Virus record (IMG/VR): IMGVR_UViG_3300022562_001990
Coordinates: 5,440-69,439 of that record
DNA: 64,000 nt
Reading direction: 5' to 3' (one strand)
From: a virus
Translations under genes and position numbers: made by a program
Notes under the pieces: generated by a model
What the model was told of the DNA's origin: nothing
Databases searched by the model: none
What the model saw: only the letters and a program-made list of their open reading frames with translations
Part shown: positions 1 through 64,000 of the stretch, one piece after another
Numbering within the stretch: the first letter of the stretch is position 1
Layout of the letters: every line of letters begins with the position of its first letter

Positions 1-1
1 T

Positions 2-376
2 TGTGTTGCCGAGAGCATCGTACTGGTCTTCTTCTCGGAAGGATGGGACACGGAGACCCGTTGTTGGTAGAGGCTTGGAGAGGATCTCGACCGACGACTC
101 AAGGCCGTTGACAGTGCACTTGATCCGGTAGGAGCCGGACAGTGTGTCGTCGGCATCGACGTTGAACCAGGGGTTCGGGGTTGTGGCGTCATTGATGGTT
201 GGCTCTGAAACGCCAAGCGGGTAGTCGTCCCACTCCCAAAAATAGGTTGCCCCTGAGTTGGCGGGCTCTGCATCGGACAGATCAACACGCTCGCCGGCGA
301 CCAGGTTGTTGCGGCCCTGTCCAGGGGTGCCGGCACCTGAGACGACACCGATGCTTTGAATGATGGGAAGTGCCAC
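2..376 (-). CDS. Ig/PKD-like putative virion protein, truncated at window edge (not in ORF track)
   Basis: GTG at 376 after AGGAGG. Reads MALPIIQSIGVVSGAGTPGQGRNNLVAGERVDLSDAEPANSGATYFWEW...GSYRIKCTVNG and stays open to the edge. Confidence 0.7.
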   Translation of the reverse strand, partial: MALPIIQSIGVVSGAGTPGQGRNNLVAGERVDLSDAEPANSGATYFWEWDDYPLGVSEPTINDATTPNPWFNVDADDTLSGSYRIKCTVNGLESSVEILSKPLPTTGLRVPSFREEDQYDALGNT

Positions 377-452
377 TATCTATCCTCCTGCGATTTCAGG
401 ACCATTGTACATCGTAGGGAAATATTGCGGAGGCCTGAGGTATCATGAGCTT

Positions 453-887
453 ATGCGACCAGATGCTATCAGGGATGCTGGTCTTCGCGAACTAGGAGTT
501 CACAGGAGACTGCGGGAAGTTGCCTTTTCTGGCAATGGGCACCCCCGACCCTATGGCGAACGCCAGCGTCTCCTCGAGGAGTACAAGGTAGAGCTCAAGA
601 AGACCAAGAAGAGTCTTGCAAGGAATCTCCATCCTGATGTGAACGGTGACCTCCCGGAGGAAGAGAGGAAGGCAAAGTCCGATGAATTCACGCGGGCAGT
701 TCGGGCCATCGACTTCGTCCTCGAGCTCGAGGTCAAACCCCCTCCGCCCCCTCAGCCGATGATGCGGCAAGGATTCGTGATCATCATCGGCGGAAACCCA
801 TGGGGAGGAATCTCGTTCGGCGGGGGAGGGACTAGCACCCAGACGACCTCGACGACCGCTGGGTTCTGGTCGGACATCGTCAGGTAG
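453..887 (+). CDS. J-domain (DnaJ-like) protein
   Basis: KKSLARNLHPDVN...DEFTRAVRA gives helix II-HPD-helix III, followed by a Pro-rich then G/F-rich tail. Start moved to ATG 453 to avoid the divergent gene. Confidence 0.8.
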   Translation: MRPDAIRDAGLRELGVHRRLREVAFSGNGHPRPYGERQRLLEEYKVELKKTKKSLARNLHPDVNGDLPEEERKAKSDEFTRAVRAIDFVLELEVKPPPPPQPMMRQGFVIIIGGNPWGGISFGGGGTSTQTTSTTAGFWSDIVR

Positions 888-953
888 CTAAAAAAACAAC
901 AGAGACGCTACGGGCCGGCGGGATTGCTGCGAAGCAACGCCCGCGGGCTGTAG
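885..953 (-). terminator. Hairpin plus U-tract, probable terminator of the minus-strand unit
   Basis: Imperfect stem 908-953, then TTTTTTTAGCTA on the minus strand, between convergent genes. Confidence 0.55.
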
Positions 954-1118
954 GATGTAGGTGTGTTTTGGTTGGTCTGCTTTCTGAGCCGCCATCGCTG
1001 GCGGATCATCGCCCTCTCTGAGAGGAACGACAGACTGCAGGATGTTCATCCGCTTGCAGGCTGCCTGGCTCGGTGCGACCGATGCGGGCTGTGGTGGGAT
1101 GACCTCCCCAGGGGGCCT

Positions 1119-1736
1119 CTACCCAAAAAGTGACTGCTGACCCATCCTGGGGAAGTCGAGCATGGCAATGCGCCCTTCTCTGCGCCCCTGGGCGCTGCCC
1201 TCGGGCCAGTGGAACCAACAGTACTCGCAGCTGTCCGTCTTGCCGTCGGGTCGAAACGATGGCCTCCAGGGAAGTTGGAAGCTGTCTGGGCAGTGTCGCT
1301 GTAGCCAGGGAGATCTCTCCTTGGTTCCAAACCAACCCTGGCGCTGAACGCACAGGACGATCCTGGCTCGCTCGAGCGCCGCCAGGACGAACTGGAAGGT
1401 GAGGCTGAACGGCGGATTCATGATGAGGACATCGGCGACCGGGTAGGGCCAGCTCCGATGAACGAAGTCGCCGTAGGGGGCGATGATGTCGCGCCCCGGC
1501 CGGCAGAGCTGAGATAGCTGAGGGTCGAACTCACCATTGAGCTCGCACATGATCCAGTTGATATCTCCGCGAAACTCGTTGACCGTGGAGACAATCCGCC
1601 CGGTCCCGGCGCATGGCTCAATCCAGGTTCCCCCTGGGATTTCGATGAGATCGGTCTCCAGCATCGAGATGATGGCATCTCGCGGCGTCGGGTAGAACTC
1701 ATTCTCCTCGACATCCTTACGACCCTTCGAGCTCAT
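1119..1736 (-). CDS. DNA amino-methyltransferase (N6-adenine/N4-cytosine type)
   Basis: FYPTP, SAM-binding WIEPCAGTG and catalytic IMNPPF motifs. Confidence 0.88.
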   Translation of the reverse strand: MSSKGRKDVEENEFYPTPRDAIISMLETDLIEIPGGTWIEPCAGTGRIVSTVNEFRGDINWIMCELNGEFDPQLSQLCRPGRDIIAPYGDFVHRSWPYPVADVLIMNPPFSLTFQFVLAALERARIVLCVQRQGWFGTKERSPWLQRHCPDSFQLPWRPSFRPDGKTDSCEYCWFHWPEGSAQGRREGRIAMLDFPRMGQQSLFG

Positions 1737-1987
1737 GCTCCCTCTGGCTGGATGGTTTCGACCATCCCCCTCGAAGAGAACTTCACGAGAGAGAGGGTTT
1801 TGCCAGACTCGTTGGCGAGCGCTTTGGCGAGCTCGAGGATCCTGGGTAGGCGGCGCCGGCTTCCAAGAAGCGGTTCCATTCCTCCGGTGGCCTCATCGAA
1901 GCCGATGGCAATTCCCTCTGCGCCATTGCTGTCGTGGCCGACGACGACATAAAGTTCTTCGATCTCGGCCTGTTCTGCTTTTCCCAT
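1733..1987 (-). CDS. Hypothetical protein (84 aa)
   Basis: MGKAEQAEIEELYVVVG...; its stop overlaps the methyltransferase start (ATGA). Confidence 0.65.
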   Translation of the reverse strand: MGKAEQAEIEELYVVVGHDSNGAEGIAIGFDEATGGMEPLLGSRRRLPRILELAKALANESGKTLSLVKFSSRGMVETIQPEGA

Positions 1988-2017
1988 GGTTACATTCCTG
2001 TGTGTTATCCTGCCTGC

Positions 2018-2440
2018 ATGGATCCGATAGCCATGCAGGGTTTTGCTGATGAGCTTGAAAAGATCGCAGGTCGCGGCGAAGCCGTGAGCCATGCGGTGAC
2101 AAGCCTCATGCGAAAGTTCAAGGGCACGGAGGTCGGAAAAAGTGGAGCCGGCCGCGCGATCCGCGGCACAGTGGCTCGACTCCAACGCTCCCCCGAATAC
2201 CGATCAGCCGTTGCTCGAGGCGCTGGCCTTGGTGCTGCGACGGGAGCGATTGGAAATGCTACTGCCGGTGGCGACGACCCGGTTCTTGAGCGCCTTGCTC
2301 GAGGTGCCGTTGGCGGCGCTCTTGCGGGCGCGCTTACTGGTGCCTCTCGACCTGGATGGTTTGGACGCAAGTCTGGCGTTGCCGAGGGCGAGCGGGTTGC
2401 CCGTCTTGGCAGCAAGCCTCGAGCTCGACGGACGAGGTGA
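2018..2440 (+). CDS. Glycine-zipper protein with FADELEKIA motif, putative head-internal/ejected protein
   Basis: MDPIAMQGFADELEKIAG, with two GxxxG zippers (GAGLGAATGAIG, GAVGGALAGALTG). An extended -10 box lies 6 nt upstream. Confidence 0.65.
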   Translation: MDPIAMQGFADELEKIAGRGEAVSHAVTSLMRKFKGTEVGKSGAGRAIRGTVARLQRSPEYRSAVARGAGLGAATGAIGNATAGGDDPVLERLARGAVGGALAGALTGASRPGWFGRKSGVAEGERVARLGSKPRARRTR

Positions 2441-2620
2441 GGCCTTCTTGGCCTTTGCCTTCTTGAGTCGTAGCTGATGTCTCTCGGAGAGTAGCTTTCG
2501 GACGAGGTCGCTGACGCTGGCGAAGCCCTCGTCACGGGCGAGCTTCTCAGCACGCTTCTTCTCTGACTCGGTTACCTGGGCAACCAGGCGGACCTGTCGT
2601 TTCGTTTCTTTCTTTGGCAT
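2204..2620 (-). CDS. Ribbon-helix-helix DNA-binding protein with basic tail
   Basis: VRLVAQVTESEKKRAEKLARDEGFASVSDLVRKLL fits the RHH pattern. AAGGA precedes ATG 2620. Confidence 0.7.
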   Translation of the reverse strand: MPKKETKRQVRLVAQVTESEKKRAEKLARDEGFASVSDLVRKLLSERHQLRLKKAKAKKASPRPSSSRLAAKTGNPLALGNARLASKPSRSRGTSKRARKSAANGTSSKALKNRVVATGSSISNRSRRSTKASASSNG

Positions 2621-2633
2621 GTCTTTTCCTTTT

Positions 2634-3056
2634 CTAGGTGTTTGTTTGAATCCCGACCCGGACAAGGAAATTCTTGGCCGCGTCGATCTGTAGGGATTCT
2701 TCTGCTGAGAACTCTACCTCCTCGTCTCTCATGACGAGGAGAATCGAGCACAGGGTTCGAACATGAGCAATCGCCTCATCCGCCGTAGCCATCCTGGAAG
2801 GATATGCGGCCTGACGGTTCTCCCTGATCCACGTCTTGACGTAGCGAAGGTGGTCGAGCTTCTGGTTGAGGGCGTGCTGAGCTCGCTTCTTCCAAGACCA
2901 GTATTCTTTGGAGGTGAGACGGTTCCCGTCCTCGTCAGTGCGCTGTTTGTCGCCGAGTTGGGCCTGGATGCTCTGCACGTCATTGGTGAGCTCGACGCGC
3001 AGGGCCTCTGCCTCTGCGAGGCTGGTTGGCTCGTCAAATGTGGTGGAACCGGACAT
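2634..3056 (-). CDS. Hypothetical helical protein
   Basis: 140-aa ORF in operon order with coiled-coil character. Confidence 0.7.
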   Translation of the reverse strand: MSGSTTFDEPTSLAEAEALRVELTNDVQSIQAQLGDKQRTDEDGNRLTSKEYWSWKKRAQHALNQKLDHLRYVKTWIRENRQAAYPSRMATADEAIAHVRTLCSILLVMRDEEVEFSAEESLQIDAAKNFLVRVGIQTNT

Positions 3057-3104
3057 GGCTGGGCCCTATCGACTGAAAGATGCCCCTGCACCATAAACCA
3101 TTCG

Positions 3105-3437
3105 CTAGCCCTTGTTGATGTTTTCTGTCCTTGACTCGAAGGCCTTTTTGAAGATTTCGCCGATGACCTGAACGGTCTCGGCCTGGAGGCTGTTGAGCAC
3201 GTCGTAGATCTTCGCCCCTCCGGTTCCGTTGTAGAGGTCGAACGCTACGCGCAAGACGATTTTCTCTCCGTGGCTGAGTGGGCTGACACCCTCATTCACG
3301 AGGGCAAGAGCTTCTCGGGCAGAATCGTTCGGGCCGAATGCCCCGACCTCCGAGTACTCCCACAGTCCCCGCAGGGGGTAGAACTCTTCCAGCATCTCTT
3401 TGCAGAGCCTGGCCATCTCTCGTTCACTGATTCTCAT
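3105..3437 (-). CDS. Hypothetical protein
   Basis: MRISEREMARL...LSHGEKIVLRVAFDLYNGTG; overlaps the end of the upstream gene. Confidence 0.65.
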   Translation of the reverse strand: MRISEREMARLCKEMLEEFYPLRGLWEYSEVGAFGPNDSAREALALVNEGVSPLSHGEKIVLRVAFDLYNGTGGAKIYDVLNSLQAETVQVIGEIFKKAFESRTENINKG

Positions 3438-3894
3438 GGGCTTCTTCCTTGTGTGCTTTGAACCACGCCATTCTCTCGAAGAGGTCGAGCCCCTCGAGGG
3501 GATTGCAGAAGTCCCAGTAGGCTTCTTGCTCGGAAGCCTCTGCGAGGATTGGCCGAATGTACGCCTGGCCAGCGTAGAAGACGATCCGAAGCCTCGTGAG
3601 TGGGTAGAGCATGATGAGCTCACTGATGACCCAGCGGGCCCACTGATGCTTGTGGTGGATAAGCATTTGGTTGATTGACAGGTCGTAGGGGTCAATCTCC
3701 TTGAATGGAGAGATGACCCCATGCTTTGCGGAGAGGATGAGCACGTCGTCTGACGTTCGTTCCGCGTGCTCATACGACATCCTGAATAGTCGCCCAGCGT
3801 AGAGGTCGCGAGCCTTCGCCCGGACCTCTAGCTTTTGTTTTCCACAGCCCACTAGGGCGACCGTTAGTGGGACAGTGTTCTCAAACCTAGCCAC
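3424..3894 (-). CDS. DUF6884/YaaA-like protein
   Basis: LVGCGKQK, ARDLYAGRLF, ILSAKHG and IDPYD motifs typical of DUF6884. GTG start with GGAG. Confidence 0.75.
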   Translation of the reverse strand: MARFENTVPLTVALVGCGKQKLEVRAKARDLYAGRLFRMSYEHAERTSDDVLILSAKHGVISPFKEIDPYDLSINQMLIHHKHQWARWVISELIMLYPLTRLRIVFYAGQAYIRPILAEASEQEAYWDFCNPLEGLDLFERMAWFKAHKEEAHENQ

Positions 3895-4159
3895 GTACTC
3901 CGCCGGAGCTGTAGAGGAGGGAGAGGATAGTCTTTCCCTCTTCGGTGATCTCAACAAGCTGCCCTCCCTTCTCTGTCTCAAACACTCGAAGCAGTCCTTC
4001 GTCCTGGAGATGGAAGACTGTGTTGACCACGGTCTCGCTCTTTCCGTCGACGAGGTTGTCCTTCATGTCATGGAGTGTTACCGCATGACCCCTATCGGCA
4101 AGCCTGGTGAGAATCCGCACTTCGAGCCAGTTCATGGCAAACGGATCTTTCTCGCTCAT
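3887..4159 (-). CDS. Small winged-helix protein
   Basis: ILTRL...VFHLQDEGLL...VEITEEGK winged-HTH pattern. Confidence 0.65.
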   Translation of the reverse strand: MSEKDPFAMNWLEVRILTRLADRGHAVTLHDMKDNLVDGKSETVVNTVFHLQDEGLLRVFETEKGGQLVEITEEGKTILSLLYSSGGVRG

Positions 4160-4169
4160 ACGAATCCTT

Positions 4170-5153
4170 TCACAGGCTAGCTTGCAGCCTGTCTGTCATT
4201 GAGTAGTCAAACTGAATCCCCTCCCTTTCTTCACGCTCCTGTTTGAATCCGAGCGCCTTGAGAATTGGGTCGATAACTCGAACCCTGTACTCATCCACTG
4301 ACTCCGATGATTTTTTTAGGTAGTCCCAGTCAACAGGAGTCCACTTCCAGGAGGACTCTGACCAGTTGAAGGGGTACTTGAGATCGACCACCAGGGCATT
4401 GCCATGAATGAACCTGGTACGGCCGGCGAGGACCACGAGACCACCTTGCTTCTCGGGCAGAGAGATCCCTGCCTTGCGGAGCTGCTTGGTGCTCTTGTCA
4501 CTGAACGGTTGCAGCCTGTCGTCCGGGTTTTCGTAGTACCGATTCGAGAACCCACCTAACCCAAGTATCCGCGCGTTCACCATGGCAGCCCTGAGCAGCC
4601 ACAGGTCGAGATCTACTCCGCCCATCATTAGGTTCTCCGTATGGACAACGCTGGAGATGAGAAAGCGGCCCGTTCCGCAGCAAGGGTCGAGCCCAGTCCG
4701 CCATCCACTTCTTGGTAGGTCGAAGAGCTGCATCTCGACCATTGCATGAACCACGGACATGGGTGTGAAGAATTGACCCAGGTTCGGGTTCGTCGCTTCG
4801 ATCTCCTCGAGGAGCTCGCCGATTGGCTCAGAGAACCAGGTGCGGTTCTCCTTTGCGATGCGAACCTCATCGAGCCAGCATTCGATGAACTCTGCAATCA
4901 GGGCTCCGTCGGGGAAGTGGTCCCAGAGCTTCTTGGAGATGCATGTCTCCGTCTTCCATCCGGTCCCCTGGGCGATCATCTCAAGCATGTACTCCCAGCA
5001 GCTTCGCGGAGATTCGTTGCAGTGGCGCTGAATCTCCTGGTGAAACGCTCTGAGTATCTTGAGGGGCTCACCCTTGTGGGGCGCGGAAGGGATCGAAGAC
5101 TTCTGGGTTTGCTGTAGGCGGCGAGCCCGTTTTCTCCGCGACCGCCTCCCCAT
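4170..5153 (-). CDS. N-6 DNA methylase-like protein lacking a canonical NPPY/F motif
   Basis: LGQFFTP, LDPCCGTGRF, GVDLD and HGNAL are present. ATG 5153 is coupled to the upstream TGA. Confidence 0.75.
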   Translation of the reverse strand: MGRRSRRKRARRLQQTQKSSIPSAPHKGEPLKILRAFHQEIQRHCNESPRSCWEYMLEMIAQGTGWKTETCISKKLWDHFPDGALIAEFIECWLDEVRIAKENRTWFSEPIGELLEEIEATNPNLGQFFTPMSVVHAMVEMQLFDLPRSGWRTGLDPCCGTGRFLISSVVHTENLMMGGVDLDLWLLRAAMVNARILGLGGFSNRYYENPDDRLQPFSDKSTKQLRKAGISLPEKQGGLVVLAGRTRFIHGNALVVDLKYPFNWSESSWKWTPVDWDYLKKSSESVDEYRVRVIDPILKALGFKQEREEREGIQFDYSMTDRLQASL

Positions 5154-5965
5154 CAGTACGAGCTCCGCGGGATAGGCTTGCCTGCGGTGACGTGCCAGAC
5201 AGTTCCGCAGTTGGAGCACTCAGAGTGAAACATGAACTCGAAAAGAGCCATGTCCTCGGAGTGAGGAATCTCATCGGGTGGGATGATATCTCCGCCTTCG
5301 TCGACGACCTGCAGCGGATGGCCACAGCAGACAATCCCGCCGTTGAGCTGGATGTCGCCAACGTACATGTTGGGGTCGGGGTTGACGCATTGCAGTCCCC
5401 CAGGCCTTGAGTGCTCGAATGCGCTGATCTCCGCAGGCTGGTGGTGAGGGACGGCGGAGACTTCTCTCTGTGGCTGGAAGGCAGCCAGTCCTCCTGGGGA
5501 CCGACGGGATCTCAGCTCATGGCGGCTTGGTGCCGCTGCGATCCCCGTGGGGCCGCTTTCGCGTCGAGCGATTGCGGACGGACTTGAGAATGCGTCAATG
5601 GGTGGCTTTGCTCTGCTCATTTGTATCTCCGGTAGGTCGTGCTCTGGGCACATGATCTTGATGTTGTCGAGAACGTCTTGGACATCTCCCTGAGAGGGGC
5701 GGTGCCCCGAGAAGAAGATCCGCTTGACGTCGGTACTGTCATACGAGACCGGCGAGACGAGCCCGCAGGTGAAGAAGTCCTGGAAGGACTCCCAATGCTC
5801 GTAGGGCGTGACCTCGACATGAGATCCCGCCCTGTATTCGTGGATGACCCTGGCCCAGGCTGCAAGGACAGGGTCGTCCTGGGCGGCTACGAGGAACCGC
5901 TCCAGCTCTCTCTTGTTCAGGGGAAGAACCTTCCCGCCAGTATCTCCTTCTCTCTGAAGTAGCAT
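5153..5965 (-). CDS. Hypothetical protein with C-terminal Zn-ribbon-like cysteines
   Basis: 270 aa; CCGH...CSNC near the C-terminus. Confidence 0.7.
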   Translation of the reverse strand: MLLQREGDTGGKVLPLNKRELERFLVAAQDDPVLAAWARVIHEYRAGSHVEVTPYEHWESFQDFFTCGLVSPVSYDSTDVKRIFFSGHRPSQGDVQDVLDNIKIMCPEHDLPEIQMSRAKPPIDAFSSPSAIARRESGPTGIAAAPSRHELRSRRSPGGLAAFQPQREVSAVPHHQPAEISAFEHSRPGGLQCVNPDPNMYVGDIQLNGGIVCCGHPLQVVDEGGDIIPPDEIPHSEDMALFEFMFHSECSNCGTVWHVTAGKPIPRSSY

Positions 5966-6264
5966 TTCGTGCAGCCATGAACGGTTGAGCTGTGAGAGAG
6001 GGCGTGGTCGGTAAGCGCCCAGAGGTAGTCCTTTTGGTAGAGGACAGCACCAGCCGGGGTTGTCTCCATCCTGTACCCAATCGGCTCTATGGCCCCTGCG
6101 TGGTGGAGAGAGATCAGTTCTTTGCGAACGGTGTCGATGTTCTCGCGAAGCTCGCGAGACAGGTCTCGTGTTGTCCAGCTCCCGTTCAAGAGCTTTTGCA
6201 GGATGGTTCCCTGCAGGATCTCATTCACGTATCTAGGCCTGAGCCTCAGTCCGTGATGTTGCAT
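5917..6264 (-). CDS. HTH domain protein
   Basis: ILQKLLNGSWTTRDLSRELRENIDTVRKELISLHHAGAI. Confidence 0.65.
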   Translation of the reverse strand: MQHHGLRLRPRYVNEILQGTILQKLLNGSWTTRDLSRELRENIDTVRKELISLHHAGAIEPIGYRMETTPAGAVLYQKDYLWALTDHALSHSSTVHGCTKCYFREKEILAGRFFP

Positions 6265-8233
6265 CTGGTACCTCCCAGTTCAGTTCAATTTGGTTGGACG
6301 AAGATCCCTTCTTCGCGAGGAAGGCATCGCGACTGAATTCCCCATCGGTGATGAGATCCGAGAGATTCTTCTTCTCTCGGACTACGTCGATGAGCTCTTC
6401 GTCAATGGTCTCGGGGCAGACAAGGAAGTAGAACGTCATGTTCCGCTTTTGCCCCGGTCGAGTGATTCGTCTGTAGCTCTGATAGAACTCCTCAAAGTTG
6501 TAGCTCAGGCTGTAGTAGAAGACGTAGTTCGCCTCTGTGAGCGTGAGCCCATGGCCGACGCTTGCTGGATGGCACACCAACACGCGAGCGTTCGGGTCGT
6601 TTTTGAATCGGGTGATAGCGTCGTCCTTCGCCTTAGAACTTATGCCTCCAAAGAGTCCACGAGCACCGTACTTGGCGTAGCGCTTGACGAGCGTCTTGCA
6701 CTCCCACTGATACTGGGCCCAGATGAGCGCCTTGTTCGGAGGTCCTTCGTCCCCAATCTTGTCGGCGATGGACTGCTCCAGGAGTTCGTCCAGCTCAACC
6801 ATTTTGGGGTTGTCCTTGGCCAACGGCGTTGGATCCTTGCCATCTGTGATGAGGAAGCCGCCGGTGATTTGTCTCAGCTTGATGAGCTTGGTCGCGGCCA
6901 CTTTCGCAGTGACCGGCTCGCCCTCGAGCTCGGTGAAGAGCATGTTCTCCATGTCTTCGTAGGCCTCACGCTGCTTTTCCGTCATCGCGATATCTCGAAT
7001 GAGGAATCGCTTTGGTGGCAGATCGACGCAGTCCTCGGTTCGGAACCGAATCATTCTCGGCTCCAGCGTTCGGTATACCTGAAGAGCGGCGCCCGGTTTG
7101 GGGCGCCACTTCGTGGCGTTGTGCGTCTTCCCGGACTTGTCTTTCCAAGTCACGTTCCTGAGGATCTTCTCCTCGGCGACTTCGTTCCTGTAGTCGGTGA
7201 ACGACGGCTGAAGTGTCTGCCCGTCGTCGAGGACCGAGAACTGCGCCCATAGGTCGAGGATTCCGTTTGGAGACGGAGTACCAGTCATGATGATGCATCG
7301 CTCGCAGAGGGAGCGGATTCGCTTGAGAGCCCGGTAGGTCCGAGAGGTTCGGGACTTGAGCTTCGAGCTCTCGTCGATGACCAGGCACACCTTGTACCCT
7401 TCCTTCTTCTTTGCCCGGCAGAGGTCTTTGATCCTCTTCTCCTTTGGGTCGGTACGAAGGTTCTCTGGGTTGACAACATAGACGTCGGCGTCCTGGGCAA
7501 ACCGCTCGCTCACCTTCTTCCGGTGGCGGGCCTGAGCACGACGCTTGGCTTTTGGTCTGTAGCTGGGATCCTCTTTCCTCGCGGCTCGCAGGGCAGCGCG
7601 CTCCTTTCTGCTCATCTCCGGGTCGTCGTCTGGCTCGTCCCAGTCCTCTCCGAGTACAGTTACGGAGCTGTCCTCGCGGAGACCGACGCATCGGAGGTCG
7701 GTGAAGGACTTGGAGTCTGCAATCCAGACGTGGTTAATAAGATTGACGGGACACACGACGAGGAAGACCCACTTCTCGCCCTTGCGGATGAGGCTGTCCG
7801 CAAAGGTGAGAACCATGTAGGTCTTCCCGGTCCCGCAGTCTCCGAAGAGCGCGGGCGTGTTCATCGCGTGGAGGAAGTTGAACCCTCTGATCTGGTGGGC
7901 GAACGGCGGCATCTTGAACTCATAGCTTCCGAACGGAACCGTCGTCGCCTTCGCCCTGACTCCGACCTTGCTCTCGTACTCGTATTGCTCGCGGTCTTCC
8001 TTCATTTTTGCGACCGCTGCCATGGTCGCTTCGTCCCGGCTGAGCTTGCAGCCCATTCGGCGGAGCTTCCGGAAGTTTTGCGGGCTTGCCATGCAAGAAA
8101 CCTCCGGAAGGTCTCCGATGGGATTCGCGGAGCCGATCATGTGCAAGATCTGCTCGCGCTGCCTCAGCCAGACTTGCTCGTCCGGGTCCTCAAGGCGGAC
8201 CCGGATCTTTCCTTTCACGACTCGCGCTTTCAT
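6233..8233 (-). CDS. SNF2-family (SF2) helicase/ATPase
   Basis: Walker A GDCGTGKT, motif II IDESS, motif III TGTP, HGLTLTEA and QSYRRITRPGQ. Confidence 0.92.
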   Translation of the reverse strand: MKARVVKGKIRVRLEDPDEQVWLRQREQILHMIGSANPIGDLPEVSCMASPQNFRKLRRMGCKLSRDEATMAAVAKMKEDREQYEYESKVGVRAKATTVPFGSYEFKMPPFAHQIRGFNFLHAMNTPALFGDCGTGKTYMVLTFADSLIRKGEKWVFLVVCPVNLINHVWIADSKSFTDLRCVGLREDSSVTVLGEDWDEPDDDPEMSRKERAALRAARKEDPSYRPKAKRRAQARHRKKVSERFAQDADVYVVNPENLRTDPKEKRIKDLCRAKKKEGYKVCLVIDESSKLKSRTSRTYRALKRIRSLCERCIIMTGTPSPNGILDLWAQFSVLDDGQTLQPSFTDYRNEVAEEKILRNVTWKDKSGKTHNATKWRPKPGAALQVYRTLEPRMIRFRTEDCVDLPPKRFLIRDIAMTEKQREAYEDMENMLFTELEGEPVTAKVAATKLIKLRQITGGFLITDGKDPTPLAKDNPKMVELDELLEQSIADKIGDEGPPNKALIWAQYQWECKTLVKRYAKYGARGLFGGISSKAKDDAITRFKNDPNARVLVCHPASVGHGLTLTEANYVFYYSLSYNFEEFYQSYRRITRPGQKRNMTFYFLVCPETIDEELIDVVREKKNLSDLITDGEFSRDAFLAKKGSSSNQIELNWEVPDATSRTEAQA

Positions 8234-8236
8234 CTG

Positions 8237-9370
8237 TCACCTCCGAACCGGGAAGTGTACGTCTCGGTTCAGTCTATTCTTTAGGTTTACCAGCTCGCTG
8301 TGATTGCTGAGGTGGTCTGTGCATCGCCTGCACTCATGCATCGTACACAGGTTGAGTGCCGGTCTGTCGTCCTTCTCGACGATTGTTCCGAAGCAGTGGA
8401 CGCACATCTTGTGCTCTCCGGTAGCCGGAGTGCATGAGCGCATCTTGTTGCAGCTTGAGCATCTGAACATGTTGTCGAGCTGGTGCTCGGTGAATCGGCA
8501 GTTTTCCTGCTGGGTGTAGTAGTCCTTGAGTGGAACGGCACGAATGCTTTTGCCTCCGCACCAAATGACGTTGCCGTTGTCGGGCTTGAGCTTGTAGGCA
8601 CGGCCCTTGTGGAGCTCGACCTGGTTGAGGGGCTCGAAGACAAGATCTCCGCTCGGTCTCTTGAGGTTCTTCACCCATTGGTAGCCTCCGATGCGATTCG
8701 GCTTTCTCGATGGCCACTCCTTGCTTGGACTGAGCTCGAGGAACCAGTCTCGGATCTGTTCGGATACCCAGTGGTACATGTCGGGGCTCGACTCAGCCAT
8801 TGGTTCGACTGCATTTGGATCGCGGGCCTGCGAGAGCAGCATCTGCATCTGCTCAGACGCTTCGTCGTAAGGCTCGCTCACTGGCGAGTCTAGTGTTCGC
8901 TCGCACCGCCGATAGATGCGAAGCTTGATTGGACCGTTGTGATCAATCTTGACGTAGTGGTTCTGTTCGGTGCCTGTCTCTCGTAGCGCATACATATAGG
9001 CGTAGGCGTTGAAGAATGGCGTGACCTCTTCGACTCCGAAGAACTTGAGCACCCAGCGATAGCCCGGCTCAGTCCTGAACCAGAGGAAGTGCGCCATGCA
9101 CACCGAGAGGATGGACCACTTGTACTCGGGACGGAGCTTCTCCCTCATGGGGACACCGGCGACGTCGCGCTTGAAGATGGCCATGACGTGCTCGACGCAG
9201 TCTCCATGGGGGAGCCAGTCTTTGGGGATGCCCCATCCGAGCGCCGCGGAGGTGCCTTCGGGGGCGTGTGGGTTGGGCGCTTGGTAGCGCAAGTAGTTTG
9301 CTTCTCGTTGCCATTGCGCAACTTCTTCGGGGGTCGGTGGATAGCCTTGAGCGATTGTGTATCTGGACAT
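8237..9370 (-). CDS. Hypothetical protein with Cys-rich C-terminus
   Basis: ATG 9370 after AAGGAG; CSSC, CVHC and CRRC motifs. Confidence 0.75.
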   Translation of the reverse strand: MSRYTIAQGYPPTPEEVAQWQREANYLRYQAPNPHAPEGTSAALGWGIPKDWLPHGDCVEHVMAIFKRDVAGVPMREKLRPEYKWSILSVCMAHFLWFRTEPGYRWVLKFFGVEEVTPFFNAYAYMYALRETGTEQNHYVKIDHNGPIKLRIYRRCERTLDSPVSEPYDEASEQMQMLLSQARDPNAVEPMAESSPDMYHWVSEQIRDWFLELSPSKEWPSRKPNRIGGYQWVKNLKRPSGDLVFEPLNQVELHKGRAYKLKPDNGNVIWCGGKSIRAVPLKDYYTQQENCRFTEHQLDNMFRCSSCNKMRSCTPATGEHKMCVHCFGTIVEKDDRPALNLCTMHECRRCTDHLSNHSELVNLKNRLNRDVHFPVRR

Positions 9371-9392
9371 GGGAAGTCTCCTTTCTATCCCT

Positions 9393-9400
9393 CTTATGCC
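9393..9400 (-). promoter_or_regulatory. GGCATAAG putative phage-specific promoter
   Basis: Exact octamer 22 nt upstream of the first gene of the minus-strand unit; recurs at four other unit heads. Confidence 0.65.
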
Positions 9401-9488
9401 CTGGAGAGCGGCCTGTGATTGACCGAGGAGCTCGCGGCGACCTACACTGTGGTCGGTATTTGTTACCCGGAGAAACTGAAGGAGAACC

Positions 9489-10211
9489 ATGTCAAACGGA
9501 TCAATGCTGCCACCCGACATCAGGGAGCAGATGGACAAGCAGAAGAGTCGTGCCGGAGTTCCGACGTCACCAGGAGGTGTCGGTGGACGAGTGCCCGCAA
9601 ACGCGGCCACCGCTCATCAACGGCAAGTCGCAATGGGCCGAGGCGAAGAAGAGCCAGAGCAGGCGGCTCCACCGAAAGAAGAAGAGAAGGTCGAGGAGGT
9701 TCGCTGCCCAGAGCCGGCATGCGGCATCAAGGCCGAGAACGATTGGATCTTCTGCGCTCGGTGTGGAACCGATCTCATTGCGGGCGGAGCGGCCAAGCGT
9801 CTTGGTGTGACGATCACCGAAGACGATGTGCAGGACTATCTCTTCAAGGGCTATGTTGTTCGCGACATCAAAATCCTTGGGAAGCATGTCGCAACCATGA
9901 GGTCGTCGCAGACCCGCGACCTCAAGGAGATCGACAGCTTCATCATGAACGGCGACTGGTCGAAGGATGAGAAGGGCAACGAGCATCAGGTCTCCGACTT
10001 CTTCCTTCGGCAGATGAATGCGCTGTGCATCACGGCGATGGCCGTTCGAAAGATCGATGGCTCATCGATCGGGGAAAGTCTCGCGGACCGCGTAGCCTGG
10101 ATGGAGGAGCGAGGATCTGCCTTCGTTGACATGCTCGCCACCAAGGTCCAGCTCTTCAACCGAGCGATCACCGAGCATCTAAAGAAAGAAGACGCCCTCC
10201 AGGGGTCCTAA
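9489..10211 (+). CDS. Putative tail assembly chaperone (G-like) with Zn ribbon
   Basis: Lies two ORFs before the tape measure; CPEPAC...CARC; strong AAGGAG. Confidence 0.6.
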   Translation: MSNGSMLPPDIREQMDKQKSRAGVPTSPGGVGGRVPANAATAHQRQVAMGRGEEEPEQAAPPKEEEKVEEVRCPEPACGIKAENDWIFCARCGTDLIAGGAAKRLGVTITEDDVQDYLFKGYVVRDIKILGKHVATMRSSQTRDLKEIDSFIMNGDWSKDEKGNEHQVSDFFLRQMNALCITAMAVRKIDGSSIGESLADRVAWMEERGSAFVDMLATKVQLFNRAITEHLKKEDALQGS

Positions 10212-10291
10212 GCTCTCCGGTCGGATGGGCTAGGGTAAACCTCCACCTGGTCCTTGGTGCCAATGTCGAGTACGGCACACTTCAGGAGAGC

Positions 10292-10588
10292 ATGGCCATC
10301 GAGGCCTGGAGGAAGCAGCAGCGCATCGAGCTCTACAAGACCATCGCTGGCGTCACGGCCTCGGTGAATCCAGAGAGCGCTCAGAAGGCGTTGCGGCAAC
10401 TCATCGAAGAGATGTTCCCGGAGGTTGCGACCGAGCGGGAGCGAGCAGTCGACAAGGCCCTGGAAATCATGGAGAAGGAGAAAGACAAGTCCTACAAAGT
10501 CGCTGCCGTTGGTAGTTCACTTGGGAAGGGATCTTGGGGCCGGATGCAGAATATACTGAAGCAGAAGAAGAGGCCGAGGAGACCGTAG
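10292..10588 (+). CDS. Putative tail chaperone second part (T-like), probably reached by -1 frameshift
   Basis: Its frame is open from 10130 and is -1 relative to the upstream ORF. It abuts the tape measure start. Confidence 0.55.
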   Translation: MAIEAWRKQQRIELYKTIAGVTASVNPESAQKALRQLIEEMFPEVATERERAVDKALEIMEKEKDKSYKVAAVGSSLGKGSWGRMQNILKQKKRPRRP

Positions 10589-13500
10589 GTGGCAACTGAA
10601 TTCAATTACGTCGTCAACGTAGACACGACCCGTGTCATGGGTGCGATGTCGGAGGTTCGTTCCCAGATGGGAATGGCTCTCGGCGGCGTACCTTCTCAGT
10701 TTGCCCCGACGGGTCCCATGGCCCAGATGATGGCTGGCCTCGAGAGCAGGGCGGGCTCCATCCTCGGACGGACACACACCGATCCGGGGATGGCCTACAA
10801 CCCGCACTACGGCCAGGTCCATGCAACGACGACAGCAGAGCAGGAAGCCGCGGTCGCCCGTCACGGCCTGGCGGCAGCTGAGGCCATGCGGCCTCCGGGA
10901 GTATCTGCCTACGAGTACGCGGCAGGCGTTCACGAGAACGCAATCGAGCGCCAGCAGCAAGCCAGGAACGCGGCGCGCAATGCCGCTCAATCCACCTTCC
11001 TCAGTGGCGCTGGTGGCCTTGCTGCGGGCGAGGCAGCCTTTGCCGGGGCAAGCCTCGTCGGCGGTGCGCTTGGAGCCCGAGTAGGAGCGCGCCTCTTTGG
11101 CGGCGGCTTGGGCGGTGCGGCGGCCGGGGCAGGCCGATTCCTTGGCGGCATGGGTCTCGGAATCATGGCCTTCGGCATGGCTGAGGAGTATGTCGGCGGA
11201 AAGATTCGAGATCACTACGCGGAGATCGAGCGGGTCAGCGGCGTTACCAACGAGCTCGCCGATATCGTAGGTGGCGGCCGCAACCTGACTAGAACCCAGA
11301 GGTACGAGACAGGTATCGCGGCGCGCGAGGCAGCCAGGGACATCAACATGGATGTCCAGCAGATGGGAACGATCGCCTCGCTGGCACGGCACACCGGGCT
11401 GCTTCCGAGCACCACTGATCCGACCAAGCTACGTGAGCAGCTCGGCAACCTAGCCAAGGCCGTCGATGAGGGAGCCTCAGCCCTTCACACGTCGCTTGGC
11501 AATGCGGCAATGGTGATCCGCTCGGCGGCGAAGCAGGGGCTCTCGGCCGAGGAGGGGATCCTTCGGGCAGGGGCCGCTGGCGGCGCAGAGCAGTACCTGG
11601 CGGCCCAGTCGCGCTATGAAGCCTTCGGGCGCCAGGGTGCTCAGTTTGCGCTGTCCCAGCGCCTCACAGAGCAGCAAGGCTTCGCGATGTTCACCGGGGC
11701 TCTCGGCCAGGCTGCCGGGGCCGGAATCTCTCCGGAGCAGATGAAGGTCCTCGGCGGCCGTTACGGCGCCGCTCAGCTCATTGGAGGCGCCCAGATCGCC
11801 TCTGCCATGAGTCCGCTCGGCGAGCTCCAGCTCATGGCGGGCACCGGCGGCGAGGCGCTCGGCGGAATGATGGATATGCCTGGTCAGGCACTGGCAGCGA
11901 TGTCGGGCGGAGAAGGCCTGATGACCAACATGATGCGGTTCCAGGTCTACAAGGACGATCTGCGCCGCGGGATTGGAGCCAAGGGTATCCGCACCATGGC
12001 TCGCCAGCAGATGCAGATGGGCGCCGACATGCTCGAGTCCCTGGGCATGGGCGGTAGCAACAAGGAGAGGATGGCTTTCTGGGCTCAGAGCCAAATGGGG
12101 ATGAACCCAACCCAGGCGCTTGCCTACGCGGGCGCCATGGGAGCAGGAGGCGGTGGAGGTGGGCCCGGCGGTGGTGGAGCTGGCGGCGAAGCCTATGCTC
12201 GACGGCTCGATACGTTCCAGAACATGCAAATGCACAGGGCAGGCCTTGCAGCTCTTGGAGCATTCGACCCCAAGAGCGCAGCGGACTATACGGAAGGATA
12301 CGGATTCGGATCTGGATATGCCCTGGAAGGCGGCATGACAGGATTCATGGTCGGAGGTCCGAAGGGTGCCGTCATTGGCGCTGCCGCAGGACTTGTTGCC
12401 GGAAACGCAAAGGCGGCGTGGAACTTCGGCAAGGACCTGTTTGACACGGGGCCCGGACTCTTCGCCAGCGCCCAGGAGAAGGCTGACTACTACAACCGCC
12501 GCGACGCGGCCGAGTACGATGCGAAGGTTTCCGCGTTCAAGGAAAGATACGGCAGCATTGACATCAACATGGATGTAGCTGCACGAGTACGCTCGGCACC
12601 GCTCCGGCGAGTTCAGCTAGACGCCTCCACTTCGATGTCCTCCGCAGCACTTAGTCGGTACACCGGTGTGATGAGCGTACTAAACCTGTCTCCAGTGGAG
12701 GCGGGTCCCGGAACCCTGGGCATCGGAGACAGAAGCCTGAACATAAGAGATCTCCGCGAGCGCGCGAAGATGGCGGATGCGCCGGCGATAGTTACCGACA
12801 AGGTGAAGGATATTGCCTACAAACTTGTAGTTGAAAATCCGAACAAGGAACTGAACGAGGCAAGGAAGGAATACAAGCGAGCATTCACTCAGCTTGCCGA
12901 AGACGACTTTCATGCACCAGATCGCATCCCCGAAGGAGAGAAGGCGGAGTACATCGCTGAGAAGCGTCGCGATGCAATCAAGAGGCTTAACCAGTCTGCT
13001 GGCGTAATGGTAAAGGCCGCCGGCGATGCGGGCATCAACGCTGACTATAGGATTGCCGGGGCTGTTGGGCCGAAGGTTCGTGGCCTAGCAGGCGAGTTGC
13101 TCGGGGGCTGGGAAGCACCAAAGCTTCATGCCCAGATGAGGACCGATATCACATTGGCGGCAAGTCTCGCGGAGGAGGAGGGCGCAGCCCAGCAGCGCAT
13201 GGTCAACTACATCCTAAGAGCTTCCGGCGAGCGTGGGATGGCGGCTGGCGGTTCCCCGGCTGGACGCATGACCGACGAAGAGCTGAGAAGTGAATACGAT
13301 CTTCTCACACAAGGAGAACAGTACAGAGGGACGCGCGTTCTTGGAAAGTACCCTGGAGATACGTTCGAAGAGTTTAAGAAGAGATTCCCTCGAGGAGTTC
13401 AAGGTGAACTAACGGAGAGAATCAGCAAGGGGGGCATGAAGGCCGTCAAGGACGTCGATCAGATGTTGCTTGGGGATTTTGTCCCAGGGATCGCTGAGGA

Positions 13501-14221
13501 GTATGCGGAGTCGGGTAGCTACGAAAAAGCGATCGCCTCCTTCAGCGAGAAGATCGCAGGAAGAAGTCGAGGCTCTCGCAATCTTGCAATGGGCGGAACA
13601 GATGTTCGGTATGTCAACGAAGCTCTCTCTGACCCTGCGATACGAAAGGCCATTGCGTCCGGAGACGTTGATCTGATCAAGAAGGGGATGGGCCGCATTG
13701 CTCGAAAAGAGGAGTACGAGGGTGTTGATGCGGCAAAAATTATTCAAACCGTGACGACGGGGAAGATGGCCCCAGCGGAGCTTGATGGAGGGAACTTGCT
13801 TGTCGGAGCAGTTGCTCTTGCGGACAAGCTCACAGAAGGAGCTGCATCGAAAGCCATTGCGGGTGGTGCCCTTGGATCTGATATCGCAGAGGCACTAACT
13901 CCTGTGTCTCTCATAGGGCCAAAGGGCAACGCAGGAAGGTGGGCAAGGAACCTTTACGATATGGGAACGAACCCCGAGTCGGAAGTGGCCGGCAAGAAGA
14001 AGCGTCCTCGAGAGGCTATGGCAGCTCACGCAATCGGATTCGGTCAGCAGGAGTCGGCGCTCACCACGATCAACAGAGCGCTGGAGAAAACTCACAGGAT
14101 GCTCGGCGCCCTGGAAAAGGACATGATGGGGAGAAGGGGCAGCGCAGCTGGCTCCGGAGGGAACGATAGTCCGGCCTCGAGAGGCGGCGCCGGAGGTTCA
14201 GGAAGGCCACCAGGAACATGA
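10589..14221 (+). CDS. Putative tape measure protein
   Basis: 1210 aa, Ala/Gly-rich and helical with hydrophobic Gly-rich stretches, located between chaperones and hub genes. Confidence 0.75.
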   Translation: MATEFNYVVNVDTTRVMGAMSEVRSQMGMALGGVPSQFAPTGPMAQMMAGLESRAGSILGRTHTDPGMAYNPHYGQVHATTTAEQEAAVARHGLAAAEAMRPPGVSAYEYAAGVHENAIERQQQARNAARNAAQSTFLSGAGGLAAGEAAFAGASLVGGALGARVGARLFGGGLGGAAAGAGRFLGGMGLGIMAFGMAEEYVGGKIRDHYAEIERVSGVTNELADIVGGGRNLTRTQRYETGIAAREAARDINMDVQQMGTIASLARHTGLLPSTTDPTKLREQLGNLAKAVDEGASALHTSLGNAAMVIRSAAKQGLSAEEGILRAGAAGGAEQYLAAQSRYEAFGRQGAQFALSQRLTEQQGFAMFTGALGQAAGAGISPEQMKVLGGRYGAAQLIGGAQIASAMSPLGELQLMAGTGGEALGGMMDMPGQALAAMSGGEGLMTNMMRFQVYKDDLRRGIGAKGIRTMARQQMQMGADMLESLGMGGSNKERMAFWAQSQMGMNPTQALAYAGAMGAGGGGGGPGGGGAGGEAYARRLDTFQNMQMHRAGLAALGAFDPKSAADYTEGYGFGSGYALEGGMTGFMVGGPKGAVIGAAAGLVAGNAKAAWNFGKDLFDTGPGLFASAQEKADYYNRRDAAEYDAKVSAFKERYGSIDINMDVAARVRSAPLRRVQLDASTSMSSAALSRYTGVMSVLNLSPVEAGPGTLGIGDRSLNIRDLRERAKMADAPAIVTDKVKDIAYKLVVENPNKELNEARKEYKRAFTQLAEDDFHAPDRIPEGEKAEYIAEKRRDAIKRLNQSAGVMVKAAGDAGINADYRIAGAVGPKVRGLAGELLGGWEAPKLHAQMRTDITLAASLAEEEGAAQQRMVNYILRASGERGMAAGGSPAGRMTDEELRSEYDLLTQGEQYRGTRVLGKYPGDTFEEFKKRFPRGVQGELTERISKGGMKAVKDVDQMLLGDFVPGIAEEYAESGSYEKAIASFSEKIAGRSRGSRNLAMGGTDVRYVNEALSDPAIRKAIASGDVDLIKKGMGRIARKEEYEGVDAAKIIQTVTTGKMAPAELDGGNLLVGAVALADKLTEGAASKAIAGGALGSDIAEALTPVSLIGPKGNAGRWARNLYDMGTNPESEVAGKKKRPREAMAAHAIGFGQQESALTTINRALEKTHRMLGALEKDMMGRRGSAAGSGGNDSPASRGGAGGSGRPPGT

Positions 14222-15141
14222 GCACACCACCAGGAGATCAGGGTTGGGGCAAAGGCCAGTGGGGTGTATCCCCGTGGGGAATCGGCTTTATCGAGCCACC
14301 ATCCCCTCCAGTTGTGACGGCAATCTCCCCAGTCAACGGAGAGACGGGCGTTGCCCAAAGTCGGCCGATTGTACTTTCCATCACCGACAACGAAGAGGTT
14401 GCGCTTGCAAGCATTCGAGTTGCCGTAGGAGGAATCAACTACATCTTCGGCGGAGTCGCGCAAAACGGAGCCGACGTTTCCTTCGAGGTCAATGACGGCA
14501 ATGGCGTAGACATCGAAATCTACCTACCCGAGAAAATGCCCCTGGGCTCTCGCCAGGAGGTTGCGGTCAGTGTCAAAGACAACGACGGCCTCGAGACCAA
14601 CGAGTCCATCTTCTTCACCGTTGGTGTTGGCGGTCGGCTACTCAGCGTGGTCAATCCAGCGCCGAACCTCCTCATCGCAAGATTCAACGAGGCTATGACC
14701 CATGACGAGGAGTTCCTTTTCCCTGGCAACTGGCTGATCAGAACCATCACGGAGGGAGCCCCAGACCTTGTGATCACCAAGGTCTCCGTCGACCCCGGCC
14801 AGGCGAACGTCGCCTTCCTCGAGCATGAAGGCGGAGGCTCGACCTACGAGCTCACTGTCATCAAGGTGAGCACCGCCGACGGTGATGCCCTCGAGCTCGG
14901 ACAGAACAGTGCCGTCTTCGAGCTCATCTACAGCCAGGAGGAAGATCCTCGGATCAGTCTTTTCAATACGATCTTCGGTCCCATCGGAGTCTCCCAGCGA
15001 GTTCGGAACCGGAGAACGATGGACGACCACGTCATCAATAGATCCATCGCCCTTGGCATGGACGAGCAGTTCAGGCTCAGATTCCAGTCCCTCGACGGAA
15101 CGCAGGGTAGGGACGGTCGACCAGGAACCAGGAGAACGTAA
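14218..15141 (+). CDS. Ig-like domain virion protein
   Basis: PVVTAISPVNGETGVAQSRPIVLSITD (Big-type start); beta-rich. Confidence 0.6.
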   Translation: MSTPPGDQGWGKGQWGVSPWGIGFIEPPSPPVVTAISPVNGETGVAQSRPIVLSITDNEEVALASIRVAVGGINYIFGGVAQNGADVSFEVNDGNGVDIEIYLPEKMPLGSRQEVAVSVKDNDGLETNESIFFTVGVGGRLLSVVNPAPNLLIARFNEAMTHDEEFLFPGNWLIRTITEGAPDLVITKVSVDPGQANVAFLEHEGGGSTYELTVIKVSTADGDALELGQNSAVFELIYSQEEDPRISLFNTIFGPIGVSQRVRNRRTMDDHVINRSIALGMDEQFRLRFQSLDGTQGRDGRPGTRRT

Positions 15142-16277
15142 TGGCATCGCGGACAACCAGCAAGGAAGAGATCTCAGCCGTCCTCGAGGGAAGGGGTCCG
15201 CTCGGTGCCGAGCGGCTAATCGAGTACAACATCTTCCTCACAGATGGCTTTGGAGGTCCGCCGTCTGGGTCCGTGCAGTTTCTTGATGGTCCGGGCGTTC
15301 CTGCGCAGATCGACGGATTCAGCAACGACGATTCCTATCGTCGGTCGCGCCACCTCTATCGGAATGCGAACAAGGAGTCCCTGTCGATCAATGCAGAGAA
15401 TCTGCGAGAAAACTCTCTGGCTCGCCAACTCGACAGCAAGCGAGACCAGCCTGCGACGATCCGACTCATTCGCAGGAGGAAGCCAGAAGAGCTTCCCGTG
15501 GAGGACTCGACAGAGAAGCGTGTCCCATGGGTGAACCTGATCCCACCAAACACCAAGTTCTTCCTCGAGCAGGTCCAAGAGAACCGGGAGGAAAAGGTTC
15601 AGATCATCGACACCTTCGGTGAGTGGATCGCCTTTTTCTTCGGTCGCCGCCCAGAGATCTACAGCTACTCGGGCACACTCCTCAACGCGAAGAACCATGA
15701 CTGGAAGAATGAGTTCCAGCAGAACTACGACTACTTCCTTCGTGGATCCCAGGCGGTAAAGAACCGCGCCACGATCATCATGCAGTACGACGACGTGGTC
15801 GTCGAAGGCTACATGCTGAACTCGACAATCACGCAGGCCGCCGTCGCCGACAACGCGGTCCCCTTCCAGTTCAACCTCTTGGTGATCAACAGGTCGCCGC
15901 TTAACCCGGCAAGGATGCTGGGGCTACGCTTCCAGCGTTCGACCCGGACCGAACTCGAGAACCAGCTCTTCAACGATATCCAGTCTTCGCTCGACCTTGG
16001 AGATACTGCCGAGACAGCCGCAGAGAGACTGGCCTCGCTGGAGACGTTCCTCATCATGAGGGAGTACTTCTCCGGGAACTACGCTCCGTCCGCTGGTACG
16101 ACCACCCACCGAACCAACACCAACAACCTTGAGTCTGGAGCCAGCGTGATCCCTGGGCAGAACGTCGGACTCAAGAACGAGCCCCTGAGCCCCTCTTCGT
16201 TTGCAAGCGGAACCACGAAATCGATCGAGGAGAACGGCGTCACGATTCCTGGGCTCGGCGTAGAGAGCCTGGAGTAG
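15141..16277 (+). CDS. Putative baseplate/tail-tube initiator protein
   Basis: Sits between tape measure and hub; beta-rich core EKVQIIDTFG...YSYSGTLLN. Confidence 0.5.
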   Translation: MASRTTSKEEISAVLEGRGPLGAERLIEYNIFLTDGFGGPPSGSVQFLDGPGVPAQIDGFSNDDSYRRSRHLYRNANKESLSINAENLRENSLARQLDSKRDQPATIRLIRRRKPEELPVEDSTEKRVPWVNLIPPNTKFFLEQVQENREEKVQIIDTFGEWIAFFFGRRPEIYSYSGTLLNAKNHDWKNEFQQNYDYFLRGSQAVKNRATIIMQYDDVVVEGYMLNSTITQAAVADNAVPFQFNLLVINRSPLNPARMLGLRFQRSTRTELENQLFNDIQSSLDLGDTAETAAERLASLETFLIMREYFSGNYAPSAGTTTHRTNTNNLESGASVIPGQNVGLKNEPLSPSSFASGTTKSIEENGVTIPGLGVESLE

Positions 16278-16280
16278 TCG

Positions 16281-19200
16281 ATGCCCGGTCATGGCAAAGG
16301 AGCAGAAGTAAAGCTTCGGCTTTACATGGAGGGTCGGCTGGTCGAGAACGCTCTCAACCACGTCCAGGTCTCCGGTCATACTGGGTCGCCAGCCACAGCA
16401 CAGCTGTCCCTCGTCCCCACCAACACGATCAAGCATATCCTTCCGGGAACGTGGGTTCATGTCTTTGCGACGGACCCCTGGGACCAGAACCCAAGAGGAG
16501 ATGTCGGGGACTACAAGCTTCTCTTCGAGGGCATTGTTGTCTCTCGTGGATTCACCCGCGCAGACGACGGGCGAGCTCTTTCGGTTCAGTGTGCCGATCC
16601 ATCCATCTACTGGGTGGAGGCGAGGCAGTTCTGGCTCAGCATTACCTCGGCCAATGGTGGCATTGTTGACCAGCTCGCCATCCAAACATCGGGCGGATAC
16701 GGACGCTTTGGGTCGGTCACGGCGGAGGGCGTGTATGGCTACATGATTCCGAAGATCGCTCTCACCAAAGACCAGGGCGAAGAACGGTTCATGGATACGA
16801 TGATCTCGGTCATCGACGACATCGGCAATGTCAATCCGTTCTACACGAACGCGCGCAACCGCTTCCGCATCACCGACAGGATCATCCGCGGCAATGCGGG
16901 AAACACGGAGAAGCTGTTCCAACTCGCGTTGCTAAGCGACTTCCTGGACGGACTCGGAGGAGGGCAGTCCGGGCAGTCGAACCTTGCCCAGCTCGTGAAC
17001 CAGCTGCTCGGATCCATCATGCATGAGTGGGTCTCGGTTCCGGCGCCGCCATATGTTTCAACGAGAATCTTCAGCCGAGATGTCTTCGGAAACATCAAGC
17101 GCAAGAAGACGACAGTCAACAGAACCGATAGCCGAGGTCGTCGCAAGGTCGACCTGTTCGAGTATGAGACCGCTATCGACAGCGTCGTTGCCAGCTACAT
17201 CTTCAAGCCGCACGTCTACACCCTGTCGCCGCCCACCTGCAACGTGCTGTTTCCGAACATGTACGACCAGATGTCGTACCAAGAGAACTTCATGCAGGAG
17301 ACAACGCGGCTGCAGATGATGCCGCAGCTTCCAATGAAGAACCAGCGGCAGCTCATGGGCCTCTACATGCTGAGGCCTGCCGAGATCGAGCTCTTTACTG
17401 CGCAAATCCGAGATGAGAACAGCAAGTCCCCTGGCAAGCGCACGCCTGACGGGAAGTATGCCGATGGTGCTGGGCAGGCACCCCGTTTCAATGACTATGA
17501 CTGGACGACCAACGAAGAGCGAATCCGAGGGATCGTCTACAACTTCATCAACCTGGCGCCTGCTCCGTCGACGCTTACGCTGCAGGGCCAGGGCAAGAAG
17601 GAGCCCGACGGCAACCGGAAAGGGGGCATCCCCGACTACCTTCAGAACGTCGCCAGCTACGAGTACTTCAAGGCCAAGTTCGCGGCCCGCCAGTCATCCC
17701 TCTCGGGTCCGTTCAACATGCGGCCGATCCCAGGATTCCCCATCCTTGCGCTGGACGACTCTGATGCCGACATGAACATCGTGGCGTATCTCGATGCGAT
17801 CGTTCACGACATTTCTGCCAACGGATCCGCTACGACGCAGTACGCAATCCAGTACCCAAGGTTCGTGGACGAAGTCGATTTCAACCGCCCACGGTTCAAG
17901 GCGGCGGGAACAAAGTACGAGGGGCAGCTCGACTTCGACCTCTACCGGGACGAGCGGGGAAACTACGACTTCGGGACCATCTATGACGGAGAGAATGCTC
18001 CGCCGATCCCTGAATGGTTCGACGAGAAGCTACGCTCGCTTACCGGTCTGAACGATACCTACGCTGAATGGTTTGGCTCCAATGTTGGAGTCGTCCAGTC
18101 GTTTCTTTTCGAGGACGCGGACGACAACGAGGTTGCCTTGATCGCACAGCAGGAGGCTGAGCGCACCCAGGAGTACGAGGAGCTTGGCATCGATGCATCC
18201 AAGGGAGTGAACCTCAAAGTCACCACTCCGTCGCAGGTGCCGGGGGTGACAGGAGAGACGATTACTGCGAGCGATGCACTCTCCGACAAGAACAAGGACG
18301 ACATCCAGAGAGCAAACGACAAGATCACTTTGCAGGATGCGACCGACGAGCTCAACGACGCCTACCGTCGATCTCGGGGTGACAACAGAGAGTTCGAGCT
18401 TGCATCGACTGTCACGGACCGATCGTTCACCAGAATCGACGAAGCCTTCCGTTTTGTCGGAGCATCCTCCGTGGAGTACGCGGACAGGACGAAGAAGCCA
18501 AGCCAGAGTGCACGGGTTACCTTCGACAAGAACCCTGCCGCCACGAGGCGGGTTGATTACCGCACGGCGAAGTTCAGGACCTTCGTCGGAGATACGTCCA
18601 CAGGCTCAGGCTACTATGGTGTCAAAGAGGGCGAGGCAAAGCCAAACCCAACAACGACCTCGACGACGGTGTCCGATGCAACCGCCGGCCAGGTCGAGGT
18701 AGATGCCGTTTCCGGAGCCGACGCAGCCGCGCCAGAGGACAGGATGTCCGGTGCCTTCCCGGTCTTTGACACAACGGTCCATACGGGCGATGAGGCCCTG
18801 GACCAAAAGACGAGGGACTCCCTTCTCACGAGCAACTCGGAGCGAGCACCTTCCGATCGAGCTCGCTATGACGGGCGGCCGGTCATGTTCGACTTCGAGT
18901 TTCGCATCTGGCAAGACTCGCTTCGCATTGCAGGCTTCTCTCCCACGGGGGAGCGGATCGCCGATGCCGCCGAACTTGCCACGAATTACGTGACGGAGAG
19001 GGGTCAGACGCGCCCCGCTACGGCGCAGGAGCTCGCACAGGCCCGAGAGGCAAGGGCTGCCGCCATCGCCGCCCGGAAGGAAGAGGAGGAGGCAAGGGCT
19101 TCGAAGGGGCGTGGAAACCCCAGTAAGGATCCGAACATGGCGCCAAGCCAACAGGCTCCGACCGGAGACGGCCTCTACCAGAAAGAGAAGCCAGCACTTC

Positions 19201-19298
19201 CACAGCCACTATCGGAGAAGCAGGTCATTGATCTGCGGCGGGCAGTCATCGATGCTTACAGAGATGAGCTTGAGAGGAACCGTGGATTCACTGGATAA
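16281..19298 (+). CDS. Putative baseplate hub protein (gp27/gpD-like) with long C-terminal extension
   Basis: LRLYMEG...LLFEGIV start and GPFNMRPIPGFP...AYLDAIVHDI hub-like barrel; operon position. Confidence 0.6.
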   Translation: MPGHGKGAEVKLRLYMEGRLVENALNHVQVSGHTGSPATAQLSLVPTNTIKHILPGTWVHVFATDPWDQNPRGDVGDYKLLFEGIVVSRGFTRADDGRALSVQCADPSIYWVEARQFWLSITSANGGIVDQLAIQTSGGYGRFGSVTAEGVYGYMIPKIALTKDQGEERFMDTMISVIDDIGNVNPFYTNARNRFRITDRIIRGNAGNTEKLFQLALLSDFLDGLGGGQSGQSNLAQLVNQLLGSIMHEWVSVPAPPYVSTRIFSRDVFGNIKRKKTTVNRTDSRGRRKVDLFEYETAIDSVVASYIFKPHVYTLSPPTCNVLFPNMYDQMSYQENFMQETTRLQMMPQLPMKNQRQLMGLYMLRPAEIELFTAQIRDENSKSPGKRTPDGKYADGAGQAPRFNDYDWTTNEERIRGIVYNFINLAPAPSTLTLQGQGKKEPDGNRKGGIPDYLQNVASYEYFKAKFAARQSSLSGPFNMRPIPGFPILALDDSDADMNIVAYLDAIVHDISANGSATTQYAIQYPRFVDEVDFNRPRFKAAGTKYEGQLDFDLYRDERGNYDFGTIYDGENAPPIPEWFDEKLRSLTGLNDTYAEWFGSNVGVVQSFLFEDADDNEVALIAQQEAERTQEYEELGIDASKGVNLKVTTPSQVPGVTGETITASDALSDKNKDDIQRANDKITLQDATDELNDAYRRSRGDNREFELASTVTDRSFTRIDEAFRFVGASSVEYADRTKKPSQSARVTFDKNPAATRRVDYRTAKFRTFVGDTSTGSGYYGVKEGEAKPNPTTTSTTVSDATAGQVEVDAVSGADAAAPEDRMSGAFPVFDTTVHTGDEALDQKTRDSLLTSNSERAPSDRARYDGRPVMFDFEFRIWQDSLRIAGFSPTGERIADAAELATNYVTERGQTRPATAQELAQAREARAAAIAARKEEEEARASKGRGNPSKDPNMAPSQQAPTGDGLYQKEKPALPQPLSEKQVIDLRRAVIDAYRDELERNRGFTG

Positions 19299-20142
19299 AA
19301 ATGAAGACCTCGAGCTCGACGTAGAGGCTGAGCTTGAAGAGTGGCTAGAGAAGCAGGCTGCAGAGATGGGAATCTCGCAGGATGACCTGCGCCAGCAGGA
19401 GCTCGATGCGTGGGAGCGCTGGCGTTCGAACCCCAACCCAGAGGATTTTAGCTGGCTCTACAACAGCCACCAGCCACTCATCAACAGCGCAGGAGGCAGG
19501 TATCTCCGTACCGTGCAGCTTCCTAAGGCCGCAATCAAGAGCAGGCTTCTTCGGAACTACGTCAAGGCTCTCGAGACCTACGACCCGACCCGCGGAACCC
19601 AGCTGAGCAGCCATGTCTACAGTGGACTTGGGTACCGGATGCAGAGGTATATCCAGAAGTACACGAATGTCGGTCGAATCCCCGATGACCGAGCGTGGAT
19701 GATCCCCATGATCCAACAAAGGGAAGCCGCCTTGAATGATCTCCTGGGAAGGAAGCCGTCCGACGCCGAGCTAGCAGATGACATCCTCGTCTCGCAGCAG
19801 GGCCTATCCGACCTTCGGCGGGGACAGGTGACGCCCAAGAACGTGGCCACTACACGCAGGGAGCTGCGCAACGACCTCATTGCCGAGGAGGCCGGCGGAG
19901 AGGCTCAGCTTGGCGGCCGGTCTTATGTTGAGCAGCAGGCAGTGTTCCTCCATGGCTCGTTGAACCCGGAGCAGCAGCTCGTGCTCGAGCATACCTTCGA
20001 GGGATTCGGCAAGCCCATCATCACCGACGTGGACCAGCTTTCGAAGGAGCTGGACATGTCGCCGCAAAAGGTTCGCGCAATCAAGAAGCAGCTCGAAAGG
20101 AAGCTGGAGCGCTACTACCGCTCGACGAATGTGAGTGACTGA
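19282..20142 (+). CDS. Sigma70-family RNA polymerase sigma factor (FliA/SigF-like architecture)
   Basis: Region 2 KALETYDPTRGTQLSSHV, region 3 LGRKPSDAELAD, region 4 LNPEQQLVL...LSKELDMSPQKVRAIK. GTG 19282 follows GAGAGGA. Confidence 0.85.
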   Translation: MDSLDKNEDLELDVEAELEEWLEKQAAEMGISQDDLRQQELDAWERWRSNPNPEDFSWLYNSHQPLINSAGGRYLRTVQLPKAAIKSRLLRNYVKALETYDPTRGTQLSSHVYSGLGYRMQRYIQKYTNVGRIPDDRAWMIPMIQQREAALNDLLGRKPSDAELADDILVSQQGLSDLRRGQVTPKNVATTRRELRNDLIAEEAGGEAQLGGRSYVEQQAVFLHGSLNPEQQLVLEHTFEGFGKPIITDVDQLSKELDMSPQKVRAIKKQLERKLERYYRSTNVSD

Positions 20143-22139
20143 TGGCAGAAGAAGCCGACATCAAGCAAGCGATTGGCTGCCTGTCTGCGTCGTTCCCGGC
20201 GTACACGGCGAAGCAGCTTGCTGCACTCACGGACTCCATTGTGTCCGCGGTGCAGGGCTTCACCGATCCGCTCGCAGCCATCAGCGATCTGAACCTCGAC
20301 AATCTCATCGACCAGGTTGCAGAGATCTCAGAAGGCGACGTCTTTGGAAACCTAGCGTCGGCTGCGGCAGGGCTTCTCACGCAGCATGTCACTCGCGAAC
20401 TCGAGGACGCGATCGCTGCGAAGGAGACTGAGGTTCTTTCTGCATCAAAGCGCGTCAACCAAATCCGCAACATGTCCTCGAAGGTTGTCGGTGTCGCCCA
20501 GACAATGATGTCTCTCTACAACGACATGCCCTATGCGGCCGTCGAGAGAATGTGCCAGCAGATCATCAGGCTCGACGTGCTGAAGATCGACAACCTGAAG
20601 TGTCTCCGAAAACACATCGTTCAGCTTGTGAACTGCGTCCTCGTCCTGGTCGAGAACGTGGAGAACTACAAGGACGACACCATCGAAGATCTCATCAAGG
20701 CTTCCGCCGAGCTCGAGAAGGTCAAGGCAGAGCTCATCAAGTCGCGGGTTCTCGTTGACGGAACCACCACTTTCGACTCGACGGCCTTTGAGCGCGCCAG
20801 GACTGCGATGGTGGAGGTCGCTCGTATTCTAACCCCGGACAAGAACGGAACGACCATTCTTGACGTGGCGCTCATCCTGACATCTGGGAGCGTGGAGGCG
20901 GGGCAGGTGGACGCGTCAAACAGGGCCCTGGCGACGCTCGTGATCCCCTCCTTGATCAACCTCATTGAGGCAGAGGTGGCTGCCGTCGTCTCTCAGATTG
21001 GAGTCATCAACTACTACATCGGTGCGATGCAGCTGGTGATAGAAAGCTTCAGGGGAGCTGCGACTACTCCGAGGATATCAGAGCAGCGAAACCGGGCCAT
21101 CAGTGACATCTACGCTCGAGTAGAAAACATGTCGGACCGGATCAATCTGACCATCGCGAACGAGAGTATTACGGTTGCCTCGGGATCAATGCTCCTTTGG
21201 GCCTCGAGGGCGAAGGCAATCATCGTCTTGATGGACAACGTCAAGAAGCTCGCTTTCGAGGAAGGATCTGTTGACGGCGAGGTGGCGGCGGCCGCGCTGG
21301 CTTCTGCGTTCGAGGGGCTGCTCGAGGACCTGATGAACATCTCGAATGCCAATACGGTCGACGGCATCGAGGACCCGACAGACTTTCGCGACAGGGTGCT
21401 AGCCCTCACCGCTGGAGCGAGAAGGATTCTCAGCGACCTCGAGAAAGGCCGTGCCACCGCAAACCGGATGGCAACATTCCACGCCCTCTCGGTGGCGACT
21501 GCAACGGCGCAGGTGAGCACCCTTGAAAACTCAAGCACGGTGGCATCGCTGCAGAAGGTGGCCTGCGAGAAGTACGTCTCGACCTACGAGTCGCTGGATC
21601 TCCAGATCGCATCCAAGTACGCCGATCTCACAGACTCCATGAGGCAGCTGGGCCTCGACCGCGCCGTTGACCTTCTCAATGCCGGGCAGTTCGAGGAGTT
21701 CGTGAGCGCGGACCTAAATGACCTCTCCTACCTGGGGCAGATCATCCAATGCCTTACGCGATCTCTCGACGGCATCGACGATGCGCAAACCAGGCAGCAG
21801 ATCATCGACATTCGGGACGATCTCGTCGGGCTAAGAACGAACCTTGACGTAGCCGGAGCCGACTCGGCTGACCAGGGGAGGGCACGCTTCATTGGTCGCA
21901 TCCAGGAGGACATCGCAAGCACGCAGAGGAATGCGGAAATTGTGAAGTCCATCGTCAACGAGCTCACCGTGCTGGCCAATGAGATTGGCGCGGATCTCTC
22001 GGACGTCACCGAGGGAATCACAGGCTTCCTCGGTAACTTGGATCAGCTTGCCGTTGCCGCCGGCGGCCGGCTCTCCGGGGAACTCGAACGCTTCTCCGGG
22101 TTTCCGAACGCTGGCGTCCCGTTCTGCGAACCAACATGA
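20142..22139 (+). CDS. Large alpha-helical hypothetical protein
   Basis: 665 aa, acidic and helical; start coupled to the sigma stop (TGATG). Confidence 0.7.
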   Translation: MAEEADIKQAIGCLSASFPAYTAKQLAALTDSIVSAVQGFTDPLAAISDLNLDNLIDQVAEISEGDVFGNLASAAAGLLTQHVTRELEDAIAAKETEVLSASKRVNQIRNMSSKVVGVAQTMMSLYNDMPYAAVERMCQQIIRLDVLKIDNLKCLRKHIVQLVNCVLVLVENVENYKDDTIEDLIKASAELEKVKAELIKSRVLVDGTTTFDSTAFERARTAMVEVARILTPDKNGTTILDVALILTSGSVEAGQVDASNRALATLVIPSLINLIEAEVAAVVSQIGVINYYIGAMQLVIESFRGAATTPRISEQRNRAISDIYARVENMSDRINLTIANESITVASGSMLLWASRAKAIIVLMDNVKKLAFEEGSVDGEVAAAALASAFEGLLEDLMNISNANTVDGIEDPTDFRDRVLALTAGARRILSDLEKGRATANRMATFHALSVATATAQVSTLENSSTVASLQKVACEKYVSTYESLDLQIASKYADLTDSMRQLGLDRAVDLLNAGQFEEFVSADLNDLSYLGQIIQCLTRSLDGIDDAQTRQQIIDIRDDLVGLRTNLDVAGADSADQGRARFIGRIQEDIASTQRNAEIVKSIVNELTVLANEIGADLSDVTEGITGFLGNLDQLAVAAGGRLSGELERFSGFPNAGVPFCEPT

Positions 22140-22157
22140 TAAGGTTTTTCGTAAGTT

Positions 22158-22583
22158 ATGCCTGACCTGAAAGTACTCATAACCGACCCGAACACGGGAA
22201 GGCTTCGGGTTGGCATCCCTCGTCCGCCCCAACAGGTGGAGGGGATCGACCTGCTCGTCCAGATCGTCGTCCTGCTCTACCTCAACAACGGCGGCCGGTC
22301 GATTTTCGCCCCCGGTCGAGCTGGCGGCCTGCGGGATTACATCGGCCTAAACCACGACCCCGACGATCCATCAGAGCTCTTTGCTGACCTTCGACTCATG
22401 ACGAGCCGCATCGAGCAGATCATCAAGGAGGAGCAGGCGAGGACTACACGGCCGCCGTCCGAAAGGCTTCAATCTCTCTTCGTCTTGGATATCATCCCCG
22501 ACGATACTCAGCCGGAGATCGAAATCCAGGTCCAGGTCGTCAATGAGGAGCAAACAACAGCGCAGGCAGTGGTGACAATCTAA
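22158..22583 (+). CDS. Baseplate wedge gp25/gpW-like protein
   Basis: VEGIDLLVQIV...GRSIFAPGRAGGL; immediately before the J-like gene. Confidence 0.7.
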   Translation: MPDLKVLITDPNTGRLRVGIPRPPQQVEGIDLLVQIVVLLYLNNGGRSIFAPGRAGGLRDYIGLNHDPDDPSELFADLRLMTSRIEQIIKEEQARTTRPPSERLQSLFVLDIIPDDTQPEIEIQVQVVNEEQTTAQAVVTI

Positions 22584-24643
22584 TGGCTCTTCCAATCAAA
22601 GACTTCATCATCCAGCAGCTCCTTGAGTACGACTCGAGCTTCGACGTTGGCGCAGGTGTGCCTACGACCGGGCTTTTGGTTGAGCCTCTCTCTGTCATCC
22701 TTCAGCCAATCATCGACGAGCTCACGGTTGTTCAGGCCAGCCAGTCGATCCTCACAATCCTGGAGTCATCCGATCCAGACGCGTTCCCGGAGGACATTGT
22801 CGACGGTCTCGCGTCGAATGCCTTTGTCGAGAGGAACCCAGGCTCCATTGGCTCGGACGTCCAGAGGATTCGCTTCTTCGAACCGACCAGCTTCAGCGCA
22901 CAGCAAGGTGTCCTCATTTTCCGTGGGCCAGCCGGACAGCGGTACTCCAACTCGGAGGCAATCTCGGTCACCGAGGCAGAGATGAGCCTCAACCAAGAGG
23001 GGACACTCTACTTCATCGACCTTCCGATCGTGGCCCTCGAGGAGGGATCCGATTTCAACGTGTCAGCCGGTGGCATCACGACGATGGAGTCGGAGCCGGC
23101 CGGGGTAGCGAACACGACCAACCTCTTCGGAGTGACCGAGGGCCGGGACAGGGAGACCAACACCGAGCTCATTGACCGCATCAAGGTTGCCGTCACCGTT
23201 CGTGCCCTGGTGACTGGCCGCGGCATCATCGTCACCCTCACGGAGAACTTCACCTCCATCGAGGAGATCGAGCCCATCGGCTTCGGCGACGATGAGATGA
23301 TGCGAGACATCGTCTACAACGTGCACATCGGTGGCAACGTAGACGTCTACATCAAGGGCCCTGCGTTCACTTCTGGCTTTCAGGACTTCTTCGGCCTCGA
23401 GGTTGACACGACGAGGATTGCAGAAAGCAATGCCACGGTTGTCGCGCTCGACGACTCGGTAGGCTACCCGCTTGGCAAATACCCACTGGACCGCACGAAC
23501 AGCGCGCCCTCCGTCAAGTCCATCGACAGCATCTTCGTCTACGTCGATGGAGTCGACTACACGATCGACGACTCGGTAGGCCTTTTCTATCGACTCGGTG
23601 GAGGTGGAATCTTCCACATCACCGGAACGACGGGGACCGTGACGACCAGCAAAATCTTGAACGACGTGGGTGCATTCGCCGATGTCCGCACAGGAATGAT
23701 CCTGACCATCAACACGCCTGGCTCGGTGGCCGGCACCTACACGATCAAGTCCAAGATCGATGCCGACAACATCGAGATCTACGGAGACTTTCCGGCTCTG
23801 GTCGGCAGCGTTGGCTATCAGATCGACGACAACCTCGTCGTCGAGTTTGGCTACAACCCGATCGCCATCGACATCATCGCAGAGGCAAGGAACACGCAGC
23901 GTGAGGAGTTCACGATCACCGATGTTCCACTCATGTATATCGAGTCCATTGAGATTCTCGATCCGCTCTCCGGGGAGCCTACGGGAGAGACGCTGTCTGC
24001 GAATGGAGGATTTGGAGCAGGCGGGTATGGCGCAGGACCCTATGGCATTGGAAACGGCGCCGAGTACAAGTTCGTCGTCACAGAACCAACGCTGAGGCAC
24101 TCGGCTCAGGAAGACAACTACATCGAGATCAGCAGCCTCTTCCTCACGACGGCTATCCGCGTCAACTATCTCTATGCCTCTGCGATTCCCCCGATCCAGG
24201 CATTCATGGATGACCGGAACAACCAGAGCGAGACCGCCTCTCTGCTGGCACGGCACTTCATTCCGGCCTTCGTGGACAACCCGAACCCAGTCATCTACGA
24301 CATCCCGACGGCGACATCGACGACGGCGATCTCTGTTTCCGACATGACAGATCTCGTGAAGACGTTCATCGACGACATCAACGAAGGGCAGGCCTTCGAG
24401 TTGTCGGACATCGTTGACCTTCTCTACGACAACGGAGCATCCAGGGTTGATCTTGGTTCTCTCGACACATTCAAGGCAGAGATTCACAACCACGACGGGA
24501 CCGTCCAGTTCGAGCTTCCAACCGACGATGGAAGCATCACCGTTCCAGACGATGAGATCCCAGACCCGACTGACCGACCGCTCTCTCCACGGATCGCAAG
24601 GTTCAGAGCTAGAGACATCTCGCTACAAAGGAATGTCGTATGA
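22583..24643 (+). CDS. Baseplate J-like wedge protein
   Basis: ALEEGSDFNVSAG...GRDRETNTELIDRI...GGNVDVYI. Confidence 0.85.
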   Translation: MALPIKDFIIQQLLEYDSSFDVGAGVPTTGLLVEPLSVILQPIIDELTVVQASQSILTILESSDPDAFPEDIVDGLASNAFVERNPGSIGSDVQRIRFFEPTSFSAQQGVLIFRGPAGQRYSNSEAISVTEAEMSLNQEGTLYFIDLPIVALEEGSDFNVSAGGITTMESEPAGVANTTNLFGVTEGRDRETNTELIDRIKVAVTVRALVTGRGIIVTLTENFTSIEEIEPIGFGDDEMMRDIVYNVHIGGNVDVYIKGPAFTSGFQDFFGLEVDTTRIAESNATVVALDDSVGYPLGKYPLDRTNSAPSVKSIDSIFVYVDGVDYTIDDSVGLFYRLGGGGIFHITGTTGTVTTSKILNDVGAFADVRTGMILTINTPGSVAGTYTIKSKIDADNIEIYGDFPALVGSVGYQIDDNLVVEFGYNPIAIDIIAEARNTQREEFTITDVPLMYIESIEILDPLSGEPTGETLSANGGFGAGGYGAGPYGIGNGAEYKFVVTEPTLRHSAQEDNYIEISSLFLTTAIRVNYLYASAIPPIQAFMDDRNNQSETASLLARHFIPAFVDNPNPVIYDIPTATSTTAISVSDMTDLVKTFIDDINEGQAFELSDIVDLLYDNGASRVDLGSLDTFKAEIHNHDGTVQFELPTDDGSITVPDDEIPDPTDRPLSPRIARFRARDISLQRNVV

Positions 24644-24933
24644 ACCTAGCCAGCTTCGCAGATGAGCTCGTGAAGGTAGGTGCTGCAAAGACGCTTGTTC
24701 GCAAGATCGCGTCCAGCCAGGACGTCACCACGATTGACACCCCGGATGGAATGATGAGCGCGAGCTCGCCACCGCCGGCGCTCACTCATCGTCCCGACGA
24801 TGCATCTACCAGGGTTCCGAGGGCGATGAAGACAGCCCCCATGATCGTGTCGGGAACGCTTGGGCCAGTTGCGGTGGCCAAGGATCCAATCGACAGGGAG
24901 AAGTACAACCGCGCGTACAATGAGAGGCGATGA
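24640..24933 (+). CDS. Small protein with FADELVKVG / RKIAS motifs
   Basis: Overlaps both neighbours by 4 nt; N-terminus resembles that of the 2018 protein. Confidence 0.65.
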   Translation: MNLASFADELVKVGAAKTLVRKIASSQDVTTIDTPDGMMSASSPPPALTHRPDDASTRVPRAMKTAPMIVSGTLGPVAVAKDPIDREKYNRAYNERR

Positions 24934-27380
24934 GTCACATTTCCTCAGCATTCCTCTTCCGGTTCCTCGACGACGTCTGGGATCTACTGCCAACGGAAGA
25001 CCGGGAGCTCTTCCAGTCCTATTGGAAGGGGCAGGTTCGCATTGGTGCCGATCTCGAGCAGAAGACGCTAGAGGCGGCACAGTCGACAGAGGTCTCTGAA
25101 GTTCCTGTTTTCCTGACGGAGCGCTGGAACCGCTTCGTCATGGACGAGGACTCGACCGATCAGTTTGAGCAGACGGACGAGCTCTTGCTCGTGATGACTG
25201 CTGCCCAAACGATCTCACGGGAAACAGCCTTCTACGACACCCTGAGTGTCTCGAATGCATCCCGACAGATCCCGCATGAGGAGACCATCCGATTCTTCGA
25301 TGACTCTGTGCGGGAGCTGAGATATCCGCTGCTGGTTCCTGGAACCATCTCCATTCGCCTTGTTGGAGTTGGCGGCATCGAATACACGCCAGGCCGCGAC
25401 TATGTCGTCAACGAATTCGAGGGAACGGTTCAAGCTCTCGACAGCGGTCGCATCCCTCCGACCGAGATCCTCACGGTCTACTACCAGCACGAGGAGTACA
25501 CCGAGGGACTCGATTACACGGTCGACCACTCCAAGAACACGATTGCAAGAACCGCCTCCTCGGCCATTCCGAGTGGCTCCACGGTCTATGCAACGTACAC
25601 CTACAATGGGACGGCAACCCTTCCCCTGCAGAGCGAAAGTGGTGCTGTCGACGTTGCGGTCCTAACCGACTACACAAAAAACTTCAGCACCCTCCTCCCA
25701 GGACGAACGCTCACTATTTCCGAGGGGGCGAACGAGGGAACCTACACGATCAACTCGATCCTGAACGACAACCAGATTCAGATCGCCGAACTCTTTCCGC
25801 AGACCCAGGACAACAACGTCGTCTATTCAATCGACGCCTTCCCCCATGGCGTCAAGGTGAGCTCTCAGATTGAGTCGATTCCTCTCCTTCAGAACCTTGT
25901 AGACAGCCCCGACTGGGCACTGGTCGAGGGAGTGGACTACGTGGTCAGCGGCGGAATCCTGTCGATGCGAGCAGCATTTCCTCTGTCGAAGATTGGCCCA
26001 GAGGACACAAGGCAGAGGCAGGCCTGGGCGGAGATCACCAAGGTCAACAAGCAAACTCCCTACAGAAACTTCGGAGTTCTCATCGACTTCTTCCGCGAGA
26101 ACTCGGAAGCGTACAAGCTCGCGCTGCAGGGGCTCTGGTTCACCTTCTGGACTGGCTCAACCCCAGGCAACCTGGGCAGAGGGCTTCACATCCTACTAGG
26201 GCTTCCGTTCGCTCGGCGAGCAGGGACGGTCACAAGGGTCGACACCGACCTGGCCGAGATTGACATCACCGAAGACAGCGGCCGAATCATCACCTACACA
26301 ATTCCGTCTGGGCTGGATCCGGTCGTAGCGCGTGGAGACGCGGTCCCACGCTTCGAGTCCTTGACGACGGGCGTTCAGATCATCGACCGAAACAACGAGC
26401 CAGGATTCGTGGCCAGCCGCCTTGGCAGAGCTGGAATCGAGAAGTTCCTGACGAGCCAGGCCTCCAAGGGAGATGGCGACACCGACGAGACCAAGGCGCT
26501 CACGCTTCTCGAGAACCACCTTTTTCTTCCGCAGGTTCTTACCGAGGCGATCACACAAAGAGTCAACGTCGCCGAGCTCGTAACCTTCCTCGACAACATG
26601 AAGCCGCAGTGGACGGAGTACGTCTTCTCGTTTGCGGCCGAGATCGAGGAGACGCTGTATCTGTCAGCAGACCCGCACGATGGAACGAGGTGGGTGAACC
26701 TGTCGCCGGGCGAGGTCATGGATGCCCAGCAGGACCTCAACCTGACGACCACGATCAGCAACAACGAGTTCAACAAATCCTTCATCCTCGAGGAGTTCAT
26801 TGTCGACAGCATCTCAGGAGAGGTTCTTGCGGCCGGGTCTCAGGCGACGGGAAACTTCCGGGACCTGACAAAAGACTTCGTGGTCCTGGGCGTCGACGCC
26901 GGAAGCATCGTCTTCATTCCGGTTGGCAACTTCAAGGGCTACCATCTCGTCCTCGAGCGACAAAGTACCAACCTCTTGTCCCTCGATATCCCGGACTCGT
27001 CTCTCATCGCCGACGTCGGAATCGAGTACAAAGTCCTGAGCAAGGAGCAGAGCATCCTTGACCATGACTCGATCCAGCTCCGTGGAGAGCACACGGTTTT
27101 GCCGGGGACCGACTACCTGTCCCCCTCGACACTCAACACCAAGACGGATATTGACCTGGTCGGCATTGGGGTCACAAACGAGCAGGCCAAGACGCTCTTG
27201 CTTGTGGACATCGGGAACGTCGGCAACGAAGTTCAGGCCATTACCGACGCCGACGTAGAAACAGGGGAATTTGATGTCTCCTCATCCCCAGGGGTGGTAA
27301 CACGAGACCACGAAATAGCTTCGGCGGCTCTCAAACGGACAAACAACGTAGCGACGGTGACGGACGCCTTTGCAATCTAG
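24930..27380 (+). CDS. Baseplate wedge (gpI-like) multidomain protein
   Basis: FWTGSTPGNLGRGLHILLGLP and LDNMKPQWT wedge-type motifs; repeated EGxDY beta modules. Confidence 0.7.
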   Translation: MSHISSAFLFRFLDDVWDLLPTEDRELFQSYWKGQVRIGADLEQKTLEAAQSTEVSEVPVFLTERWNRFVMDEDSTDQFEQTDELLLVMTAAQTISRETAFYDTLSVSNASRQIPHEETIRFFDDSVRELRYPLLVPGTISIRLVGVGGIEYTPGRDYVVNEFEGTVQALDSGRIPPTEILTVYYQHEEYTEGLDYTVDHSKNTIARTASSAIPSGSTVYATYTYNGTATLPLQSESGAVDVAVLTDYTKNFSTLLPGRTLTISEGANEGTYTINSILNDNQIQIAELFPQTQDNNVVYSIDAFPHGVKVSSQIESIPLLQNLVDSPDWALVEGVDYVVSGGILSMRAAFPLSKIGPEDTRQRQAWAEITKVNKQTPYRNFGVLIDFFRENSEAYKLALQGLWFTFWTGSTPGNLGRGLHILLGLPFARRAGTVTRVDTDLAEIDITEDSGRIITYTIPSGLDPVVARGDAVPRFESLTTGVQIIDRNNEPGFVASRLGRAGIEKFLTSQASKGDGDTDETKALTLLENHLFLPQVLTEAITQRVNVAELVTFLDNMKPQWTEYVFSFAAEIEETLYLSADPHDGTRWVNLSPGEVMDAQQDLNLTTTISNNEFNKSFILEEFIVDSISGEVLAAGSQATGNFRDLTKDFVVLGVDAGSIVFIPVGNFKGYHLVLERQSTNLLSLDIPDSSLIADVGIEYKVLSKEQSILDHDSIQLRGEHTVLPGTDYLSPSTLNTKTDIDLVGIGVTNEQAKTLLLVDIGNVGNEVQAITDADVETGEFDVSSSPGVVTRDHEIASAALKRTNNVATVTDAFAI

Positions 27381-27388
27381 GACCTTGA

Positions 27389-27418
27389 TTGACGATGCAG
27401 GGCGCTCCCCACTAGAAT
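27389..27418 (+). promoter_or_regulatory. Sigma70-type promoter TTGACG-N18-TAGAAT
   Basis: Near-consensus -35/-10 pair in the intergenic gap before 27430. Confidence 0.6.
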
Positions 27419-27429
27419 CCAGGTGAAAC

Positions 27430-28071
27430 ATGAATCTGCCACCCTTCCTGAAATTCCTGGCTCCGAAGCTGAGAGCCATCAAGCCAGAGCCGAAGCCAGA
27501 GGGGTTGCGGTTTCAGGGGCACATTCGCGTTGAGCGCCAGGTCGGGAGTGGTCCCCTCGAGCTCATTCACGACAGCAAGAACTTCATTGTCGATGTCGGC
27601 CTGACTGGAGTTCGCGACATTCTCATCGGTGTCGCCGGCGGAGGGTTCCAAGGCTCCATCTTCAGGATGGCAGTCGGTGACGGAGGCACCCCACCCGGCG
27701 AGCTCTTCAACCCCAAGCCGCCTGACGCTTCCTGGCCGGCGCGGACCGGCCTCTACCACGAGGTCATTCGTCAGGACATCTCGGTCTTCGAAACCCCGAC
27801 GACCTCATCCATGCGATTCGTCGGAAGCTTCAATTCCGCGGATGTAGGCCTCCCCAGCTTCAGCTTGGCCGACCTGGTCATCAATGAAGCGGCCCTCATT
27901 ATCGGGGATGGCGTTCTTACGGTTGGCGGAGACAAGAAGCAGATCAATAATGGTGATTCCGCCGACCTAGACGAGCTGATGTTCTCGACGAGAACTTTCA
28001 AGTCTGCCTCGTTCGACCCGGCTGAGGACGTGACCATCACGATCACCTGGACAATCACTGTTGCGTCGTAA
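27430..28071 (+). CDS. Tail-collar/fibre attachment-like protein
   Basis: NFIVDVG, MAVGDGG, INEAALI and terminal ITITWTI pattern. Confidence 0.65.
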   Translation: MNLPPFLKFLAPKLRAIKPEPKPEGLRFQGHIRVERQVGSGPLELIHDSKNFIVDVGLTGVRDILIGVAGGGFQGSIFRMAVGDGGTPPGELFNPKPPDASWPARTGLYHEVIRQDISVFETPTTSSMRFVGSFNSADVGLPSFSLADLVINEAALIIGDGVLTVGGDKKQINNGDSADLDELMFSTRTFKSASFDPAEDVTITITWTITVAS

Positions 28072-28085
28072 TCGGAGAAACTGCA

Positions 28086-29612
28086 ATGCCATCGAGTACA
28101 GCCTTCCTCAGCCTCACGCTGCCACAGCTCAACGAGTTCTTTGACAGCTGGCATGAGCCTGTAAACGCCAACTTCGAGACGATCGACGACTTCCTCGAGG
28201 ATCTGCACAACTCGCTGGTCACGAGCTCGGCCACCTCGACCTGGGCTGCCCTCCGTGGAAGCAAGAACAGCCTTGTCGAACGACTCGACGTTTCCATCAA
28301 CGCAGATGGCACTCTGGACATCTCTGGCTCTGCAGACATCCTTGCGATGTCGGTCTCCAATACCCGCGGCGACTACACCAACCCGAGGAAGCGGTTGGAC
28401 GACGGCGACGAGGAGCTCTACGGGGCACGGCAACCGTTCCCGGACGGGAGGTTCACACCCTTCGGCTCCGGCGGCCCTTCGGCGGGATTCCCCGAGGAGC
28501 AGCTCGACGCTGGCATCGCAATTCGCTCGGCTGACTTTGGCACCGATGCCAACCACCCGATGGCAAGCCCACGGGTGCCATGGGCGCCTGGCCTGGTCTC
28601 TGGAGGGCAGACAGCCTTCTTCACGGCCCCCGGCGGTGAGTCGGTCATTCGCCTGACGGCCGATCTGGCGCCTGCCATCTTCAACATCGACGGCTACATC
28701 TTCCGACTCAGGGAGACCTTCGATTTCGACTTCAGTGCCCTTGCCCCCGGCCTCGACAACTACGTCTGGCTCTATGTGGAGCGAGACGACGCTGGGTACA
28801 ACGACAGCAACTTCCTCTACGAGGGATCTGCGAAGGATCTGCGCAAGCTCCAGTCCGGGGCAGGCACAGGCACGGCCTCGAACAGCACATTCACCGCGAC
28901 GGGCGCACTCTTCAACAGCATCGCCCTCGGAAAGGTGAAGGCTGGCGACATCCTGGTCATCGAAGGAGCGGGCGCCAGCGCAGGCCAGTATGTCATCGAG
29001 TCAATCACCTCGGACACGGCTCTGGCGATCCGAGGCACGTTCTATGCGAACGGCGCCGGATTGACCTGGCATGTTCTCGATCAGTTCCAGCCCAATGTCG
29101 GCGCGGTGGTGACGGATGGCGATCCGGAGACGCAGCCTCCGTTCGTAGCCGGCCGCGTCTACATCGGACGTTGCCGGAACAAGACGGGGGCCACCCCGCC
29201 CGACCAGATCGTCACCTTCACCCGTGGAGGTGTCTACGACTCTGGCTGGATTGCATCGGTCGATGCAACGGCGGACTTCCCCTACGCCCTGACTCACAAC
29301 CTTGGGCAGATTCCGAGCCAGGTGGAGATCTGGATGCGCTCGAGCCTGTCGGCTCCGGCCTACCGGGCTATGGTGGAGCGCGCCGTCGTCACGAAGATGG
29401 ACAGCGCCAATTTCCCCGATCCGCTTGCGGCAGACACCTCGACAGCAGTCAAGATGCTGTTTCCATCGGTGCGGCCCTACTGCACCAACACGGAGCTCAC
29501 CGTCCTGCTCGCCAATGAATCTCTGGATCCTGCCAAGGGGCCATCGCTGTTCACGGATAGCGGAGGAACCGAAGTGCAGGCTGGATTCATGCGCGTGATT
29601 GCGAGGCTCTAA
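28086..29612 (+). CDS. Tail fibre-like protein
   Basis: N-terminal WHEPVNANFETID and C-terminal YDSGW...LTHNLGQIP motifs common in fibre proteins. Confidence 0.65.
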   Translation: MPSSTAFLSLTLPQLNEFFDSWHEPVNANFETIDDFLEDLHNSLVTSSATSTWAALRGSKNSLVERLDVSINADGTLDISGSADILAMSVSNTRGDYTNPRKRLDDGDEELYGARQPFPDGRFTPFGSGGPSAGFPEEQLDAGIAIRSADFGTDANHPMASPRVPWAPGLVSGGQTAFFTAPGGESVIRLTADLAPAIFNIDGYIFRLRETFDFDFSALAPGLDNYVWLYVERDDAGYNDSNFLYEGSAKDLRKLQSGAGTGTASNSTFTATGALFNSIALGKVKAGDILVIEGAGASAGQYVIESITSDTALAIRGTFYANGAGLTWHVLDQFQPNVGAVVTDGDPETQPPFVAGRVYIGRCRNKTGATPPDQIVTFTRGGVYDSGWIASVDATADFPYALTHNLGQIPSQVEIWMRSSLSAPAYRAMVERAVVTKMDSANFPDPLAADTSTAVKMLFPSVRPYCTNTELTVLLANESLDPAKGPSLFTDSGGTEVQAGFMRVIARL

Positions 29613-32600
29613 ATGTCGGTCACAGCACTAGCTAACAAGACGGTCAGCTTCCGGTCACCGTACACCGGGAACACGTTCCAGCTTCTGACCGAGAAGATCC
29701 TGGGCGCCGATGGATACCTCTCTGGCGGAGCCGCGGCGGAGCCGCGTCCGACAACGGATCGATCATCACGATTGCTCCTGTCGCATTCGTACAGCGCGGC
29801 CTCATCGTCGAGATCGAGTCCGAAATTACCGGCCTTGCCGTTCCAACTGATCCGGAACCGTGGTTCGTTATTGCGTCGTCGCCCGATGACGACCCCACGA
29901 CCCTCGTCACGATCTCGGTCACGAGAGACCTAGTCCTCGCCTCCACTGGCGTTGTCATCGCATATAAGACCGGCGGTGCATGGCAGAACCCACTGTCCGT
30001 CAACGCTCAAGGCGCGAAGGCCATTGCGGCCGAGCCCGGCGTCGAAGCCGAGGTAGAGGAGTCCTATGGACTCAGCGGAAGCAATTTCGACAAGATTCGG
30101 ATCACCCCCGGCCTGGTTGTCGACCCCGCAGGAATTCGTCGCAACCTCCCCAGTCTGGCCGGAGCTTCTGCACAGGCCTTCAACGAAACCCCGCTTCGCT
30201 CGCATGCCAGCAGTGGCCGCCAGGACTATATCGTCCTGCGGCAGCGAGAGCCCTTCTCAGCAGAGATCAAGCAGCTCTTCGGCGGACAGTTCAACGCCGG
30301 GGGGTATCTCCAGCAGGAGGTCGACAACGGCACCGCCCCTAGCTACAGCTCTCGCCCTGCCGTCTATGCCAAAAGAAATGGCTTGACGGGCGAGATCTGG
30401 TTTGCCTTCGGAGGCCAAGGAGCATCCCTTGGCGTAGACACCCAAGGCGGTTTTGCTGGGGCTGGTTACGCGAAGACGACGACGTTTGCCACGGGCGGTA
30501 ATGTCAGCAGTGTTTGGATTGTCGGCCAGCGGGCTAGCGACGATGCCCTGATCTGTCTGTTCTCGACCGGCACCGATCTTCAGATGGGCAGCTTCAACGG
30601 GACCAACGGGGCCCAGGTCGATGCGCCAGTGACGATCGGGAACATGACCGGAACGGTCACTCGAGTTCGCGCCGCTCTCGACGGGCAAGACCAGGTTCAC
30701 GTTGTCTTTGAGCACAACGAAGGCGGGAGCCCCAGCCAGCAGATCTACTACGTCAAGGCGAGCGCCCTGGCGGCCAACTTCGGAACCGCCCCTGGAGCTC
30801 CGGCCATTGTCGCCGGCGCCAACACCGGCAAGAACGATGTCGATCCAGACATTGCGCTTGACCGAATGGGCAATGCCCACATCGTCTACGCGACGGGCAC
30901 GGGGTCCAATCGCTACGGAGACTTCGTCTACGCAGTCATCGATGCCAACAAGAACCTCGTCTCGCTGGACACCTACTTGGTCGGCTCCGACGTTGGCGCA
31001 GAGAGCATCGTTGACCCGCAGGGTGTCGTATCGAATGTTCTCACCAGCATCCGCCGAGCCCGTGTCACGGTCAACGACTTCGACGAAGTCACGGCTGTTG
31101 CAATCGGCGACGGAACCGACCTCCTGGTTTTTGCCCCGCACTTCGAGGAGCGACTCGGCTACGCCCTGGTGAGTCTTGGGGCTGTACCCGACTCAGAAGC
31201 AGTCTCCGTTGACGTGGTCACCGGTGAGCGCGGCGAGGTGCAGATTGCCTATCTCACGCACGATGGCGGTAGCTCCCCCTTCTTCATCTATTCGATGACC
31301 CTCGATGTGGCCTTCGCCTCCAATGGCCACATCCATGAGCACATTCTTCGACGCGATGTCGAGGTCTACAACGCCGGCGGAAACCTTTCGACTCGAGTTG
31401 CAGGAGGCGAAGAAGAGGACATTCTTCTTGTCCGAGGCATTCTCGGGGACTTCGTGTCGTCGCTCACTGACCTCACGAATTACGACGGCAAGATTCACAG
31501 TTTCGCGACACTCGAGGACGATTCCAATGCGGTTCGGCAGCGGAGCCATCCGAAGGACGTCTATCTGGCATCCTATGAGGCTCCCGACGGAACGGTGACG
31601 GAGGACCGGATTCGGACCTTCAATGTTCGTCCCAAGAAGATGAACTACCCGTTCCTTGTTGGTCGCGACGGAGACTTCCAAGGATTCGATGCCGTCTACG
31701 ATGCCGTTCGCGAGGCAAACCGTCTCGGCGGAGAGGTGGTCGTTCGTCCAGGTGACTATCGAAACATCTCGACCGGTGTCGCCCCTGGAGCTCTCCAGCT
31801 CGCTGCCGGAGTCTCGCTTCGTGGCGATGGTCAAGTCTCGTTCGAGGGCTATGAGTTTCGCCTTGGGACCTCGGTGTCCTCGTGGTCGATCAACAACATC
31901 AACGGCGACATTGTCGAGAGAACCGCCTCGTTTGGCGGGGTGGTCAAAGAAGGCGACCTCGTCCAGATGGCTACGTCCGGCTTTCACCGGGTACTGAAGG
32001 TACTGCCGTACAAAAGCCCCTACGCGGGTAGGCTTTTGCTTTCGCAATCACAGCTTGGCGGCGCTCCGGCCGGAGCAACGATCACGATCTTCCCGTCTGG
32101 TGGATCAATCCAGAACGTCTCCTTTGTTGGAGACCCAATCAGCCTTCCGGCTATCAGCGTCTTCTATAGCGATCAGGCCCTCATCAAGGGCGTGGCATTT
32201 CTAGGTGACGTCACTGGATTAAGCGGGCTCATCGAAGCATCGAATGCCAGGAACCTACTGATCGATCAGTGCAATTTCGCCAATGCGAACCAGTCTGGTA
32301 CGGCAAAGGCTGTTCTGCTGAGCTCGTGCTCGAGGCCCATCATTCGAGGCTGCCTTGGCAACGGAAGTGGAGTCAACGAGTTCGATATTGACCAGACCAA
32401 CGACAACCCTATGGTTGTTGGCTGCATCGGATTGGTCGACGGCACAGGCGCAGTCACCAGAACATCGCCGCTCAACATCGTCGGCCAGGACGACGAGAAC
32501 GTCGCCGGCATCACGGCGGCTACCGACTCCGTCACGGGCGTCGGCAAGGTCGTCAAGACCGTCGACGGAACCCTCCATCTCCAGGACGACAACACTCGTG

Positions 32601-35041
32601 CGGGCGCGACGCCGAACATCCCCCTCTCCGACTCTGGCGTGGGGGGAGACGTTCTGCCCGCGGGGGCCAACTCGCTGCTCCATGCCGTCTACACGAACAA
32701 AGCCAACATCGACTCCAACGATGTCGACATCGCTGCCAACACTGCGGCAATTGCAGCACACGAAACGTTGGTCAGCAACTTCAACAAAGGCGTCATCAAG
32801 TCTGGTGTCCTCTTCGGGTGCACCCCAAGCGAGGGTACGGGCACTGCGGTAGACTACACCGCAGGCGAGTACATTGCCGGGGGCAAGGTCTGGAGCTTTG
32901 GACCGCTCACGATCAGCACGAGCACAGTAGCCTCGACGACCTACTACTACTGGGTTGACGAGGTTGGCGTTCATCACCGTGATACGTCCCTGCCCAACAC
33001 GGACGACCCGAACGTCTGCATGCTGCTCATCGCGAAGACGAACTCTGTCAACACAGGGTTCGAGCAGTTCATCGACTTTCGATTCTGCATCGGCAAGAAC
33101 TACCAGAAGGGACCCCTCATCGTCGGCCCCGAAGGCGCAGACGTCGACGCAGACGAAACCCACTTCTTCTCCATCTACGGAGCCGTCGAGTACCTCATTC
33201 GGAAAGACCGAAACGAGGTGGGGGAAATCATCGTCACCGGCGAGTGCGACCTCGATGCCGGCAAAGGCCGCGCCGTTGGCGCCCACCTGTACATCGACTT
33301 CTTCAGCACCAATCTTGGTGGCATCATCATTCGCGGGGTCGGGGAAAGGGCTGGCATCAAAACGACAGACACCACCCAGCCAGCAATCTGGTGCAATGGT
33401 CTCAACGGTGCCACTGACAGAGACGAGAAGGTTACGGTTCGCATACACAACCTGCTCATCAAGAGCAATGCGACCAGCGGGCCAACGGTCGATGACGATC
33501 CGGCCATCATGCTCTCGAACTCGTTCCACGATGTCGTCATCGACAGGTGCTCTGTTCGAGCTCCTGACCTGAGCCAGGTTGGCGGAACGACCGGCTGGCA
33601 GAGAGTCGTAGACGTATCCTCGAACTTCAGCTGCAAAGACCTGACGATCGCAAACAACTACTTCGAAGGCGGGGAGTACGACGGAATCGATCTTGCGTCG
33701 ACCACAACCGGCCTTATCGAGAACGCCTACATCTTCAGGAACGTTTTTGCCGCAGCAGCTGCAAGTGGAGCAAGCGTCCAGGGTGCTGTTGTTCGCATCG
33801 GCGAAACGACGGTGAATGCCTGGGTAACCGAAAATACGGTCACGGACACAGACCTGGGGACGGCAAACGGCTGGGCAAGCTTCGTGAACTTTACCTGTCG
33901 GCAATACCTTGTGACCCAGCCGACGTCAACGCTTTCCGGAATCAGAATGATTGCGGACAACGTAGTCAATCCGAACTCGTCTTTCATCAACGACATCTTC
34001 ATCTGCAATCGCCCAGCGTCCGGAGATGCGGCCCCGTATTACATTCTCAACAACACGGTCATTCACAACGTCGGAGACTTCCTCGTAATCAATGCGCGCT
34101 CAAGAGGTGCGCTGATTGCCGGGAACCACTGGGAGGGAGGTCTCTATTTCGTAGACTGCACCCCAGCGACCTCTCGCACCGCTACTGAAGGCTACGAGCG
34201 AATTGTCAACAACTACCTCGACCTAAGCTCTGCGGTTGGCACCGGTGGAAAGGCGCTCTTCCTTCGGGGGGACCGGATCATCTTTGCCGGAAACAGAGTG
34301 ATTGGCGGATATCGTCAAATCGACATTGACGATGACATTGGAGACACCACGGAGGGCGATGTCTTCCTGCTAGACAATATCGTCACCGATGGCCTCGCGG
34401 GAGGCGTTGGGTTCTTCATCTATCGGTGTCATCGAATGATCATTCGCGGCAACGTGGTAAAAAGCGCTGCTGCGAACTGGGAGGCGATGACCGTCTACAC
34501 CTGCGAAGACCACGTCGTCACAGACAACTTTTTCGAAAACGATACGGGAGAGACCGTTGCGTGCACTATCACCAACGGAATTTTCGCCAACAACAAGGTC
34601 AGACGAACGAATGCCACAACAGGGGATGCCTACTGCCTCCACCTGATCGGCAGCGGAGTCATCGTTGGCAACTTCATCGAGGATGCAGGACTCGATGTCA
34701 TGACGATCACCAACGCTAGCTTGAAGTGGGGTTCCTCTATCGCAATCGGCAACTACTACGTCGGGGCCCTTGGCGGCGGCAGCAGGAACGGGGTCGCTAT
34801 TGGTGGAACCAAGAATGTTTTCATTGGCAACAAAATAGTTCAGGATGCCACTGGTTCGTATGCGAATGTTCGTCTTGAGAGCGCTGTTCGCGACGGAACG
34901 TTCATCGGGAACGTCCTGGACAACCTGAATGTGGCGCCGACCTATTGGGCTGACATTCGTAGTGCAAAAACCTTCGATGAATGGGGGACAAGCAACCTAA
35001 GCTCAACCCCGAACTTAGGAGGAACGAATCGTGAAGTCTAA
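29613..35041 (+). pseudogene. Tail fibre/tailspike (about 1805 aa when repaired), frameshifted by an 11-bp tandem duplication
   Basis: Removing one GGCGGAGCCGC copy (29724-29745) fuses ORF 29613 in frame with ORF 30383..35041. Contains propeller-like repeats and two parallel beta-helix regions. Confidence 0.8.
29724..29745 (+). repeat. Exact 11-bp tandem duplication GGCGGAGCCGC x2
   Basis: Read directly from the sequence. Confidence 0.95.
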
Positions 35042-35213
35042 GTACCCACCCCTTCCGCCGGTTCCGACCCTTTCGACAGAGACCCTTCGCAAGGCGGATG
35101 AGTCGGTATCTGCTTCCTCGAAGTATGCGTTCGGCGAGAACAGCTCCAACAACGCCAAGGCTGCCATTGCCCAAGAGAAGATGCGTCTACAGATGAAGGA
35201 GCTCCGTCGGTGA
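35031..35213 (+). CDS. Small hypothetical protein
   Basis: GTG after AGGAGG; overlaps both neighbours. Confidence 0.6.
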   Translation: MKSKYPPLPPVPTLSTETLRKADESVSASSKYAFGENSSNNAKAAIAQEKMRLQMKELRR

Positions 35214-35524
35214 GCGAAGTCTCCCCCATTCGCCCCCCGGCAGAGGTGGATCTCGACGACGACCAGCGAGCTGCCATCGAGGAAGCCGGGGGCTGGTCGC
35301 TCGAGGCCTACGCCGAGCTCGGTGCCGCCTACCTCGACTACTCCGAGGCTGAGGCTCGCTACCTCCAGGCCAAGGCTCGCCTAACCAAGGCCAAGGGCGG
35401 AGCCCTCGAGGCCGACATGAAGAGGGGCAACGTTGTGGCCGCCATCGCCGCCGGAATGAGCCTGCCGCCCGGGGAGTGGACCTACGACTCCAAGAGGGGC
35501 AAGCTGGTCAAGAGGAGCTCGTAG
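35210..35524 (+). CDS. Small coiled-coil hypothetical protein
   Basis: AAGGAG RBS; translationally coupled. Confidence 0.65.
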   Translation: MSEVSPIRPPAEVDLDDDQRAAIEEAGGWSLEAYAELGAAYLDYSEAEARYLQAKARLTKAKGGALEADMKRGNVVAAIAAGMSLPPGEWTYDSKRGKLVKRSS

Positions 35525-35525
35525 A

Positions 35526-36146
35526 ATGATGCGTCGCGAAAGCCTTGGGGCTACGGCCCGAATTACCCTGGACGTTGTTACCGCTGGCGCTGGCGTCATC
35601 GGACAATCCCCCACCTTCGCTATTCAGCGGCTTGCCGACGGGAAGTGGTTTCAGGCATCGGATGGCACCTGGCAGCCAACCATCGTCGAGAACGCCGGAA
35701 CGCAGACGGACTCGACGAACCTTCCCGGACGGTACCACTTCGACTTCGATCAGAGCCTTGATGATCTGGCCGAATCCTCGAGCTACGTGGTCAAGAAGCA
35801 GAACGCGTCTGGCACCCTGGTGCTCGAATACGAGGACCTCGCCTTCGGTCCCGTCCCAGGGGTGACGAGCCCAGAGCTCTGCTCTGTGACCGGTCGCATC
35901 TTCAACTCGATGGGCGAGGCCAGCCCGAACGAGCTCGTGCGCGCAACCTTGGAGCCTGTCTACAAGGATGCCCAGAGTCGGGGCATTACCGCCGACCGAC
36001 CCGTCATCACCTACACCAACGAGCTCGGCGACTTTGACCTCGGGCTCGTTCGTGGCGCGACCTTCCGACTCGAGATCACCTCGATTGGCTACAATCGTAG
36101 GGTTACGATTCCCGACCAGGCCACGGCCCTGTTTACAGACCTATAG
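35526..36146 (+). CDS. Beta-sandwich virion protein (transthyretin/carboxypeptidase-regulatory-like C-domain)
   Basis: CSVTGRIFN...YTNELGDFDLGLVRGA; paralogous to 36974..37270. Confidence 0.6.
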   Translation: MMRRESLGATARITLDVVTAGAGVIGQSPTFAIQRLADGKWFQASDGTWQPTIVENAGTQTDSTNLPGRYHFDFDQSLDDLAESSSYVVKKQNASGTLVLEYEDLAFGPVPGVTSPELCSVTGRIFNSMGEASPNELVRATLEPVYKDAQSRGITADRPVITYTNELGDFDLGLVRGATFRLEITSIGYNRRVTIPDQATALFTDL

Positions 36147-36168
36147 GAGACCGTGCTACCCTGGTGTC

Positions 36169-36396
36169 GTGACCTTCGAGCACGGCATAGCACTTCTGCG
36201 GGAATTTGGTTTCCCAGTGTTTGTTGCCGTGTGGTTCATGTGGCGCCTTGAGAGGCGTGTGGATCGGCTGTTCGAGCTGATGAACTCCCACATGCAAGCC
36301 ACTGCTCTCCTTGCGAAGAGCGTGGACTACCACATCGACCTGGCAAGGAATGGGACCGGGAGTTTCCCAACCACCGAAGAAAGCTCTGGCAAATGA
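36169..36396 (+). CDS. YvrJ-like/holin-like single-TM protein
   Basis: LREFGFPVFVAVWFMWRLERRVDRL matches the GFP-TM-RLE pattern. Confidence 0.6.
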   Translation: MTFEHGIALLREFGFPVFVAVWFMWRLERRVDRLFELMNSHMQATALLAKSVDYHIDLARNGTGSFPTTEESSGK

Positions 36397-36662
36397 ACTC
36401 AAGCACAATCTCCTTCATCGCCTGGTCAGTCATCATGGCCGTCACCTTGGTGGGGCTGGTGATTGCGGCTCGAAAGAGTCGAAGCGTTCAGAGCCAGACG
36501 GAAGATGTCGCCTCGAGGGCGCTGCCCGAGATCGGCGAGATCGCAGAAAAGAAACACAAGCAGCGTTTCGGCCGCGCACCTACAAATGCGCCAGGCGCCT
36601 CATCTGAATGCATGAGCTCCTGGTACCCCGAGACGAAGAAGAAGGTAGCCGGTAAAGCGTGA
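36393..36662 (+). CDS. Small N-terminal-TM protein
   Basis: ISFIAWSVIMAVTLVGLVIAARK; ATGA coupling. Confidence 0.6.
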   Translation: MNSSTISFIAWSVIMAVTLVGLVIAARKSRSVQSQTEDVASRALPEIGEIAEKKHKQRFGRAPTNAPGASSECMSSWYPETKKKVAGKA

Positions 36663-36668
36663 GATGGA

Positions 36669-36971
36669 ATGGTCACAGCTTACTTCGTCATCGCCGGAAT
36701 GGGAGTCATCCTCTGGATCCCGATCCTGCTCAAGTTCTATAGATCGTGGGTCAACAGGTCGAACCCGATCAGTCTCGCAATTTGCGCGGCGATCATTCTA
36801 CTTGTCTGGTCGTCGATTGCTGGCGCATGGATGGTCGCGGGCACGGTGAACAGGCACCTCGTGGCGCTGGTCACCTCAGGTATGTCTACACTCGTGGCCG
36901 GGTACTGCCATCTCGCCTTTCACATGTCGTCGAAGAAGTTCCCTGATCAGCGGTCGGAGAAGAAGGAATAG
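36669..36971 (+). CDS. Small three-TM membrane protein (holin-like topology)
   Basis: Three hydrophobic segments and a charged C-tail. Confidence 0.6.
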   Translation: MVTAYFVIAGMGVILWIPILLKFYRSWVNRSNPISLAICAAIILLVWSSIAGAWMVAGTVNRHLVALVTSGMSTLVAGYCHLAFHMSSKKFPDQRSEKKE

Positions 36972-36973
36972 CC

Positions 36974-37270
36974 ATGCCCGCCACGACTGCAACTGTCACC
37001 GGAACCATCTGCAAGGCAGACGGCACTCCTGTTCAAGGAGCACAGATCAAGGTTCGCATCGAGTCCACCGAGCAGGACATGGGTGGACAGGTAGCCGGCA
37101 GCGCTGGGATCACATCGGACCAGATCGAGGCGTTCACCGAAGAAGATGGCACCTTCTCCATCGACCTCGTCGCAGGGGCCACCGTCGAGCTCGACATTCC
37201 GGACATCAATCTTCGAAAGAAGATCAAGGTGCCCGACTCTGGCAGCGCCGACTTCACGACACTGGTCTAG
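36974..37270 (+). CDS. Carboxypeptidase-regulatory-like beta-sandwich protein
   Basis: TVTGTICKADGTPVQGAQI...FTEEDGTFSIDLVAGA. Confidence 0.65.
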   Translation: MPATTATVTGTICKADGTPVQGAQIKVRIESTEQDMGGQVAGSAGITSDQIEAFTEEDGTFSIDLVAGATVELDIPDINLRKKIKVPDSGSADFTTLV

Positions 37271-37352
37271 TAGCTAAGAAATAGACGCAGGCTCCATCCC
37301 ACCCCCCCGTCGCCGGGGGGACGAGAGGAGCCTGAGCGCTCGTCTTATTTCT
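37271..37352. terminator. Long nested hairpin between convergent genes
   Basis: AGAAATAGACG/CGTCTTATTTCT, CAGGCTCC/GGAGCCTG and CCCCCCG-TCGC-CGGGGGG stems. Confidence 0.6.
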
Positions 37353-37777
37353 CAGTCGATCGGGGCGCCAAAACCCTTGGCGATTCCCTTGATGATGCTT
37401 CCGATTCCGAAGGCATTCATCGTTGCTTCCTCGGCGACCTGGTCGTTGACCTGCTCGACCGCTTGCTCGGCCAGTACCTTCTCGCCGACGTCCTTGCCGC
37501 GGCCAAGGATCTTCTTGACTCCGCCGGCAATCTTGCCGCCGATGGGATCGACGATGTGCTCCTTGACCTCGCCGCCGACAACAGCCGCTCCGGCCGTGGC
37601 CAGGAAAGGATGCTTCCTTGCGGCATCGCCAAGAGTATCGATGCCCTGGCCGAGCCAGTTCTTCTCCGTCTTCTTTTTCTCCCCGTCGTCCGCTTTGACC
37701 TCGGTGGGTGCGGGCGACGACTCAGAGGTCGGGGCCGGAGAAATGGTGTGGGTTTTTGCTTCTGCTTTTTCGTTCAT
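37352..37777 (-). CDS. Hypothetical protein with hydrophobic segment
   Basis: 141-aa ORF downstream of a GGCATAAG site; PFLATAGAAVVGG. Confidence 0.7.
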   Translation of the reverse strand: MNEKAEAKTHTISPAPTSESSPAPTEVKADDGEKKKTEKNWLGQGIDTLGDAARKHPFLATAGAAVVGGEVKEHIVDPIGGKIAGGVKKILGRGKDVGEKVLAEQAVEQVNDQVAEEATMNAFGIGSIIKGIAKGFGAPID

Positions 37778-37903
37778 GGTGGATCCACAATCTGGTGCAT
37801 GGGTGCCCTATTGGGCTGGTTTGTTGGGTGGCTCTCAGACATGGCCGCACCGTTGCCACGCTTTGAGCTATTGAAATGAAAGCTGCGCTCTGCCTTCATA
37901 AAC

Positions 37904-37911
37904 CTTATGCC
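37904..37911 (-). promoter_or_regulatory. GGCATAAG putative phage-specific promoter
   Basis: Exact octamer in a divergent intergenic region. Confidence 0.6.
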
Positions 37912-37946
37912 TGGAAAGGGGGTGTGTTCCGGGGTCGTTGACCGTG

Positions 37947-37952
37947 TAGAAT
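37947..37952 (+). promoter_or_regulatory. -10 box TAGAAT for the head-protein operon
   Basis: TAGAATCCA, identical to the 9-mer at 27413. Confidence 0.45.
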
Positions 37953-37996
37953 CCAACTGATACCGTCACTCACTGCTCCCAGGGGAAGGTCCACAT

Positions 37997-39142
37997 ATGT
38001 CAATCGCTGCTGCAATCCTCGATTTCTACGACGACAGCAAACACGAGCTCATGTCCAAGGTCGCCATGCCGGTCGAGCTCAAGAACACAGACGTTTCGTT
38101 GCTGACCCCTGAGCAGCACGGGGCCCTGCCAGATTCAGATTTCGGGCTGATCTACCTGACCAAGCGCGCCTCCGTCCTTCGGAAGTTCCCGGTCAACGAT
38201 CCTGGCAACGCCTGGCTCTCAGCACAGTACTTCGGGAACACCTACGAGAAGCTGGCCTTCCCCGCCAGGTTCGTGGCTGCGAAGTTCATCAAGGAAGCGT
38301 GCGACGCCTACGGTGTCCCGGCCTCGAGGGCGGTCGATGCCTACGCAGCGCGAGTCGAAGACGGCGAGGCCCAGAACAACGTCTTCGTCGAGGGCTCCGA
38401 ATCGAGCTGGATGTTGCGCAAACTAGCCCAGCGCGAGCTCATCGAGAAGACGGCCTCTGCCGCAGAGATCAATGCCGTCGTCAACATGCCCGATGAACAC
38501 TTCGCCCTCGTCATCCAAGGCGGTGACGGTTCGGTCATGAGGAAGTACGCAATGCCCGACGCGCAGCACGTCAAGCTGGCGGCAAACTACTTCGACCAGT
38601 ACGCCATGGATTTGCCACCGGAGTATCGACACCGCTTTGCGGTCTCGGTTCAGCACCGCGCTGACGAGCTCGGCGTGGACGTCTCCGACAACGAGCAGCT
38701 CCACAAGTGGGCCGGCGTCGACTGGAATAGCCATGTCCATGCCCACCTCGAGCAGCGGAAGTCTCTGCTCCCTCAGAACCCTGGCGCGCGCGAGGTCCTC
38801 GACAAGCTTGCAGCCTCGCTACACGAAACCAGTCCGCCGGACATGGCGGCAGCGCTTCAGACCTTCGACCAGGCAACCAACCTGACCCGCTACTACGACA
38901 AGGGTTTGGCAGATCCGTTCGCCAGCACGATGTCGAAGCGTGCTTCTGCCTGGTCGGCAGACGTCGATGGCATGATCATCACGGAGGCAGACCTTCGCAA
39001 GGAAGCCACGATCAAGAAGATCGGCGGATACCTTGGTGAGTCTTTTGCCCGCCAATTCGCAGAGAACCCGGCTGAGATCTTCGAGTCGCTTCCGGCGCCC
39101 GAGAAGGCTCTCATCAAACAGGTCGTCTCTGGCGAGGCGTAA
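37997..39142 (+). CDS. Putative head-associated protein with two DUF6582-like repeats, K-x-A rich
   Basis: LPDSDFGL...RKFPVND...YF and MPDEHFAL...RKYAMPD...YF internal duplication. Confidence 0.6.
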   Translation: MSIAAAILDFYDDSKHELMSKVAMPVELKNTDVSLLTPEQHGALPDSDFGLIYLTKRASVLRKFPVNDPGNAWLSAQYFGNTYEKLAFPARFVAAKFIKEACDAYGVPASRAVDAYAARVEDGEAQNNVFVEGSESSWMLRKLAQRELIEKTASAAEINAVVNMPDEHFALVIQGGDGSVMRKYAMPDAQHVKLAANYFDQYAMDLPPEYRHRFAVSVQHRADELGVDVSDNEQLHKWAGVDWNSHVHAHLEQRKSLLPQNPGAREVLDKLAASLHETSPPDMAAALQTFDQATNLTRYYDKGLADPFASTMSKRASAWSADVDGMIITEADLRKEATIKKIGGYLGESFARQFAENPAEIFESLPAPEKALIKQVVSGEA

Positions 39143-39145
39143 GCC

Positions 39146-40192
39146 GTGGGCCGACGCGATACGACAGCGGCAGATCTGGACTTCTTCCATGCCCTCCTTG
39201 ACGACGGCATAGGGAAGGCCGCTGCTGACCTTGCACCCGAAACAGCGGAGGCACTAGGTGTCAAAACGGTCTCGCCGAGCATCCTCTCCCAGCTTGAAGA
39301 ACAAGCAGGGGCTGACGATTCTCCTGCCCAACAAGCCCAAGCCGAAACCCAAGCCGAAGATAACGAGCCTGAGCAAGAGGAAGGCTCTGTTCAAGGTGAA
39401 CCACAGCAGCCCGAAGAGGCCGTAGAAGCCTTCGACGTAGGCGGGGCTCCCGCCATCGACGAAGAGCCAGTCCTCGAGGAGGGCGAAGAACCAGCTCCAG
39501 AGCCGGAGCTGCCGTCCCGAACGACTCATGGGAAGATGTTTACGGACAGGCGGGGACACCCTCTTCAGATGTTCGACATCCTCAACATGCGCTACGGAGA
39601 GGACTGGGCGGAGTGGGAGCCGGACACGCTGTGGTGGGCGCTGCGGAGAGACTTCGGACCGGTCGGAGAGATCGCCAGGAACAAAATCCAAGCGCTTTCG
39701 CTGGCTGCGGTCACCGACGTCCCGTGGCTGGACTGGGACACCTTCGAAAACTGTGGCCAGGCATGGAATGATTTCGTTCCGATCTTCGGAGCGTTTCAGC
39801 CCATGACCCCGATGCAGGTTGCCTTCACCGTCCAGGTCTTGCGCGGAATTCGTGCGGACGAGGAGTTCGCCTGGGAGGTCAAGGCGTACATAGCTGCGGT
39901 GCTGGATGACCATGGCTGGGTTTACGCACCGGAAGAATGGTTCGACGGAGCGCAGGAAGTGCTCGACCGCAAGGAGTGGACCGTCGGGATGAAGCTCGAG
40001 GTCAGGAACGCCTGGGAGCAAATCCAGCACGTCCCACCCGAGGAAATCGAGTGGGATGACAAGGATCCCATCGGGGTCCACCTCCTGAAGCTCTTTGTAG
40101 TGAAGCGATATCTCGAAGGCCGCGAAGCGCTTCGTCAGGAAGTGCCCGGAGTTTCCAGCTCTTCTGTTACTCAAAGCCCGCCTGTGCCATGA
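39146..40192 (+). CDS. Hypothetical protein with acidic disordered N-terminus
   Basis: 348 aa; E/Q/P-rich segment followed by a Trp-rich domain. Confidence 0.7.
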   Translation: MGRRDTTAADLDFFHALLDDGIGKAAADLAPETAEALGVKTVSPSILSQLEEQAGADDSPAQQAQAETQAEDNEPEQEEGSVQGEPQQPEEAVEAFDVGGAPAIDEEPVLEEGEEPAPEPELPSRTTHGKMFTDRRGHPLQMFDILNMRYGEDWAEWEPDTLWWALRRDFGPVGEIARNKIQALSLAAVTDVPWLDWDTFENCGQAWNDFVPIFGAFQPMTPMQVAFTVQVLRGIRADEEFAWEVKAYIAAVLDDHGWVYAPEEWFDGAQEVLDRKEWTVGMKLEVRNAWEQIQHVPPEEIEWDDKDPIGVHLLKLFVVKRYLEGREALRQEVPGVSSSSVTQSPPVP

Positions 40193-40380
40193 TGGATGCG
40201 AAGAAAACAGACGACTTTGAGGCTGCTCAGGAGATCGGGCGTATGATCTCCGAGTTCCGGCTAGAGTTCATGGATCGCATCAGAGAATCAATCGAGGAAG
40301 AAGCAGACCGGGTTGTCGAGGAGGGTTTTGACCCAGCTCGCGGCCGGGGCAGAGGCCCGCTGTGGGCGCAAGGGGGCTAA
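40189..40380 (+). CDS. Small hypothetical protein
   Basis: Coupled 63-aa ORF. Confidence 0.5.
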   Translation: MMDAKKTDDFEAAQEIGRMISEFRLEFMDRIRESIEEEADRVVEEGFDPARGRGRGPLWAQGG

Positions 40381-40382
40381 CT

Positions 40383-41639
40383 ATGACGAACCACTTTTCC
40401 TACCTGTACGAAGACGACGAAAAAGACTTCTTCCAAGACCTGGCCAAGGAGGCTGCTGAAGCGGAGCTTCCGCGCGCCAACGTGCCCGTGGTCAAGACAG
40501 CGAGTGCCAAGTCGTCAAACGTGAACGGATTCGAGAAGGTTGCCTCGCGCCTCGAGAACGACCTGTTCATCGTCAAGACCGCCGGCCCATCGGGCATTTG
40601 TCTTGGCGCAGTTCGCCGCGGACTTGGCCACTTCGACAACATCATCAACCAGGTCGACATGGATGCCGAGCAGGCTGCTGAGCTCTTTGACAAGGTTGCC
40701 GCCGAGACCATCCAACACGACCTCGAGATTGCTCGCGCCGAGCTCTACAAGCTTGGCGGAGAGGAGTACTCCGAATGGATCGATGACGAGATCCGCGGAG
40801 CAGGGCTCGAGCTTGTGAAGGCTGCCGAGCTCGACAAGGAAGCACTCCTTGGCCTTGCTCGAACCTTCCGTGCCGCCAAGACTGGCCTCGAGGCGACCAA
40901 GGGACTTGGCTTTGCCGCAAGGACAAAGTCTGTCATGGGCGCCCCCCGTCGAGCATGGAACGCAAGAAGGGTCGAGGTTGCCAATGCGGCCCGTGACACA
41001 GCAAAGGTCCGCCTTGGAAAAGCTGAAAAACAGCTCGAGGGCGTACAGGCGAAGGCTGTTGCCGAGCAGAAAAAACTCTCCCGGCTCCCAGCGGGACTAC
41101 GGGCGCAGGTGGGGCCTGGCATAACGGCTCGTTCCGAGCGCGCAGTCCAGAAGGCTACGGGCCAGGTTGAGAAGCGCACGGGGCAACTGGAAAAGGCGCG
41201 GACCAAGCACATCGATCGGAAAGACATTCAGCAAGGCAAGGCTCCCCGGAGCAAGCAGCCGAAGGTCGAGGCTGAGCCGACCAAGCCTGCGGCTGGCACT
41301 GCTCCAGAGCCGTCTGCGGCGGCGCAGCAGCGAGACAAGCTGCAGCGCAACCAGGAGATGTCAGAGGTTGAACGGCAGCGCTCTGCGGAGCAGGCCGGCA
41401 ACGCGGCCAAGGGAACAGAGGCCGGAGGAAAGGGCGAGTCTCGTGCGGCCGCCTCGGAGGGAGCTGCCGGAGAAGGGGCCACGCTCAAGGGTTCCTACGA
41501 AAAGATGCGCGACCAGGGATGGGGATCTCTGTCGGGCGCCGAAAAACAGAAGCTTATCAACGCGGGTCTGGCGACAGTCGTTGGTCATCGCGTGATCCTT
41601 GGCAAAGGACTGGTGACAGGCGGCGAGGGGCTGATCTAA
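40383..41639 (+). CDS. K-x-A-rich protein, acidic N-half and basic C-half (putative internal head protein)
   Basis: KEAA, KTAS, KVAS, KTAG, KVAA, KAAE and KEAL all lie in the first 160 aa. Confidence 0.65.
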   Translation: MTNHFSYLYEDDEKDFFQDLAKEAAEAELPRANVPVVKTASAKSSNVNGFEKVASRLENDLFIVKTAGPSGICLGAVRRGLGHFDNIINQVDMDAEQAAELFDKVAAETIQHDLEIARAELYKLGGEEYSEWIDDEIRGAGLELVKAAELDKEALLGLARTFRAAKTGLEATKGLGFAARTKSVMGAPRRAWNARRVEVANAARDTAKVRLGKAEKQLEGVQAKAVAEQKKLSRLPAGLRAQVGPGITARSERAVQKATGQVEKRTGQLEKARTKHIDRKDIQQGKAPRSKQPKVEAEPTKPAAGTAPEPSAAAQQRDKLQRNQEMSEVERQRSAEQAGNAAKGTEAGGKGESRAAASEGAAGEGATLKGSYEKMRDQGWGSLSGAEKQKLINAGLATVVGHRVILGKGLVTGGEGLI

Positions 41640-41659
41640 AAAGAGGCTAGGCATCTCGC

Positions 41660-43708
41660 ATGGCAGGCGAAGAACTCAGCGGCCTGGGAGGTCGAGACAG
41701 ACGAAGGGGAACGGTCTATCCGTCGCCCTTCTTCGACATTGCTCAGACCTACATGCCGCCCACCGTGAAGGAGCTCTTCCGGTGGTGCCAGTACTTCTTC
41801 TACAAGGACCCGATGATCGGCTCCGTTGTGACGAAGATTGCCGAGTATCCGGTCACGAACTTCGTCTACAACGCCGACCAAAAGCATGTCCGCGATGGGT
41901 GGCAGGAGATCCTCGAGGACACGCTCAACATGAAGCCGTTCCTCATCGAGATCGGCCTAGACTACTTTTGCTACGGCAACGCATTCATCTCCATCAATCT
42001 TCCGTTCATTCGCTGGATTCAGTGCCCTCACAAAGGGTGCAACCAGATGCACAAGCTGTCGGACCCGGAGTTCGAATACCAGTTCAAGAACTACGAGTTC
42101 CACATGCGCTGCAAGGGATGTAGCGCCCAGACGGTTGGCAAGATTGTCGACAGGCCAGTGCGAGACCGCACAGGCATCAACTTCGTCCGATGGGATCCGA
42201 AGAACATCGACATCCACTACAACCCCATCACGGGCCGGTCGAAGTATCGCTACCGTATTCCGAACAAGATCCAAAAGGCCATCCAGCAGGGAATCCGAGA
42301 AATCCTCGTCGACATCCCGGAGGTCTTTCTCAATGCGATGAAGAAGAGGCGCGATATCGCCCTCTCCGACCAGAACATCTTCCACTTCAAACGCCCAACT
42401 CTTGCAGAGCAGGACATGGGTTGGGGCAAGCCGCTCATCATTCACTCGATGGGGCGCATGTTCTACCTCTACGTTCTTCGTCGCGCTCAGGAGGCAATTG
42501 CCCTGCAGCGCATCATGCCGCTTGAGTTCATCTTCCCGCAGGCGAACGCACAGCAAGACCCCTACCAGCACGTCAATCTCTCGAGCTGGCAGGGGACAGT
42601 GCAGACAGAAATCCGCAAATGGCGCATCGACCCCAACTACATCTCGGTCGTGTCGGTGCCTCTTGGTTTCGAGAGATTGGGGGGCGACGGCCGAGCTCTC
42701 TTGCTAGGACCCGAGATCGAAGTCACGAACAAAGAGATCACGGGTGGCATGGGCGTCCCCATCGAATTCGTTTTCGGCGGCCTGTCGTGGTCAGGCTCGA
42801 GCGTGTCCCTGAGGACTCTTGAGAACCACTTCCTTCTCTACCGAAGGCTCCTGCTCAGGTTCGTCAACTGGGCAAAGAACCGGATCAGGCTCTACCTCTC
42901 GCTTCCAGACGTGGACATCGGCTTCACCGAGTTCAAGATGGCGGACGACATCCAGCGCAAGCAGATCGTCATCCAGCTCAACGCGGCGAACAAGATCTCC
43001 GACCACACCATGCTCACCGAGCTCGGCTTCGACTACGACGACGAGCAGGCCATGATCGAGAAGGAGTCGGAGGCAAGGAACCGGATTCAGGCCATCACAA
43101 TGAAGGCCCAGACGGAGGCCCAGGGCGAGGCTCAGATCATCCAGGCCAAGTACCAGGCCAGGGCCCAGGAGGCCATGAACGAAGCCATGGGGCAGTCCTC
43201 CGGCGGCCAGCCAGGCCAGGAGGAGCAGGCCCAGGGGCAGGCCACTCAGGGCCAGGAGGGACAGGCACCTCCTCAAGAAGGCCAGCCGCCCCAGGAGGGC
43301 CAGGAGCAGCCACAGCAGGCCCAGCAGCCACAGCAGGCGGCCTCATCCAGCGAGCTCGCCCAGGACCAGCAGATGGCCCAGCAGGCAGCTCAGCAGGAAG
43401 CCGGGGCCGTGGAGGGGCAGGCCGCCGGACAGGCCGGTGAGCAGGCCGGGGCCCCCGCGGGAGGCCAGGTCCTCGAGCTCGACGCCTCGAGGGTCGCCAA
43501 GCAGTGGGCCAACCGGATCGCACAGCTCTCGCCCGACCAGCAGGGCCAGGTACTCAACGAGCTACGGCAGAAGATGCCGAACATGGCCCGAATCGTCGAA
43601 CAGCTACTCATGCAGATGGGCCCCGGCGGTACAGCCGGCGAGGCTGCCGAGCGCATGAAGCCACTTCCGCAGGCGGCGCCGCCGCGGCGTGAAGGAGGAG
43701 TCGTCTGA
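41660..43708 (+). CDS. Portal protein with Cys4 insertion and Gln-rich tail
   Basis: FLIEIGLDYFCYGNAFIS, WDPKNI and IFHFK...WGKPLI portal-like motifs. Confidence 0.75.
   Translation: MAGEELSGLGGRDRRRGTVYPSPFFDIAQTYMPPTVKELFRWCQYFFYKDPMIGSVVTKIAEYPVTNFVYNADQKHVRDGWQEILEDTLNMKPFLIEIGLDYFCYGNAFISINLPFIRWIQCPHKGCNQMHKLSDPEFEYQFKNYEFHMRCKGCSAQTVGKIVDRPVRDRTGINFVRWDPKNIDIHYNPITGRSKYRYRIPNKIQKAIQQGIREILVDIPEVFLNAMKKRRDIALSDQNIFHFKRPTLAEQDMGWGKPLIIHSMGRMFYLYVLRRAQEAIALQRIMPLEFIFPQANAQQDPYQHVNLSSWQGTVQTEIRKWRIDPNYISVVSVPLGFERLGGDGRALLLGPEIEVTNKEITGGMGVPIEFVFGGLSWSGSSVSLRTLENHFLLYRRLLLRFVNWAKNRIRLYLSLPDVDIGFTEFKMADDIQRKQIVIQLNAANKISDHTMLTELGFDYDDEQAMIEKESEARNRIQAITMKAQTEAQGEAQIIQAKYQARAQEAMNEAMGQSSGGQPGQEEQAQGQATQGQEGQAPPQEGQPPQEGQEQPQQAQQPQQAASSSELAQDQQMAQQAAQQEAGAVEGQAAGQAGEQAGAPAGGQVLELDASRVAKQWANRIAQLSPDQQGQVLNELRQKMPNMARIVEQLLMQMGPGGTAGEAAERMKPLPQAAPPRREGGVV
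43140..43470 (+). repeat. Low-complexity CAG/GGC-rich coding tract (Q/G/A/P)
   Basis: Encodes GQPGQEEQAQGQATQGQEGQAPPQEGQPPQEGQEQPQQAQQPQQA. Confidence 0.8.
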
Positions 43709-44055
43709 TGGCATCCGCAACTCCGATCAGGGCCTCCTTTGGCAACAGCGACCATGGCGTGTTCCACGCCGAGAAGTTCAGCATGTTCGAGGACGAGGAC
43801 CTTGAGCGCTACGCTGATCTCCGAAACCGGGCCAATGATGCCTCCAACGGCATCAAGATCGAAATGATGCGAGAATACTCGCGGAAGACGACAACCCGGG
43901 AAGGTTCGGGCCAAGACCAGGTCGTGACCACCAGCGAAGAAATCGTACTTGTGGTTCACTACTGGGCTAAGGAACCCCAACGCACCAAAGGAGACAGCGA
44001 TGAAGAACTTCAAGAAGCTAAAAAAGATTGGTCAGGCGAGCGCTCGGCTGGTTAG
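43708..44055 (+). CDS. Hypothetical protein
   Basis: TGATG coupling to the portal gene; GAAGGAGG RBS. Confidence 0.65.
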   Translation: MASATPIRASFGNSDHGVFHAEKFSMFEDEDLERYADLRNRANDASNGIKIEMMREYSRKTTTREGSGQDQVVTTSEEIVLVVHYWAKEPQRTKGDSDEELQEAKKDWSGERSAG

Positions 44056-44674
44056 TGCCCTGGCGCTCGTTTGCGCGCTCGGCATCATCACCACGCCTCA
44101 CCTGGCACTTGCCCAAAGCGATGCTGGGATTGCGGCCCCTGCCGAACCGGCCGCGGATCCCGCTCCTGCGCCAGAGCCAGCCGCCGATCCCGCCCCTGCG
44201 CCAGCGCCGGAAGAACCCAAGGCAGAAGCCCCCGCCGCTGAACCAGCTCCTGCTGCAGGCGGAACAGCGCTCCAGAAGCTCAGTGACGAAGTCATGGCGA
44301 TCTTACTTCCCATCCTTGGGACGCTCGCTACCGGACTCGCCGGACTTTTGCTCGCGTGGCTCCGTAAGAAGTTCAAGATCGACATTGGCGACAAGCAGCT
44401 CGATGCGTGGGCCAAGATCGCAGGCAAGGCGGCTAACCGCGCCGGCGAATGGGCGCGCAACAAGCTGAAGAGTGCCACTGAGGGCAAGGCCATCCCTGGT
44501 CCGGAGATCCTCGAGGTTGGTGTGAACTGGGCAATCGAGGTTGGAAAGGCTGCCGGCCTGCCCGACATCGGACGCGAGAAGCTCGAGGGCCTGATCGAAG
44601 CCCACTTGTTCGAGCGCCGCAAGGACCCCTCGGATCCCCTTCCCATGGACGTGGAAGCTCCCTCCGAGGCCTAA
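44000..44674 (+). CDS. LL-H-type holin-like membrane protein with signal peptide and Pro/Ala linker
   Basis: Signal ending ALA-Q, EPAADPAPAP x2, a TM ILLPILGTL...WLRKK, then AAN...AGE and LEGLIEA. Confidence 0.55.
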   Translation: MKNFKKLKKIGQASARLVSALALVCALGIITTPHLALAQSDAGIAAPAEPAADPAPAPEPAADPAPAPAPEEPKAEAPAAEPAPAAGGTALQKLSDEVMAILLPILGTLATGLAGLLLAWLRKKFKIDIGDKQLDAWAKIAGKAANRAGEWARNKLKSATEGKAIPGPEILEVGVNWAIEVGKAAGLPDIGREKLEGLIEAHLFERRKDPSDPLPMDVEAPSEA

Positions 44675-45117
44675 TGCCCGAAGCAGGAAAAGAGTCGAAG
44701 GAGGCAAAGCAACCCTCCTTCGACCCCCACAAGCTCCTTGACCAGCTCAAGGGCATTGTCACCGAGAACAAGAAAGCGACCGGCGGTGGAAAGTCATGGG
44801 TGGGAACCCTGATCATCATCGCGGTCGTCCTTGCCGGCATTGCCCTCTGGTCATGGATCTCTTGGGGACGCAACAAGGAGCTCGCGAAGCTCCGGCACGA
44901 AAAGAACAAGGCCAAGATCCTGAAAGAGAAAGCCGAAGTCGACGCGAAGGTGGCCGAGGGTCACAAGGTAGTCGAAGAAGCCCAGAAGCGGATCGACAGT
45001 GCCGAGGAGAAGCTGCGTATCATCGACGCAGACATCCGAGCAGAGGAGAAACGCTATGAGGCTGATTTGCGCGCTATTGACTCTATCCGTTCTTGGCGGG
45101 ACGCCGGCATTCGCTAA
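44674..45117 (+). CDS. i-spanin-like protein (TM plus coiled coil)
   Basis: TM WVGTLIIIAVVLAGIALWSWISW followed by a long charged helix. Confidence 0.55.
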   Translation: MPEAGKESKEAKQPSFDPHKLLDQLKGIVTENKKATGGGKSWVGTLIIIAVVLAGIALWSWISWGRNKELAKLRHEKNKAKILKEKAEVDAKVAEGHKVVEEAQKRIDSAEEKLRIIDADIRAEEKRYEADLRAIDSIRSWRDAGIR

Positions 45118-45517
45118 CCCGCCGCCGCCCAGGGCAAAGAACATTCCCGAGTGCAAGCTCGTCACGACCAAGGATGGTCGCGAGCTCTGCGCCTACGAGC
45201 TCGACGAATGGGTCGCAGTACTCAAGGCCGATGCTCTCATCAGTCACCAGTACGTCATTCTCGGGAAGCTCGAGGAGCGGGTGGAGATCCTCGAGGAGCA
45301 GAAGATCGACTTTCAGAAACAGATCGCCGCTCTCACGTCGAACGAAGCCCTTCTCATCGAGAGGAACAACAAGATCACGCAGGATCTCATCGACCTAGAT
45401 AAAAAATATCAGGAAGAGCGAGTGCGGCCCAGGTGGGGATCTCCCCTGGCCTGGACCGCCGCCGCTGTATCAACAGCCGTGCTCGCTGGATTCCTGATCA
45501 GAGACGCGGTCGACTGA
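45056..45517 (+). CDS. Exported coiled-coil protein with C-terminal membrane anchor (spanin-partner-like)
   Basis: Signal MRLICALLTLSVLGGTPAFA, coiled coil, C-terminal hydrophobic helix; overlaps the upstream gene by 62 nt. Confidence 0.55.
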   Translation: MRLICALLTLSVLGGTPAFANPPPPRAKNIPECKLVTTKDGRELCAYELDEWVAVLKADALISHQYVILGKLEERVEILEEQKIDFQKQIAALTSNEALLIERNNKITQDLIDLDKKYQEERVRPRWGSPLAWTAAAVSTAVLAGFLIRDAVD

Positions 45518-45518
45518 C

Positions 45519-46007
45519 CTATCCCTCAAATTCGTCGAGAAAACTCGTCTGCCGAGAGGCGTTGGTTCTGCTCGGCTCTTGTCGTTGGTTTGGGGCCGGT
45601 TGATGAAGAGTGCTCCCCCCGAGCGGAATGGCCCCGCCGATGCTCGGTTGCATACTGGGCTGCAGACCCCCTCCCGCTGCGGTCATTGCTGCGACCGGTA
45701 GGATGGGATAGCCCTTCTGTTGCCATTTCCCCACGAAATGGGAATACACGAGGCTACCAGCGGCGATCATCGCGGCCCAGACACATGCCCCGAAGAATGT
45801 CTTGAGCCACCCCATCGCAGGAGATGCCGCCGCCGCTGTCGCCGGAGCGGATGCTGCGAGGTTCACCTGCGCTTTGTTGAGAACGAACCCGTGTGCAGGG
45901 ATTGTGATCACTGCCGCGGCTGCGCCCTTCAGTACCGTGGTCGTATGGCTGGCATTACCCCCGAATTGAGGCTGCCAGCCACCGTCCTTTTCTCTGTAGA
46001 AATACAT
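45519..46007 (-). CDS. Hypothetical single-TM protein
   Basis: AAGGAGG RBS; TM FFGACVWAAMIAAGSLVY. Confidence 0.7.
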   Translation of the reverse strand: MYFYREKDGGWQPQFGGNASHTTTVLKGAAAAVITIPAHGFVLNKAQVNLAASAPATAAAASPAMGWLKTFFGACVWAAMIAAGSLVYSHFVGKWQQKGYPILPVAAMTAAGGGLQPSMQPSIGGAIPLGGSTLHQPAPNQRQEPSRTNASRQTSFLDEFEG

Positions 46008-46030
46008 CGGACCTCCTTTCTTCTCCGATT

Positions 46031-46038
46031 CTTATGCC
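46031..46038 (-). promoter_or_regulatory. GGCATAAG putative phage-specific promoter
   Basis: Exact octamer 23 nt upstream of ATG 46007. Confidence 0.65.
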
Positions 46039-46292
46039 TGCGCAGGCTCGGTATGCCTGGTTGACCGCGGAGAGAGGAGGAGGATTCCTCGTCGAAGGAG
46101 CTCGAGAGAGAGAGCTGTCGCCGATGCCCAGAAGATCATCCTGCTTCCGAGCGATACCAACGCCCCACCGAGAGCGACAACATTGTTGGCGGTTTGCCCG
46201 AAAGCAGATTGAGCAACGGGGACGGTTCGTGACGGCAAAACCTGCTTGGTTCTTGCCGTCGGTGTAGTTTCGTGCGTTTGATAGATGTACAT
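46032..46292 (-). CDS. Possible small hydrophobic protein
   Basis: 86-aa ORF after an A-rich leader, no clear SD; competing ORFs exist. Confidence 0.35.
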   Translation of the reverse strand: MYIYQTHETTPTARTKQVLPSRTVPVAQSAFGQTANNVVALGGALVSLGSRMIFWASATALSLELLRRGILLLSPRSTRHTEPAQA

Positions 46293-46420
46293 GGATGGTT
46301 AGTTTTCTTGTAGTTGAGGGGTTGAAGAGGTGTTTCCGGTGCAATCGGATTCTTGATAGTATTTTTCGTGCTTTGGCTCCTCTTTGAGGGGATACAGCGG
46401 TAGATTCTTTCCACGATCTT

Positions 46421-46428
46421 CTTATGCC
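46421..46428 (-). promoter_or_regulatory. GGCATAAG putative phage-specific promoter
   Basis: Exact octamer 19 nt from the divergent RNAP start. Confidence 0.6.
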
Positions 46429-46447
46429 GGGACGATGTAGGTGACTG

Positions 46448-49400
46448 ATGGAAACGCTTGATTACGGGACGCAGTTCGAGGGACTGAAAAAGGACGTCGT
46501 TGCTGCGTTCACGAAGGCGTTGGACATCCAGGCGAAGGGAACGAATCGCCAGATCCGGGTCAACAAGGTCTGGATCGACGACACGAAGAACTCGTCGGAC
46601 TGGGAATCTCAGAGAGAAGCCGTTCGAAAAGACAAGACCTGGGGCGTCCCGGTCTACGCATCGCTGGACCTCATCGACCGAAAGACCGGAAAGGTCTTTT
46701 CATCGGCAAAGCGTATCAAGGTTGCGACGCTTCCCAAGAACACCGACCTCGGAAGCTTCATCGTCGACGGAAAGCACTACCAGGTGCAGAACCAGCTCCG
46801 GCGAAAGCCTGGCATCTACGTCACCGAGAAGAAGACTGGCGAGAAGAAGACCGAGATCAACATCAAGGGCCGCCCCTTCGACATCGAATACAACGATCAG
46901 GAGGCGACGTTCGGATTCATTCGGGGGCAGAACAAGACGCCGATCCCCCTCTATCCCATCCTCTCGAGGATTGGTATTTCCGACTCGGCTTTGGCGAAAG
47001 CCTGGGGCGAAGACGTCCTTGCGGCGAACAAAGCCGTTCCCAAAAAGCAGCAAGAGACGGCGGTCATCAAGGCGGCCGAGTACCTTACCGGCAGCAAGCT
47101 GGATTCTCCTGATGCCGCAGCAAAGGCCATCGCCGACTACCTCGAGGACACGGAGCTGCGTCCAGAGGTCACCAAGGAGACTGTCGGGAAGGCGTTCGAA
47201 AACGCTTCCCCGGAGGCAGTCTTTCGCGGCTCCATCGAGCTCCTCAAGGCTGCCCGTGGAGAACGGAAGCCCGACGATCGCCAGGCGCTCGAGTTCAAAA
47301 AGGTCATGGGGACAAGGGATCTCATCCGCGAGCGCTTGCTGCAAGAGAGCGGTGAGCTCGCGCCTAAGCTGGCCGAGTTTCGCAAGAAGGTCTACTGGCG
47401 ACTGAACAATCGCAAGGCCCCGCCAACGGATATCTCGAAGCTGGTGAGCTCGAACGAGTTCACCCCTGCGGTGACAAACTTCTTCACTCAGTCCCAGCTT
47501 GCGAGCACTACCGACCAGACAAATCCACTGAACATCCTCAACGGAATGTCGAAGGTCACGATTCTTGGCGAGGGCGGCGTCTCGTCTGAGAACGTGATCC
47601 GAGACGAAGAGCGCGGGGTCCATCCATCGCACCTCGGCTTCCTTGACCCGATCCACACCCCAGACTCGGGGAAGATCGGCGTGGTTGGAAACCTCCCGCT
47701 TGGCGTGAAGCGTCAGGGCGATAGCCTGATGACGAGGATCTTCGACCCGAAGACCAAGAAGTCTCGCTATGTCTCTCCGTCTGAGATGCGCAGCCTGAAC
47801 GTGGCGTTCCCGGACCAGTACAAAAACGGCGAGTTCATCGACGAGAAGGTGAAAGCTCTCCTCAAGGACAACGAGCTCGGCATTGTCGATGCCTCGAAGA
47901 TCGACGCTGTCCTAGCGTCACCGAAGCAAGCCTTCTCGATTTCCTCCAACACCATCCCATTCCTGCCGTCGGCCCAGGGCGTTCGTGCCCAAATGGCAAC
48001 GAAGATGCTCGAGCAGGCAATTCCTCTCGCTGAGCGAGAAGCGCCGCTTGTGCAAGTGAAGGCTGGCCGGTCAACGATGGAGGAAGGGATCGGAGAGGGC
48101 TTTTCGGTACGCGCCCTCGAGGACGGCGTGGTTGAGAAGGTGACCCCCAACAGAATCATCATCGCCACAAAGGACGGGAAGGTCGAGCAGCCAATCTTCA
48201 ACAACCTGAAGCTCAACAAAAAGGCGTTTCTCCATGGTGAGCCAACTGTCAAAGAGGGCGACCAGGTCAAGAAGGGGCAGGTAATAGCCGACTCCAACTT
48301 CACCAGGGACGGCACCCTGGCGATTGGTACGAACCTTCGCGCTGCCTACGTCCCATACAAGGGCCTCAACTTCGAGGACGGCATTGTCATCACCGAGACA
48401 GCTGCCAAGAAGCTTTCGAGTGAGCACATTCATGAGCATGCGGTCTCTCCCGACAAGGGCGACGAATACGACCTCGACGCCTTCCTTGCCTGGGATCCGG
48501 GGCGACTCGATGTAGAGCAGCAGAAGAAGCTCGACAAAGATGGCATCGTTCGGAAGGGTCAGATCGTCAAGAGGGGCGACCCGCTCTGGGTCGGAACCAG
48601 AGAGAACAGGCAGGACCCTGAGTATATCGCCATGAGGAAGATCTCGCCGAACGCAAAGCCTAGGCGAGGCCACATGGAGTCGTGGACCAATGACGTCGAC
48701 GGAGAGGTCGTCGATGTCGTCAAGACCGGGAAGAAGGTCAAGGTCTACGTCAAGACGAAAGAGCCAGCGCAGATCGGCGACAAGCTCACAAACCGGCACG
48801 GCGGCAAAGGCATCATCACGAAGATCATTCCAGACGGCGAGGCTCCCCATACAGGAGACGGAGAGAACGTCGACATCCTTCTGAACCCTCACGGCATTGT
48901 CAGTCGAATCAACCCCTCCCAGATGCTCGAAACCGCGGCGGCCAAGATGGCCGACAAGCTGAACGCCACTTATGTGGTCGACAACTTTTCCGGCGAAGAC
49001 TACGTCGAGACCATCAAGAAGGAGCTCGAAAAGACGAAGGTGTCCGACAAGGAGCTCCTGTTCGATCCGCACTCCAAGGACCCACTGGGGGAAGTGCTTG
49101 TGGGACCGCAGTATTTCCTGAAGCTCAACAAGCAGGCGACCTCGCAGTTTTCGGCCAGGTCTGATGGCAAGTACGACGCGAACAAGTCTCCTCTGCGCGG
49201 TGGCGAGGACGGCGCAAAGTCACTCGACCTTCTCACCTTCTACTCGATGCTCTCCCATGGCAGCCGCGCCAACCTACGAGAGATGGCCACCTACAAGGCG
49301 TCGAAGAACGACCACTTCTGGAACTGGCTAAAGGGTGGCCACAAGAGCGGCATGGTGAAGCCGCCGCCGGTGCCAACCTTTGCCTACAACAAATTCGAAG

Positions 49401-52400
49401 CCTACTTGAAGGGGGCTGGCGTCAACGTCCAGCGCCGCGGATCCAAGATGGTCCTCGGTCCCATGACGGACGAGCACACTGCCAGGCTCTCAAACGGCGC
49501 GATCAAGGAGCCGCTCTTCGTCCGGGGCAAAGACCTTCGAGAAGAGAAGGGTGGGCTCATGGATATCGACATCACAGGTGGCCGCCAGGGCGACAAGTGG
49601 TCTCACATCGAGCTGGCAGAGCCAATTCCGAACCCTGCGTTTGAGAAGCCAATCCGCACTCTGACGGGACTGAACCAGGCCCAGTACAACGGCCTTACGT
49701 CAGGGAAGCTCTTTGTCGATCCCGAGACGGGGGAGTGGGCAGAGTCGGGTGTCACCGGAGGTGCTGGCCTCCAGGCGATGCTCAGGCAGATCGACATCGA
49801 TGATGAGATCAAAAAGAAGACCGACGAAGCGAAGACGGCAAAGACAACTGCAAAGCTGGATGCTGCAAACAAGAGCCTGAAGTACCTCTCCGCTCTGAAG
49901 AAGTTGAACCTTCGGCCGGAGGATGCGTACATCCAGACGAAAATTCCGGTTCTACCGCCCCAGTTTCGACCGGTCATTGAGCTCGAGGGCGGACAGCTCT
50001 CGAACCCCGGCGTGAACACGCTCTACCGAGATGTAGGCCTCATCAACAACGAGCTCGAGTGGCAGAAGACCGTCCCCTATCTCACCGACGAGATCAAGGC
50101 TGAGCTCCGCGAGGACCTCTACAACGGAACGAAGGCAGTTGCTGGTCTTGGTGACCCGATCTTCAGGTACCCACAGAAACGGTCTCCAAAGGGCCTTATC
50201 ACGCAGATCACGGGCGCACCAAAGTCGGGGAAAGAGGGCATGTTCATCAAGAAGGTCCTCAAGCGCAACCAGGACCTTGTCGGCCGCGGAACCATCATTC
50301 CTGAGCCAAAGCTCGGCTTGGACGAGGTTGGCCTCCCGGAGGAGATGTCGTGGAATCTTTTCGAGCCATTCGTCACAAGGCGGCTCGTCAACAGCGCCGG
50401 CAAGTCGCCACTCATGGCAGCCGAGGAAGTTCGAAAGCGCACTCCTGTTGCCAAGGCAGCCCTCGAGGCTGAGATGGCCGAACGGCCAGTCCTACTCAAT
50501 CGGGCACCGTCCCTTCACAAGTTCTCCATCATGGCCTTCAAGCCTCGCCTCACAGATGGCAAGGCAATCAAGATTCCACCGCTTGTCGTGAAGGGGTTCA
50601 ACGCCGACTTCGATGGTGACGCAATGACGGTTCACGTACCCGTGCTCACCGAGGCGGTGCAGGAGGCGGAGCGCATGCTCCCATCCAACAACCTGTTCAA
50701 CCCAGGTACCGGTGGCATCATGACGCAGCCGCAGAACGAAGCTGCGCTTGGTCTCTACATGATGTCCAAGGATCCTCAGAAGAGCGAGAGCATCATCAAG
50801 GAGCTCCCCAAGCCACTGCAGGAAAAGTATCGCGGCGTCGAGCTCAACAAAAAGAACCTCGGCAACCTCATGAAGGACATGGCCGAGGTGGCGCCTCGCG
50901 AGCACGGAAAGGTCATCGACAAGCTCAAGGCCATGGGCGATGAGCACACCTACAAGACCGGGTTCTCCGTTGGCATCAACGATCTAACCCCGGCCATTCC
51001 GGAGCGAGACAAGATCTTCAAGAAGACTGAGCAGAGCATCGCAAAGCTGAAACTCAGTGACCCGAAGGGCGTCGAGAGAGCGCGAGAGATTCTCGACAAG
51101 GCCAATGGCGAGCTCGAGGAGGCCATGAAGAAGCGTCTTGGAGAACAAGACAACAACTTCGACCTGATGGTTCGCTCTGGAGCCAGAGGCAACATCACCC
51201 AGCTCAAGCAGATCGTTTCGTCGCCATTCATGGTTCCAGACCACAAAGGCGACCCCATCCCTCTCCCTGTCACTAGGTCTTTCGCCCAGGGCCTCAAGTT
51301 CTCTGACTACTGGAATACGCTCTACGGGGCGCGAACTGTTGCAACCGAAAAGCAACTCCAGACCAGTGTCCCCGGTGCCTTCAACAAGGACATCATGGCG
51401 GCATCGATCACCAATGTCGTTGCCGACAGCGACTGCAAAACATCCAAGGGCCTCGAGATCGGAATCGACAGCCCAGATGTAGAGGATCGGTTTCTGGCAA
51501 AGGATGTTTCTGTCAACGGAACCATCATTGCGAGAGCTGGAAACCCTGTCACCCCTGGGCTCCTCAACACCATGCGAGAGCGACACGTTGGGAAGGTCGA
51601 AGTGCGGTCTCCGTTGACCTGCAAGCTCCCTAAGGGAACTTGTGCAAAGTGCTACGGGCTTACCGAGAATGGGCAGCTTCCTGCGATCGGCGACAACATC
51701 GGCGCCATCTCCGGGCAGGCTCTCAGTGAACCCTTGACCCAGATGACGCTCCGAACCTTCCATTCCGGCGGCGTGTCTCAGGCCCGCGGCGTAGCAACGG
51801 GCTACGACAAGATCGACAAGCTTCTCAAGATGCAGAAGATCAAGCGCGGCAAGGCCACTCTCGCCCAGGTCAGCGGCAAGGTGGAATCCGTCAAGGAGGC
51901 GCCAGGTGGAACGGGCAAGAACGTGAAGATTGGGAAGACGACCCACTTCATCCCGAACGAGCTCTGGGAGCCGTCGATGGTCAGGACCGGGAAGTCGGTC
52001 GAGAAGGGCGACATCCTGTCTGCCGGACTGGCGCAGCCGAACGAGCTTGCCGATCTCAAGGGAATGCTCCCCGCCCAGGAGTACATCTCCAGCCAGGTGC
52101 AGGACGCCTACCAGAAGCAAGGCGTTCCCATCAAACGGCGCGCTGTCGAAACGGTGCTCAGAGCTGTCGGGAACACGACGAAGGTGCTCGACCCGGGCGA
52201 CAGCGGGTTCCTCCCCGGAGACATTGCCCCCTACACAGCCGTCGAGGACTTCAACAACAAGTCGCTCGGCAAGAAGATGATCGAAGAGGCTCTCGGGCAC
52301 CGCCTTCAGGAGGATATGCCTGGCGTGAAAAAGGGGACCGTCATCACCGAGAGGGTCAAGAACATCCTCGAAAGGGCAGGTATCAGCAAGGTCGAGGTCG

Positions 52401-52636
52401 GCCCCAAGCCCATCGATCACCAGCCCTTCCTCTCAGGAATTCAGCGAGCTCCGCTGATGCGAGACGACTGGATGAGCCAGATGGGCTACCAGTACCTCAA
52501 AGATGCCATAATCGAGGGCGCAGGTTCCGCCGGTGAGTCAGACATCCACGGATATTCGCCCATCCCAGCCTTCGCCTATGGCGCGGAGTTTGGCGATGAG
52601 CCGGCCGGCCTCTCGAAGAAGAAGGGCGTGTACTGA
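46448..52636 (+). CDS. rpoBC: DNA-directed RNA polymerase, single-chain beta-beta' fusion
   Basis: Beta motifs: DQTNPL, HPSHLGFLDPIHTP, NFEDGI, GDKLTNRHGGKG, LNPHGIVSR. Beta' motifs: HIELAEP, PVLPPQFRP, LNRAPSLH, NADFDGD (50600-50620), SEPLTQMTLRTFH. No stop between the halves. Confidence 0.96.
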   Translation: METLDYGTQFEGLKKDVVAAFTKALDIQAKGTNRQIRVNKVWIDDTKNSSDWESQREAVRKDKTWGVPVYASLDLIDRKTGKVFSSAKRIKVATLPKNTDLGSFIVDGKHYQVQNQLRRKPGIYVTEKKTGEKKTEINIKGRPFDIEYNDQEATFGFIRGQNKTPIPLYPILSRIGISDSALAKAWGEDVLAANKAVPKKQQETAVIKAAEYLTGSKLDSPDAAAKAIADYLEDTELRPEVTKETVGKAFENASPEAVFRGSIELLKAARGERKPDDRQALEFKKVMGTRDLIRERLLQESGELAPKLAEFRKKVYWRLNNRKAPPTDISKLVSSNEFTPAVTNFFTQSQLASTTDQTNPLNILNGMSKVTILGEGGVSSENVIRDEERGVHPSHLGFLDPIHTPDSGKIGVVGNLPLGVKRQGDSLMTRIFDPKTKKSRYVSPSEMRSLNVAFPDQYKNGEFIDEKVKALLKDNELGIVDASKIDAVLASPKQAFSISSNTIPFLPSAQGVRAQMATKMLEQAIPLAEREAPLVQVKAGRSTMEEGIGEGFSVRALEDGVVEKVTPNRIIIATKDGKVEQPIFNNLKLNKKAFLHGEPTVKEGDQVKKGQVIADSNFTRDGTLAIGTNLRAAYVPYKGLNFEDGIVITETAAKKLSSEHIHEHAVSPDKGDEYDLDAFLAWDPGRLDVEQQKKLDKDGIVRKGQIVKRGDPLWVGTRENRQDPEYIAMRKISPNAKPRRGHMESWTNDVDGEVVDVVKTGKKVKVYVKTKEPAQIGDKLTNRHGGKGIITKIIPDGEAPHTGDGENVDILLNPHGIVSRINPSQMLETAAAKMADKLNATYVVDNFSGEDYVETIKKELEKTKVSDKELLFDPHSKDPLGEVLVGPQYFLKLNKQATSQFSARSDGKYDANKSPLRGGEDGAKSLDLLTFYSMLSHGSRANLREMATYKASKNDHFWNWLKGGHKSGMVKPPPVPTFAYNKFEAYLKGAGVNVQRRGSKMVLGPMTDEHTARLSNGAIKEPLFVRGKDLREEKGGLMDIDITGGRQGDKWSHIELAEPIPNPAFEKPIRTLTGLNQAQYNGLTSGKLFVDPETGEWAESGVTGGAGLQAMLRQIDIDDEIKKKTDEAKTAKTTAKLDAANKSLKYLSALKKLNLRPEDAYIQTKIPVLPPQFRPVIELEGGQLSNPGVNTLYRDVGLINNELEWQKTVPYLTDEIKAELREDLYNGTKAVAGLGDPIFRYPQKRSPKGLITQITGAPKSGKEGMFIKKVLKRNQDLVGRGTIIPEPKLGLDEVGLPEEMSWNLFEPFVTRRLVNSAGKSPLMAAEEVRKRTPVAKAALEAEMAERPVLLNRAPSLHKFSIMAFKPRLTDGKAIKIPPLVVKGFNADFDGDAMTVHVPVLTEAVQEAERMLPSNNLFNPGTGGIMTQPQNEAALGLYMMSKDPQKSESIIKELPKPLQEKYRGVELNKKNLGNLMKDMAEVAPREHGKVIDKLKAMGDEHTYKTGFSVGINDLTPAIPERDKIFKKTEQSIAKLKLSDPKGVERAREILDKANGELEEAMKKRLGEQDNNFDLMVRSGARGNITQLKQIVSSPFMVPDHKGDPIPLPVTRSFAQGLKFSDYWNTLYGARTVATEKQLQTSVPGAFNKDIMAASITNVVADSDCKTSKGLEIGIDSPDVEDRFLAKDVSVNGTIIARAGNPVTPGLLNTMRERHVGKVEVRSPLTCKLPKGTCAKCYGLTENGQLPAIGDNIGAISGQALSEPLTQMTLRTFHSGGVSQARGVATGYDKIDKLLKMQKIKRGKATLAQVSGKVESVKEAPGGTGKNVKIGKTTHFIPNELWEPSMVRTGKSVEKGDILSAGLAQPNELADLKGMLPAQEYISSQVQDAYQKQGVPIKRRAVETVLRAVGNTTKVLDPGDSGFLPGDIAPYTAVEDFNNKSLGKKMIEEALGHRLQEDMPGVKKGTVITERVKNILERAGISKVEVGPKPIDHQPFLSGIQRAPLMRDDWMSQMGYQYLKDAIIEGAGSAGESDIHGYSPIPAFAYGAEFGDEPAGLSKKKGVY

Positions 52637-53640
52637 TGGATGAGATCGAATACCCAGGAATCCCTCCGCGAGAGAAAAGAGAGGAAGACAACTTCCTGCC
52701 TGCCCTCGCCGGGGCAGCGTCGCTGTTCCTCACGCCAAAGATGCTTGAGCCATACGGCAGGATCCCGCTCGAGATGTACGAGAAGTCCACTGCCGACCTG
52801 GCGATCAAGGCTCCCCAGGGAACTCCTCTCGAGCAGATCGCAGAGTTCACGCCGGATGAGGTTCAAAAGATCCGAGGGTTCGCCGACAGGAAGGGCGTCA
52901 CGGCAGCAATCGAGGCCGCCGGGCCTGGAGAAGGAAGCCACTTCGCCCTCCGTGGCATTGGGGATGAGGGCGTTGTCAGGCTGGGCAAGAGCCACGTTCC
53001 GAGTGCCCTTCACGAGATCGGCCACGCCTCTCCCATCCTAGGAAGCCGCGGTCTTCGAGACACCTCTCTCATTGGCCACTCTCTCTCGCGAGGCCGGCCA
53101 GGAAAGCTACTCCGCGCAGCAATCGGCCTGAACCTTCTCCGCGACCAGGAGGACGCTGGTGAGCTCTCCCAGTTCGCCTACGAGAATGCGCCAGCCCTCA
53201 TGGGGGCCACCTATGCCCCGATGCTCCTCGAGGAGGCCCGTGCGAGCGGTCACGCCATCGCAGGAGGTAAAAAATTCGGCCCTGGAGCCATGGAGACTGC
53301 CAAGTCGATGGCGCCGGCCTTCGGGACCTATCTCACGAGAGCGCTTGCCCCCATCATTGCGGCTATCGTCACCAAGAGGGTTGTGGAGAGCGTGCGTGGG
53401 TCCAAGGACGGCCATGAAAAGGAGGCGCTCGAGCAGACGCCACGCATCCTTCGGGCAAGCGCGGCTTCGGCCTGGCGAATGAGGCCGCCGGCGGCCAAGC
53501 CGAAGACCACGAAGCCGACAAGCAGCCTCTCCGCAAACGGCAAGGAGGTCGCGAAGCTTCAGCCTCCAAGCAACAAGGCCTACTACCGGGACCTTCTTGA
53601 GTCTCTGCACAACCCGGCGCGCGGGTTCCGTAGCACCTAG
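52636..53640 (+). CDS. Putative zincin metalloprotease
   Basis: ALHEIGHA (HExxH) with downstream EEARAS third-ligand-like motif; coupled to the RNAP stop (TGATG). Confidence 0.65.
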   Translation: MDEIEYPGIPPREKREEDNFLPALAGAASLFLTPKMLEPYGRIPLEMYEKSTADLAIKAPQGTPLEQIAEFTPDEVQKIRGFADRKGVTAAIEAAGPGEGSHFALRGIGDEGVVRLGKSHVPSALHEIGHASPILGSRGLRDTSLIGHSLSRGRPGKLLRAAIGLNLLRDQEDAGELSQFAYENAPALMGATYAPMLLEEARASGHAIAGGKKFGPGAMETAKSMAPAFGTYLTRALAPIIAAIVTKRVVESVRGSKDGHEKEALEQTPRILRASAASAWRMRPPAAKPKTTKPTSSLSANGKEVAKLQPPSNKAYYRDLLESLHNPARGFRST

Positions 53641-54152
53641 TTTGGCTTCTTGGTGAATCCGTAGCAGGCGAGATCGGCACCCTTCGTCCCGAGCTCGACG
53701 CAAGACTTCTCGCCGTTGTTGTCGCCGTCCATGGGGGCGCTGATGAACCACCTGCAGTCTCTGCAGCGAAGCTGCTTTCCACGGTACCCGGCCTCTCTGT
53801 AGTCCTGCGTCATATTTCTCGAGTCCTCTCGAAGGTGGGCTCTAAGAAAAAGGCGCTCACGCGCTGCAGGCTCAAGGTCCTTCAGATCTACCCGATGAAT
53901 GATCAGGTGATCTCTGAAGGCCTTGAGTTCTGCAGGCGGGATTACAACTTCGTTCTCTTCGAGGAAGGCTTGGAGCTCAACCAGGCTTCCGTCCTCCACG
54001 CTGCGTCTGAGGATTTTGCCGAGGGTTTTGATGTGTTCCGGGGTTTGTAGGTCCAGAATCTTCTTGGCCTCAGCAACGCGCTTTTCAACATCCTCGAGGA
54101 CTCTCAGCTGCGCGGGGGACAGCTTGCTGCGGTCTAGCTCTTTTGCCTCCAT
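53637..54152 (-). CDS. Hypothetical protein with C-terminal Cys cluster
   Basis: CRDC...C...C; shares CTAG stop with the convergent gene. Confidence 0.7.
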   Translation of the reverse strand: MEAKELDRSKLSPAQLRVLEDVEKRVAEAKKILDLQTPEHIKTLGKILRRSVEDGSLVELQAFLEENEVVIPPAELKAFRDHLIIHRVDLKDLEPAARERLFLRAHLREDSRNMTQDYREAGYRGKQLRCRDCRWFISAPMDGDNNGEKSCVELGTKGADLACYGFTKKPN

Positions 54153-54159
54153 AGGACGC

Positions 54160-54648
54160 TCATGCTAGCCCAATATGCGCCCCAACGAAATTCCCCAGGT
54201 CGCACGGAGGCATCGTTCTGATCCGTCCGAGGTCGTGGGCAACTGATGAGATTGGGCAGTGCGTCGCGAGATTCGGTGTCCAAGAGAGTATTTGCCTGAT
54301 ATCTCGGGCAATGTACGCCGAATCATCGATGTCCCCTTCGTCGAATCGATCGACACAGCCAAAGCCATCGGCAAGCTGGTCGGTTTCCTCGACTCGCAGA
54401 TTGAGGTTCTTCATGACAACCCAGAACGAGTCCGTGTCCGGGGCGACAATCAGAAGCCTCAGGGCTGCGATTGGGAACGGAGAGCTGCTCCAGCAATAGT
54501 TGCCAGAGAGCCCTGCCAGTGGTGGACTGAGCTCACAGAGAAGTCCGTTCTCTTTCACGAAGAAAGACCCTGTGGGTAGGACGAGGTCTTCCTTTGTCGG
54601 GCTTGGCTCTTTCACCCGTTTGTTTTCATGGTGGGCATAGAATAGCAA
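54160..54648 (-). CDS. Hypothetical protein (start uncertain)
   Basis: Fills the gap in the minus-strand operon; the antisense frame is also open. Confidence 0.45.
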   Translation of the reverse strand: MLFYAHHENKRVKEPSPTKEDLVLPTGSFFVKENGLLCELSPPLAGLSGNYCWSSSPFPIAALRLLIVAPDTDSFWVVMKNLNLRVEETDQLADGFGCVDRFDEGDIDDSAYIARDIRQILSWTPNLATHCPISSVAHDLGRIRTMPPCDLGNFVGAHIGLA

Positions 54649-54675
54649 GGTGGGATCCTCCTGATACGGGGTTGG

Positions 54676-55095
54676 CTAGAACGGGATGTCGTCGTCGCTG
54701 CTTCCCGGTCCAGGATCCTCGTAGTTCCCGTAGCCATCGTTGCCACCTCCGCTGCCGCCGCCAGACTTCTCCGAAGTCTTCGGGCCAAACTCCCAGTAGG
54801 TGCCCTTGCCCTCGGTAGTCCACCTGTCGTTCCCCTCCTTGTCCTGCCACTTGCGGACTTGGATTTTCGACTTGGTGAAGATCCAATCGCCCTTCTTGAA
54901 GAACTTGGCGATGGTCTCTCCGCTTTTGCCCCAGAAGTTCACGTTCCACCAGGTCGTGCGCTCCTGCTTGTTGCCGTCCTTGTCCTTCCACCTCTCGGTG
55001 TCTGCGATTCGGATGGAGGTTACGGTTGTATCGCCAACCGTCCTGGTCTCTGGATCTGCACCCAGGTAGCCAGTAAAAACTACTTCGTTTGCCAT
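54676..55095 (-). CDS. ssb: Single-stranded DNA-binding protein
   Basis: NEVVFTGYLGADPE OB-fold start, WWNVNFWG, Gly linker and DDDIPF tail. Confidence 0.96.
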   Translation of the reverse strand: MANEVVFTGYLGADPETRTVGDTTVTSIRIADTERWKDKDGNKQERTTWWNVNFWGKSGETIAKFFKKGDWIFTKSKIQVRKWQDKEGNDRWTTEGKGTYWEFGPKTSEKSGGGSGGGNDGYGNYEDPGPGSSDDDIPF

Positions 55096-55112
55096 TTGAT
55101 TTCTTTCTCCTT

Positions 55113-55134
55113 CCTCAGCACCCGCTGAGGTTTT
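55113..55134. terminator. Perfect 7-bp hairpin CCTCAGC-ACCC-GCTGAGG plus TTTT
   Basis: Has terminator form on the + strand and abuts the ssb SD on the - strand. Confidence 0.5.
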
Positions 55135-55148
55135 AGTTGTACAAGTAC

Positions 55149-55156
55149 CTTATGCC
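55149..55156 (-). promoter_or_regulatory. GGCATAAG putative phage-specific promoter (ssb unit)
   Basis: Exact octamer 53 nt upstream of the ssb ATG. Confidence 0.65.
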
Positions 55157-55191
55157 AGCAGATTGCGTGTCCTCTGGGGTAACATGGCGGT

Positions 55192-56157
55192 GTGTGGAAC
55201 GGGGTAAATCCTAGCGCCAACCTCATCCTTTACGGGACTCTCGGGGAAGAAAGCGTCAAGCACCCAGGAACCTACCGGTTCACTTCGACGATGGGGCATC
55301 CGTTTCCCAATGCCCTTCTCCTGACCCCCGACGCCGATACCGATGGCGGAGGCGAGTTCACGAAACCTCGCCCCGGATCCCAATGCGTAGCCGTGACTAC
55401 CGCCGACGGGGGCCAGTGCTTCATCGTTGGTTTTACCGCCCCGGCTGTCTTCGACGAAAGCAACGACGACGACCCGGTCCTCGGGCTCCCAGAGGATAAC
55501 CTCACGTCGGGGGACAAGGTCTATCGAACCAAGGGCGGGGCGACGGTGATTCTCAAGCGCGGGGGCGCGGTGATGATCGAGGGCGGGGCCGGAACAAGCA
55601 TCACCCTGAACCCCCTTGAGAAGCAGTGGTGGATGTCTTTCCGCGCATCCAACTTCAAGCAGAGCGTCGATGGCTACATGGCTCAGCGCGGTCGCAAGGA
55701 GCCGGGGACCACGAAGCCTGAGACTGTTCATCGAGAGCAGTTCCTCCATCAGGTCGGTTCGACCTACGACCGATTCACGATTGAGCATGGCGACCTGAGC
55801 AATAGCGTCCGCAGGTCTCTGGTCCTCGAGGAGGTCACCATCATCTCCAGCTCGGAGCAGACCACGGTCAAGACACGAGAGAGGTACTTCAGTGACGGGC
55901 ACTGGATTGGGGAGGGTCCCAAGTACCAGTGGGGTGGCGAGTCTGCCGATGAGCCCATTGTCCTCGGCAATGCCCTGGTTGACGCCATGAACACTCTCAT
56001 GGACATCATCAAGAATCTCAAGGTAAACACAGCCTGGGGGCCTTCCACTCCACCGATTCCTCCTACCCCCATCGACCTTGAGAGCCTGAAAAGCGAGCTC
56101 GGTGATAAGATCCTCTCTACGTTCATGTTCACAACGAAAGAACCTGTGGAGTTCTGA
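55192..56157 (+). CDS. Putative baseplate central spike (gpV/gp138-like)
   Basis: KPRPGSQCVAV...FIVGF OB-fold motif, a beta-strand run, then EPIVLGNALV...NTAWGPSTPP. Confidence 0.65.
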   Translation: MWNGVNPSANLILYGTLGEESVKHPGTYRFTSTMGHPFPNALLLTPDADTDGGGEFTKPRPGSQCVAVTTADGGQCFIVGFTAPAVFDESNDDDPVLGLPEDNLTSGDKVYRTKGGATVILKRGGAVMIEGGAGTSITLNPLEKQWWMSFRASNFKQSVDGYMAQRGRKEPGTTKPETVHREQFLHQVGSTYDRFTIEHGDLSNSVRRSLVLEEVTIISSSEQTTVKTRERYFSDGHWIGEGPKYQWGGESADEPIVLGNALVDAMNTLMDIIKNLKVNTAWGPSTPPIPPTPIDLESLKSELGDKILSTFMFTTKEPVEF

Positions 56158-56609
56158 TGCCACTCGGAGCTCACATCACGACGCTCGGCGACGGCTTCAA
56201 GATTCTGTTTGATGCCGAGAAGGCTCCGCAAACCACTCCGGAGGCGGCTCGGGTATGGGCCAAGGCCTACACCGACTGGGCCAAGATCGGAGGAGTTCCA
56301 GCCGCAACCGCCAAGGAAGCCCCTCTCGCGGCCGCACTCACGACCGCCTTCAACCCCGAGCTCGCTGGCGGCGGGCCTCCCCTTTTCATTCAGGCCCTTG
56401 TGACATTTTGGGCAGGGCTACCGGTCCCAGAGCAGGCAGGGATCGTGTCTGCAATCATTCCCTCCGGGAGTGTCAGCAGTCCGCAGCCAGACGACGCAAC
56501 CCCAGACCAGCAAGCACAGGGCTTGGCCTCCGTGATCGCTGGATTTACACTCGGATCGGTAAAGGTGCAGCTGCTGGCGCCGCCAAACCCGATCGTTCCG
56601 CTGCTATAG
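56157..56609 (+). CDS. Hypothetical protein coupled to the spike gene
   Basis: TGATG coupling; 150 aa. Confidence 0.65.
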   Translation: MPLGAHITTLGDGFKILFDAEKAPQTTPEAARVWAKAYTDWAKIGGVPAATAKEAPLAAALTTAFNPELAGGGPPLFIQALVTFWAGLPVPEQAGIVSAIIPSGSVSSPQPDDATPDQQAQGLASVIAGFTLGSVKVQLLAPPNPIVPLL

Positions 56610-56617
56610 GAGACCTC

Positions 56618-58825
56618 ATGGAAAACCTTTTCTCAGAAGACCCGATGTTCCGCAGGGTTCAGTACAAGAAACTCTCGGACAACGTGCGGGAGTGGCAGCA
56701 GGAAATCAGCGCCATGGTGGACGAGAAGCTGCCGAAGGACCTCGGCCTCTCCACGACGGTGACCTTCCAGAAGGTGGACGACGAGAAAGGGTACGCCGTC
56801 GGATCGGCAGTTGCCACCGACCCGTCGAACGGGAGCTCGATCGGTATCCCCATCATCGTCAAGGCCTGGCACCTCGCGCCGCTCGACCTCTTCTTCAAAG
56901 ATGGGAAGGTCTACCCTCTCAGCGACGACAACCTGGCGAAGCTCTTCTACCAGAGCAGCCTTGGCGCCGGAATCGCAACCCAGCGCCGTCCTCCGAATCT
57001 CACGGATGACGTTTTCGCCGACACTCGCAACCCGCCCATGGGTGGCAAGTACTCCTATTCGTCTCCCGTCTCGATGCTCAGCATCATCGGCGGAACGCTG
57101 GGCGCCAACGATCTGCGCATGCTCAAAACCGCAGTCGAGAAGGACCCGCGGATCCTCGCCGGCTTCAAGCGTCGCAACAATTTCGATCTCATCTGCAAAT
57201 ACGCCAGCGACAAACCTAAGCCGACGGAGCAGGACGCCGAAAACCGAGAGCGGACCATGTCCACTTTCACGATCAAGAAGGATGGTCCCAACAAGTACCG
57301 GCTCTTCTCGGCTCCAGACGAGGTCTACGACCCCGTCATGGTCTCCACCGATCGCCAGGGCCTCAAGGCCTTCCTCGACATGCGCAGGGCGGAGCTCTGG
57401 GACTATGAGCAAGACCCCTTCATCTGCCTCGATCGCTTCGGACACTTCACCCTGACGCCTCCGAAGCCTGTCTATGGCCAAGAGGTCGATGGTCCATCCG
57501 GCAATGGCGTCGATGGCTCTGGCTCCTACGCCGCAAGCCTTGGGCCACACAGGAACCCCTGGGTCTTCGACCCTCTTCAGGACGACCGAATCGTCTCCAC
57601 CGTCGACAAGTTCGGCCGCTACGGAGTCAAGGACAGCGATGGCGTCCTGGCGAAGGGTTGGGTCATTCCCAACGTGGTTGGATTCGACGGCAACTCGAAG
57701 CCGATCAAGCTCTTCCTTGGCAAGGCGCTCGCCTCGATGCAAAGCCGCATCGCAGGAATTCCAATCAACGACGATGCCGATGTCTCCCTGAAGGCCGACC
57801 GCCCAGACACCGGGAAAATCGGCACCCTTGTCTACCGCGACGGAGAGCGGATCCTCGCTACGGTACCTTTCCAGGTCACCAGCGTTACGGTCTACAAGAA
57901 CCTTCGCAGCCTTGGGGTCAACGACTACCAGGGCAAGCAGGCGAACCTCATCCTCTCACCTAACGTCAACGGCATCGTCAAGCTCACCGACAGCCAGCGC
58001 AGCGACCTCGGCCCGCTCATGGGCCCCGGCGACAACTACTTGGTCTCGGCCAAGATGTTCTTCGTCCGGATGCCTCGCCTATGTACGGTTTCGGAGAGCC
58101 CCGACGACTTCAAGAGGATCGCCCTCGAGCACCTCGACAAGAATCCCGTCAAGGTCGCCACCGCCAACGGTCGCTACATCTTCCGCGGAGGACAGATCGC
58201 CAAGTACGCCTCTGTTCGCCCTCAGGGGAAGACTCCTGTGGGAGAGAAGGTGGCTTTCGACTTCAACAACCTCGCTCGCCATGAGGCGGAGTTCCTTTTG
58301 AGCTACTGGGGGCTCGACCACACGAAGACCGCAGAGGTTCTCGATGGGGTTCGAAACCGCATCCAGCTCGAAGTCCACCACCTTTCCTTCCCCTCGACAG
58401 AGCTGCGAGTCAAGACGGCGTCTCCAAGCAAGAAGCGTCTCATCGAAACGATGAAACCGCCCATTGACGAGCTCGCCAAGATCGCCGCCAGCATCGATGA
58501 CGCCCAGGCCGTCGATGCCGTCCTGTCGCTTGGGTTCATCAACGAGTCGAATGTGGCCCGGTTCGCAGCGGCAAAGCCGATGCTCTGGGAGGTAAGCCAC
58601 ATGCTCTCGAAGCTTCTTCTTGCCTCGCGGCTCGGAATGGAGGACATCCCCGAAGAACACGCGCGCGCTGCGCTCAACCATCTTCAGAAGGTCATCCAGG
58701 GCCTTGGGCGACTGAAGATGCTGGAGTCCCACACAGAAAAAACCGCGGCCCCCAGGCGTACCGCCCGTAAACCTGTCGGCGGCCGCCTCATTGAGGCCGC
58801 GGCTCCCATTGGGTTCGCGCGATGA
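56618..58825 (+). CDS. Large K-x-A-rich protein (putative head/inner protein)
   Basis: ATG 56618 after AGGAG; KTAV, KYAS x2, KVAF, KTAE, KTAS, KIAA, KTAA. Confidence 0.7.
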   Translation: MENLFSEDPMFRRVQYKKLSDNVREWQQEISAMVDEKLPKDLGLSTTVTFQKVDDEKGYAVGSAVATDPSNGSSIGIPIIVKAWHLAPLDLFFKDGKVYPLSDDNLAKLFYQSSLGAGIATQRRPPNLTDDVFADTRNPPMGGKYSYSSPVSMLSIIGGTLGANDLRMLKTAVEKDPRILAGFKRRNNFDLICKYASDKPKPTEQDAENRERTMSTFTIKKDGPNKYRLFSAPDEVYDPVMVSTDRQGLKAFLDMRRAELWDYEQDPFICLDRFGHFTLTPPKPVYGQEVDGPSGNGVDGSGSYAASLGPHRNPWVFDPLQDDRIVSTVDKFGRYGVKDSDGVLAKGWVIPNVVGFDGNSKPIKLFLGKALASMQSRIAGIPINDDADVSLKADRPDTGKIGTLVYRDGERILATVPFQVTSVTVYKNLRSLGVNDYQGKQANLILSPNVNGIVKLTDSQRSDLGPLMGPGDNYLVSAKMFFVRMPRLCTVSESPDDFKRIALEHLDKNPVKVATANGRYIFRGGQIAKYASVRPQGKTPVGEKVAFDFNNLARHEAEFLLSYWGLDHTKTAEVLDGVRNRIQLEVHHLSFPSTELRVKTASPSKKRLIETMKPPIDELAKIAASIDDAQAVDAVLSLGFINESNVARFAAAKPMLWEVSHMLSKLLLASRLGMEDIPEEHARAALNHLQKVIQGLGRLKMLESHTEKTAAPRRTARKPVGGRLIEAAAPIGFAR

Positions 58826-58831
58826 TTCTTC

Positions 58832-59728
58832 GTGCGTTACCCATACGAGCGATTTCTACGGTTCCTTGTATCGCGTAAGGTACCGGTCGATCGGACGCTA
58901 GACCGCTATGGCCTTCCGTCTGTCGGCGCGCTGTGGGAAGCCGATTGTCGGACGAACATCCGCAAGTCGGCTCCCTACTCCGTTTCGCAGTACATAGACG
59001 CGGACGACGACCAGGAGCTTGTCGCTCGAGAGGGCTTCATCGAGTGGGCGGAGAAGGAGGGCTTCGCTCCTCTCTGGATGATTCAGCGCGAATTCGGAGG
59101 GGCCAAGCCGTCCCCCGCTCTCGACACGGCGTTCCAAATCTTCGTAAACCCACATGCGCGAGCTGTCGTGGGAATGCTCCTCTTGTCAGAGGTTCCCTCG
59201 GACGAGATCTGTAGCCTTGTTCAGACGCGGTTCGACCTGGGCGTCGACGAGGAGACGCTAGATCTCTACACAACCATCTTCTGGGATATCGAGCTCCTTG
59301 GCAGGGCCGGATGGCAAGCCTTCATGGCCGAGCTCAAGACCAAGGAGGAGCGCCATTACATCGGCCTTGGCCTTGGCTCCCCGAGCTCGGCCGATGCCCG
59401 TCGCTACCTGGGCGTCGAGGTCAACTTTGACCCGGAGGCGATCCTCAAGGACCTCGCCCTTACCGCGCACACCCAGTACAAAGCTTGCATGGCCCAGCCG
59501 GACCCTGAGTCGGCCGGCGCCCTCAAATGGCACGATGCCACCATCAAGGCAATCAACTCTCTCGGAACGACCAAGAAGGCCTTTGGAGGAGACGACGAGA
59601 TCGGGGCAAGCGACTTCAACAGCATGTTCTCGGTGCAGATTGAAAAGATTCAACACGTATCACTGACCGAGCTCGTCGGAGAGGTTTCGCCGAAGGACGA
59701 CAACAGCAAGACCCCCGAGGAAGAGTAG
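58832..59728 (+). CDS. Hypothetical protein, possibly terminase small subunit
   Basis: Directly upstream of and coupled to TerL; position only. Confidence 0.5.
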   Translation: MRYPYERFLRFLVSRKVPVDRTLDRYGLPSVGALWEADCRTNIRKSAPYSVSQYIDADDDQELVAREGFIEWAEKEGFAPLWMIQREFGGAKPSPALDTAFQIFVNPHARAVVGMLLLSEVPSDEICSLVQTRFDLGVDEETLDLYTTIFWDIELLGRAGWQAFMAELKTKEERHYIGLGLGSPSSADARRYLGVEVNFDPEAILKDLALTAHTQYKACMAQPDPESAGALKWHDATIKAINSLGTTKKAFGGDDEIGASDFNSMFSVQIEKIQHVSLTELVGEVSPKDDNSKTPEEE

Positions 59729-61506
59729 TGGACGTTGTCGAGCAAGAAATCGATGAGCTCGATGAGATGGATGTCGATCCGTTCGACTTCACCGACAAGG
59801 CATTCGACCAGCCAAATCTCGTTCCAGAGATCGATTGGAACGAGATCTACGATTGGCAGCCACGCCTAAAAGAGATTCACAAGCCAGGTTCGACTAGCGC
59901 CTCCTTCACAGGGAGGAAGAGTGACATTGCACAGGCAATTCTCTACCACCTCGGCAAGCCACTACGACTCGACAACCACGCCTTCATGCTTCCGGTCTTC
60001 AACTCGAACGACCCGCGCATGGTCCTCAAGTGTTCTCGCCAGGTCGCAAAGTCCACGACCCTTTGCAACATTCAGATTCTCGAATCAGTCATCAGGCCAC
60101 ACTGGAGAAGCCTCTACGTCTCCCCGTCCGCCCTGCAGACCAGGCAGTACTCCAATGAGAAGCTACGCCCCACGATCTACGATTCGCCCTTCCTGAAGCG
60201 GGTCTTCGTCGGCAAGGGCATCACCGACCAGGTCTTCGAGAAGACGCTGCTCAATGGCTCCTACATGTTCCTGCGGTATGCATTCCTTACCGCAGCTCGA
60301 GCTCGAGGTATTCCAGCCTCGAGGGTTCTCTTCGACGAGACCCAGGATCTCCTCAAGGACAACATCAAGGTCATCTCGCAGTCGCTCTCAGCGTCGCGAC
60401 TTTCCGCAGGTGTCGAAGGTGCGGAGCTCCTGGCCGGCACCCCCCTCACTTTCTCGAACACCCTCGAGGAGTACTGGAAGTGGTCAACTCAGAACGAGTG
60501 GCTTGTTCCATGTGACTGCAAGACACCGCGCTATTGGAACTTCCTTGACTCGAAAAACATCGGCAAAGACGGACTGATTTGTTCGAACTGTCAGAGGCCA
60601 CTCAATGCACAGGCCGGGCAGTGGGTCACCTTCGAGCCGAACGAGTTCTACACCGGGTACCACATCTCTCAGCTCATGGTGCCATGGAAGCAGTCGGCCG
60701 AGGCATGGCGCGCTGAGATCTATCAACCCTTCGAGAAATGGCCCGAGTCGAAGTTCAACAACGAGATCCTCGGCTTCTCCTTCGACAACGCGTCCTCGCC
60801 CGTCACGAGGATGGATCTTCAGCAGAACTGCTACCCAACCAAGCAGGTCCGCGGCGTAGACAACCAGCGCTTCACTTTTCAGCGAACCCCGAGGCACTCG
60901 GGAATGCGAATCTTCGCCGGGATCGACTGGGGCGAGGGCCGCGAAGAAGGCGAGGTCGCCGGCGGCAAGAAGAAGTTCGCCTCCTGGACCGTGCTCACAA
61001 TCGGAGGCTACATCGGCAGCGATGAGTTCTGGCCTTTCCTAATGAAACGCTACACCGGGAAGGAGGTTGACCCCGAGCTCATCCTTCCGGACGTTCTCCA
61101 CCTCTGCTCCTACTGGAACGTGGAGATCATCGGAGCCGACTGGGGACACGGATGGGGAATGAACAGCAGGCTCTTCAAGGCCCGTGGCCGCGAAGGGGTC
61201 ATGCAGTTCGCCTATTCTTCGAACCTTGGAGAGCGCAAGCGTTGGGACGCTAACGCCTTCAAGTTCATCATCAACCGGAACGCGGTCCTCTCCCAGTTCT
61301 TCCAGGGCATCAAACAGAACAAATTCATCTTTCCGGAGTGGGAGCATTTCGAGCCTTTCGCGAAGGATATCCTCGCGGAATATGTGGAGTACAATGAGCG
61401 CACCCGGACGATGATGTACGACCACCCCATTGACCAGCCTGATGATGCCCTTCACAGTGCGGTCTATTGCAAGCTGGCGGCTGACATCGCCATGGGGAGG
61501 TTCTAG
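59728..61506 (+). CDS. terL: Terminase large subunit (lambda GpA-like)
   Basis: VLKCSRQVAKST (Walker A variant), VLFDE, AGTP, CDC...CSNC, nuclease AGIDWG and DDALHS. Confidence 0.88.
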   Translation: MDVVEQEIDELDEMDVDPFDFTDKAFDQPNLVPEIDWNEIYDWQPRLKEIHKPGSTSASFTGRKSDIAQAILYHLGKPLRLDNHAFMLPVFNSNDPRMVLKCSRQVAKSTTLCNIQILESVIRPHWRSLYVSPSALQTRQYSNEKLRPTIYDSPFLKRVFVGKGITDQVFEKTLLNGSYMFLRYAFLTAARARGIPASRVLFDETQDLLKDNIKVISQSLSASRLSAGVEGAELLAGTPLTFSNTLEEYWKWSTQNEWLVPCDCKTPRYWNFLDSKNIGKDGLICSNCQRPLNAQAGQWVTFEPNEFYTGYHISQLMVPWKQSAEAWRAEIYQPFEKWPESKFNNEILGFSFDNASSPVTRMDLQQNCYPTKQVRGVDNQRFTFQRTPRHSGMRIFAGIDWGEGREEGEVAGGKKKFASWTVLTIGGYIGSDEFWPFLMKRYTGKEVDPELILPDVLHLCSYWNVEIIGADWGHGWGMNSRLFKARGREGVMQFAYSSNLGERKRWDANAFKFIINRNAVLSQFFQGIKQNKFIFPEWEHFEPFAKDILAEYVEYNERTRTMMYDHPIDQPDDALHSAVYCKLAADIAMGRF

Positions 61507-61893
61507 GTGGCCCTTGGTCTCCGAACGATGGAGCAGAGAATGCAGGCAGGGAGCGACTTTGACGGCTCTCTGCCTACTACGACAGTCGTTCGTGCCGATG
61601 GCATTGAGGCCTATCCTCCGGACACGGTGGGAGGACTTTTTGACTTCGCTCTGAAGGCTCCGGTCTTCGTCCGGAGTGTTGAGCTCAAGCTCGACGGCCA
61701 AACTGCCTGGACCGTCCACAAGCGCGACAAGGAGGGCGACGAGCTCCTCATCCTCTGCGGGACCACCGAGACCGATTTTCTCACGACCCTGGCCGACTCC
61801 TTCGTCCTCACGAACCTCCAGACCCTGGTCGTGAGAACGACCGGATCGTCCTCTCCAATCATCGCCCGCGTAACCATCCAGTCCCCGGTTTGA
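61507..61893 (+). CDS. Small beta-rich hypothetical protein
   Basis: GGGGAGG RBS; abuts the TerL stop. Confidence 0.65.
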   Translation: MALGLRTMEQRMQAGSDFDGSLPTTTVVRADGIEAYPPDTVGGLFDFALKAPVFVRSVELKLDGQTAWTVHKRDKEGDELLILCGTTETDFLTTLADSFVLTNLQTLVVRTTGSSSPIIARVTIQSPV

Positions 61894-61897
61894 TCAA

Positions 61898-62266
61898 ATG
61901 GCTTTTCGTAACGGCGTAGCATCGTGCAGGCTCTGCGACTCCGGAGGAACTACGCCTGGTTCTGGTCTCTCGCCGCTCGACCGGAGGATCGTTTTTGCAA
62001 CGGTCACAGCACCCATCAACCCCAATGTCGATGTCTCTGGGCCTGCCGGCGACAACAACCTAGACACAGATCTCGGCGACCTGTCGACGGCAGCCTTCCT
62101 GGCTGGGTACGACATTTTTCTCAACGGAAACCGCCAAACGAGTGGCAGTGGTGCGGGTTCGGGCAGAGACGTGTATCCTGGGACTAGCTTGGCCTTGGGT
62201 CAGCTTCGTTTTGAGAAGAAACTCAAGGTCGGAGATGTCATCACTCTCATCGACTTGGATGGGTGA
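61898..62266 (+). CDS. Stand-alone paralogue of the C-terminal domain of 62333..63900
   Basis: Shares DNNLDTDLGDLS, YDIFLNG, DVYPGTSLA and FEKK.K.GDVIT.ID. Confidence 0.75.
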   Translation: MAFRNGVASCRLCDSGGTTPGSGLSPLDRRIVFATVTAPINPNVDVSGPAGDNNLDTDLGDLSTAAFLAGYDIFLNGNRQTSGSGAGSGRDVYPGTSLALGQLRFEKKLKVGDVITLIDLDG

Positions 62267-62282
62267 CCGTCCAAAAACCCAG

Positions 62283-62291
62283 TGTTAGAAT
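62283..62291 (+). promoter_or_regulatory. Extended -10 promoter TGTTAGAAT
   Basis: TGn+TAGAAT in the gap before 62333. Confidence 0.55.
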
Positions 62292-62332
62292 TTTCTACGT
62301 TCACCATCCAGTAGCTCAAAGAGGGGATCCCA

Positions 62333-63900
62333 ATGGCCATTCAACTTCTCGATCAAGAAACGCAGATTCGGCAGTCCTACCCGGTTGCCAACTACAACGA
62401 CACCATCGCACCGTCCGAAGCCAACTTCGAGACGAACCCAGCGAACCTCAACGACGACCTCAACAACATCCGCTCGATGTTGTCGCGGCTCCTCGATGTG
62501 CAGGTGGGCAACTGGTGGGATGACATCAATACGCCGTCTGCCCTCGACACGGGTTCCCAGCGCGGCGTCAACGACCTCAACACCGACCTCCATGCCCTGG
62601 AGCGCAAGCGCGTCCTCGTGGACACTTTTGTGCACGTCGATGTCACGGTCTCCGCTGCGCAGAACTGGGAGGTTCTGCTTCTTGGCGAACTGCCGACAAA
62701 CACTACCGCGGCAGTCGGTGCGGTGACCACTGCGGGAATCGTTGCTGCACAAGCCACATCGTTCGGTGCTCACAACCTCGACGAGGTTTCGGGTGCCACC
62801 AACGTCTCGCCGAAGAACCTCTGCACCATCGTTGACTCGGTGACGCACGATCCGATCCTGTCGAGCGGTCGAACTATCTACGCTCTATTCCAGACGGAGA
62901 ACGGTACCGACGGTCACACGATGACCGGCACCACACCGAATCAAGCTCAGCTGTCTTTCGTCCGTCTCAATGCAGCGGGTACCGATCTCGAGGCCGTCCC
63001 TGTGGCCGACATCGAGAACAAGATCATTCACTACTCGGTGCGCGAGCGTAAGGCTCTCGAAGACATCACCGAGCAGGACTTCCTCAAGGGTGCCAACATT
63101 GACATCCCGACGTCTGCCACGGTGGATCGTCAGACCGCCTACGACAACCAGGGCGCAACCCCGGTCAACGTCACCACGAACAGCACCCTTGACCTCGAGG
63201 GCCCTGGTCTGGAGTGGATCATCCGCGATGATCTGGAGGCGAATCTCGTCCGCGTCATCGAAGGAAGCGCCTGTTCGACAACAACGCGGTCGTCAACGAC
63301 TTCGAGAATGGAGCGAGCTTCGACACTGGCGCGGCTGGCACCACGATCAACGTCGGTGTCACCGCCAACCAAATCGATGCGGGTGGCGTGCTCTCGGTTG
63401 CCTCTGGCGGTTCCGCGGACCTCAACCTCGTTGCCGCCCTCGAGCTCAACCTGACCGACTCCTACCGAGCCGGCTCCACCTGGTCGCTTACGGACGGCAT
63501 CATGCTGGCCGGCAGCTCCCAGGAGTGGTCGGACTTCGAGACGGCCTTCGGTGAGGTCTCGCTCCTCGACGCTATCGTCCAGGCCAAGAACACCACCGGA
63601 CGTCGCCGGGTGGTCTCGATCGCCACGGCTGATGTCAATGCCGACACTGATATCTCAGGACCGTCCAACGACAACAACCTGGACACGGATCTGGGTGACC
63701 TGTCGGCCGGCACCTTCGCCACCGCCACCGGCGCTGGTGACTACGACATCTTCCTCAACGGTGCTCTCCAGGTGAACGGCATCGATGCCGCAGCCAACAA
63801 GGACGTGTACCCAGGAACTTCGCTTGCCAACGGCCAGCTCAAGTTCGAGAAGAAGATCAAGACCGGCGACGTCATCACGGTCATCGACTGGGTCAACTAA
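62333..63900 (+). pseudogene. Virion fibre/decoration-like protein with a frameshift near 63270
   Basis: Protein-like to ...VIEGSA, then continues in the -1 frame as LFDNNAVVNDFENG... to TAA 63900. Confidence 0.75.
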
Positions 63901-63923
63901 ACCTAGCTCCTGGCTGACTTAGC

Positions 63924-63958
63924 AAGGGCGCCTCTTCTCAGGGGCGCCCTTTCTTATT
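63924..63958 (+). terminator. Rho-independent terminator
   Basis: AAGGGCGCCTC-loop-GGGGCGCCCTT followed by TCTTATT. Confidence 0.8.
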
Positions 63959-64000
63959 AGGATGTCTGCCATGGCAACCGACAAAGCAAACATCATCAAG

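What the first reader, a model, noticed from the sequence alone, without database searches (positions are those of the whole stretch)
6639..55156. Octamer GGCATAAG heads the minus-strand transcription units
Seen: exact copies, all on the minus strand, at 9393, 37904, 46031, 46421 and 55149, each upstream of a minus-strand gene start. All five have an A 14 nt upstream (AC in four). A sixth copy at 6639 lies inside the helicase, where it forces a rare ATA codon, and a one-mismatch copy lies at 450. By rough composition estimate, about one chance copy per strand is expected in 64 kb. Inference: promoter -10 element for the phage RNAP/sigma.
Basis: partly seen in the sequence, partly recalled or inferred. 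Interest (0 to 1): 0.75.

Follow-up and report, generated by a model that had tools for sequence, protein, structure and literature searches.

The report
Phage-specific promoter octamer GGCATAAG
GGCATAAG is very probably the core of a phage-specific promoter that switches on the replication-type genes on one strand of a large phage that carries its own bacterial-type RNA polymerase and sigma factor, and near-identical octamers do the same in related phages, including a cultured Salmonella phage.

Summary
GGCATAAG occurs 6 times in the window and 7 times in the 69-kb record, always on the minus strand. About 0.2-0.7 copies are expected. Six of the 7 lie in non-coding gaps 19-128 nt before minus-strand start codons.

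Five related contigs hold 31 more copies and none on the other strand. Salmonella phage Arash has GGTATAAG 30 times on one strand and once on the other.

Seven nt after the octamer, 66 of 66 sites have a purine, and the base before it is usually a pyrimidine. That pattern fits a transcription start, which would place the octamer at -14 to -7. No conserved -35 element was found.

The phage encodes a fused beta-beta' RNA polymerase (46448-52636) and a sigma70-family protein (19282-20142). The Arash counterparts of both were reported in virions.

Plus-strand virion genes instead carry conserved TTGACC-N17/18-TAnnnT promoters.

Best reading: this is a promoter class without a -35 element, read by the phage holoenzyme. 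That it is a promoter has odds of about 0.9. Which enzyme reads it is inferred, at about 0.6. No transcript data were available.

The parts
9393..9400 (-). GGCATAAG copy, 22 nt before the ATG (9370) of the first gene of the long minus-strand block (377-aa gene, SNF2 helicase, methyltransferases)
   Evidence: Kept at the orthologous place in G003 and G005.
6639..6646 (-). GGCATAAG copy inside the SNF2 helicase gene (GGC ATA AGT); probable internal promoter for the genes downstream
   Evidence: It contains the only ATA codon of the helicase. The same codons are kept in G003 although neighbouring synonymous sites differ. G005 lacks it and has a copy just after the helicase gene instead.
37904..37911 (-). 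GGCATAAG copy heading the single-gene minus-strand unit 37352-37777
   Evidence: the octamer is conserved in G003
46031..46038 (-). GGCATAAG copy, 23 nt before the ATG of the 162-aa gene 45519-46007
46421..46428 (-). GGCATAAG copy, 19 nt from the RNA polymerase ATG on the opposite strand; leads to the 86-aa ORF 46032-46292
   Evidence: A copy at this place is present in all of G001-G004. A GGYATAAG-like word at the same place was seen in 10 of the 11 distant relatives inspected.
55149..55156 (-). GGCATAAG copy, 53 nt before the ATG of the single-strand DNA-binding protein gene (54676-55095), which heads a three-gene minus-strand unit
   Evidence: PHROG 44 SSB, E 1.6e-33; octamer conserved in G001, G002 and G003
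450..457 (-). Variant CGCATAAG in the gap before the 716-aa minus-strand gene that starts at 376; probable weaker member of the class
   Evidence: The same variant, cGCATAAG, stands at the RNA-polymerase-adjacent site in distant relatives L014 and L019.
19282..20142 (+). Sigma70-family factor (286 aa), lying inside the tail/baseplate gene block; candidate reader of the octamer
   Evidence: SigA 7l7b_F, E 4.8e-8, residues 92-284; family profile against RpoS, E 1.5e-14; 107 homologues, several carrying Pfam sigma70 r2 or r3; homologue of Arash gp10
46448..52636 (+). Fused beta-beta' multisubunit-type RNA polymerase (2062 aa) with an NADFDGD catalytic motif
   Evidence: Rpb2_6 E 5e-51; Rpb1_2, Rpb1_5 and others; bacterial beta', E 5e-114
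9419..9448 (+). Sigma70-like promoter TTGACC-18-TACACT, back to back with the octamer at 9393, 41 nt before plus-strand gene 9489
   Evidence: the only such site in window 1-20000; both hexamers conserved in G003 while the spacer sequence differs
37938..37966 (+). Sigma70-like promoter TTGACC-17-TACCGT, back to back with the octamer at 37904, 31 nt before plus-strand gene 37997
   Evidence: G003 has TTGACC-18-TACCTT
27389..27418 (+). Sigma70-like promoter TTGACG-18-TAGAAT in a gap between plus-strand virion genes
   Evidence: identical hexamers in G003

Best explanation
GGCATAAG is the core recognition element of a phage-specific promoter class. It would occupy about -14 to -7, like an extended -10 element. 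There is no conserved -35 element, and transcription would start at the purine 7 nt downstream.

The class drives the minus-strand genes, which are non-structural: SSB, SNF2 helicase, DNA methyltransferases and many small genes of unknown function. It works from unit heads, from behind terminators and from one site inside a gene.

The most likely reader is the phage's own holoenzyme: the fused beta-beta' RNA polymerase together with the sigma70-family factor at 19282-20142. By analogy with relatives Arash and YerA41, this enzyme probably travels in the virion and acts early.

Plus-strand genes (virion proteins, the polymerase and the sigma) are driven by a second class of canonical TTGACC-N17/18-TAnnnT promoters, probably read by host sigma70-type holoenzyme.

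Shown: occurrence, orientation, position, conservation, the start-site-like signature, and the presence of polymerase and sigma genes. Inferred: that transcripts start there, which enzyme reads the element, and the timing.
For: - Enrichment and strand: 7 minus-strand and 0 plus-strand copies in the record, against 0.21 expected per strand.
- Position: 6 of 7 copies are non-coding, 19-128 nt before minus-strand start codons. The copy at genome 1753 follows a hairpin and T-run directly, in a terminator-then-promoter layout.
- Close relatives (polymerase 64-68% identical): 19 copies in G001-G004, all on the strand opposite the polymerase gene, with 0 control hits. G005 has 11 GGCATAAG plus 1 GGTATAAG on one strand and 0 on the other, with controls 3 and 1. 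Orthologous sites are kept while flanks diverge.
- Helicase codon: the rare ATA codon is kept in two helicase orthologues.
- Start-site signature: position 15 is a purine in 24/24, 12/12 and 30/30 sites. Position 14 is a pyrimidine in 21/24, 10/12 and 29/30.
- Wider family: Arash (polymerase 34% identical) has GGTATAAG 30 times reverse and 1 forward, with controls 3 and 2. It is that genome's most over-represented 8-mer, 30 against 2.1 expected. Of the 42 reverse GYATAAG sites, 30 are non-coding, and 29 of those are followed by a reverse-strand gene. GGYATAAG also sits next to the polymerase gene in metagenomic relatives with 39-68% G+C.
- Phage enzyme: the polymerase and sigma genes are identified. 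In the sigma family profile the usual FSTYATWWIRQ stretch aligns to LSTHVYNELG-R, so the -10-reading region is unlike sigma70.
- Virion association: Arash beta, beta' and sigma gp10 were detected in particles (PMC10585845, passages). gp10 is the homologue of the window's sigma. YerA41 particles also hold polymerase subunits and a sigma (PMC7354516, passages).
- Opposite-strand class: TTGACN-N16-18-TAnnnT occurs 4 times on plus and 0 on minus in G000, with 3 of the 4 non-coding and 12-41 nt before plus-strand genes. The same three sites are in G003.
Against: - No transcript 5' ends or expression data exist for this record; no RNA run was listed.
- Gene positions come from my own simple codon-usage ORF caller, not a standard gene finder.
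- Orthologous sites are not independent observations, so the 24-site profile overstates the sample size.
- Not every minus-strand block head in G001 has a copy within 130 nt. Of the seven heads printed, the octamer (or, at one head, the variant GTATAAG) is visible at 2, and a third has its copy 383 nt upstream. One G001 copy, at 61907, lies between two ORFs that I called as plus-strand.
- The helicase-internal copy is absent from G005.
- Vibrio phage D69 (polymerase 32% identical) shows no enrichment: 9 against 5, with controls 5 and 10. Pooled over the 80 distant metagenome loci the bias is modest: 50 against 19, with controls 24 and 46. The class therefore does not cover the whole polymerase family.
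- The Arash form, TGGTATAAG, matches the host extended -10 consensus TGnTATAAT (consensus recalled) at 8 of 9 positions, so host sigma70 cannot be excluded there.
- The record is a fragment, about 38% complete by CheckV, so further sigma or polymerase genes may exist.
Confidence: 0.62

Rival explanations
1. The octamer is a real promoter element but is read by host RNA polymerase. The reader would be host primary or alternative sigma, or host core redirected by a phage factor. The phage sigma and polymerase would then read the TTGACC-N17/18-TAnnnT class on the other strand.
For: - CATAAG shares 4 of 6 positions with TATAAT, and Arash's TGGTATAAG shares 8 of 9 with TGnTATAAT (sequences; consensus recalled).
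- The phage sigma aligns to SigA and RpoS through regions 2-4, including a region 4 that normally reads a -35 element.
- The octamer class has no -35, while the other class does.
Against: - The last base is G in every copy in every clade. Sigma70-type -10 elements almost always have T there (established knowledge).
- The octamer is conserved in phages with 39-68% G+C, which presumably have very different hosts.
- The sigma's -10-reading stretch lacks the conserved aromatic residues.
- Polymerase and sigma packed in virions would be expected to read non-structural early genes, which are the genes carrying the octamer.
Confidence: 0.25
2. The octamer is not a promoter. It would be an oriented binding site for a phage regulator (operator or activator half-site), or an RNA-level signal in 5' leaders such as a processing or translation signal.
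For: - It is a short, invariant, non-palindromic word in 5' regions of genes.
- It often lies 19-23 nt before the start codon, close to the ribosome-binding site.
Against: - Distances to start codons range from 16 to more than 100 nt, whereas the pyrimidine-purine step is fixed at 7 nt.
- One copy directly follows a terminator-like hairpin.
- No other promoter-like element is seen for these units. The only sigma70-like sites in those gaps point the other way.
- It is a single copy per site, with no repeats or dyad symmetry.
Confidence: 0.08
3. The pattern is chance, or a by-product of base composition or codon usage.
For: One copy lies in a coding frame (6639). Several other over-represented 7- and 8-mers in this genome are simply codon-usage words, for example GTCTACA in frame 0 in 13 of 15 cases.
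Against: - 0 of 100 shuffles reach the observed count.
- 6 of 7 copies are non-coding (P = 2e-7).
- 31 further copies in five related contigs are all in one orientation.
- The pattern is repeated in Arash with 30 against 1.
Confidence: 0.01

Closest known systems
Extended -10 promoters of bacterial sigma70 holoenzyme (TGnTATAAT, -35 dispensable)
   Same: An 8-9 bp element sits at about -15 to -7, needs no -35, and has a purine start about 7 nt downstream. The central ATAA and the G at -14 are shared. The Arash form, TGGTATAAG, matches 8 of 9 positions.
   Different: - The last base is always G, not the nearly invariant T.
- In this clade position -12 is C.
- There is no T preference at -15 in the window's clade (7 of 24).
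- The likely reader is a phage sigma whose -10-reading region is divergent.
T4 late promoters (TATAAATA, read by gp55 with gp33 and the sliding clamp)
   Same: It works like this: a single invariant octamer at -10 with no -35 marks one temporal gene class of a large phage.
   Different: - T4 uses the host core enzyme with a minimal sigma (gp55). Here the sigma has regions 2-4 and the phage brings its own beta-beta'.
- The genes driven here are non-structural, not late virion genes.
- No gp55 or gp33 homologue was looked for.
N4 transcription scheme (virion RNA polymerase for early genes, host sigma70 polymerase for late genes)
   Same: The proposed division of labour is the same. An injected phage enzyme reads phage-specific promoters of early or replication genes. 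Sigma70-like promoters serve the virion genes.
   Different: The N4 virion enzyme is a single-subunit T7-like polymerase that recognises DNA hairpins. Here the enzyme is a bacterial-type beta-beta' fusion with a sigma70-family factor and a linear octamer. Timing in this phage is untested.
Jumbo-phage multisubunit polymerases (phiKZ, AR9) and their promoters
   Same: These are also phage-encoded multisubunit-type polymerases, some of them virion-borne, that read short phage-specific motifs.
   Different: Those enzymes are split into several highly divergent subunits and have no sigma (PMC7824862, passages). The window's enzyme is one chain, very close to bacterial beta' (E 5e-114), and comes with a sigma70-family protein.
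Salmonella phage Arash and Yersinia phage YerA41 (cultured relatives)
   Same: - They have a homologous polymerase (34% and 26% identity).
- Arash has a homologous sigma in the same tail-module position.
- Arash has the same strand layout and the same octamer with T in place of C.
   Different: Arash's polymerase is in two genes (gp206, gp216), not fused. Neither paper contains the word 'promoter', so the motif is not described there.

Membership tests
Bacterial sigma70-type extended -10 promoter | -10 hexamer close to TATAAT, with A at -11 and T at -7 | tested here: not met
   CATAAG matches 4 of 6 positions. A at -11 is present. Position -7 is G in all 7 copies of the record, all 31 copies in G001-G005 and all 30 reverse-strand Arash copies.
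Bacterial sigma70-type extended -10 promoter | TG at -15/-14 | tested here: inconclusive
   G at -14 is invariant. T at -15 is seen at only 7 of 24 sites in the window's clade and 18 of 30 in Arash.
Bacterial sigma70-type extended -10 promoter | Start site about 7 nt downstream, usually a purine after a pyrimidine | tested here: met
   Sequence signature only: purine at position 15 in 66 of 66 sites and pyrimidine at position 14 in 60 of 66. No transcript mapping was done.
Canonical -35/-10 sigma70 promoter | TTGACA-like hexamer 16-18 bp upstream of the -10 | tested here: not met
   No conserved position between -45 and -9. The recurrent GGTCAA upstream lies at variable distance (18-26 nt) and is the TTGACC -35 of the divergent plus-strand promoter.
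Phage-specific promoter class (an oriented word heading the genes of one class) | Strand-specific, non-coding, upstream of same-strand genes, and conserved among relatives | tested here: met
Phage-specific promoter class | Transcripts start at the element, and a defined enzyme depends on it | not testable with these tools
   No RNA run was listed. This needs 5'-end mapping and in vitro transcription.
Sigma70 family (for the protein at 19282-20142) | Regions 2, 3 and 4 in order | tested here: met
   - The protein aligns to SigA residues 189-385 (E 4.8e-8).
- The family profile aligns to RpoS 132-311 (E 1.5e-14).
- On the single sequence, the Pfam r3 and r2 hits are below the curated cut-offs.
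- Homologues carry PF04539 or PF04542.
T4 gp55-type late promoter system | gp55/gp33 homologues, and late virion genes as targets | not tested
   No gp55 or gp33 search was run. The target genes here are SSB, helicase and methyltransferases, not virion genes.
phiKZ/AR9-type split multisubunit polymerase system | beta and beta' split into several divergent subunits, with no sigma | tested here: not met
   A single 2062-aa chain has strong Pfam and PDB matches to bacterial beta and beta', and a sigma70-family gene is present.

The most novel reading that the evidence does not exclude
A widespread family of roughly 120-210-kb phages packs a bacterial-type RNA polymerase into the virion together with its own sigma70-family factor. 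The family has at least 341 metagenomic polymerase relatives plus cultured Arash, and in this clade the polymerase is fused into a single beta-beta' chain. On injection this holoenzyme reads a promoter without a -35 element, GG(C/T)ATAAG, that differs from the universal -10 by a G at -7. That difference would insulate the phage's early or replication genes from the host sigma. The host polymerase reads the sigma70-like promoters of the opposite-strand virion genes. This is an N4-like division of labour built from bacterial-type parts, and it would give a natural orthogonal sigma-promoter pair.
Probability: 0.45. Interest if true: 0.7.

Novelty: new member of a known kind. Interest (0 to 1): 0.55.

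Why it matters
- It gives a precise and testable promoter definition for a large, almost unstudied phage family that carries a bacterial-type polymerase and sigma: GG(C/T)ATAAG, with the start 7 nt downstream. The test can be run in a cultured member, Salmonella phage Arash.
- It splits the genome into two regulons by strand, the octamer class and the sigma70-like class. That is a ready framework for annotating these phages, whose genes are mostly of unknown function.

Tried and rejected
- Expression data: no RNA holder was listed for window 45400-55399.
- Rfam found no family and ARAGORN found no tRNA in the window.
- A -35-like partner for the octamer. The recurring GGTCAA upstream lies at variable spacing (18, 22 and 26 nt). 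It is the TTGACC -35 of the divergent plus-strand promoter, or coding sequence at the polymerase start. Rejected.
Rejected as part of the motif.
- One-mismatch variants are not enriched. Only CGCATAAG at 450 looks functional.
- The ATG inside CTTATGCC as a plus-strand start codon: at the polymerase-adjacent copy the frame stops after 6 codons (read from the sequence). Rejected.
- Other over-represented words: GTCTACA is an in-frame codon word.
- The region between 46032 and 46414 as a conserved non-coding RNA: the alignment is poor beyond about 60 nt, and it holds an ORF whose MY[FI]Y N-terminus recurs in G001 and G003. Rejected.
- Vibrio phage D69 shows no enrichment of GGYATAAG.
- No second polymerase gene and no alpha-subunit homologue were found in the fragments held. 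No second sigma was found either. The records are incomplete.
- Literature:
  - Searches found no description of this motif or of a fused beta-beta' phage polymerase.
  - Searches were poorly targeted.
  - The Arash and YerA41 papers do not contain the word 'promoter'.
  - Supplementary tables of those papers (full virion proteomes, expression classes) could not be seen.
  - This is not proof that the motif is unpublished.
- The megablast search of the polymerase gene against GenBank phages found nothing. The protein-level search found only distant relatives.

Full report
WHAT IS THERE

The window is bases 5440-69439 of a single 69,439-bp viral record. CheckV rates the record about 38% complete. 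In 100 dinucleotide-preserving shuffles the mean count was 0.72 and none reached 6. The whole record has a seventh minus-strand copy at genome position 1753 and none on the plus strand. An order-2 Markov model expects 0.21 copies per strand. Words with one mismatch are not enriched: 27 sites with up to one mismatch were found against 28 expected.

POSITION RELATIVE TO GENES

I mapped genes with a simple self-trained codon-usage ORF caller. It is not a standard gene finder. By that map 94.3% of the record is coding, yet 6 of 7 copies lie in non-coding gaps (binomial P = 2e-7).

Each non-coding copy is followed by a minus-strand start codon. The distances are 19, 22, 23, 53, 126 and 128 nt. The 128-nt case leads to an 86-aa ORF at 46032-46292 that my caller missed and the ORF listing shows.

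The genes served include:
- a single-strand DNA-binding protein (PHROG 44, E 1.6e-33);
- a block holding an SNF2-type helicase and DNA methyltransferases;
- small genes of unknown function.

The copy at genome 1753 directly follows a GC-rich hairpin and T-run, which is a terminator-then-promoter layout. The seventh copy (6639) is in frame inside the helicase as GGC ATA AGT. ATA makes up 25 of 1172 Ile codons in the record and is the only ATA among the helicase's 31 Ile codons.

RELATIVES

The 2062-aa gene at 46448-52636 is a fused beta-beta' multisubunit-type RNA polymerase.
- Pfam: Rpb2_6 at E 5e-51, plus Rpb1_2, Rpb1_5 and others.
- PDB: bacterial beta' at E 5e-114.
- The NADFDGD catalytic motif is invariant among relatives.

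Using this gene as a handle I found four IMG/VR contigs with 64-68% identical polymerases. They hold 19 copies of GGCATAAG, all on the strand opposite the polymerase gene, with 0 hits for the reversed control word. G004 repeats G001 at both of its sites, so I left it out of the later profiles.

A fifth relative, G005, was found through the helicase. It has 11 GGCATAAG and 1 GGTATAAG on one strand and none on the other, with controls 3 and 1.

Copies sit at orthologous places while the flanks diverge:
- 19-20 nt from the polymerase ATG on the other strand;
- before the SSB gene;
- before the 377-aa gene that begins MS(R/Q)Y;
- in G003, inside the helicase at the same GGC ATA AGC codons, although neighbouring synonymous sites differ.

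G005 lacks the internal helicase copy (GGG GGA ATC AGT) and has a copy just downstream of the helicase gene instead. That fits an internal promoter that can move.

Over G000-G003, 22 of 24 copies are non-coding.

ANATOMY

In the 24-site profile no position between -45 and -9 is conserved.

Downstream there is a fixed signature. Counting the octamer as positions 1-8, position 15 is a purine in 24/24 sites of the G000-G003 clade, 12/12 of G005 and 30/30 of Arash. Position 14 is a pyrimidine in 21/24, 10/12 and 29/30. This pyrimidine-purine step at a fixed 7 nt is what a transcription start looks like. It places the octamer at -14 to -7, the span of an extended -10 element.

THE WIDER FAMILY

The best 80 were kept.

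I inspected 11 loci whose polymerase alignment begins at or near the protein's first residues. The site next to the polymerase start, on the opposite strand, reads GGGTATAAG, GGTATAAG, cGCATAAG, GGGATAAG or TTATAAG in 10 of them. L018 shows none. Several of these loci carry multiple GG(T/C)ATAAG copies on that strand: L013 has 6 against 0, L088 has 5 against 0, and L015 and L071 each have 5 against 1. Their G+C ranges from 39% to 68%. Pooled over all 80 loci the bias is only 50 against 19, with controls 24 and 46, so many members use something else.

Among cultured phages:
- Salmonella phage Arash (polymerase 34% identical) has GGTATAAG 30 times on the reverse strand and once on the forward strand, with controls 3 and 2.
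- It is that genome's most over-represented 8-mer, 30 against 2.1 expected.
- Of 42 reverse-strand GYATAAG words, 30 are non-coding by my caller, and 29 of those are followed by a reverse-strand gene. The consensus is tGGTATAAGtaaagTGTAa.
- Vibrio phage D69 (32% identical) shows no enrichment.

WHO READS IT

The window encodes a 286-aa sigma70-family protein at 19282-20142, inside the tail/baseplate block.
- On its own it aligns to SigA (7l7b_F, E 4.8e-8, residues 92-284).
- A profile of 40 homologues aligns to RpoS and SigA through regions 2-4 (E 1.5e-14).
- Pfam hits on the single sequence are below the curated cut-offs.
- 107 homologues were found, several carrying Pfam sigma70 r2 or r3 and JGI sigma names.
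- In the profile alignment the conserved FSTYATWWIRQ stretch of RpoS pairs with LSTHVYNELG-R, so the part that reads and melts the -10 element is unlike sigma70.

Its Arash homologue (tblastn E 6e-16) is gp10, annotated as a sigma factor and lying in the same tail-module position.

The Arash paper (PMC10585845; I read passages) reports that beta gp206 was the most detected protein in particles. It also reports beta' gp216 and sigma gp10 there, and suggests a role in early transcription. [quoted passage not shown] Neither paper uses the word 'promoter'.

A SECOND PROMOTER CLASS ON THE OTHER STRAND

Back to back with the octamers, the plus strand carries canonical sigma70-like promoters:
- TTGACC-18-TACACT at 9419, the only such site in window 1-20000;
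- TTGACC-17-TACCGT at 37938;
- TTGACG-18-TAGAAT at 27389.

The pattern TTGACN-N16-18-TAnnnT occurs 4 times on the plus strand and 0 on the minus strand in the record. Three of the four are non-coding and 12-41 nt before plus-strand genes. The same three sites, with conserved hexamers and diverged spacers, are in G003. Plus-strand genes include baseplate, portal-like and terminase genes, the polymerase and the sigma.

INTERPRETATION

That the octamer is a promoter core is well supported; I put it at about 0.9. Which enzyme reads it is an inference.

I favour the phage holoenzyme, at about 0.6, for four reasons:
- the final G is invariant where sigma70 promoters have T;
- the word is inherited across phages of very different base composition;
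- the phage sigma's -10-reading region is divergent;
- virion-borne polymerase plus sigma would logically serve non-structural early genes.

The main rival, at about 0.25, is the reverse assignment: host enzyme on the octamer and phage sigma on the TTGACC class.

WEAK POINTS

- There are no transcript data.
- The gene calls are my own.
- Orthologous sites are not independent observations.
- Some G001 minus-strand blocks have no copy near the head.
- One G001 copy lies between ORFs that I called as plus-strand.
- All the records are incomplete.

NOVELTY

Phage-specific promoters made of a -10 element alone are a known kind; T4 late promoters are the example I recall. This would be a new member of that kind, in a poorly studied family. 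The searches I ran and the passages I read did not turn up a description of this motif.

Noticed in passing
window 46448-52636 (+): Beta and beta' of a bacterial-type RNA polymerase are fused in one 2062-aa chain. That is several hundred residues shorter than separate bacterial subunits (size comparison recalled). At least 341 metagenomic relatives were found on contigs up to 213 kb. No alpha-subunit homologue was found in the fragments held.
   Followed up: partly
whole record (G000), e.g. 36 sites of CGAGCTCG: The palindromes CGAGCTCG (36 against 5.9 expected) and CCTCGAGG (29 against 5.5) are strongly over-represented. CGAGCTCG is also over-represented in G001 and G003. 25 of the 36 CGAGCTCG sites share one codon frame, so codon-pair usage may explain it, but enrichment of palindromes is unusual.
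   Followed up: partly
G001 (L005-L008) and Arash (L095-L104), minus/reverse strand: The words CTAAAAAA, GCTAAAAA and CTAAAAAG, the complements of TTTTT(T)AG(C), are among the most over-represented 8-mers and occur on one strand only. Counts are G001 6 against 0.02 expected and Arash 17 against 0.7. They look like a conserved tail of reverse-strand terminators, and some sit directly before an octamer.
   Followed up: no
window 45519-46007 (-) and 46032-46292 (-): Two neighbouring genes both begin MY(F/I)Y, and in this record each has its own octamer. G001 has the same two genes but an octamer only before the first. Their function is unknown.
   Followed up: partly
window 55113-55130: A GC-rich hairpin followed by TTTTAG on the plus strand lies between the SSB start codon and the octamer at 55149. 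It could end plus-strand transcripts, and on the minus strand it is part of the SSB leader.
   Followed up: no
window 22155-22162 (-) and G003 (G3r orientation) 17155: The one-mismatch word GGCATAAC is kept at orthologous places. On the plus strand it overlaps the ATG of gene 22158-22583, so the conservation is probably coding context and not a promoter.
   Followed up: partly
G001, about 71800-71920 (in L007), minus strand: The sequence upstream of the minus-strand block 62933-71790 looks like a tRNA 3' half (a T-arm-like GGTTCGACTC...). I did not run ARAGORN on it.
   Followed up: no
window 1119-1736, 4170-4979 (-): At least two DNA methyltransferase-like genes lie in the octamer-driven block (PHROG 799, E 1e-28; Pfam N6_Mtase, E 1.8e-5). 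More distant polymerase relatives, YerA41 and Carin-5, are reported to have hypermodified thymidine (abstract listing). DNA modification in this clade was not examined.
   Followed up: no

Follow-up and report, generated by a model that had tools for sequence, protein, structure and literature searches.

A large Arash-like myovirus encodes an RNA polymerase (RNAP) and a sigma factor among its virion genes and carries a recurrent octamer on the opposite strand; the question raised by this locus is which enzyme reads the octamer, and at which stage of infection. The window analysed, a stretch of 64,000 nucleotides, belongs to a fragment of this phage that measures 69 kb. CheckV estimated the contig to be about 38% complete and the full genome is probably 150-180 kb, so that other transcription genes may sit beyond view. 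A preliminary description of the window had proposed that the phage packages a cell-like holoenzyme for its early genes and uses host-type promoters late. Its core observation holds; the observation in all its details was partly confirmed, and its interpretation as a whole is partly supported. The features are listed in Table 1.

Table 1. Features of the window relevant to transcription
Feature	Position	Strand	Remarks
SNF2 helicase	6233-8233		In arm headed by the 9393 element; Pfam SNF2-rel_dom 4.9e-21
GGCATAAG copy in helicase coding sequence	6639-6646	-	Encodes G-G-I-S; doubtful as promoter
Class I element	9393-9400	-	22 nt before ATG of 8237-9370(-); heads arm with SNF2 helicase
Putative class II promoter TTGACC-N18-TACACT	9419-9448	+	Back to back with 9393 element; precedes 9489-10211(+)
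Divergent sigma70-family factor (sigma2-sigma3-sigma4)	19282-20142	+	Alternative starts 19252, 19264; Arash gp10 orthologue
Baseplate_J protein	22583-24643		Pfam
Class I element	37904-37911	-	Upstream of 37352-37777(-); orthologous copy in L003 at 938-945
Putative class II promoter TTGACC-N17-(TGA)TACCGT	37938-37966	+	Ahead of operon 37997-45517 with portal
Portal protein	41660-43708	+	tblastn with Arash gp204, 3e-68
Class I element	46031-46038	-	23 nt before ATG of 162-aa protein 45519-46007(-)
Extended -10-like TGATAGTAT, candidate only	46354-46362	+	About 90 nt upstream of RNAP gene
Class I element	46421-46428	-	20 nt from RNAP start, facing away; ahead of 86-aa ORF 46032-46292(-)
Single-chain beta-beta' fusion RNAP, bacterial multisubunit type	46448-52636	+	One intact open frame, 2062 aa
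HExxH protein, 334 aa	52636-53640	+	Start overlaps RNAP stop codon
Class I element GGCATAAG	55149-55156	-	Upstream of SSB island: 54676-55095, 54160-54648, 53637-54152
Terminase	59728-61506		GpA_ATPase domain

A fused polymerase and a sigma factor in virion operons

In the RNAP chain, Pfam beta domains (Rpb2_6, 4.8e-51; Rpb2_3) are followed by beta' domains (Rpb1_1; Rpb1_2, 2.3e-26; Rpb1_4; Rpb1_5). NADFDGD is found at residues 1384-1390 and a GDKLTNRHGGKGI motif near residues 777-789, and among solved structures (PDB) the chain comes closest to bacterial beta' subunits (E 5e-114). Fused relatives, of about 2000-2100 aa each, number more than 100. The term cell-like holoenzyme is too strong for this bacterial-type RNAP, as a search of five records turned up no alpha subunit. 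The gene that follows encodes a protein in which HEIGHAxPIxGS is kept (4/4) and whose structure matches point weakly to Zn-metallopeptidases.

The sigma factor matched SigA in the PDB (7l7b_F, E 5.1e-8, residues 102-294) and phrog_351 'RNA polymerase sigma factor' (6.4e-7); its match to Pfam Sigma70_r3 was just 20.1 bits, under the Pfam cut-off. By BLASTP it retrieved Arash gp10 at 3e-19, and the second Arash sigma, gp196, at only 0.098. It has 105 homologues, and in many homologues the V/MDS position is the start. A K-x-A motif in this protein had been taken for a processing site shared with presumptive head proteins, which would make it a pro-sigma. This cleavage site was rejected, and the pro-sigma reading is not supported: K92-A93-A94 lies inside a conserved LPKAA helix, in which P91 and A94 never vary among 40 sequences, and this docking helix is modelled as the contact to the RNAP clamp helices. 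In the model of the complex, sigma residues 89-104 meet RNAP residues 1190-1223 with a score of 0.75 (best control 0.02), a mark reached by 58/80 solved complexes and 2/110 mismatched pairs; three runs agreed in at least 58% of contacts, with a partner pLDDT of at least 73. Because the sigma-RNAP family has solved complexes, this result shows likeness, not binding.

As first described, RNAP and sigma are + strand genes surrounded by virion genes, RNAP in the portal operon and sigma in the tail/baseplate operon, 26 kb apart. The gene order portal, small genes, RNAP is found in Arash, in Vibrio phage D69 and in L001-L004, that is, in all three clades. The sigma gene stands about 10 kb into its 28-kb operon, where it overlaps its upstream neighbour and abuts the downstream one, and it is syntenic in the close relative G002, in Arash and in D69. 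RNAP, sigma and promoter motif were found together in these related genomes, and the fused RNAP and the sigma family co-occur on at least 14 contigs, judged from 14 RNAP/sigma pairs that agree in the length of their longest contig.

Two classes of promoter-like sequence

The window has six exact copies of GGCATAAG (class I), each on the - strand; 0.72 were expected and 0/100 shuffles reached six. Over the whole contig 7/7 are on the - strand. One-mismatch variants were at background level (27 vs 28). Since the + strand is devoid of GGCATAAG, RNAP and sigma are outside the class I regulon. Five of the six window copies precede - strand genes, namely those of SSB, of membrane proteins and of the helicase arm. 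At most sites a start codon is located 16-57 nt downstream, the distance to ribosome site plus start codon being 18-57 nt at most copies, and several copies directly follow a terminator-like hairpin and T-run. A conserved pyrimidine-purine step is present 6-7 nt downstream of the element, at the position expected for a start site (pyrimidine at index 13 in 21/22 sites of this clade, purine at index 14 in 22/22). The copy ahead of the SSB gene (Pfam E 7.5e-20) has an orthologous copy in L001-L004, the 46421 copy is kept at the same place in 4/4 relatives, and the 9393 copy has its orthologue in G002 (L015:1070); the 162-aa protein downstream of the 46031 copy has a hydrophobic segment. The sixth copy may be incidental, as the coding stretch that contains it is also conserved in G002 (L015:3771). 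Strand-exclusive, gene-proximal, post-terminator and followed by the pyrimidine-purine step, the octamer behaves as a promoter element of the - strand islands.

The element also marks the strand opposite RNAP in relatives, including relatives with other hosts. For GGCATAAG, the ratio of opposite to RNAP strand is 10:0 in the close relative G001 and 5:0 in G002 (reversed-pattern controls 0). Salmonella phage Arash has 30 copies of GGTATAAG on the - strand and one on the + strand (controls 2 and 3), and D69 has 18 and one copies of GTTATAAG (controls 3 and 2), again opposite the RNAP strand. In Arash the step is conserved in the 21 of 30 - strand sites on which it was counted (pyrimidine at index 13 in 20/21, purine at index 14 in 21/21), and in D69 the spacing to the step matches by eye. 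This association in phages of different hosts is new here; promoters have 0 occurrences in the available text of the Arash paper (PMC10585845). The element thus accompanies the phage RNAP and sigma from one phage to another, and the matching geometry of its variants strengthens the link between class I and the phage enzyme. We consider it likely that the phage holoenzyme reads the class I promoters. The non-canonical regions 2.3/2.4 and 4.2 of the sigma factor of the window, read from its alignment with SigA by E. coli residue numbers, suggest that this factor, and not a second sigma, would be the reader.

Structural genes had been described as having sigma70-like boxes (class II). Two conserved operon starts agree with this description, which does not extend to a global enrichment: there was none for sigma70-type promoters in 36-56 kb (2 vs 3.5), for TAGAAT (7 vs 9.2), or for a looser sigma70 score over the whole contig. 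TTGACN-N16-18-TAnnnT was found four times on the + strand and never on the - strand, vs about 0.68 in simulations. The 9419 site precedes the gene (conserved 51% over 241 aa) that opens the long virion operon containing sigma, and reads TTGACC-N17-TACAC in G002; the 37938 site reads TTGACC-N18-(TGA)TACCTT in L003. Both operon-start sites thus keep both hexamers in relatives. It is possible that such host-type promoters are used late; a second phage sigma, such as is present in Arash and D69, could read class II equally well.

Upstream of the RNAP gene, the extended -10-like box is not significant (2 matches vs 0.75 expected). The matching intergenic region of the relatives contains, by eye, TGGCAGTAT or TGAGTAT.

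In Arash, TTGACA-N17-TAnnnT was found 16 times on the - strand vs 7.9 +/- 2.3 simulated, and only three times on the + strand vs 7.9 expected. This - strand excess of canonical sigma70 promoters suggests that host RNAP probably takes part early in that phage.

Packaging of the enzyme and alternative schemes

We give about an even chance to delivery of the phage RNAP and sigma by the virion. Arash is a distant relative and the only relative with virion proteomics, and direct packaging data come from it alone. In the accessible text on the LC-MS of Arash virions, RNAP gp206 has 128 unique peptides and 3516 spectra, the highest of all proteins; RNAP gp216 and sigma gp10 are also listed, gp10 at 100% coverage, and the second sigma gp196 is absent from the list there (PMC10585845). 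The particles were from one sucrose gradient and contained 116 proteins, including ribonucleotide reductase, primase and ligase; with so impure a preparation, the presence of RNAP and sigma could reflect contamination by abundant proteins, as the authors themselves say (PMC10585845). We recomputed unique peptides per 100 aa for 40 of the 116 proteins, those of about 280 aa or longer with coordinates, and obtained 8.4 for gp206, 6.6 for gp216, 10.3 for gp10 and 9.8 for the major capsid protein; the median was 5.0 for 24 + strand proteins vs 0.8 for 16 - strand proteins.

Class II sequences resemble host sigma70 promoters and one candidate is located before the RNAP gene, so that host RNAP could make the enzyme and packaging would be unneeded. 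In such a T7-like cascade, the host sigma70 holoenzyme would read class II on entry, which would yield phage RNAP, sigma and virion proteins, and the phage holoenzyme would next turn on the - strand class I genes of replication and membrane proteins. This is a serious rival, if somewhat less likely than the full packaging scheme. It agrees with the two conserved TTGACC-N17/18-TAC..T promoters heading + strand operons, with the TG-extended -10-like box upstream of an RNAP gene that is the first of its block, with the Arash promoter excess, which suggests that host RNAP is probably used by the phage family, and with the impurity of the Arash proteome. However, it would put virion gene expression ahead of replication genes, and the interior of a tail/baseplate operon is an odd place for the gene of a pre-replication factor. 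Furthermore, the sigma70-like promoters of Arash are on the - strand and are fewer than expected on the + strand, and in Arash particles RNAP and gp10 reached the sampling depth of the capsid protein, which the replication enzymes did not.

The reader of GGCATAAG may also be the host's own sigma. Alternatively, the phage sigma could redirect host core to GGCATAAG, in which case the phage RNAP would work with a different specificity factor or with none at all. Retargeting of host core by phage sigmas is well known (for example SPO1 gp28 and T4 gp55), and the distance between the sigma and RNAP genes and the second sigma of Arash and D69 fit this scheme. We nevertheless regard it as improbable: the fused RNAP is accompanied by this sigma family on the contigs mentioned above and in all three clades, the model places sigma on the phage clamp helices with high confidence, and a promoter core kept in phages of Salmonella, Vibrio and a GC-rich host fits phage core and sigma better than three host cores. 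Finally, the octamer is close enough to start codons to fall in a 5' leader and could be a leader RNA signal (processing or stability) or an operator for a DNA-binding regulator, which is very improbable because it is asymmetric, often stands right after a hairpin and T-run, where a new transcript must begin, and resembles a -10 hexamer with the conserved step at the expected distance, and because the short intergenic sites show no alternative promoter of a -35-less kind upstream.

Known phage systems and the proposed programme

Phage N4 relies on its virion RNAP for early transcription and on host RNAP for late transcription; the packaged enzyme reads phage-specific early promoters, and late promoters are of the sigma70 type. 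By this analogy the temporal logic proposed here, packaged RNAP early and sigma70-type promoters late, would not be unprecedented. The polymerase of N4, of the single-subunit T7-like kind, is contained in a giant protein and uses hairpin promoters without sigma, whereas the window encodes a beta-beta' enzyme of the double-psi beta-barrel type together with a sigma70-family factor. SPO1 gp28 and gp33-34 and T4 gp55 are sigma-family factors that set temporal promoter classes with non-host -10 elements on host core. The likeness is in phage sigma-family factors defining such classes; the phage of the window differs in encoding its own core alongside sigma.

The RNAPs of phiKZ and AR9 are phage relatives of cellular beta/beta' without alpha, split into four to five polypeptides, and one packaged set reads early genes from short promoters without -35 (PMC7598289, PMC7824862). 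No sigma factor is reported for phiKZ-like (group 1) phages in the accessible text of one source (PMC7824862). The RNAP of the window differs in being fused in one chain, far closer to bacterial sequences, and paired with sigma. The crAss-like gp66 is reported to be a single very large chain with both barrels, packaged in the virion (bioRxiv 10.1101/2020.03.07.982082); it has no recognisable sequence similarity to COG0085/COG0086 (PMC7481178), whereas the RNAP of the window matches Pfam beta and beta' domains strongly. The mReC lineage consists of metagenomic RNAP-encoding Caudovirales (97 contigs) with beta/beta' alignable to cellular forms; the paper never mentions sigma or virion, and mentions fusion only for crAssphage (PMC7481178). 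Arash (OQ632216; PMC10585845) has an RNAP that belongs to this family, with about 34% identity in tblastn, a sigma orthologue, gp10, at the matching place in the tail operon, the same portal-RNAP order and a matching promoter architecture on the strand opposite RNAP. It differs in that its RNAP is split into parts of 1525 aa and 606 aa, which are separated by inserted genes spanning about 4.8 kb, in having GGTATAAG instead of GGCATAAG, and in carrying gp196 as a second sigma along with numerous - strand promoters of the canonical sigma70 type.

Taken as a whole, the chain from two promoter classes through a phage holoenzyme acting on class I to packaging and injection is tentative, somewhat short of an even chance. 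In this scheme, this large Arash-like myovirus would run a two-class transcription programme. Class I promoters, of the form C-n-GGCATAAG, five bases, pyrimidine|purine, without a fixed -35, are found on the - strand only, heading the DNA-metabolism and membrane-protein islands. They would be read by the single-chain beta-beta' RNAP without alpha and its dedicated sigma70-family factor, predicted to dock on the beta' clamp helices via the LPKAA helix; CATAAG would be a non-canonical -10 that has C at -12 and, at -7, an invariant G in place of the T required by sigma70. RNAP and sigma themselves are encoded outside this regulon, in + strand virion operons (portal-RNAP; tail-sigma-baseplate) that would start with class II promoters; these would be used at a later stage, either by host RNAP or by a second sigma on the phage core. 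Most likely, the loop would be closed by RNAP and sigma being made late, packaged and injected, so that class I fires at the next infection.

A fused RNA polymerase and a sigma factor among the virion genes

The RNA polymerase (RNAP) gene follows the portal gene and a set of small genes, an order that is conserved (coordinates are in the table). In the encoded protein, Pfam models recognized beta domains including the second barrel (Rpb2_6, 4.8e-51; Rpb2_3, 8.5e-11) and the beta' domains Rpb1_1, Rpb1_2, Rpb1_4 and Rpb1_5. The catalytic beta' loop NADFDGD lies at residues 1384-1390, the beta-barrel motif GDKLTNRHGGKGI is present, and the best solved relatives are bacterial beta' chains (E 5e-114). 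A protein search gave 676 matches; the best 120 of these 676 were all fused, about 2000-3200 aa long, and some of these 120 fused genes contained intein domains. The RNAP is a single chain in the window's clade and two chains, of about 1525 aa and about 606 aa, in two distant relatives, Salmonella phage Arash (OQ632216; gp206 and gp216) and Vibrio phage D69, both of which have the split at the same point. It was observed that the gap of the split gene holds inserted genes and one class I element (the GGCATAAG-type promoter element) in both phages (Arash L006:14824-25992, D69 L018:8884-15935).

Alpha-subunit domains (PF01000, PF01193) were found in none of five records, namely the contig, two related fragments and the complete Arash and D69 genomes, and in 14 of 14 controls; the phage RNAP may use host alpha. 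Of the cell-like holoenzyme proposed in the preliminary description, the beta and beta' domains and the sigma70-family factor are retained, and no alpha was found in the five records.

Features of the window with their positions and strands
Feature	Position	Strand	Remarks
Class II (sigma70-consensus-like) promoter TTGACC-N18-TACACT	9419	+	both hexamers kept in the related record G002
Divergent sigma70-family factor	19282-20142	+	alternative starts 19252, 19264
Class II promoter TTGACC-N17-TACCGT	37938	+	both hexamers kept in the related locus L003
Fused beta-beta' RNAP, 2062 aa	46448-52636	+	one frame; Pfam beta domains, then beta' domains
HExxH protein, 334 aa	52636-53640	+	start overlaps RNAP stop codon
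Genes behind class I copies		-	SSB; 86-aa ORF; 162-aa protein with hydrophobic segment; 141-aa protein; 377-aa gene heading SNF2 helicase arm

The HExxH motif of the protein encoded next to the RNAP (HEIGHAxPIxGS) is kept in four of four clade members, and Atlas structure rows gave a weak likeness to Zn-metallopeptidases (TM 0.45-0.5).

Many homologues of the predicted sigma factor start at the V/MDS position. The factor matched phrog_351 and aligned with SigA (7l7b_F, E 5.1e-8), residues 102-294 falling on 189-385 (regions 2-4). The Pfam region models were not passed: Sigma70_r3 reached 20.1 bits for a cut-off of 25.3, Sigma70_r2 gave only E 0.047 in the contig and Sigma70_r4 had no match. 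Judged by these comparisons, the protein is a divergent member of the family. The sigma gene overlaps its upstream neighbour, a 1005-aa gene homologous to the structural cell-wall hydrolase gp8 of Arash, at that gene's end; it abuts the next gene, with a Baseplate_J protein two genes on, and lies within a tail/baseplate operon. With this position, and with the conserved order of portal and RNAP, the original placing of both transcription genes among + strand virion genes is borne out.

A tblastn search of phages with the sigma factor returned only four records: one is Arash (gp10) and the other three are Vibrio phages, with the gene at the same relative position. The similarity to gp10 was 3e-19, compared with 0.098 for the second Arash sigma, gp196, of which no homologue was found in the window's contig. 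Among 105 sigma homologues, there were 14 whose longest contig equals in size that of an RNAP homologue.

A complex of sigma residues 40-296 with RNAP residues 800-1440 was modelled with a score of 0.75 in three runs (best control 0.02). Of 80 solved complexes 58 attain this score, as do 2 of 110 mismatched pairs. Between runs at least 58% of the contacts agreed, and partner pLDDT was at least 73. The modelled interface joins RNAP 1190-1223, which we take, by eye and by likeness to the E. coli sequence, to be the clamp helices, with sigma 89-104 (QLPKAAIKSRLLRNYV). Because solved sigma-core complexes exist, the model speaks for likeness and does not prove binding. The sigma had been read as a pro-protein with a K-x-A cleavage motif in common with processed virion proteins; this reading was abandoned because the family's most conserved helix, in which P91 and A94 are invariant, contains K92-A93-A94. 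The alignment and the model make it the core-binding helix, and a cut at this place would do away with the surface that binds the core. The 50 N-terminal residues are acidic and of varying length among homologues, and no protease site could be defined.

The contig is a single piece of 69,439 bp (the window is its bases 5440-69439) with a G+C content of 57-63%, and no terminal repeat was found in it. It was regarded as part of a large genome because CheckV estimated its completeness at 38% and because relatives carry their RNAP and sigma genes on contigs that reach 150-178 kb. Among RNA runs, none was listed that contains the window. The longest contigs of many relatives bunch at 62-71 kb, like that of the window, and others reach 150-178 kb; the bunching could come from an assembly break that recurs, or mark a genuine size class. 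No close DNA relative was found among 50,697 phage records (megablast, 20 kb query), and most virion ORFs were left without a name after Pfam and PHROG searches. By eye, at the DNA level, a domain some 75 aa long closes two adjacent + strand genes in similar form (at about 62040-62266 and at about 63660-63900); it may be a shared fibre or decoration module. On the - arm, before the window, a 179-aa protein (L017:965-1504, - strand) carries DNA polymerase beta thumb and palm domains (2.2e-17).

A predicted minus-strand promoter class shared with Arash and D69

The window contains six copies of GGCATAAG, all on the - strand, compared with 0.72 expected (7:0 in the whole contig), and one-mismatch variants are at background. 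Five of the six precede - strand genes, and the sixth is coding sequence within the helicase. The copies beside the RNAP start and before SSB are kept in four of four related loci, and two whole related records have 10:0 and 5:0 copies on the strand opposite RNAP. An alignment of 22 distinct non-coding copies, orthologous ones included, gave the consensus C-n-GGCATAAG-R-n4-Y-R-n-A. When CATAAG is taken as the -10 hexamer, the expected start positions carry a pyrimidine in 21 of 22 copies and a purine in all 22. No fixed -35 element was found at these sites, where no column of the -35 zone exceeded 0.63 bits. The class departs from the canonical sigma70 -10 (TAnnnT) by C at -12 and by an invariant G at -7, where sigma70 needs T. 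The claim that the islands share a non-sigma70 octamer holds for the five copies that precede - strand genes.

A hairpin and T-run stand directly before several class I copies, and a further element, at contig 1753-1760, lies right behind a terminator-like hairpin. Two other readings of these sites were set aside. A sigma54 reading of GGCA was dropped by eye, with no GC ten bases downstream, and an apparent upstream 'GGTCAA' box proved to be TTGACC, the -35 element of the + strand, read in reverse complement.

Variants of the element were found in both distant relatives. In Arash, GGTATAAG occurs before - strand genes, with 30 copies on the - strand compared with one on the + strand in the genome (controls 2 and 3); at the same spacing, the 21 copies examined have a pyrimidine (20/21) and a purine (21/21), mostly with a start codon 24-30 nt further on. 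The D69 variant, GTTATAAG, is distributed 18:1 (controls 3 and 2). Bases -14 to -12 vary by clade (GGC, GGT, GTT). The co-occurrence of RNAP, sigma and element expected in relatives is found in Arash and in D69, and it is mainly because three clades with different hosts share all three, with an invariant G in place of the T that sigma70 needs, that the element was assigned to the phage enzyme over a host sigma. Since the window's clade has no + strand class I element, RNAP and sigma fall outside their own presumed regulon. The lone + strand GGTATAAG of Arash (record 11588-11595) lies in the 13-nt gp8-gp9 gap, about 300 nt upstream of the sigma gene gp10; it could be a chance match, given controls of 2-3, or a self-regulating promoter.

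Candidate plus-strand promoters

General scans for + strand promoters gave no enrichment: a sigma70 scan of 36-56 kb found 2 compared with 3.5, and a looser score over the whole contig was likewise not enriched. TAGAAT occurred 7 times (9.2 expected) and TGNTAGWAT twice (0.75 expected), a count reached in 17 of 100 shuffles. TAGAATCCA is not common to different loci, CCTAAAAT is distributed 3:1 in Arash (controls 3 and 2), and a TG-extended -10-like box upstream of the RNAP gene was not significant. TTGACN-N16-18-TAnnnT was found at four sites on the + strand and none on the - strand, compared with about 0.68 simulated. Two of the four stand at the head of long + strand operons, each diverging from a class I element. 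The sigma70-like boxes previously ascribed to structural genes are in part upheld, by these two conserved TTGACC sites and the 4:0 bias, and in part not, as the general scans found no excess.

The 240-aa + strand ORF 9489-10211 aligns from end to end with its counterpart in G002, a whole related record (51%, 1.6e-72), and has a weak zinc-ribbon match. Because of this conservation, the overlapping - strand ORFs 9567-9986 and 9986-10171 were discarded as shadows, and a long + strand operon begins at 9489. At 37287-37340, a G+C-rich hairpin with T/A runs on both sides separates the end of a long + strand operon from the end of the - strand gene 37352-37777, and looks like a bidirectional terminator.

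A weak + strand bias was observed for CTAAAATA (D69 8:3, controls 1 and 1; Arash 4:1), which we take to be reminiscent of the T4 late TATAAATA box. In D69 and Arash it sometimes adjoins the reverse complement of a class I element.

Arash has 16 minus-strand and 3 plus-strand promoters of the canonical sigma70 type (10 or more matches out of 12), compared with 7.9 +/- 2.3 simulated (segments L006, L007, L019 and L020); 10 have a perfect TTGACA. Those of the - strand cluster mainly at 44-66 kb, a region of tRNA and small ORFs, and they may form a third, host-read class.

Possible virion packaging and a possible sigma cascade

In the virion mass spectrometry table of the Arash paper (PMC10585845), RNAP gp206 is the most detected protein, gp216 and sigma gp10 are listed, and the second sigma, gp196, is absent from the protein list. 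For 40 of the 116 proteins in that list, we computed anew how many unique peptides there are per 100 aa. RNAP and gp10 gave 6.6-10.3 compared with 9.8 for the capsid protein, and the median was 5.0 for 24 + strand proteins compared with 0.8 for 16 - strand proteins, mostly enzymes. Early transcription is raised in the paper as one possibility (PMC10585845).

Packaging could also be unneeded, host RNAP making the enzyme after entry from class II promoters. The excess of canonical sigma70 promoters on the - strand of Arash was counted against virion delivery, and the RNAP and sigma signal comes from particles prepared on one sucrose gradient, an impure preparation for which the authors themselves allow carry-over (PMC10585845). 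With the peptide values on one side and these observations on the other, we put the chances that RNAP and sigma are packaged in the virion at about even; timing and delivery are inferred. Were packaging true, the large fused multisubunit polymerase would have to cross the tail and refold.

A widespread family of 150-180 kb phages with a self-contained sigma cascade, independent of host RNAP, appears rather unlikely to us. In such a cascade, an alpha-less single-chain beta-beta' polymerase and its dedicated sigma would be packaged next to the portal and, once injected, would start transcription at GGYATAAG promoters. The early transcripts would yield a second phage sigma of more canonical type, which would retarget the same core to sigma70-like late promoters, and these promoters would in turn re-make RNAP and the virion sigma.

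To our knowledge, the phage multisubunit RNAPs studied so far (phiKZ, AR9) function without sigma factors, and the packaged RNAPs of N4 and crAss-like phages are not bacterial-type holoenzymes. The present system differs from all of these by a bacterial-type fused core in which no alpha was found, a sigma of its own and a computationally defined promoter class. The RNAP lineage was probably met earlier in metagenomes, in a report that mentions neither sigma nor virion and fusion only for crAssphage (PMC7481178). In the literature searched, nothing described class I promoters or a sigma-dependent phage-encoded RNAP; the sole related item was the annotation and proteome table of the Arash paper, which annotates the genes and does not mention promoters (PMC10585845). 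As far as comparative analysis goes, the system is best filed as a fused, alpha-less, sigma-dependent variant of phage-encoded or virion RNAP with a defined promoter.

The RNAP and sigma pair offers a directly testable minimal two-polypeptide holoenzyme, and the class I promoters, with G at -7 and clade variation at -14 to -12, are a natural experiment on -10 recognition. Salmonella phage Arash provides a cultured entry point, in which 30 predicted promoter sites and packaging are open to bench tests. If the self-contained cascade were true, the enzyme would be the first virion RNAP to depend on a sigma, and would form a minimal holoenzyme of bacterial type with two polypeptides.

Follow-up and report, generated by a model that had tools for sequence, protein, structure and literature searches.

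The window, i.e., the whole 64,000-nt stretch of viral DNA analysed here, encodes a divergent member of the sigma-70 family, with domains 2 and 4 and a probable domain 3, whose gene lies among the tail and baseplate genes of a phage that also encodes a multisubunit-type RNA polymerase (RNAP). On balance, we favour the reading that this protein is a dedicated sigma factor for the phage's own polymerase, made with the virion parts and carried in the particle. Such a sigma would act as the promoter-specificity subunit of the fused beta-beta' RNAP and, through translational coupling to the hub gene on a long tail/baseplate transcript, would be produced along with the virion parts. Sigma and polymerase would then travel in the particle and enter with the DNA, and the incoming genome could therefore be transcribed from phage promoters without a host sigma. 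The position of the sigma gene behind the hub gene in dozens of RNAP-carrying phages suggests that the protein is probably in the particle and starts transcription on infection. Virion presence is taken by analogy from papers on relatives, and we infer the binding to the phage polymerase, the packaging in the present phage and the role in early transcription. The features discussed are listed in Table 1; the source record is approximately 38% complete, and the whole phage would be roughly 180 kb.

Table 1. Positions of the features discussed, in window coordinates.
Feature	Position	Strand	Basis
Conserved tail-module protein, 378 aa, upstream of the hub	15141..16277	+	Homologues in Arash (Gp6 region) and many loci
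Hub or VgrG-like tail-tip protein (suggested), 1005 aa	16281..19298	+	Pfam, likeness to Arash Gp8, profiles, ESM Atlas
Purine-rich GAGAGGAA, 5' of the GTG, within the hub gene end	19272..19279	+	Read from the sequence
Sigma-70-family gene, 286 aa, GTG start	19282..20142	+	ORF, profile, PDB and model evidence
Acidic N-terminal segment of sigma, residues 1-28	19282..19365	+	Homologue alignment, model, structure alignment
665-aa protein, start overlapping the sigma stop	20142..22139	+	ORF
Conserved small baseplate-module protein, 141 aa	22158..22583	+	Homologues in relatives
Baseplate J-like wedge protein	22583..24643	+	Pfam, PHROG, profiles
First sigma-70-like promoter match downstream of the sigma block	27389..27418	+	TTGACG, 18-nt spacer, TAGAAT, 10/12
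Portal protein	41660..43708	+	28% identity over 586 columns to Arash portal Gp204, E 3e-82
Fused beta-beta' multisubunit-type RNA polymerase, 2062 aa	46448..52636	+	Profiles, catalytic motif, likeness to Arash

The reading frame of the sigma gene is open and its translation gives the N-terminus quoted in the earlier note, yet the first codon is GTG and not ATG. Other in-frame starts lie at ATG 19252, ATG 19264 and ATG 19366 (M29). The start at 19282 is preferred because it is backed by the homologue alignment, in which this column is occupied in 93% of 107 homologues (M in 59%) and is followed by D and S. M29 was ruled out as the true start, given that it is itself unconserved and the part before it is conserved.

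Membership of the sigma-70 family is seen both in sequence and in fold. A phmmer search of the PDB matched residues 92-284 to Clostridioides difficile SigA (E 4.8e-8), in an alignment that begins at region 2.2 and runs through the region 4.2 helices to SigA residue 385, and the protein also matches PHROG 351 'RNA polymerase sigma factor' (E 7.7e-7). Pfam Sigma70_r3 scores 21.1 bits, under its cut-off of 25.3, and Sigma70_r2 gives no better than E 0.047 when run on the DNA; among the 107 homologues, precomputed annotations carry Sigma70_r3 in 23 and Sigma70_r2 in four. The AF2 model (mean pLDDT 86.1) gave 37 Foldseek matches at E ≤ 1e-3, with sigma-70-family chains throughout among the matches listed. 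VIA-align placed it on the fragment of RpoS holding regions 1.2 and 2 (5h6x_A; Z 11.2, rmsd 2.7, 94 aligned) and on domain 2 of Mycobacterium tuberculosis SigA (4x8k_A; Z 10.5, rmsd 2.1, 92 aligned), and full-length structural alignments span the domain 3 part. Domain 2 (residues ~50-130) is recognisable by sequence and by fold, a probable domain 3 covers residues ~135-200, and a flexible linker (201-212) leads to domain 4 (~215-282), which holds the helix-turn-helix of region 4.2 (model helices 250-257 and 261-282) and a nearly invariant S-P-Q-K-x-R segment.

In the printed phmmer alignment, the W-W of SigA region 2.3 stands opposite S-G, and the protein is therefore no simple copy of a host sigma. 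Tested for a region 1.1 domain and for the aromatic melting residues of region 2.3, it does not fall among the group 1 (primary) sigmas; only about 50 residues lie ahead of region 2. It is likewise not a late sigma of the T4 gp55 type, since it has domains 2-4 and the phage encodes a beta-beta' RNAP.

The question of which core enzyme this sigma serves tilts, through co-occurrence of the genes, towards the phage RNAP over the host core. The catalytic NADFDGD segment of the phage enzyme (residues 1385-1391) is invariant. The RNAP was found in 13 of the 15 relatives' records searched, including all eight that are at least 90% complete, and the two records that gave no match are estimated to be 32% and 77% complete. 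Exactly one sigma match per genome was present in each of five complete relatives, and in the phage collection the four records whose matches span most of the RNAP (67-95%, at 32-34% identity) are also the four with a sigma homologue. This co-occurrence is shared inheritance and no demonstration of binding. Sigma with beta' is a textbook pair, and a co-fold therefore shows likeness to solved holoenzymes and is no proof of binding. When the sigma was co-folded with residues 1040-1480 of the RNAP, the median score was 0.56 (runs 0.65, 0.47 and 0.56) against 0.00 for the best of three controls, the runs sharing at least 40% of contacts with a partner pLDDT of at least 60. Of 80 solved complexes, 58 reached the mark, as did 2 of 110 mismatched pairs; only seven of these 80 complexes, and both mismatches, did so at ≤ 0.60. 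Co-folding, which the earlier note had put forward as a check and which here used this part of the 2062-aa RNAP, thus weakly supports the pairing.

T4 gp55 and SPO1 gp28/gp34 are phage sigmas that change promoter choice, act on the host core and are made before the genes they activate. It seems very unlikely that the present sigma likewise redirects the host core RNAP to phage promoters and is unrelated to the phage polymerase. In favour of this, the protein is of complete sigma-70 type and, among solved structures, is most like cellular sigmas, and reviews say that phage sigmas generally use host core (PMC7598289, PMC7824862, PMC13282480). However, this reading leaves aside a phage RNAP that accompanies the sigma in 8/8 near-complete relatives and is of bacterial type with its catalytic motif intact, as well as the S-G opposite the W-W of SigA. 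Unlike gp55 and gp28/gp34, the sigma described here has a polymerase of its own phage at hand, is a gene of a structural operon and is not of minimal form, having domains 2-4.

The earlier note had described the gene as wedged inside a baseplate operon, overlapping the end of the hub gene and coupled to the next gene, and the sequence bears this out. The TAA of the 1005-aa hub gene lies at 19296-19298, giving a 17-nt overlap with the sigma gene, whose own stop (TGA, 20140-20142) shares 1 nt with the start codon of the downstream gene (ATG at 20142; TGATG). The purine-rich GAGAGGAA is likely, from its sequence and place, to be a ribosome-binding site for coupled translation of sigma. Less firm evidence suggests the label 'hub': a Pfam Phage-tail_2 match (E 0.013), a 26%-identical counterpart in Arash (Gp8), and ESM Atlas neighbours of the Mu gpP/gp44 and gpD/VgrG type (a lead only). 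For the 665-aa protein on the other side, tblastn matches were confined to the five closest loci (L003, L004, L007-L009), and PDB sequence searches with this protein and with the hub gave no match. Further downstream, the Baseplate_J profile scores 31.1 bits against a cut-off of 21.1, and the same protein matches PHROG 'baseplate wedge subunit'. Most neighbouring proteins were left unnamed by Pfam and PHROGs, which named no major capsid protein or prohead protease in the window. As for the encoding of packaged transcription machinery within structural blocks, the sigma gene stands between hub and baseplate J, and the RNAP gene stands beside the portal gene.

This arrangement is conserved across very divergent phages, in line with the synteny that the earlier note had suggested examining. 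Related sigma loci were compared (n = 48, of which ~40 are distinct, with near-duplicates among the rest) using iterated profiles. A homologue of the hub or of the 378-aa protein (g378) lies upstream of sigma on the same strand in 46/48 loci, a homologue of the 141-aa protein (g141), of baseplate J or of g816 lies downstream in 36/48, and 34/48 have markers on both sides; plain tblastn found flanking markers in 31/48. In the closest relatives, the sigma match begins at -13 to +41 nt relative to the end of the hub ORF. The GenBank annotations of Salmonella phage Arash and Vibrio phage D69 keep the order hub-sigma-baseplate, with an extra small gene (Gp9) between Gp8 and the sigma Gp10 in Arash. 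A fusion or frameshift joining hub and sigma was also considered, as the sigma frame is open from 19111, but was rejected since the overlap is not conserved in relatives.

An internal promoter would have spoken against co-expression with the virion genes. No sigma-70-type promoter-like site was found on the + strand at 10000-27388, judged by the host-type consensus, from which the phage's own may differ, and no terminator-like site on the + strand at 15633-26610. Neither direct repeats nor k-mer enrichment in 22 upstream spacers gave a convincing shared phage promoter motif. From this setting we infer late expression of the sigma, and a late-made sigma could equally serve late transcription. 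Sigma-70-like matches with a TAGAAT -10 element occur in three + strand intergenic spacers before structural genes (27413, 37947 and 62286), and there are seven TAGAAT copies against 9.2 expected by chance. As a lead only, three of the five + strand copies of TAGAAT fall in intergenic spacers.

Presence in the particle is best documented for Arash, whose Gp10 ('RNA polymerase sigma factor RpoS') is a homologue of the present sigma (tblastn E 8e-12, 29.5% identity over residues 34-165; family profile E 1.2e-32) and occupies a like slot between the hub-type Gp8 and the baseplate genes. Arash also has the closest cultured relatives of the RNAP, beside the portal as here. Its sigma was detected in virion preparations at 100% coverage with 24 unique peptides and 467 spectra (PMC10585845, Table 2), together with the RNAP subunits Gp206 (3516 spectra) and Gp216 (1210) (PMC10585845). 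By our crude calculation this amounts to 2.0 spectra per residue for Gp10, 2.3 for Gp206 and 2.0 for Gp216, with 1.5 for the portal. The same preparation lists 116 of 272 proteins as virion-associated (PMC10585845), among them ribonucleotide reductase (0.87) and dNMP kinase (0.59) at levels like those of baseplate proteins (0.67-0.98), which makes carry-over of abundant late proteins possible, as the Arash authors concede (PMC10585845). In its available text, the Arash paper touches on the virion sigma only in passing (PMC10585845).

A second phage with a sigma and bacterial-type RNAP subunits is Yersinia phage YerA41, whose sigma g019 is among the late genes, lies on the structural scaffold and is marked as particle-associated; its authors propose that sigma is injected with the DNA (PMC7354516). 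The family profile matched 0/3 records when run against YerA41, Carin-5 and TM30, and Pfam Sigma70_r2 gave no match in these three. At the profile sensitivity used, the YerA41 sigma is thus an analogue and no homologue.

Carry-over bears directly on a different account, in which the sigma partners the phage RNAP but is not functionally packaged and its virion detection reflects contamination of this kind. Host RNAP would then transcribe the early genes, and the phage holoenzyme would drive the late genes and its own operon in a positive feedback. We regard this as unlikely, although it would fit the place of both the sigma and RNAP genes among structural genes, the TAGAAT promoter matches before structural genes, the many non-structural enzymes in the Arash proteome (PMC10585845) and the early expression of the YerA41 RNAP genes (PMC7354516). 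Against it, if late transcription needed a sigma that is itself made only from a late operon, it is hard to see where the first copies would come from; only one sigma was found in each of the five complete genomes. Furthermore, the Arash sigma and RNAP, at 2.0-2.3 spectra per residue, exceed the portal (1.5) and lie well above the carry-over-like enzymes (0.6-0.9). The proposal of the earlier note that the sigma is late-made and packaged is supported by gene order, by the lack of a host-type promoter-like site and by Arash and YerA41; its suggestion of proteolytic maturation fared differently, as set out below.

Effectors of type VI secretion systems (T6SS) are encoded after vgrG, and by analogy the sigma may be cargo of the tail tip. 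Docked on the VgrG-like hub or spike by a subclade-specific N-terminal helix, it would enter at puncture before the DNA and would encounter the beta-beta' polymerase and the genome once these are injected. The adjacency of hub and sigma is indeed the most conserved feature of the locus (46/48), the genes often overlapping or lying within tens of bases and here being translationally coupled; the N-terminal type differs by subclade, as a docking element might, and the ESM Atlas neighbours of the hub include the gpD/VgrG type (again a lead only). Nevertheless, we consider this improbable. A search among longer homologues found no fused hub-sigma protein, which is weak evidence, and P0241 and P0242, which are longer relatives of the sigma, do not resemble the hub. 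That sigma and RNAP have almost the same number of spectra per residue in Arash is better accounted for by a holoenzyme. Since genes for the ejected head proteins of other phages also lie next to tail genes, a place beside the hub does not tell where in the particle the sigma sits.

The N-terminal leader (residues 1-28) is strongly acidic, with 12 acidic and 2 basic residues and a net charge of -10. Its first 12 residues vary, and residues 13-30 carry the conserved motif D-[IV]-[DE]-x-E-L-x-x-W-L-x-K-x-A-A-x-x-G, in which 95% of the 107 homologues share K24, 93% A26 and 79% A27. The mean column entropy of this stretch is 1.58, compared with 1.52-1.63 in domain 2. It is modelled as a helix (pLDDT 76-87), and the alignments of E. 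coli sigma-70 and sigma-S begin at model residues 16-20, opposite what we take, from the numbering, to be the start of region 1.2. The best reading is that the leader is an integral, conserved, region-1.2-like helix with a short acidic tail and no disposable pro-peptide. In other subclades the N-terminus is of an M-P-S-I-L-G-D...P-F-S type or nearly missing (Arash, L011, L012), and some relatives have extensions of 100-560 residues in place of the leader.

The earlier note had instead raised the possibility of proteolytic maturation. In this reading, the leader would be a pro-sequence or capsid-targeting peptide that a phage protease cuts after K-x-A, thereby activating the sigma. A parallel is found in B. 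subtilis pro-sigma-E and pro-sigma-K, which have a short N-terminal extension before region 2; these pro-sequences are membrane-associated and are cut by SpoIIGA and SpoIVFB. The leader is similar in length to the pro-sequence of pro-sigma-E, K24, A26 and A27 are conserved, and a K-Q-A-A-like motif recurs in the distant loci L017, L021 and L014. However, maturation of this kind is highly doubtful when residues 13-30 are conserved as strongly as domain 2 and form a predicted helix aligned with the start of region 1.2, when other subclades differ at, or nearly lack, this N-terminus or extend it, and when no protease family was recognised by Pfam or PHROGs among the scanned window proteins of this incomplete record, including those of the genes flanking sigma. 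In contrast to the pro-sequences of B. subtilis, the leader is acidic and conserved in fold, and no protease like theirs was seen beside the gene. In addition, Arash Gp10, though without the leader, was covered at 100% of its sequence (PMC10585845).

Several differences set the present system apart from its nearest counterparts. Gp10 of Arash has 234 aa and almost no leader, compared with 286 aa and a leader here, and the Arash RNAP is encoded by two genes (Gp206 and Gp216) that lie ~4.7 kb of small genes apart, whereas here there is one fused gene. N4 vRNAP, a single-subunit enzyme, follows a logic like the one proposed here: it is made late, packaged in the particle and put to work on the genome as it enters. 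The virion RNAPs of phiKZ and AR9 share this logic (PMC7598289, PMC13282480). They, however, consist of four or five beta/beta' pieces and, in the available text of the reviews, have no sigma homologue (PMC7598289, PMC13282480), unlike the single fused beta-beta' chain and recognisable sigma-70-type partner described here. YerA41 also differs, in that its RNAP is encoded by separate genes, beta' then beta, expressed early (PMC7354516). Dedicated initiation factors are described for the non-virion multisubunit RNAPs of phiKZ (gp68) and AR9 (gp226); gp226 is without sequence similarity to sigma and gp68 has structural homology only (PMC7598289, PMC13282480), whereas the present sigma is detectable as a sigma-70-family member by sequence.

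Group 2 jumbo phages are described as encoding promoter-switching sigma-family proteins (PMC7824862). Reviews from 2020, 2021 and 2026 draw a line, in their available text, between multisubunit-RNAP phages, which lack a sigma homologue, and sigma-bearing phages, which lack their own polymerase and use the host core (PMC7598289, PMC7824862, PMC13282480). As these reviews deny sigma homologues to multisubunit-RNAP phages, the present clade appears to be under-recognised; a literature search for a characterised packaged phage sigma gave only reovirus sigma proteins and the known jumbo-phage work. The clade breaks the reviews' line in having one bacterial-type beta-beta' polymerase, usually a single fused chain, together with one sigma-70-type factor encoded beside the hub. 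Should both proteins travel in the particle, they would make up the first sigma-dependent virion polymerase, a compact two-protein holoenzyme with no recognised alpha or omega subunit. Such an enzyme would help to explain how these phages begin an infection and would offer a minimal model of bacterial-type transcription initiation.

The clade is widespread and almost wholly uncultured. The sigma family profile matched 199 cluster representatives at E ≤ 1e-30, and complete members have genomes of 150-205 kb. When species-representative genomes were scanned once for a prophage or a hint of the host, the only return was a 1.6-kb contig of a metagenome-assembled genome. Salmonella phage Arash and Vibrio phage D69 are the cultured members, and they make the proposal directly testable.

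The protein encoded at 19282-20142 (+) is a member of the sigma-70 family. Pfam taken alone gave a Sigma70_r3 match of 21.1 bits, under the 25.3-bit threshold; PHROG 351, 'RNA polymerase sigma factor', matched at E 7.7e-7, and a phmmer search of PDB sequences returned C. difficile SigA as the top match (E 4.8e-8, residues 92-284), followed by RpoS chains. The AF2 model, for which 107 close homologues were used as input (E <= 1e-3, from 1702 candidates scored), is all-helical with a mean pLDDT of 86.1 and a single disordered linker (201-212). Foldseek matched this model to 37 PDB chains at E <= 1e-3, all sigmas among the matches listed, and VIA-align gave a compact match of domain 2 to 4x8k_A (Z 10.5, rmsd 2.1, 92 aligned), with full-length matches to sigma-S, SigB and sigma-70. 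As judged from the printed phmmer alignment it is no copy of a housekeeping sigma, because S-G lies opposite the region 2.3 tryptophan pair of SigA and its region 4.2 recognition helix is unlike that of SigA.

Translation reproduced the N-terminus quoted in the earlier note (V/M-D-S-L-D-K-N-E-D...), and that note's observation on the gene as a whole was confirmed. The gene overlaps the end of the hub gene by 17 nt, its stop codon and the ATG (20142) of the following gene have one base in common, and the purine-rich GAGAGGAA lies immediately 5' of the GTG start. Other gene callers chose in-frame ATGs at 19252 or 19264, giving 296 or 292 aa, but these are disfavoured because the alignment of the 107 homologues opens at M/V-D-S, a column that is 93% occupied and holds M in 59%. 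M29 (ATG 19366) was likewise rejected as a start, this residue being without conservation among the same homologues.

The window also encodes a likely partner, a 2062-aa protein in which Pfam finds Rpb2 domains followed by Rpb1 domains and which, on this domain content, is a fused beta-beta' RNA polymerase (RNAP) of bacterial type. Its catalytic segment NADFDGD is invariant among 58 homologues, and all 120 matches listed, nearly all of ~2000-2900 aa, carry both Rpb2 and Rpb1 domains; several also contain intein or LAGLIDADG domains (PF14890, PF14528). The RNAP was present in 13 of the 15 relatives' whole records searched, including all eight that are at least 90% complete, and the two misses were in records 32% and 77% complete. 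It is mostly a single open frame of 2076-2639 aa in these relatives, split at times; in the Salmonella phage Arash its two parts, Gp206 and Gp216, stand ~4.7 kb apart with small genes in between. Exactly one sigma match per genome was found in five of five complete genomes. In the phage collection, Arash and three Vibrio phages are the four records with a sigma homologue, and these same four give the fullest and most similar RNAP matches (coverage 67-95%, identity 32-34%). When the sigma was co-folded with the beta' clamp region of the RNAP (residues 1040-1480), the median score was 0.56 vs 0.00 for the best control. This lends weak support to the predicted pairing, with the caveat that sigma with beta' is a textbook pair and the score may reflect resemblance to solved holoenzymes.

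The source record is a 69,439-bp viral contig, 38% complete by CheckV estimate, and complete relatives are 150-205 kb. Genes on the + strand abut or overlap throughout 10292-27380; a consensus scan of this strand found no sigma-70-type promoter-like site ahead of 27389, and a scan found no terminator-like site within 15633-26610.

Features of the window considered in this analysis
Feature	Position	Strand	Remarks
Hub or VgrG-like protein	16281-19298	+	1005 aa; upstream of sigma; weak leads and homology to Arash Gp8
Sigma factor	19282-20142	+	GTG to TGA; 286 residues
665-aa protein			downstream of sigma; function unassigned
141-aa protein			downstream of sigma
Baseplate_J protein			downstream of sigma; above Pfam cut-off
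Portal	41660-43708		E 3e-82 vs Arash portal
RNAP	46448-52636	+	2062 aa
Large terminase	59728-61506
TAGAAT sites	27413, 37947, 62286	+	possible promoters
Gap	29613-30383	+	~770 nt without convincing ORF
SNF2-family helicase and N6-adenine methyltransferase-like protein	6233-8233 and 4170-5219	-	leftward block
Direct repeat	62030-62098 and 63649-63717	+	69 nt, 77% identical

A profile search returned 199 cluster representatives of the sigma at E <= 1e-30. Gene order was compared in 48 loci (45 IMG/VR loci, one MAG contig and the cultured phages Arash and Vibrio D69), of which ~40 are distinct, six locus groups being near-identical in appearance; the window's own record (L005) and loci fetched for other purposes or duplicating L001/L002 (L050-L055) were left out. 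By tblastn, at least one flanking marker lay near the sigma on the same strand in 31 loci (our own count). Iterated profiles can drift, but their matches agree in strand and order: a homologue of the hub or of the neighbour family g378 was found upstream in 46/48 loci, one of baseplate-J or of the neighbour families g141 or g816 downstream in 36/48, and both together in 34/48, all on the strand of the sigma. The sequence of the two loci lacking an upstream match begins at the sigma gene. In a bolder reading, to which we give a low probability, the sigma would be cargo docked on the hub and delivered at puncture.

Evidence for packaging comes from relatives. The available part of the Arash study (PMC10585845) reports 116 proteins in particle preparations, and the printed part of its Table 2 gives the RNAP subunit Gp206 the highest spectra (3516), with 1210 for Gp216 and 467 for the sigma homologue Gp10 (coverage 100%, 24 unique peptides). 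Dividing these spectra by protein length (our own arithmetic) yields 2.3 per residue for Gp206 (beta and the N-terminal part of beta'), 2.0 for Gp216 (the C-terminal part of beta') and 2.0 for Gp10, alongside 4.3 for the major capsid protein, 1.5 for the portal, 0.67-0.98 for baseplate and hub proteins, 0.87 for ribonucleotide reductase and 0.59 for dNMP kinase. The near-equal sigma and polymerase values are compatible with a holoenzyme. The preparation was not clean, as the metabolic enzymes in it show, and carry-over is raised by the Arash authors themselves in the same source. The main rival, that the same sigma-RNAP holoenzyme works late without functional packaging, seems to us unlikely. 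In the leading mechanism, to which we give slightly better than an even chance, the sigma would be dedicated to the fused beta-beta' polymerase that the phage itself encodes, would be made alongside tail parts and would travel in the particle. The proposal in the earlier note of a late-made, packaged sigma is plausible and supported from relatives, but unproven for the window's phage.

The available text of three reviews (PMC7598289, PMC7824862, PMC13282480) describes phage multisubunit RNAPs without sigma homologues and sigma-bearing jumbo phages without RNAPs, and our literature search found no published characterisation of a sigma-dependent phage polymerase of the kind proposed here. A second lineage with bacterial-type RNAP genes, in the order beta' then beta, is represented by Cobetia phage Carin-5 (L052, 1652-8477) and Yersinia phage YerA41 (L051, 1743-8453). 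The available part of PMC7354516 lists a YerA41 sigma factor as a late gene product associated with the particle. This sigma does not match the profile of the window's sigma family. Carin-5 differs in layout: an annotated sigma (196 aa) comes immediately ahead of its beta' and beta genes. The matching slot of YerA41, among replication genes, is taken by an unannotated gene of 211 aa. The sigmas of these two phages gave no match to the window's family.

The leader (residues 1-28) contains 12 acidic and 2 basic residues, and the median net charge of the segment is -7 across the 107 homologues. Among these, residues 1-12 are variable and frequently missing, and residues 13-30 are conserved like domain 2 (mean column entropy 1.58 vs 1.52-1.63), with K24 at 95%, A26 at 93% and L22 at 84%. 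The AF2 model places residues 13-30 in a helix spanning 4-29 (pLDDT up to 87); helix 33-49, which comes next, is universally conserved. When VIA-align aligns the model with E. coli sigma-70 and sigma-S, the match starts at model residues 16-20 and faces chain residues ~100-106 and 60-65 respectively, where region 1.2 starts. The N-terminus itself differs among relatives: a K-Q-A-A-like motif is retained in some more distant ones (L017, L021, L014), one subclade of distant relatives has M-P-S-I-L-G-D...P-F-S, next to no residues precede the conserved helix in Arash, L011 and L012, and some family representatives carry N-terminal extensions of 100-560 residues, in one case together with a P-loop match below threshold. 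Together, this conservation, predicted helix, region-1.2 alignment and variety of N-termini favour a leader that is an N-terminal module specific to the lineage, made of a helix of region-1.2 type and an acidic tail, and make a pro-peptide the less likely reading; the proteolytic maturation suggested earlier is not supported by these data. The leader may act as a region-1.1-like element that prevents the factor or holoenzyme from binding DNA outside promoters.

Long extensions ahead of the sigma part occur in P0241 (808 aa, the bearer of the P-loop match), P0242 (633 aa) and ~10 others of 340-490 aa. Hub resemblance was sought in P0241 and P0242 and found in neither; among the shorter extensions, some could stem from gene calls set too long in GC-rich DNA.

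Further observations concern the rest of the window. Of the five TAGAAT copies on the + strand, three sit in short spacers between genes and precede structural genes; one of these reads TTGACG-18-TAGAAT and another is TG-extended. These three are possible sigma-70-like late promoters, the total TAGAAT count being not above chance. The gap between a 508-aa gene and a 1552-aa beta-helix protein (TTG start) opens with an ORF that is protein-like for ~45 residues and then of low complexity, close to a short direct duplication; frameshifting, misassembly or gene decay may account for it. In Arash, a DNA helicase (Gp217) comes next after the beta' gene, and the available part of PMC10585845 shows this protein to be abundant among those of the particle. 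Beyond the window, toward the left contig end, lies a homologue of GrpE (L005 511-1188 (-); Pfam E 2e-34), which either belongs to the phage as a co-chaperone gene or is part of flanking host DNA. Toward the right contig end, the 69-nt direct repeat suggests two paralogous small genes.
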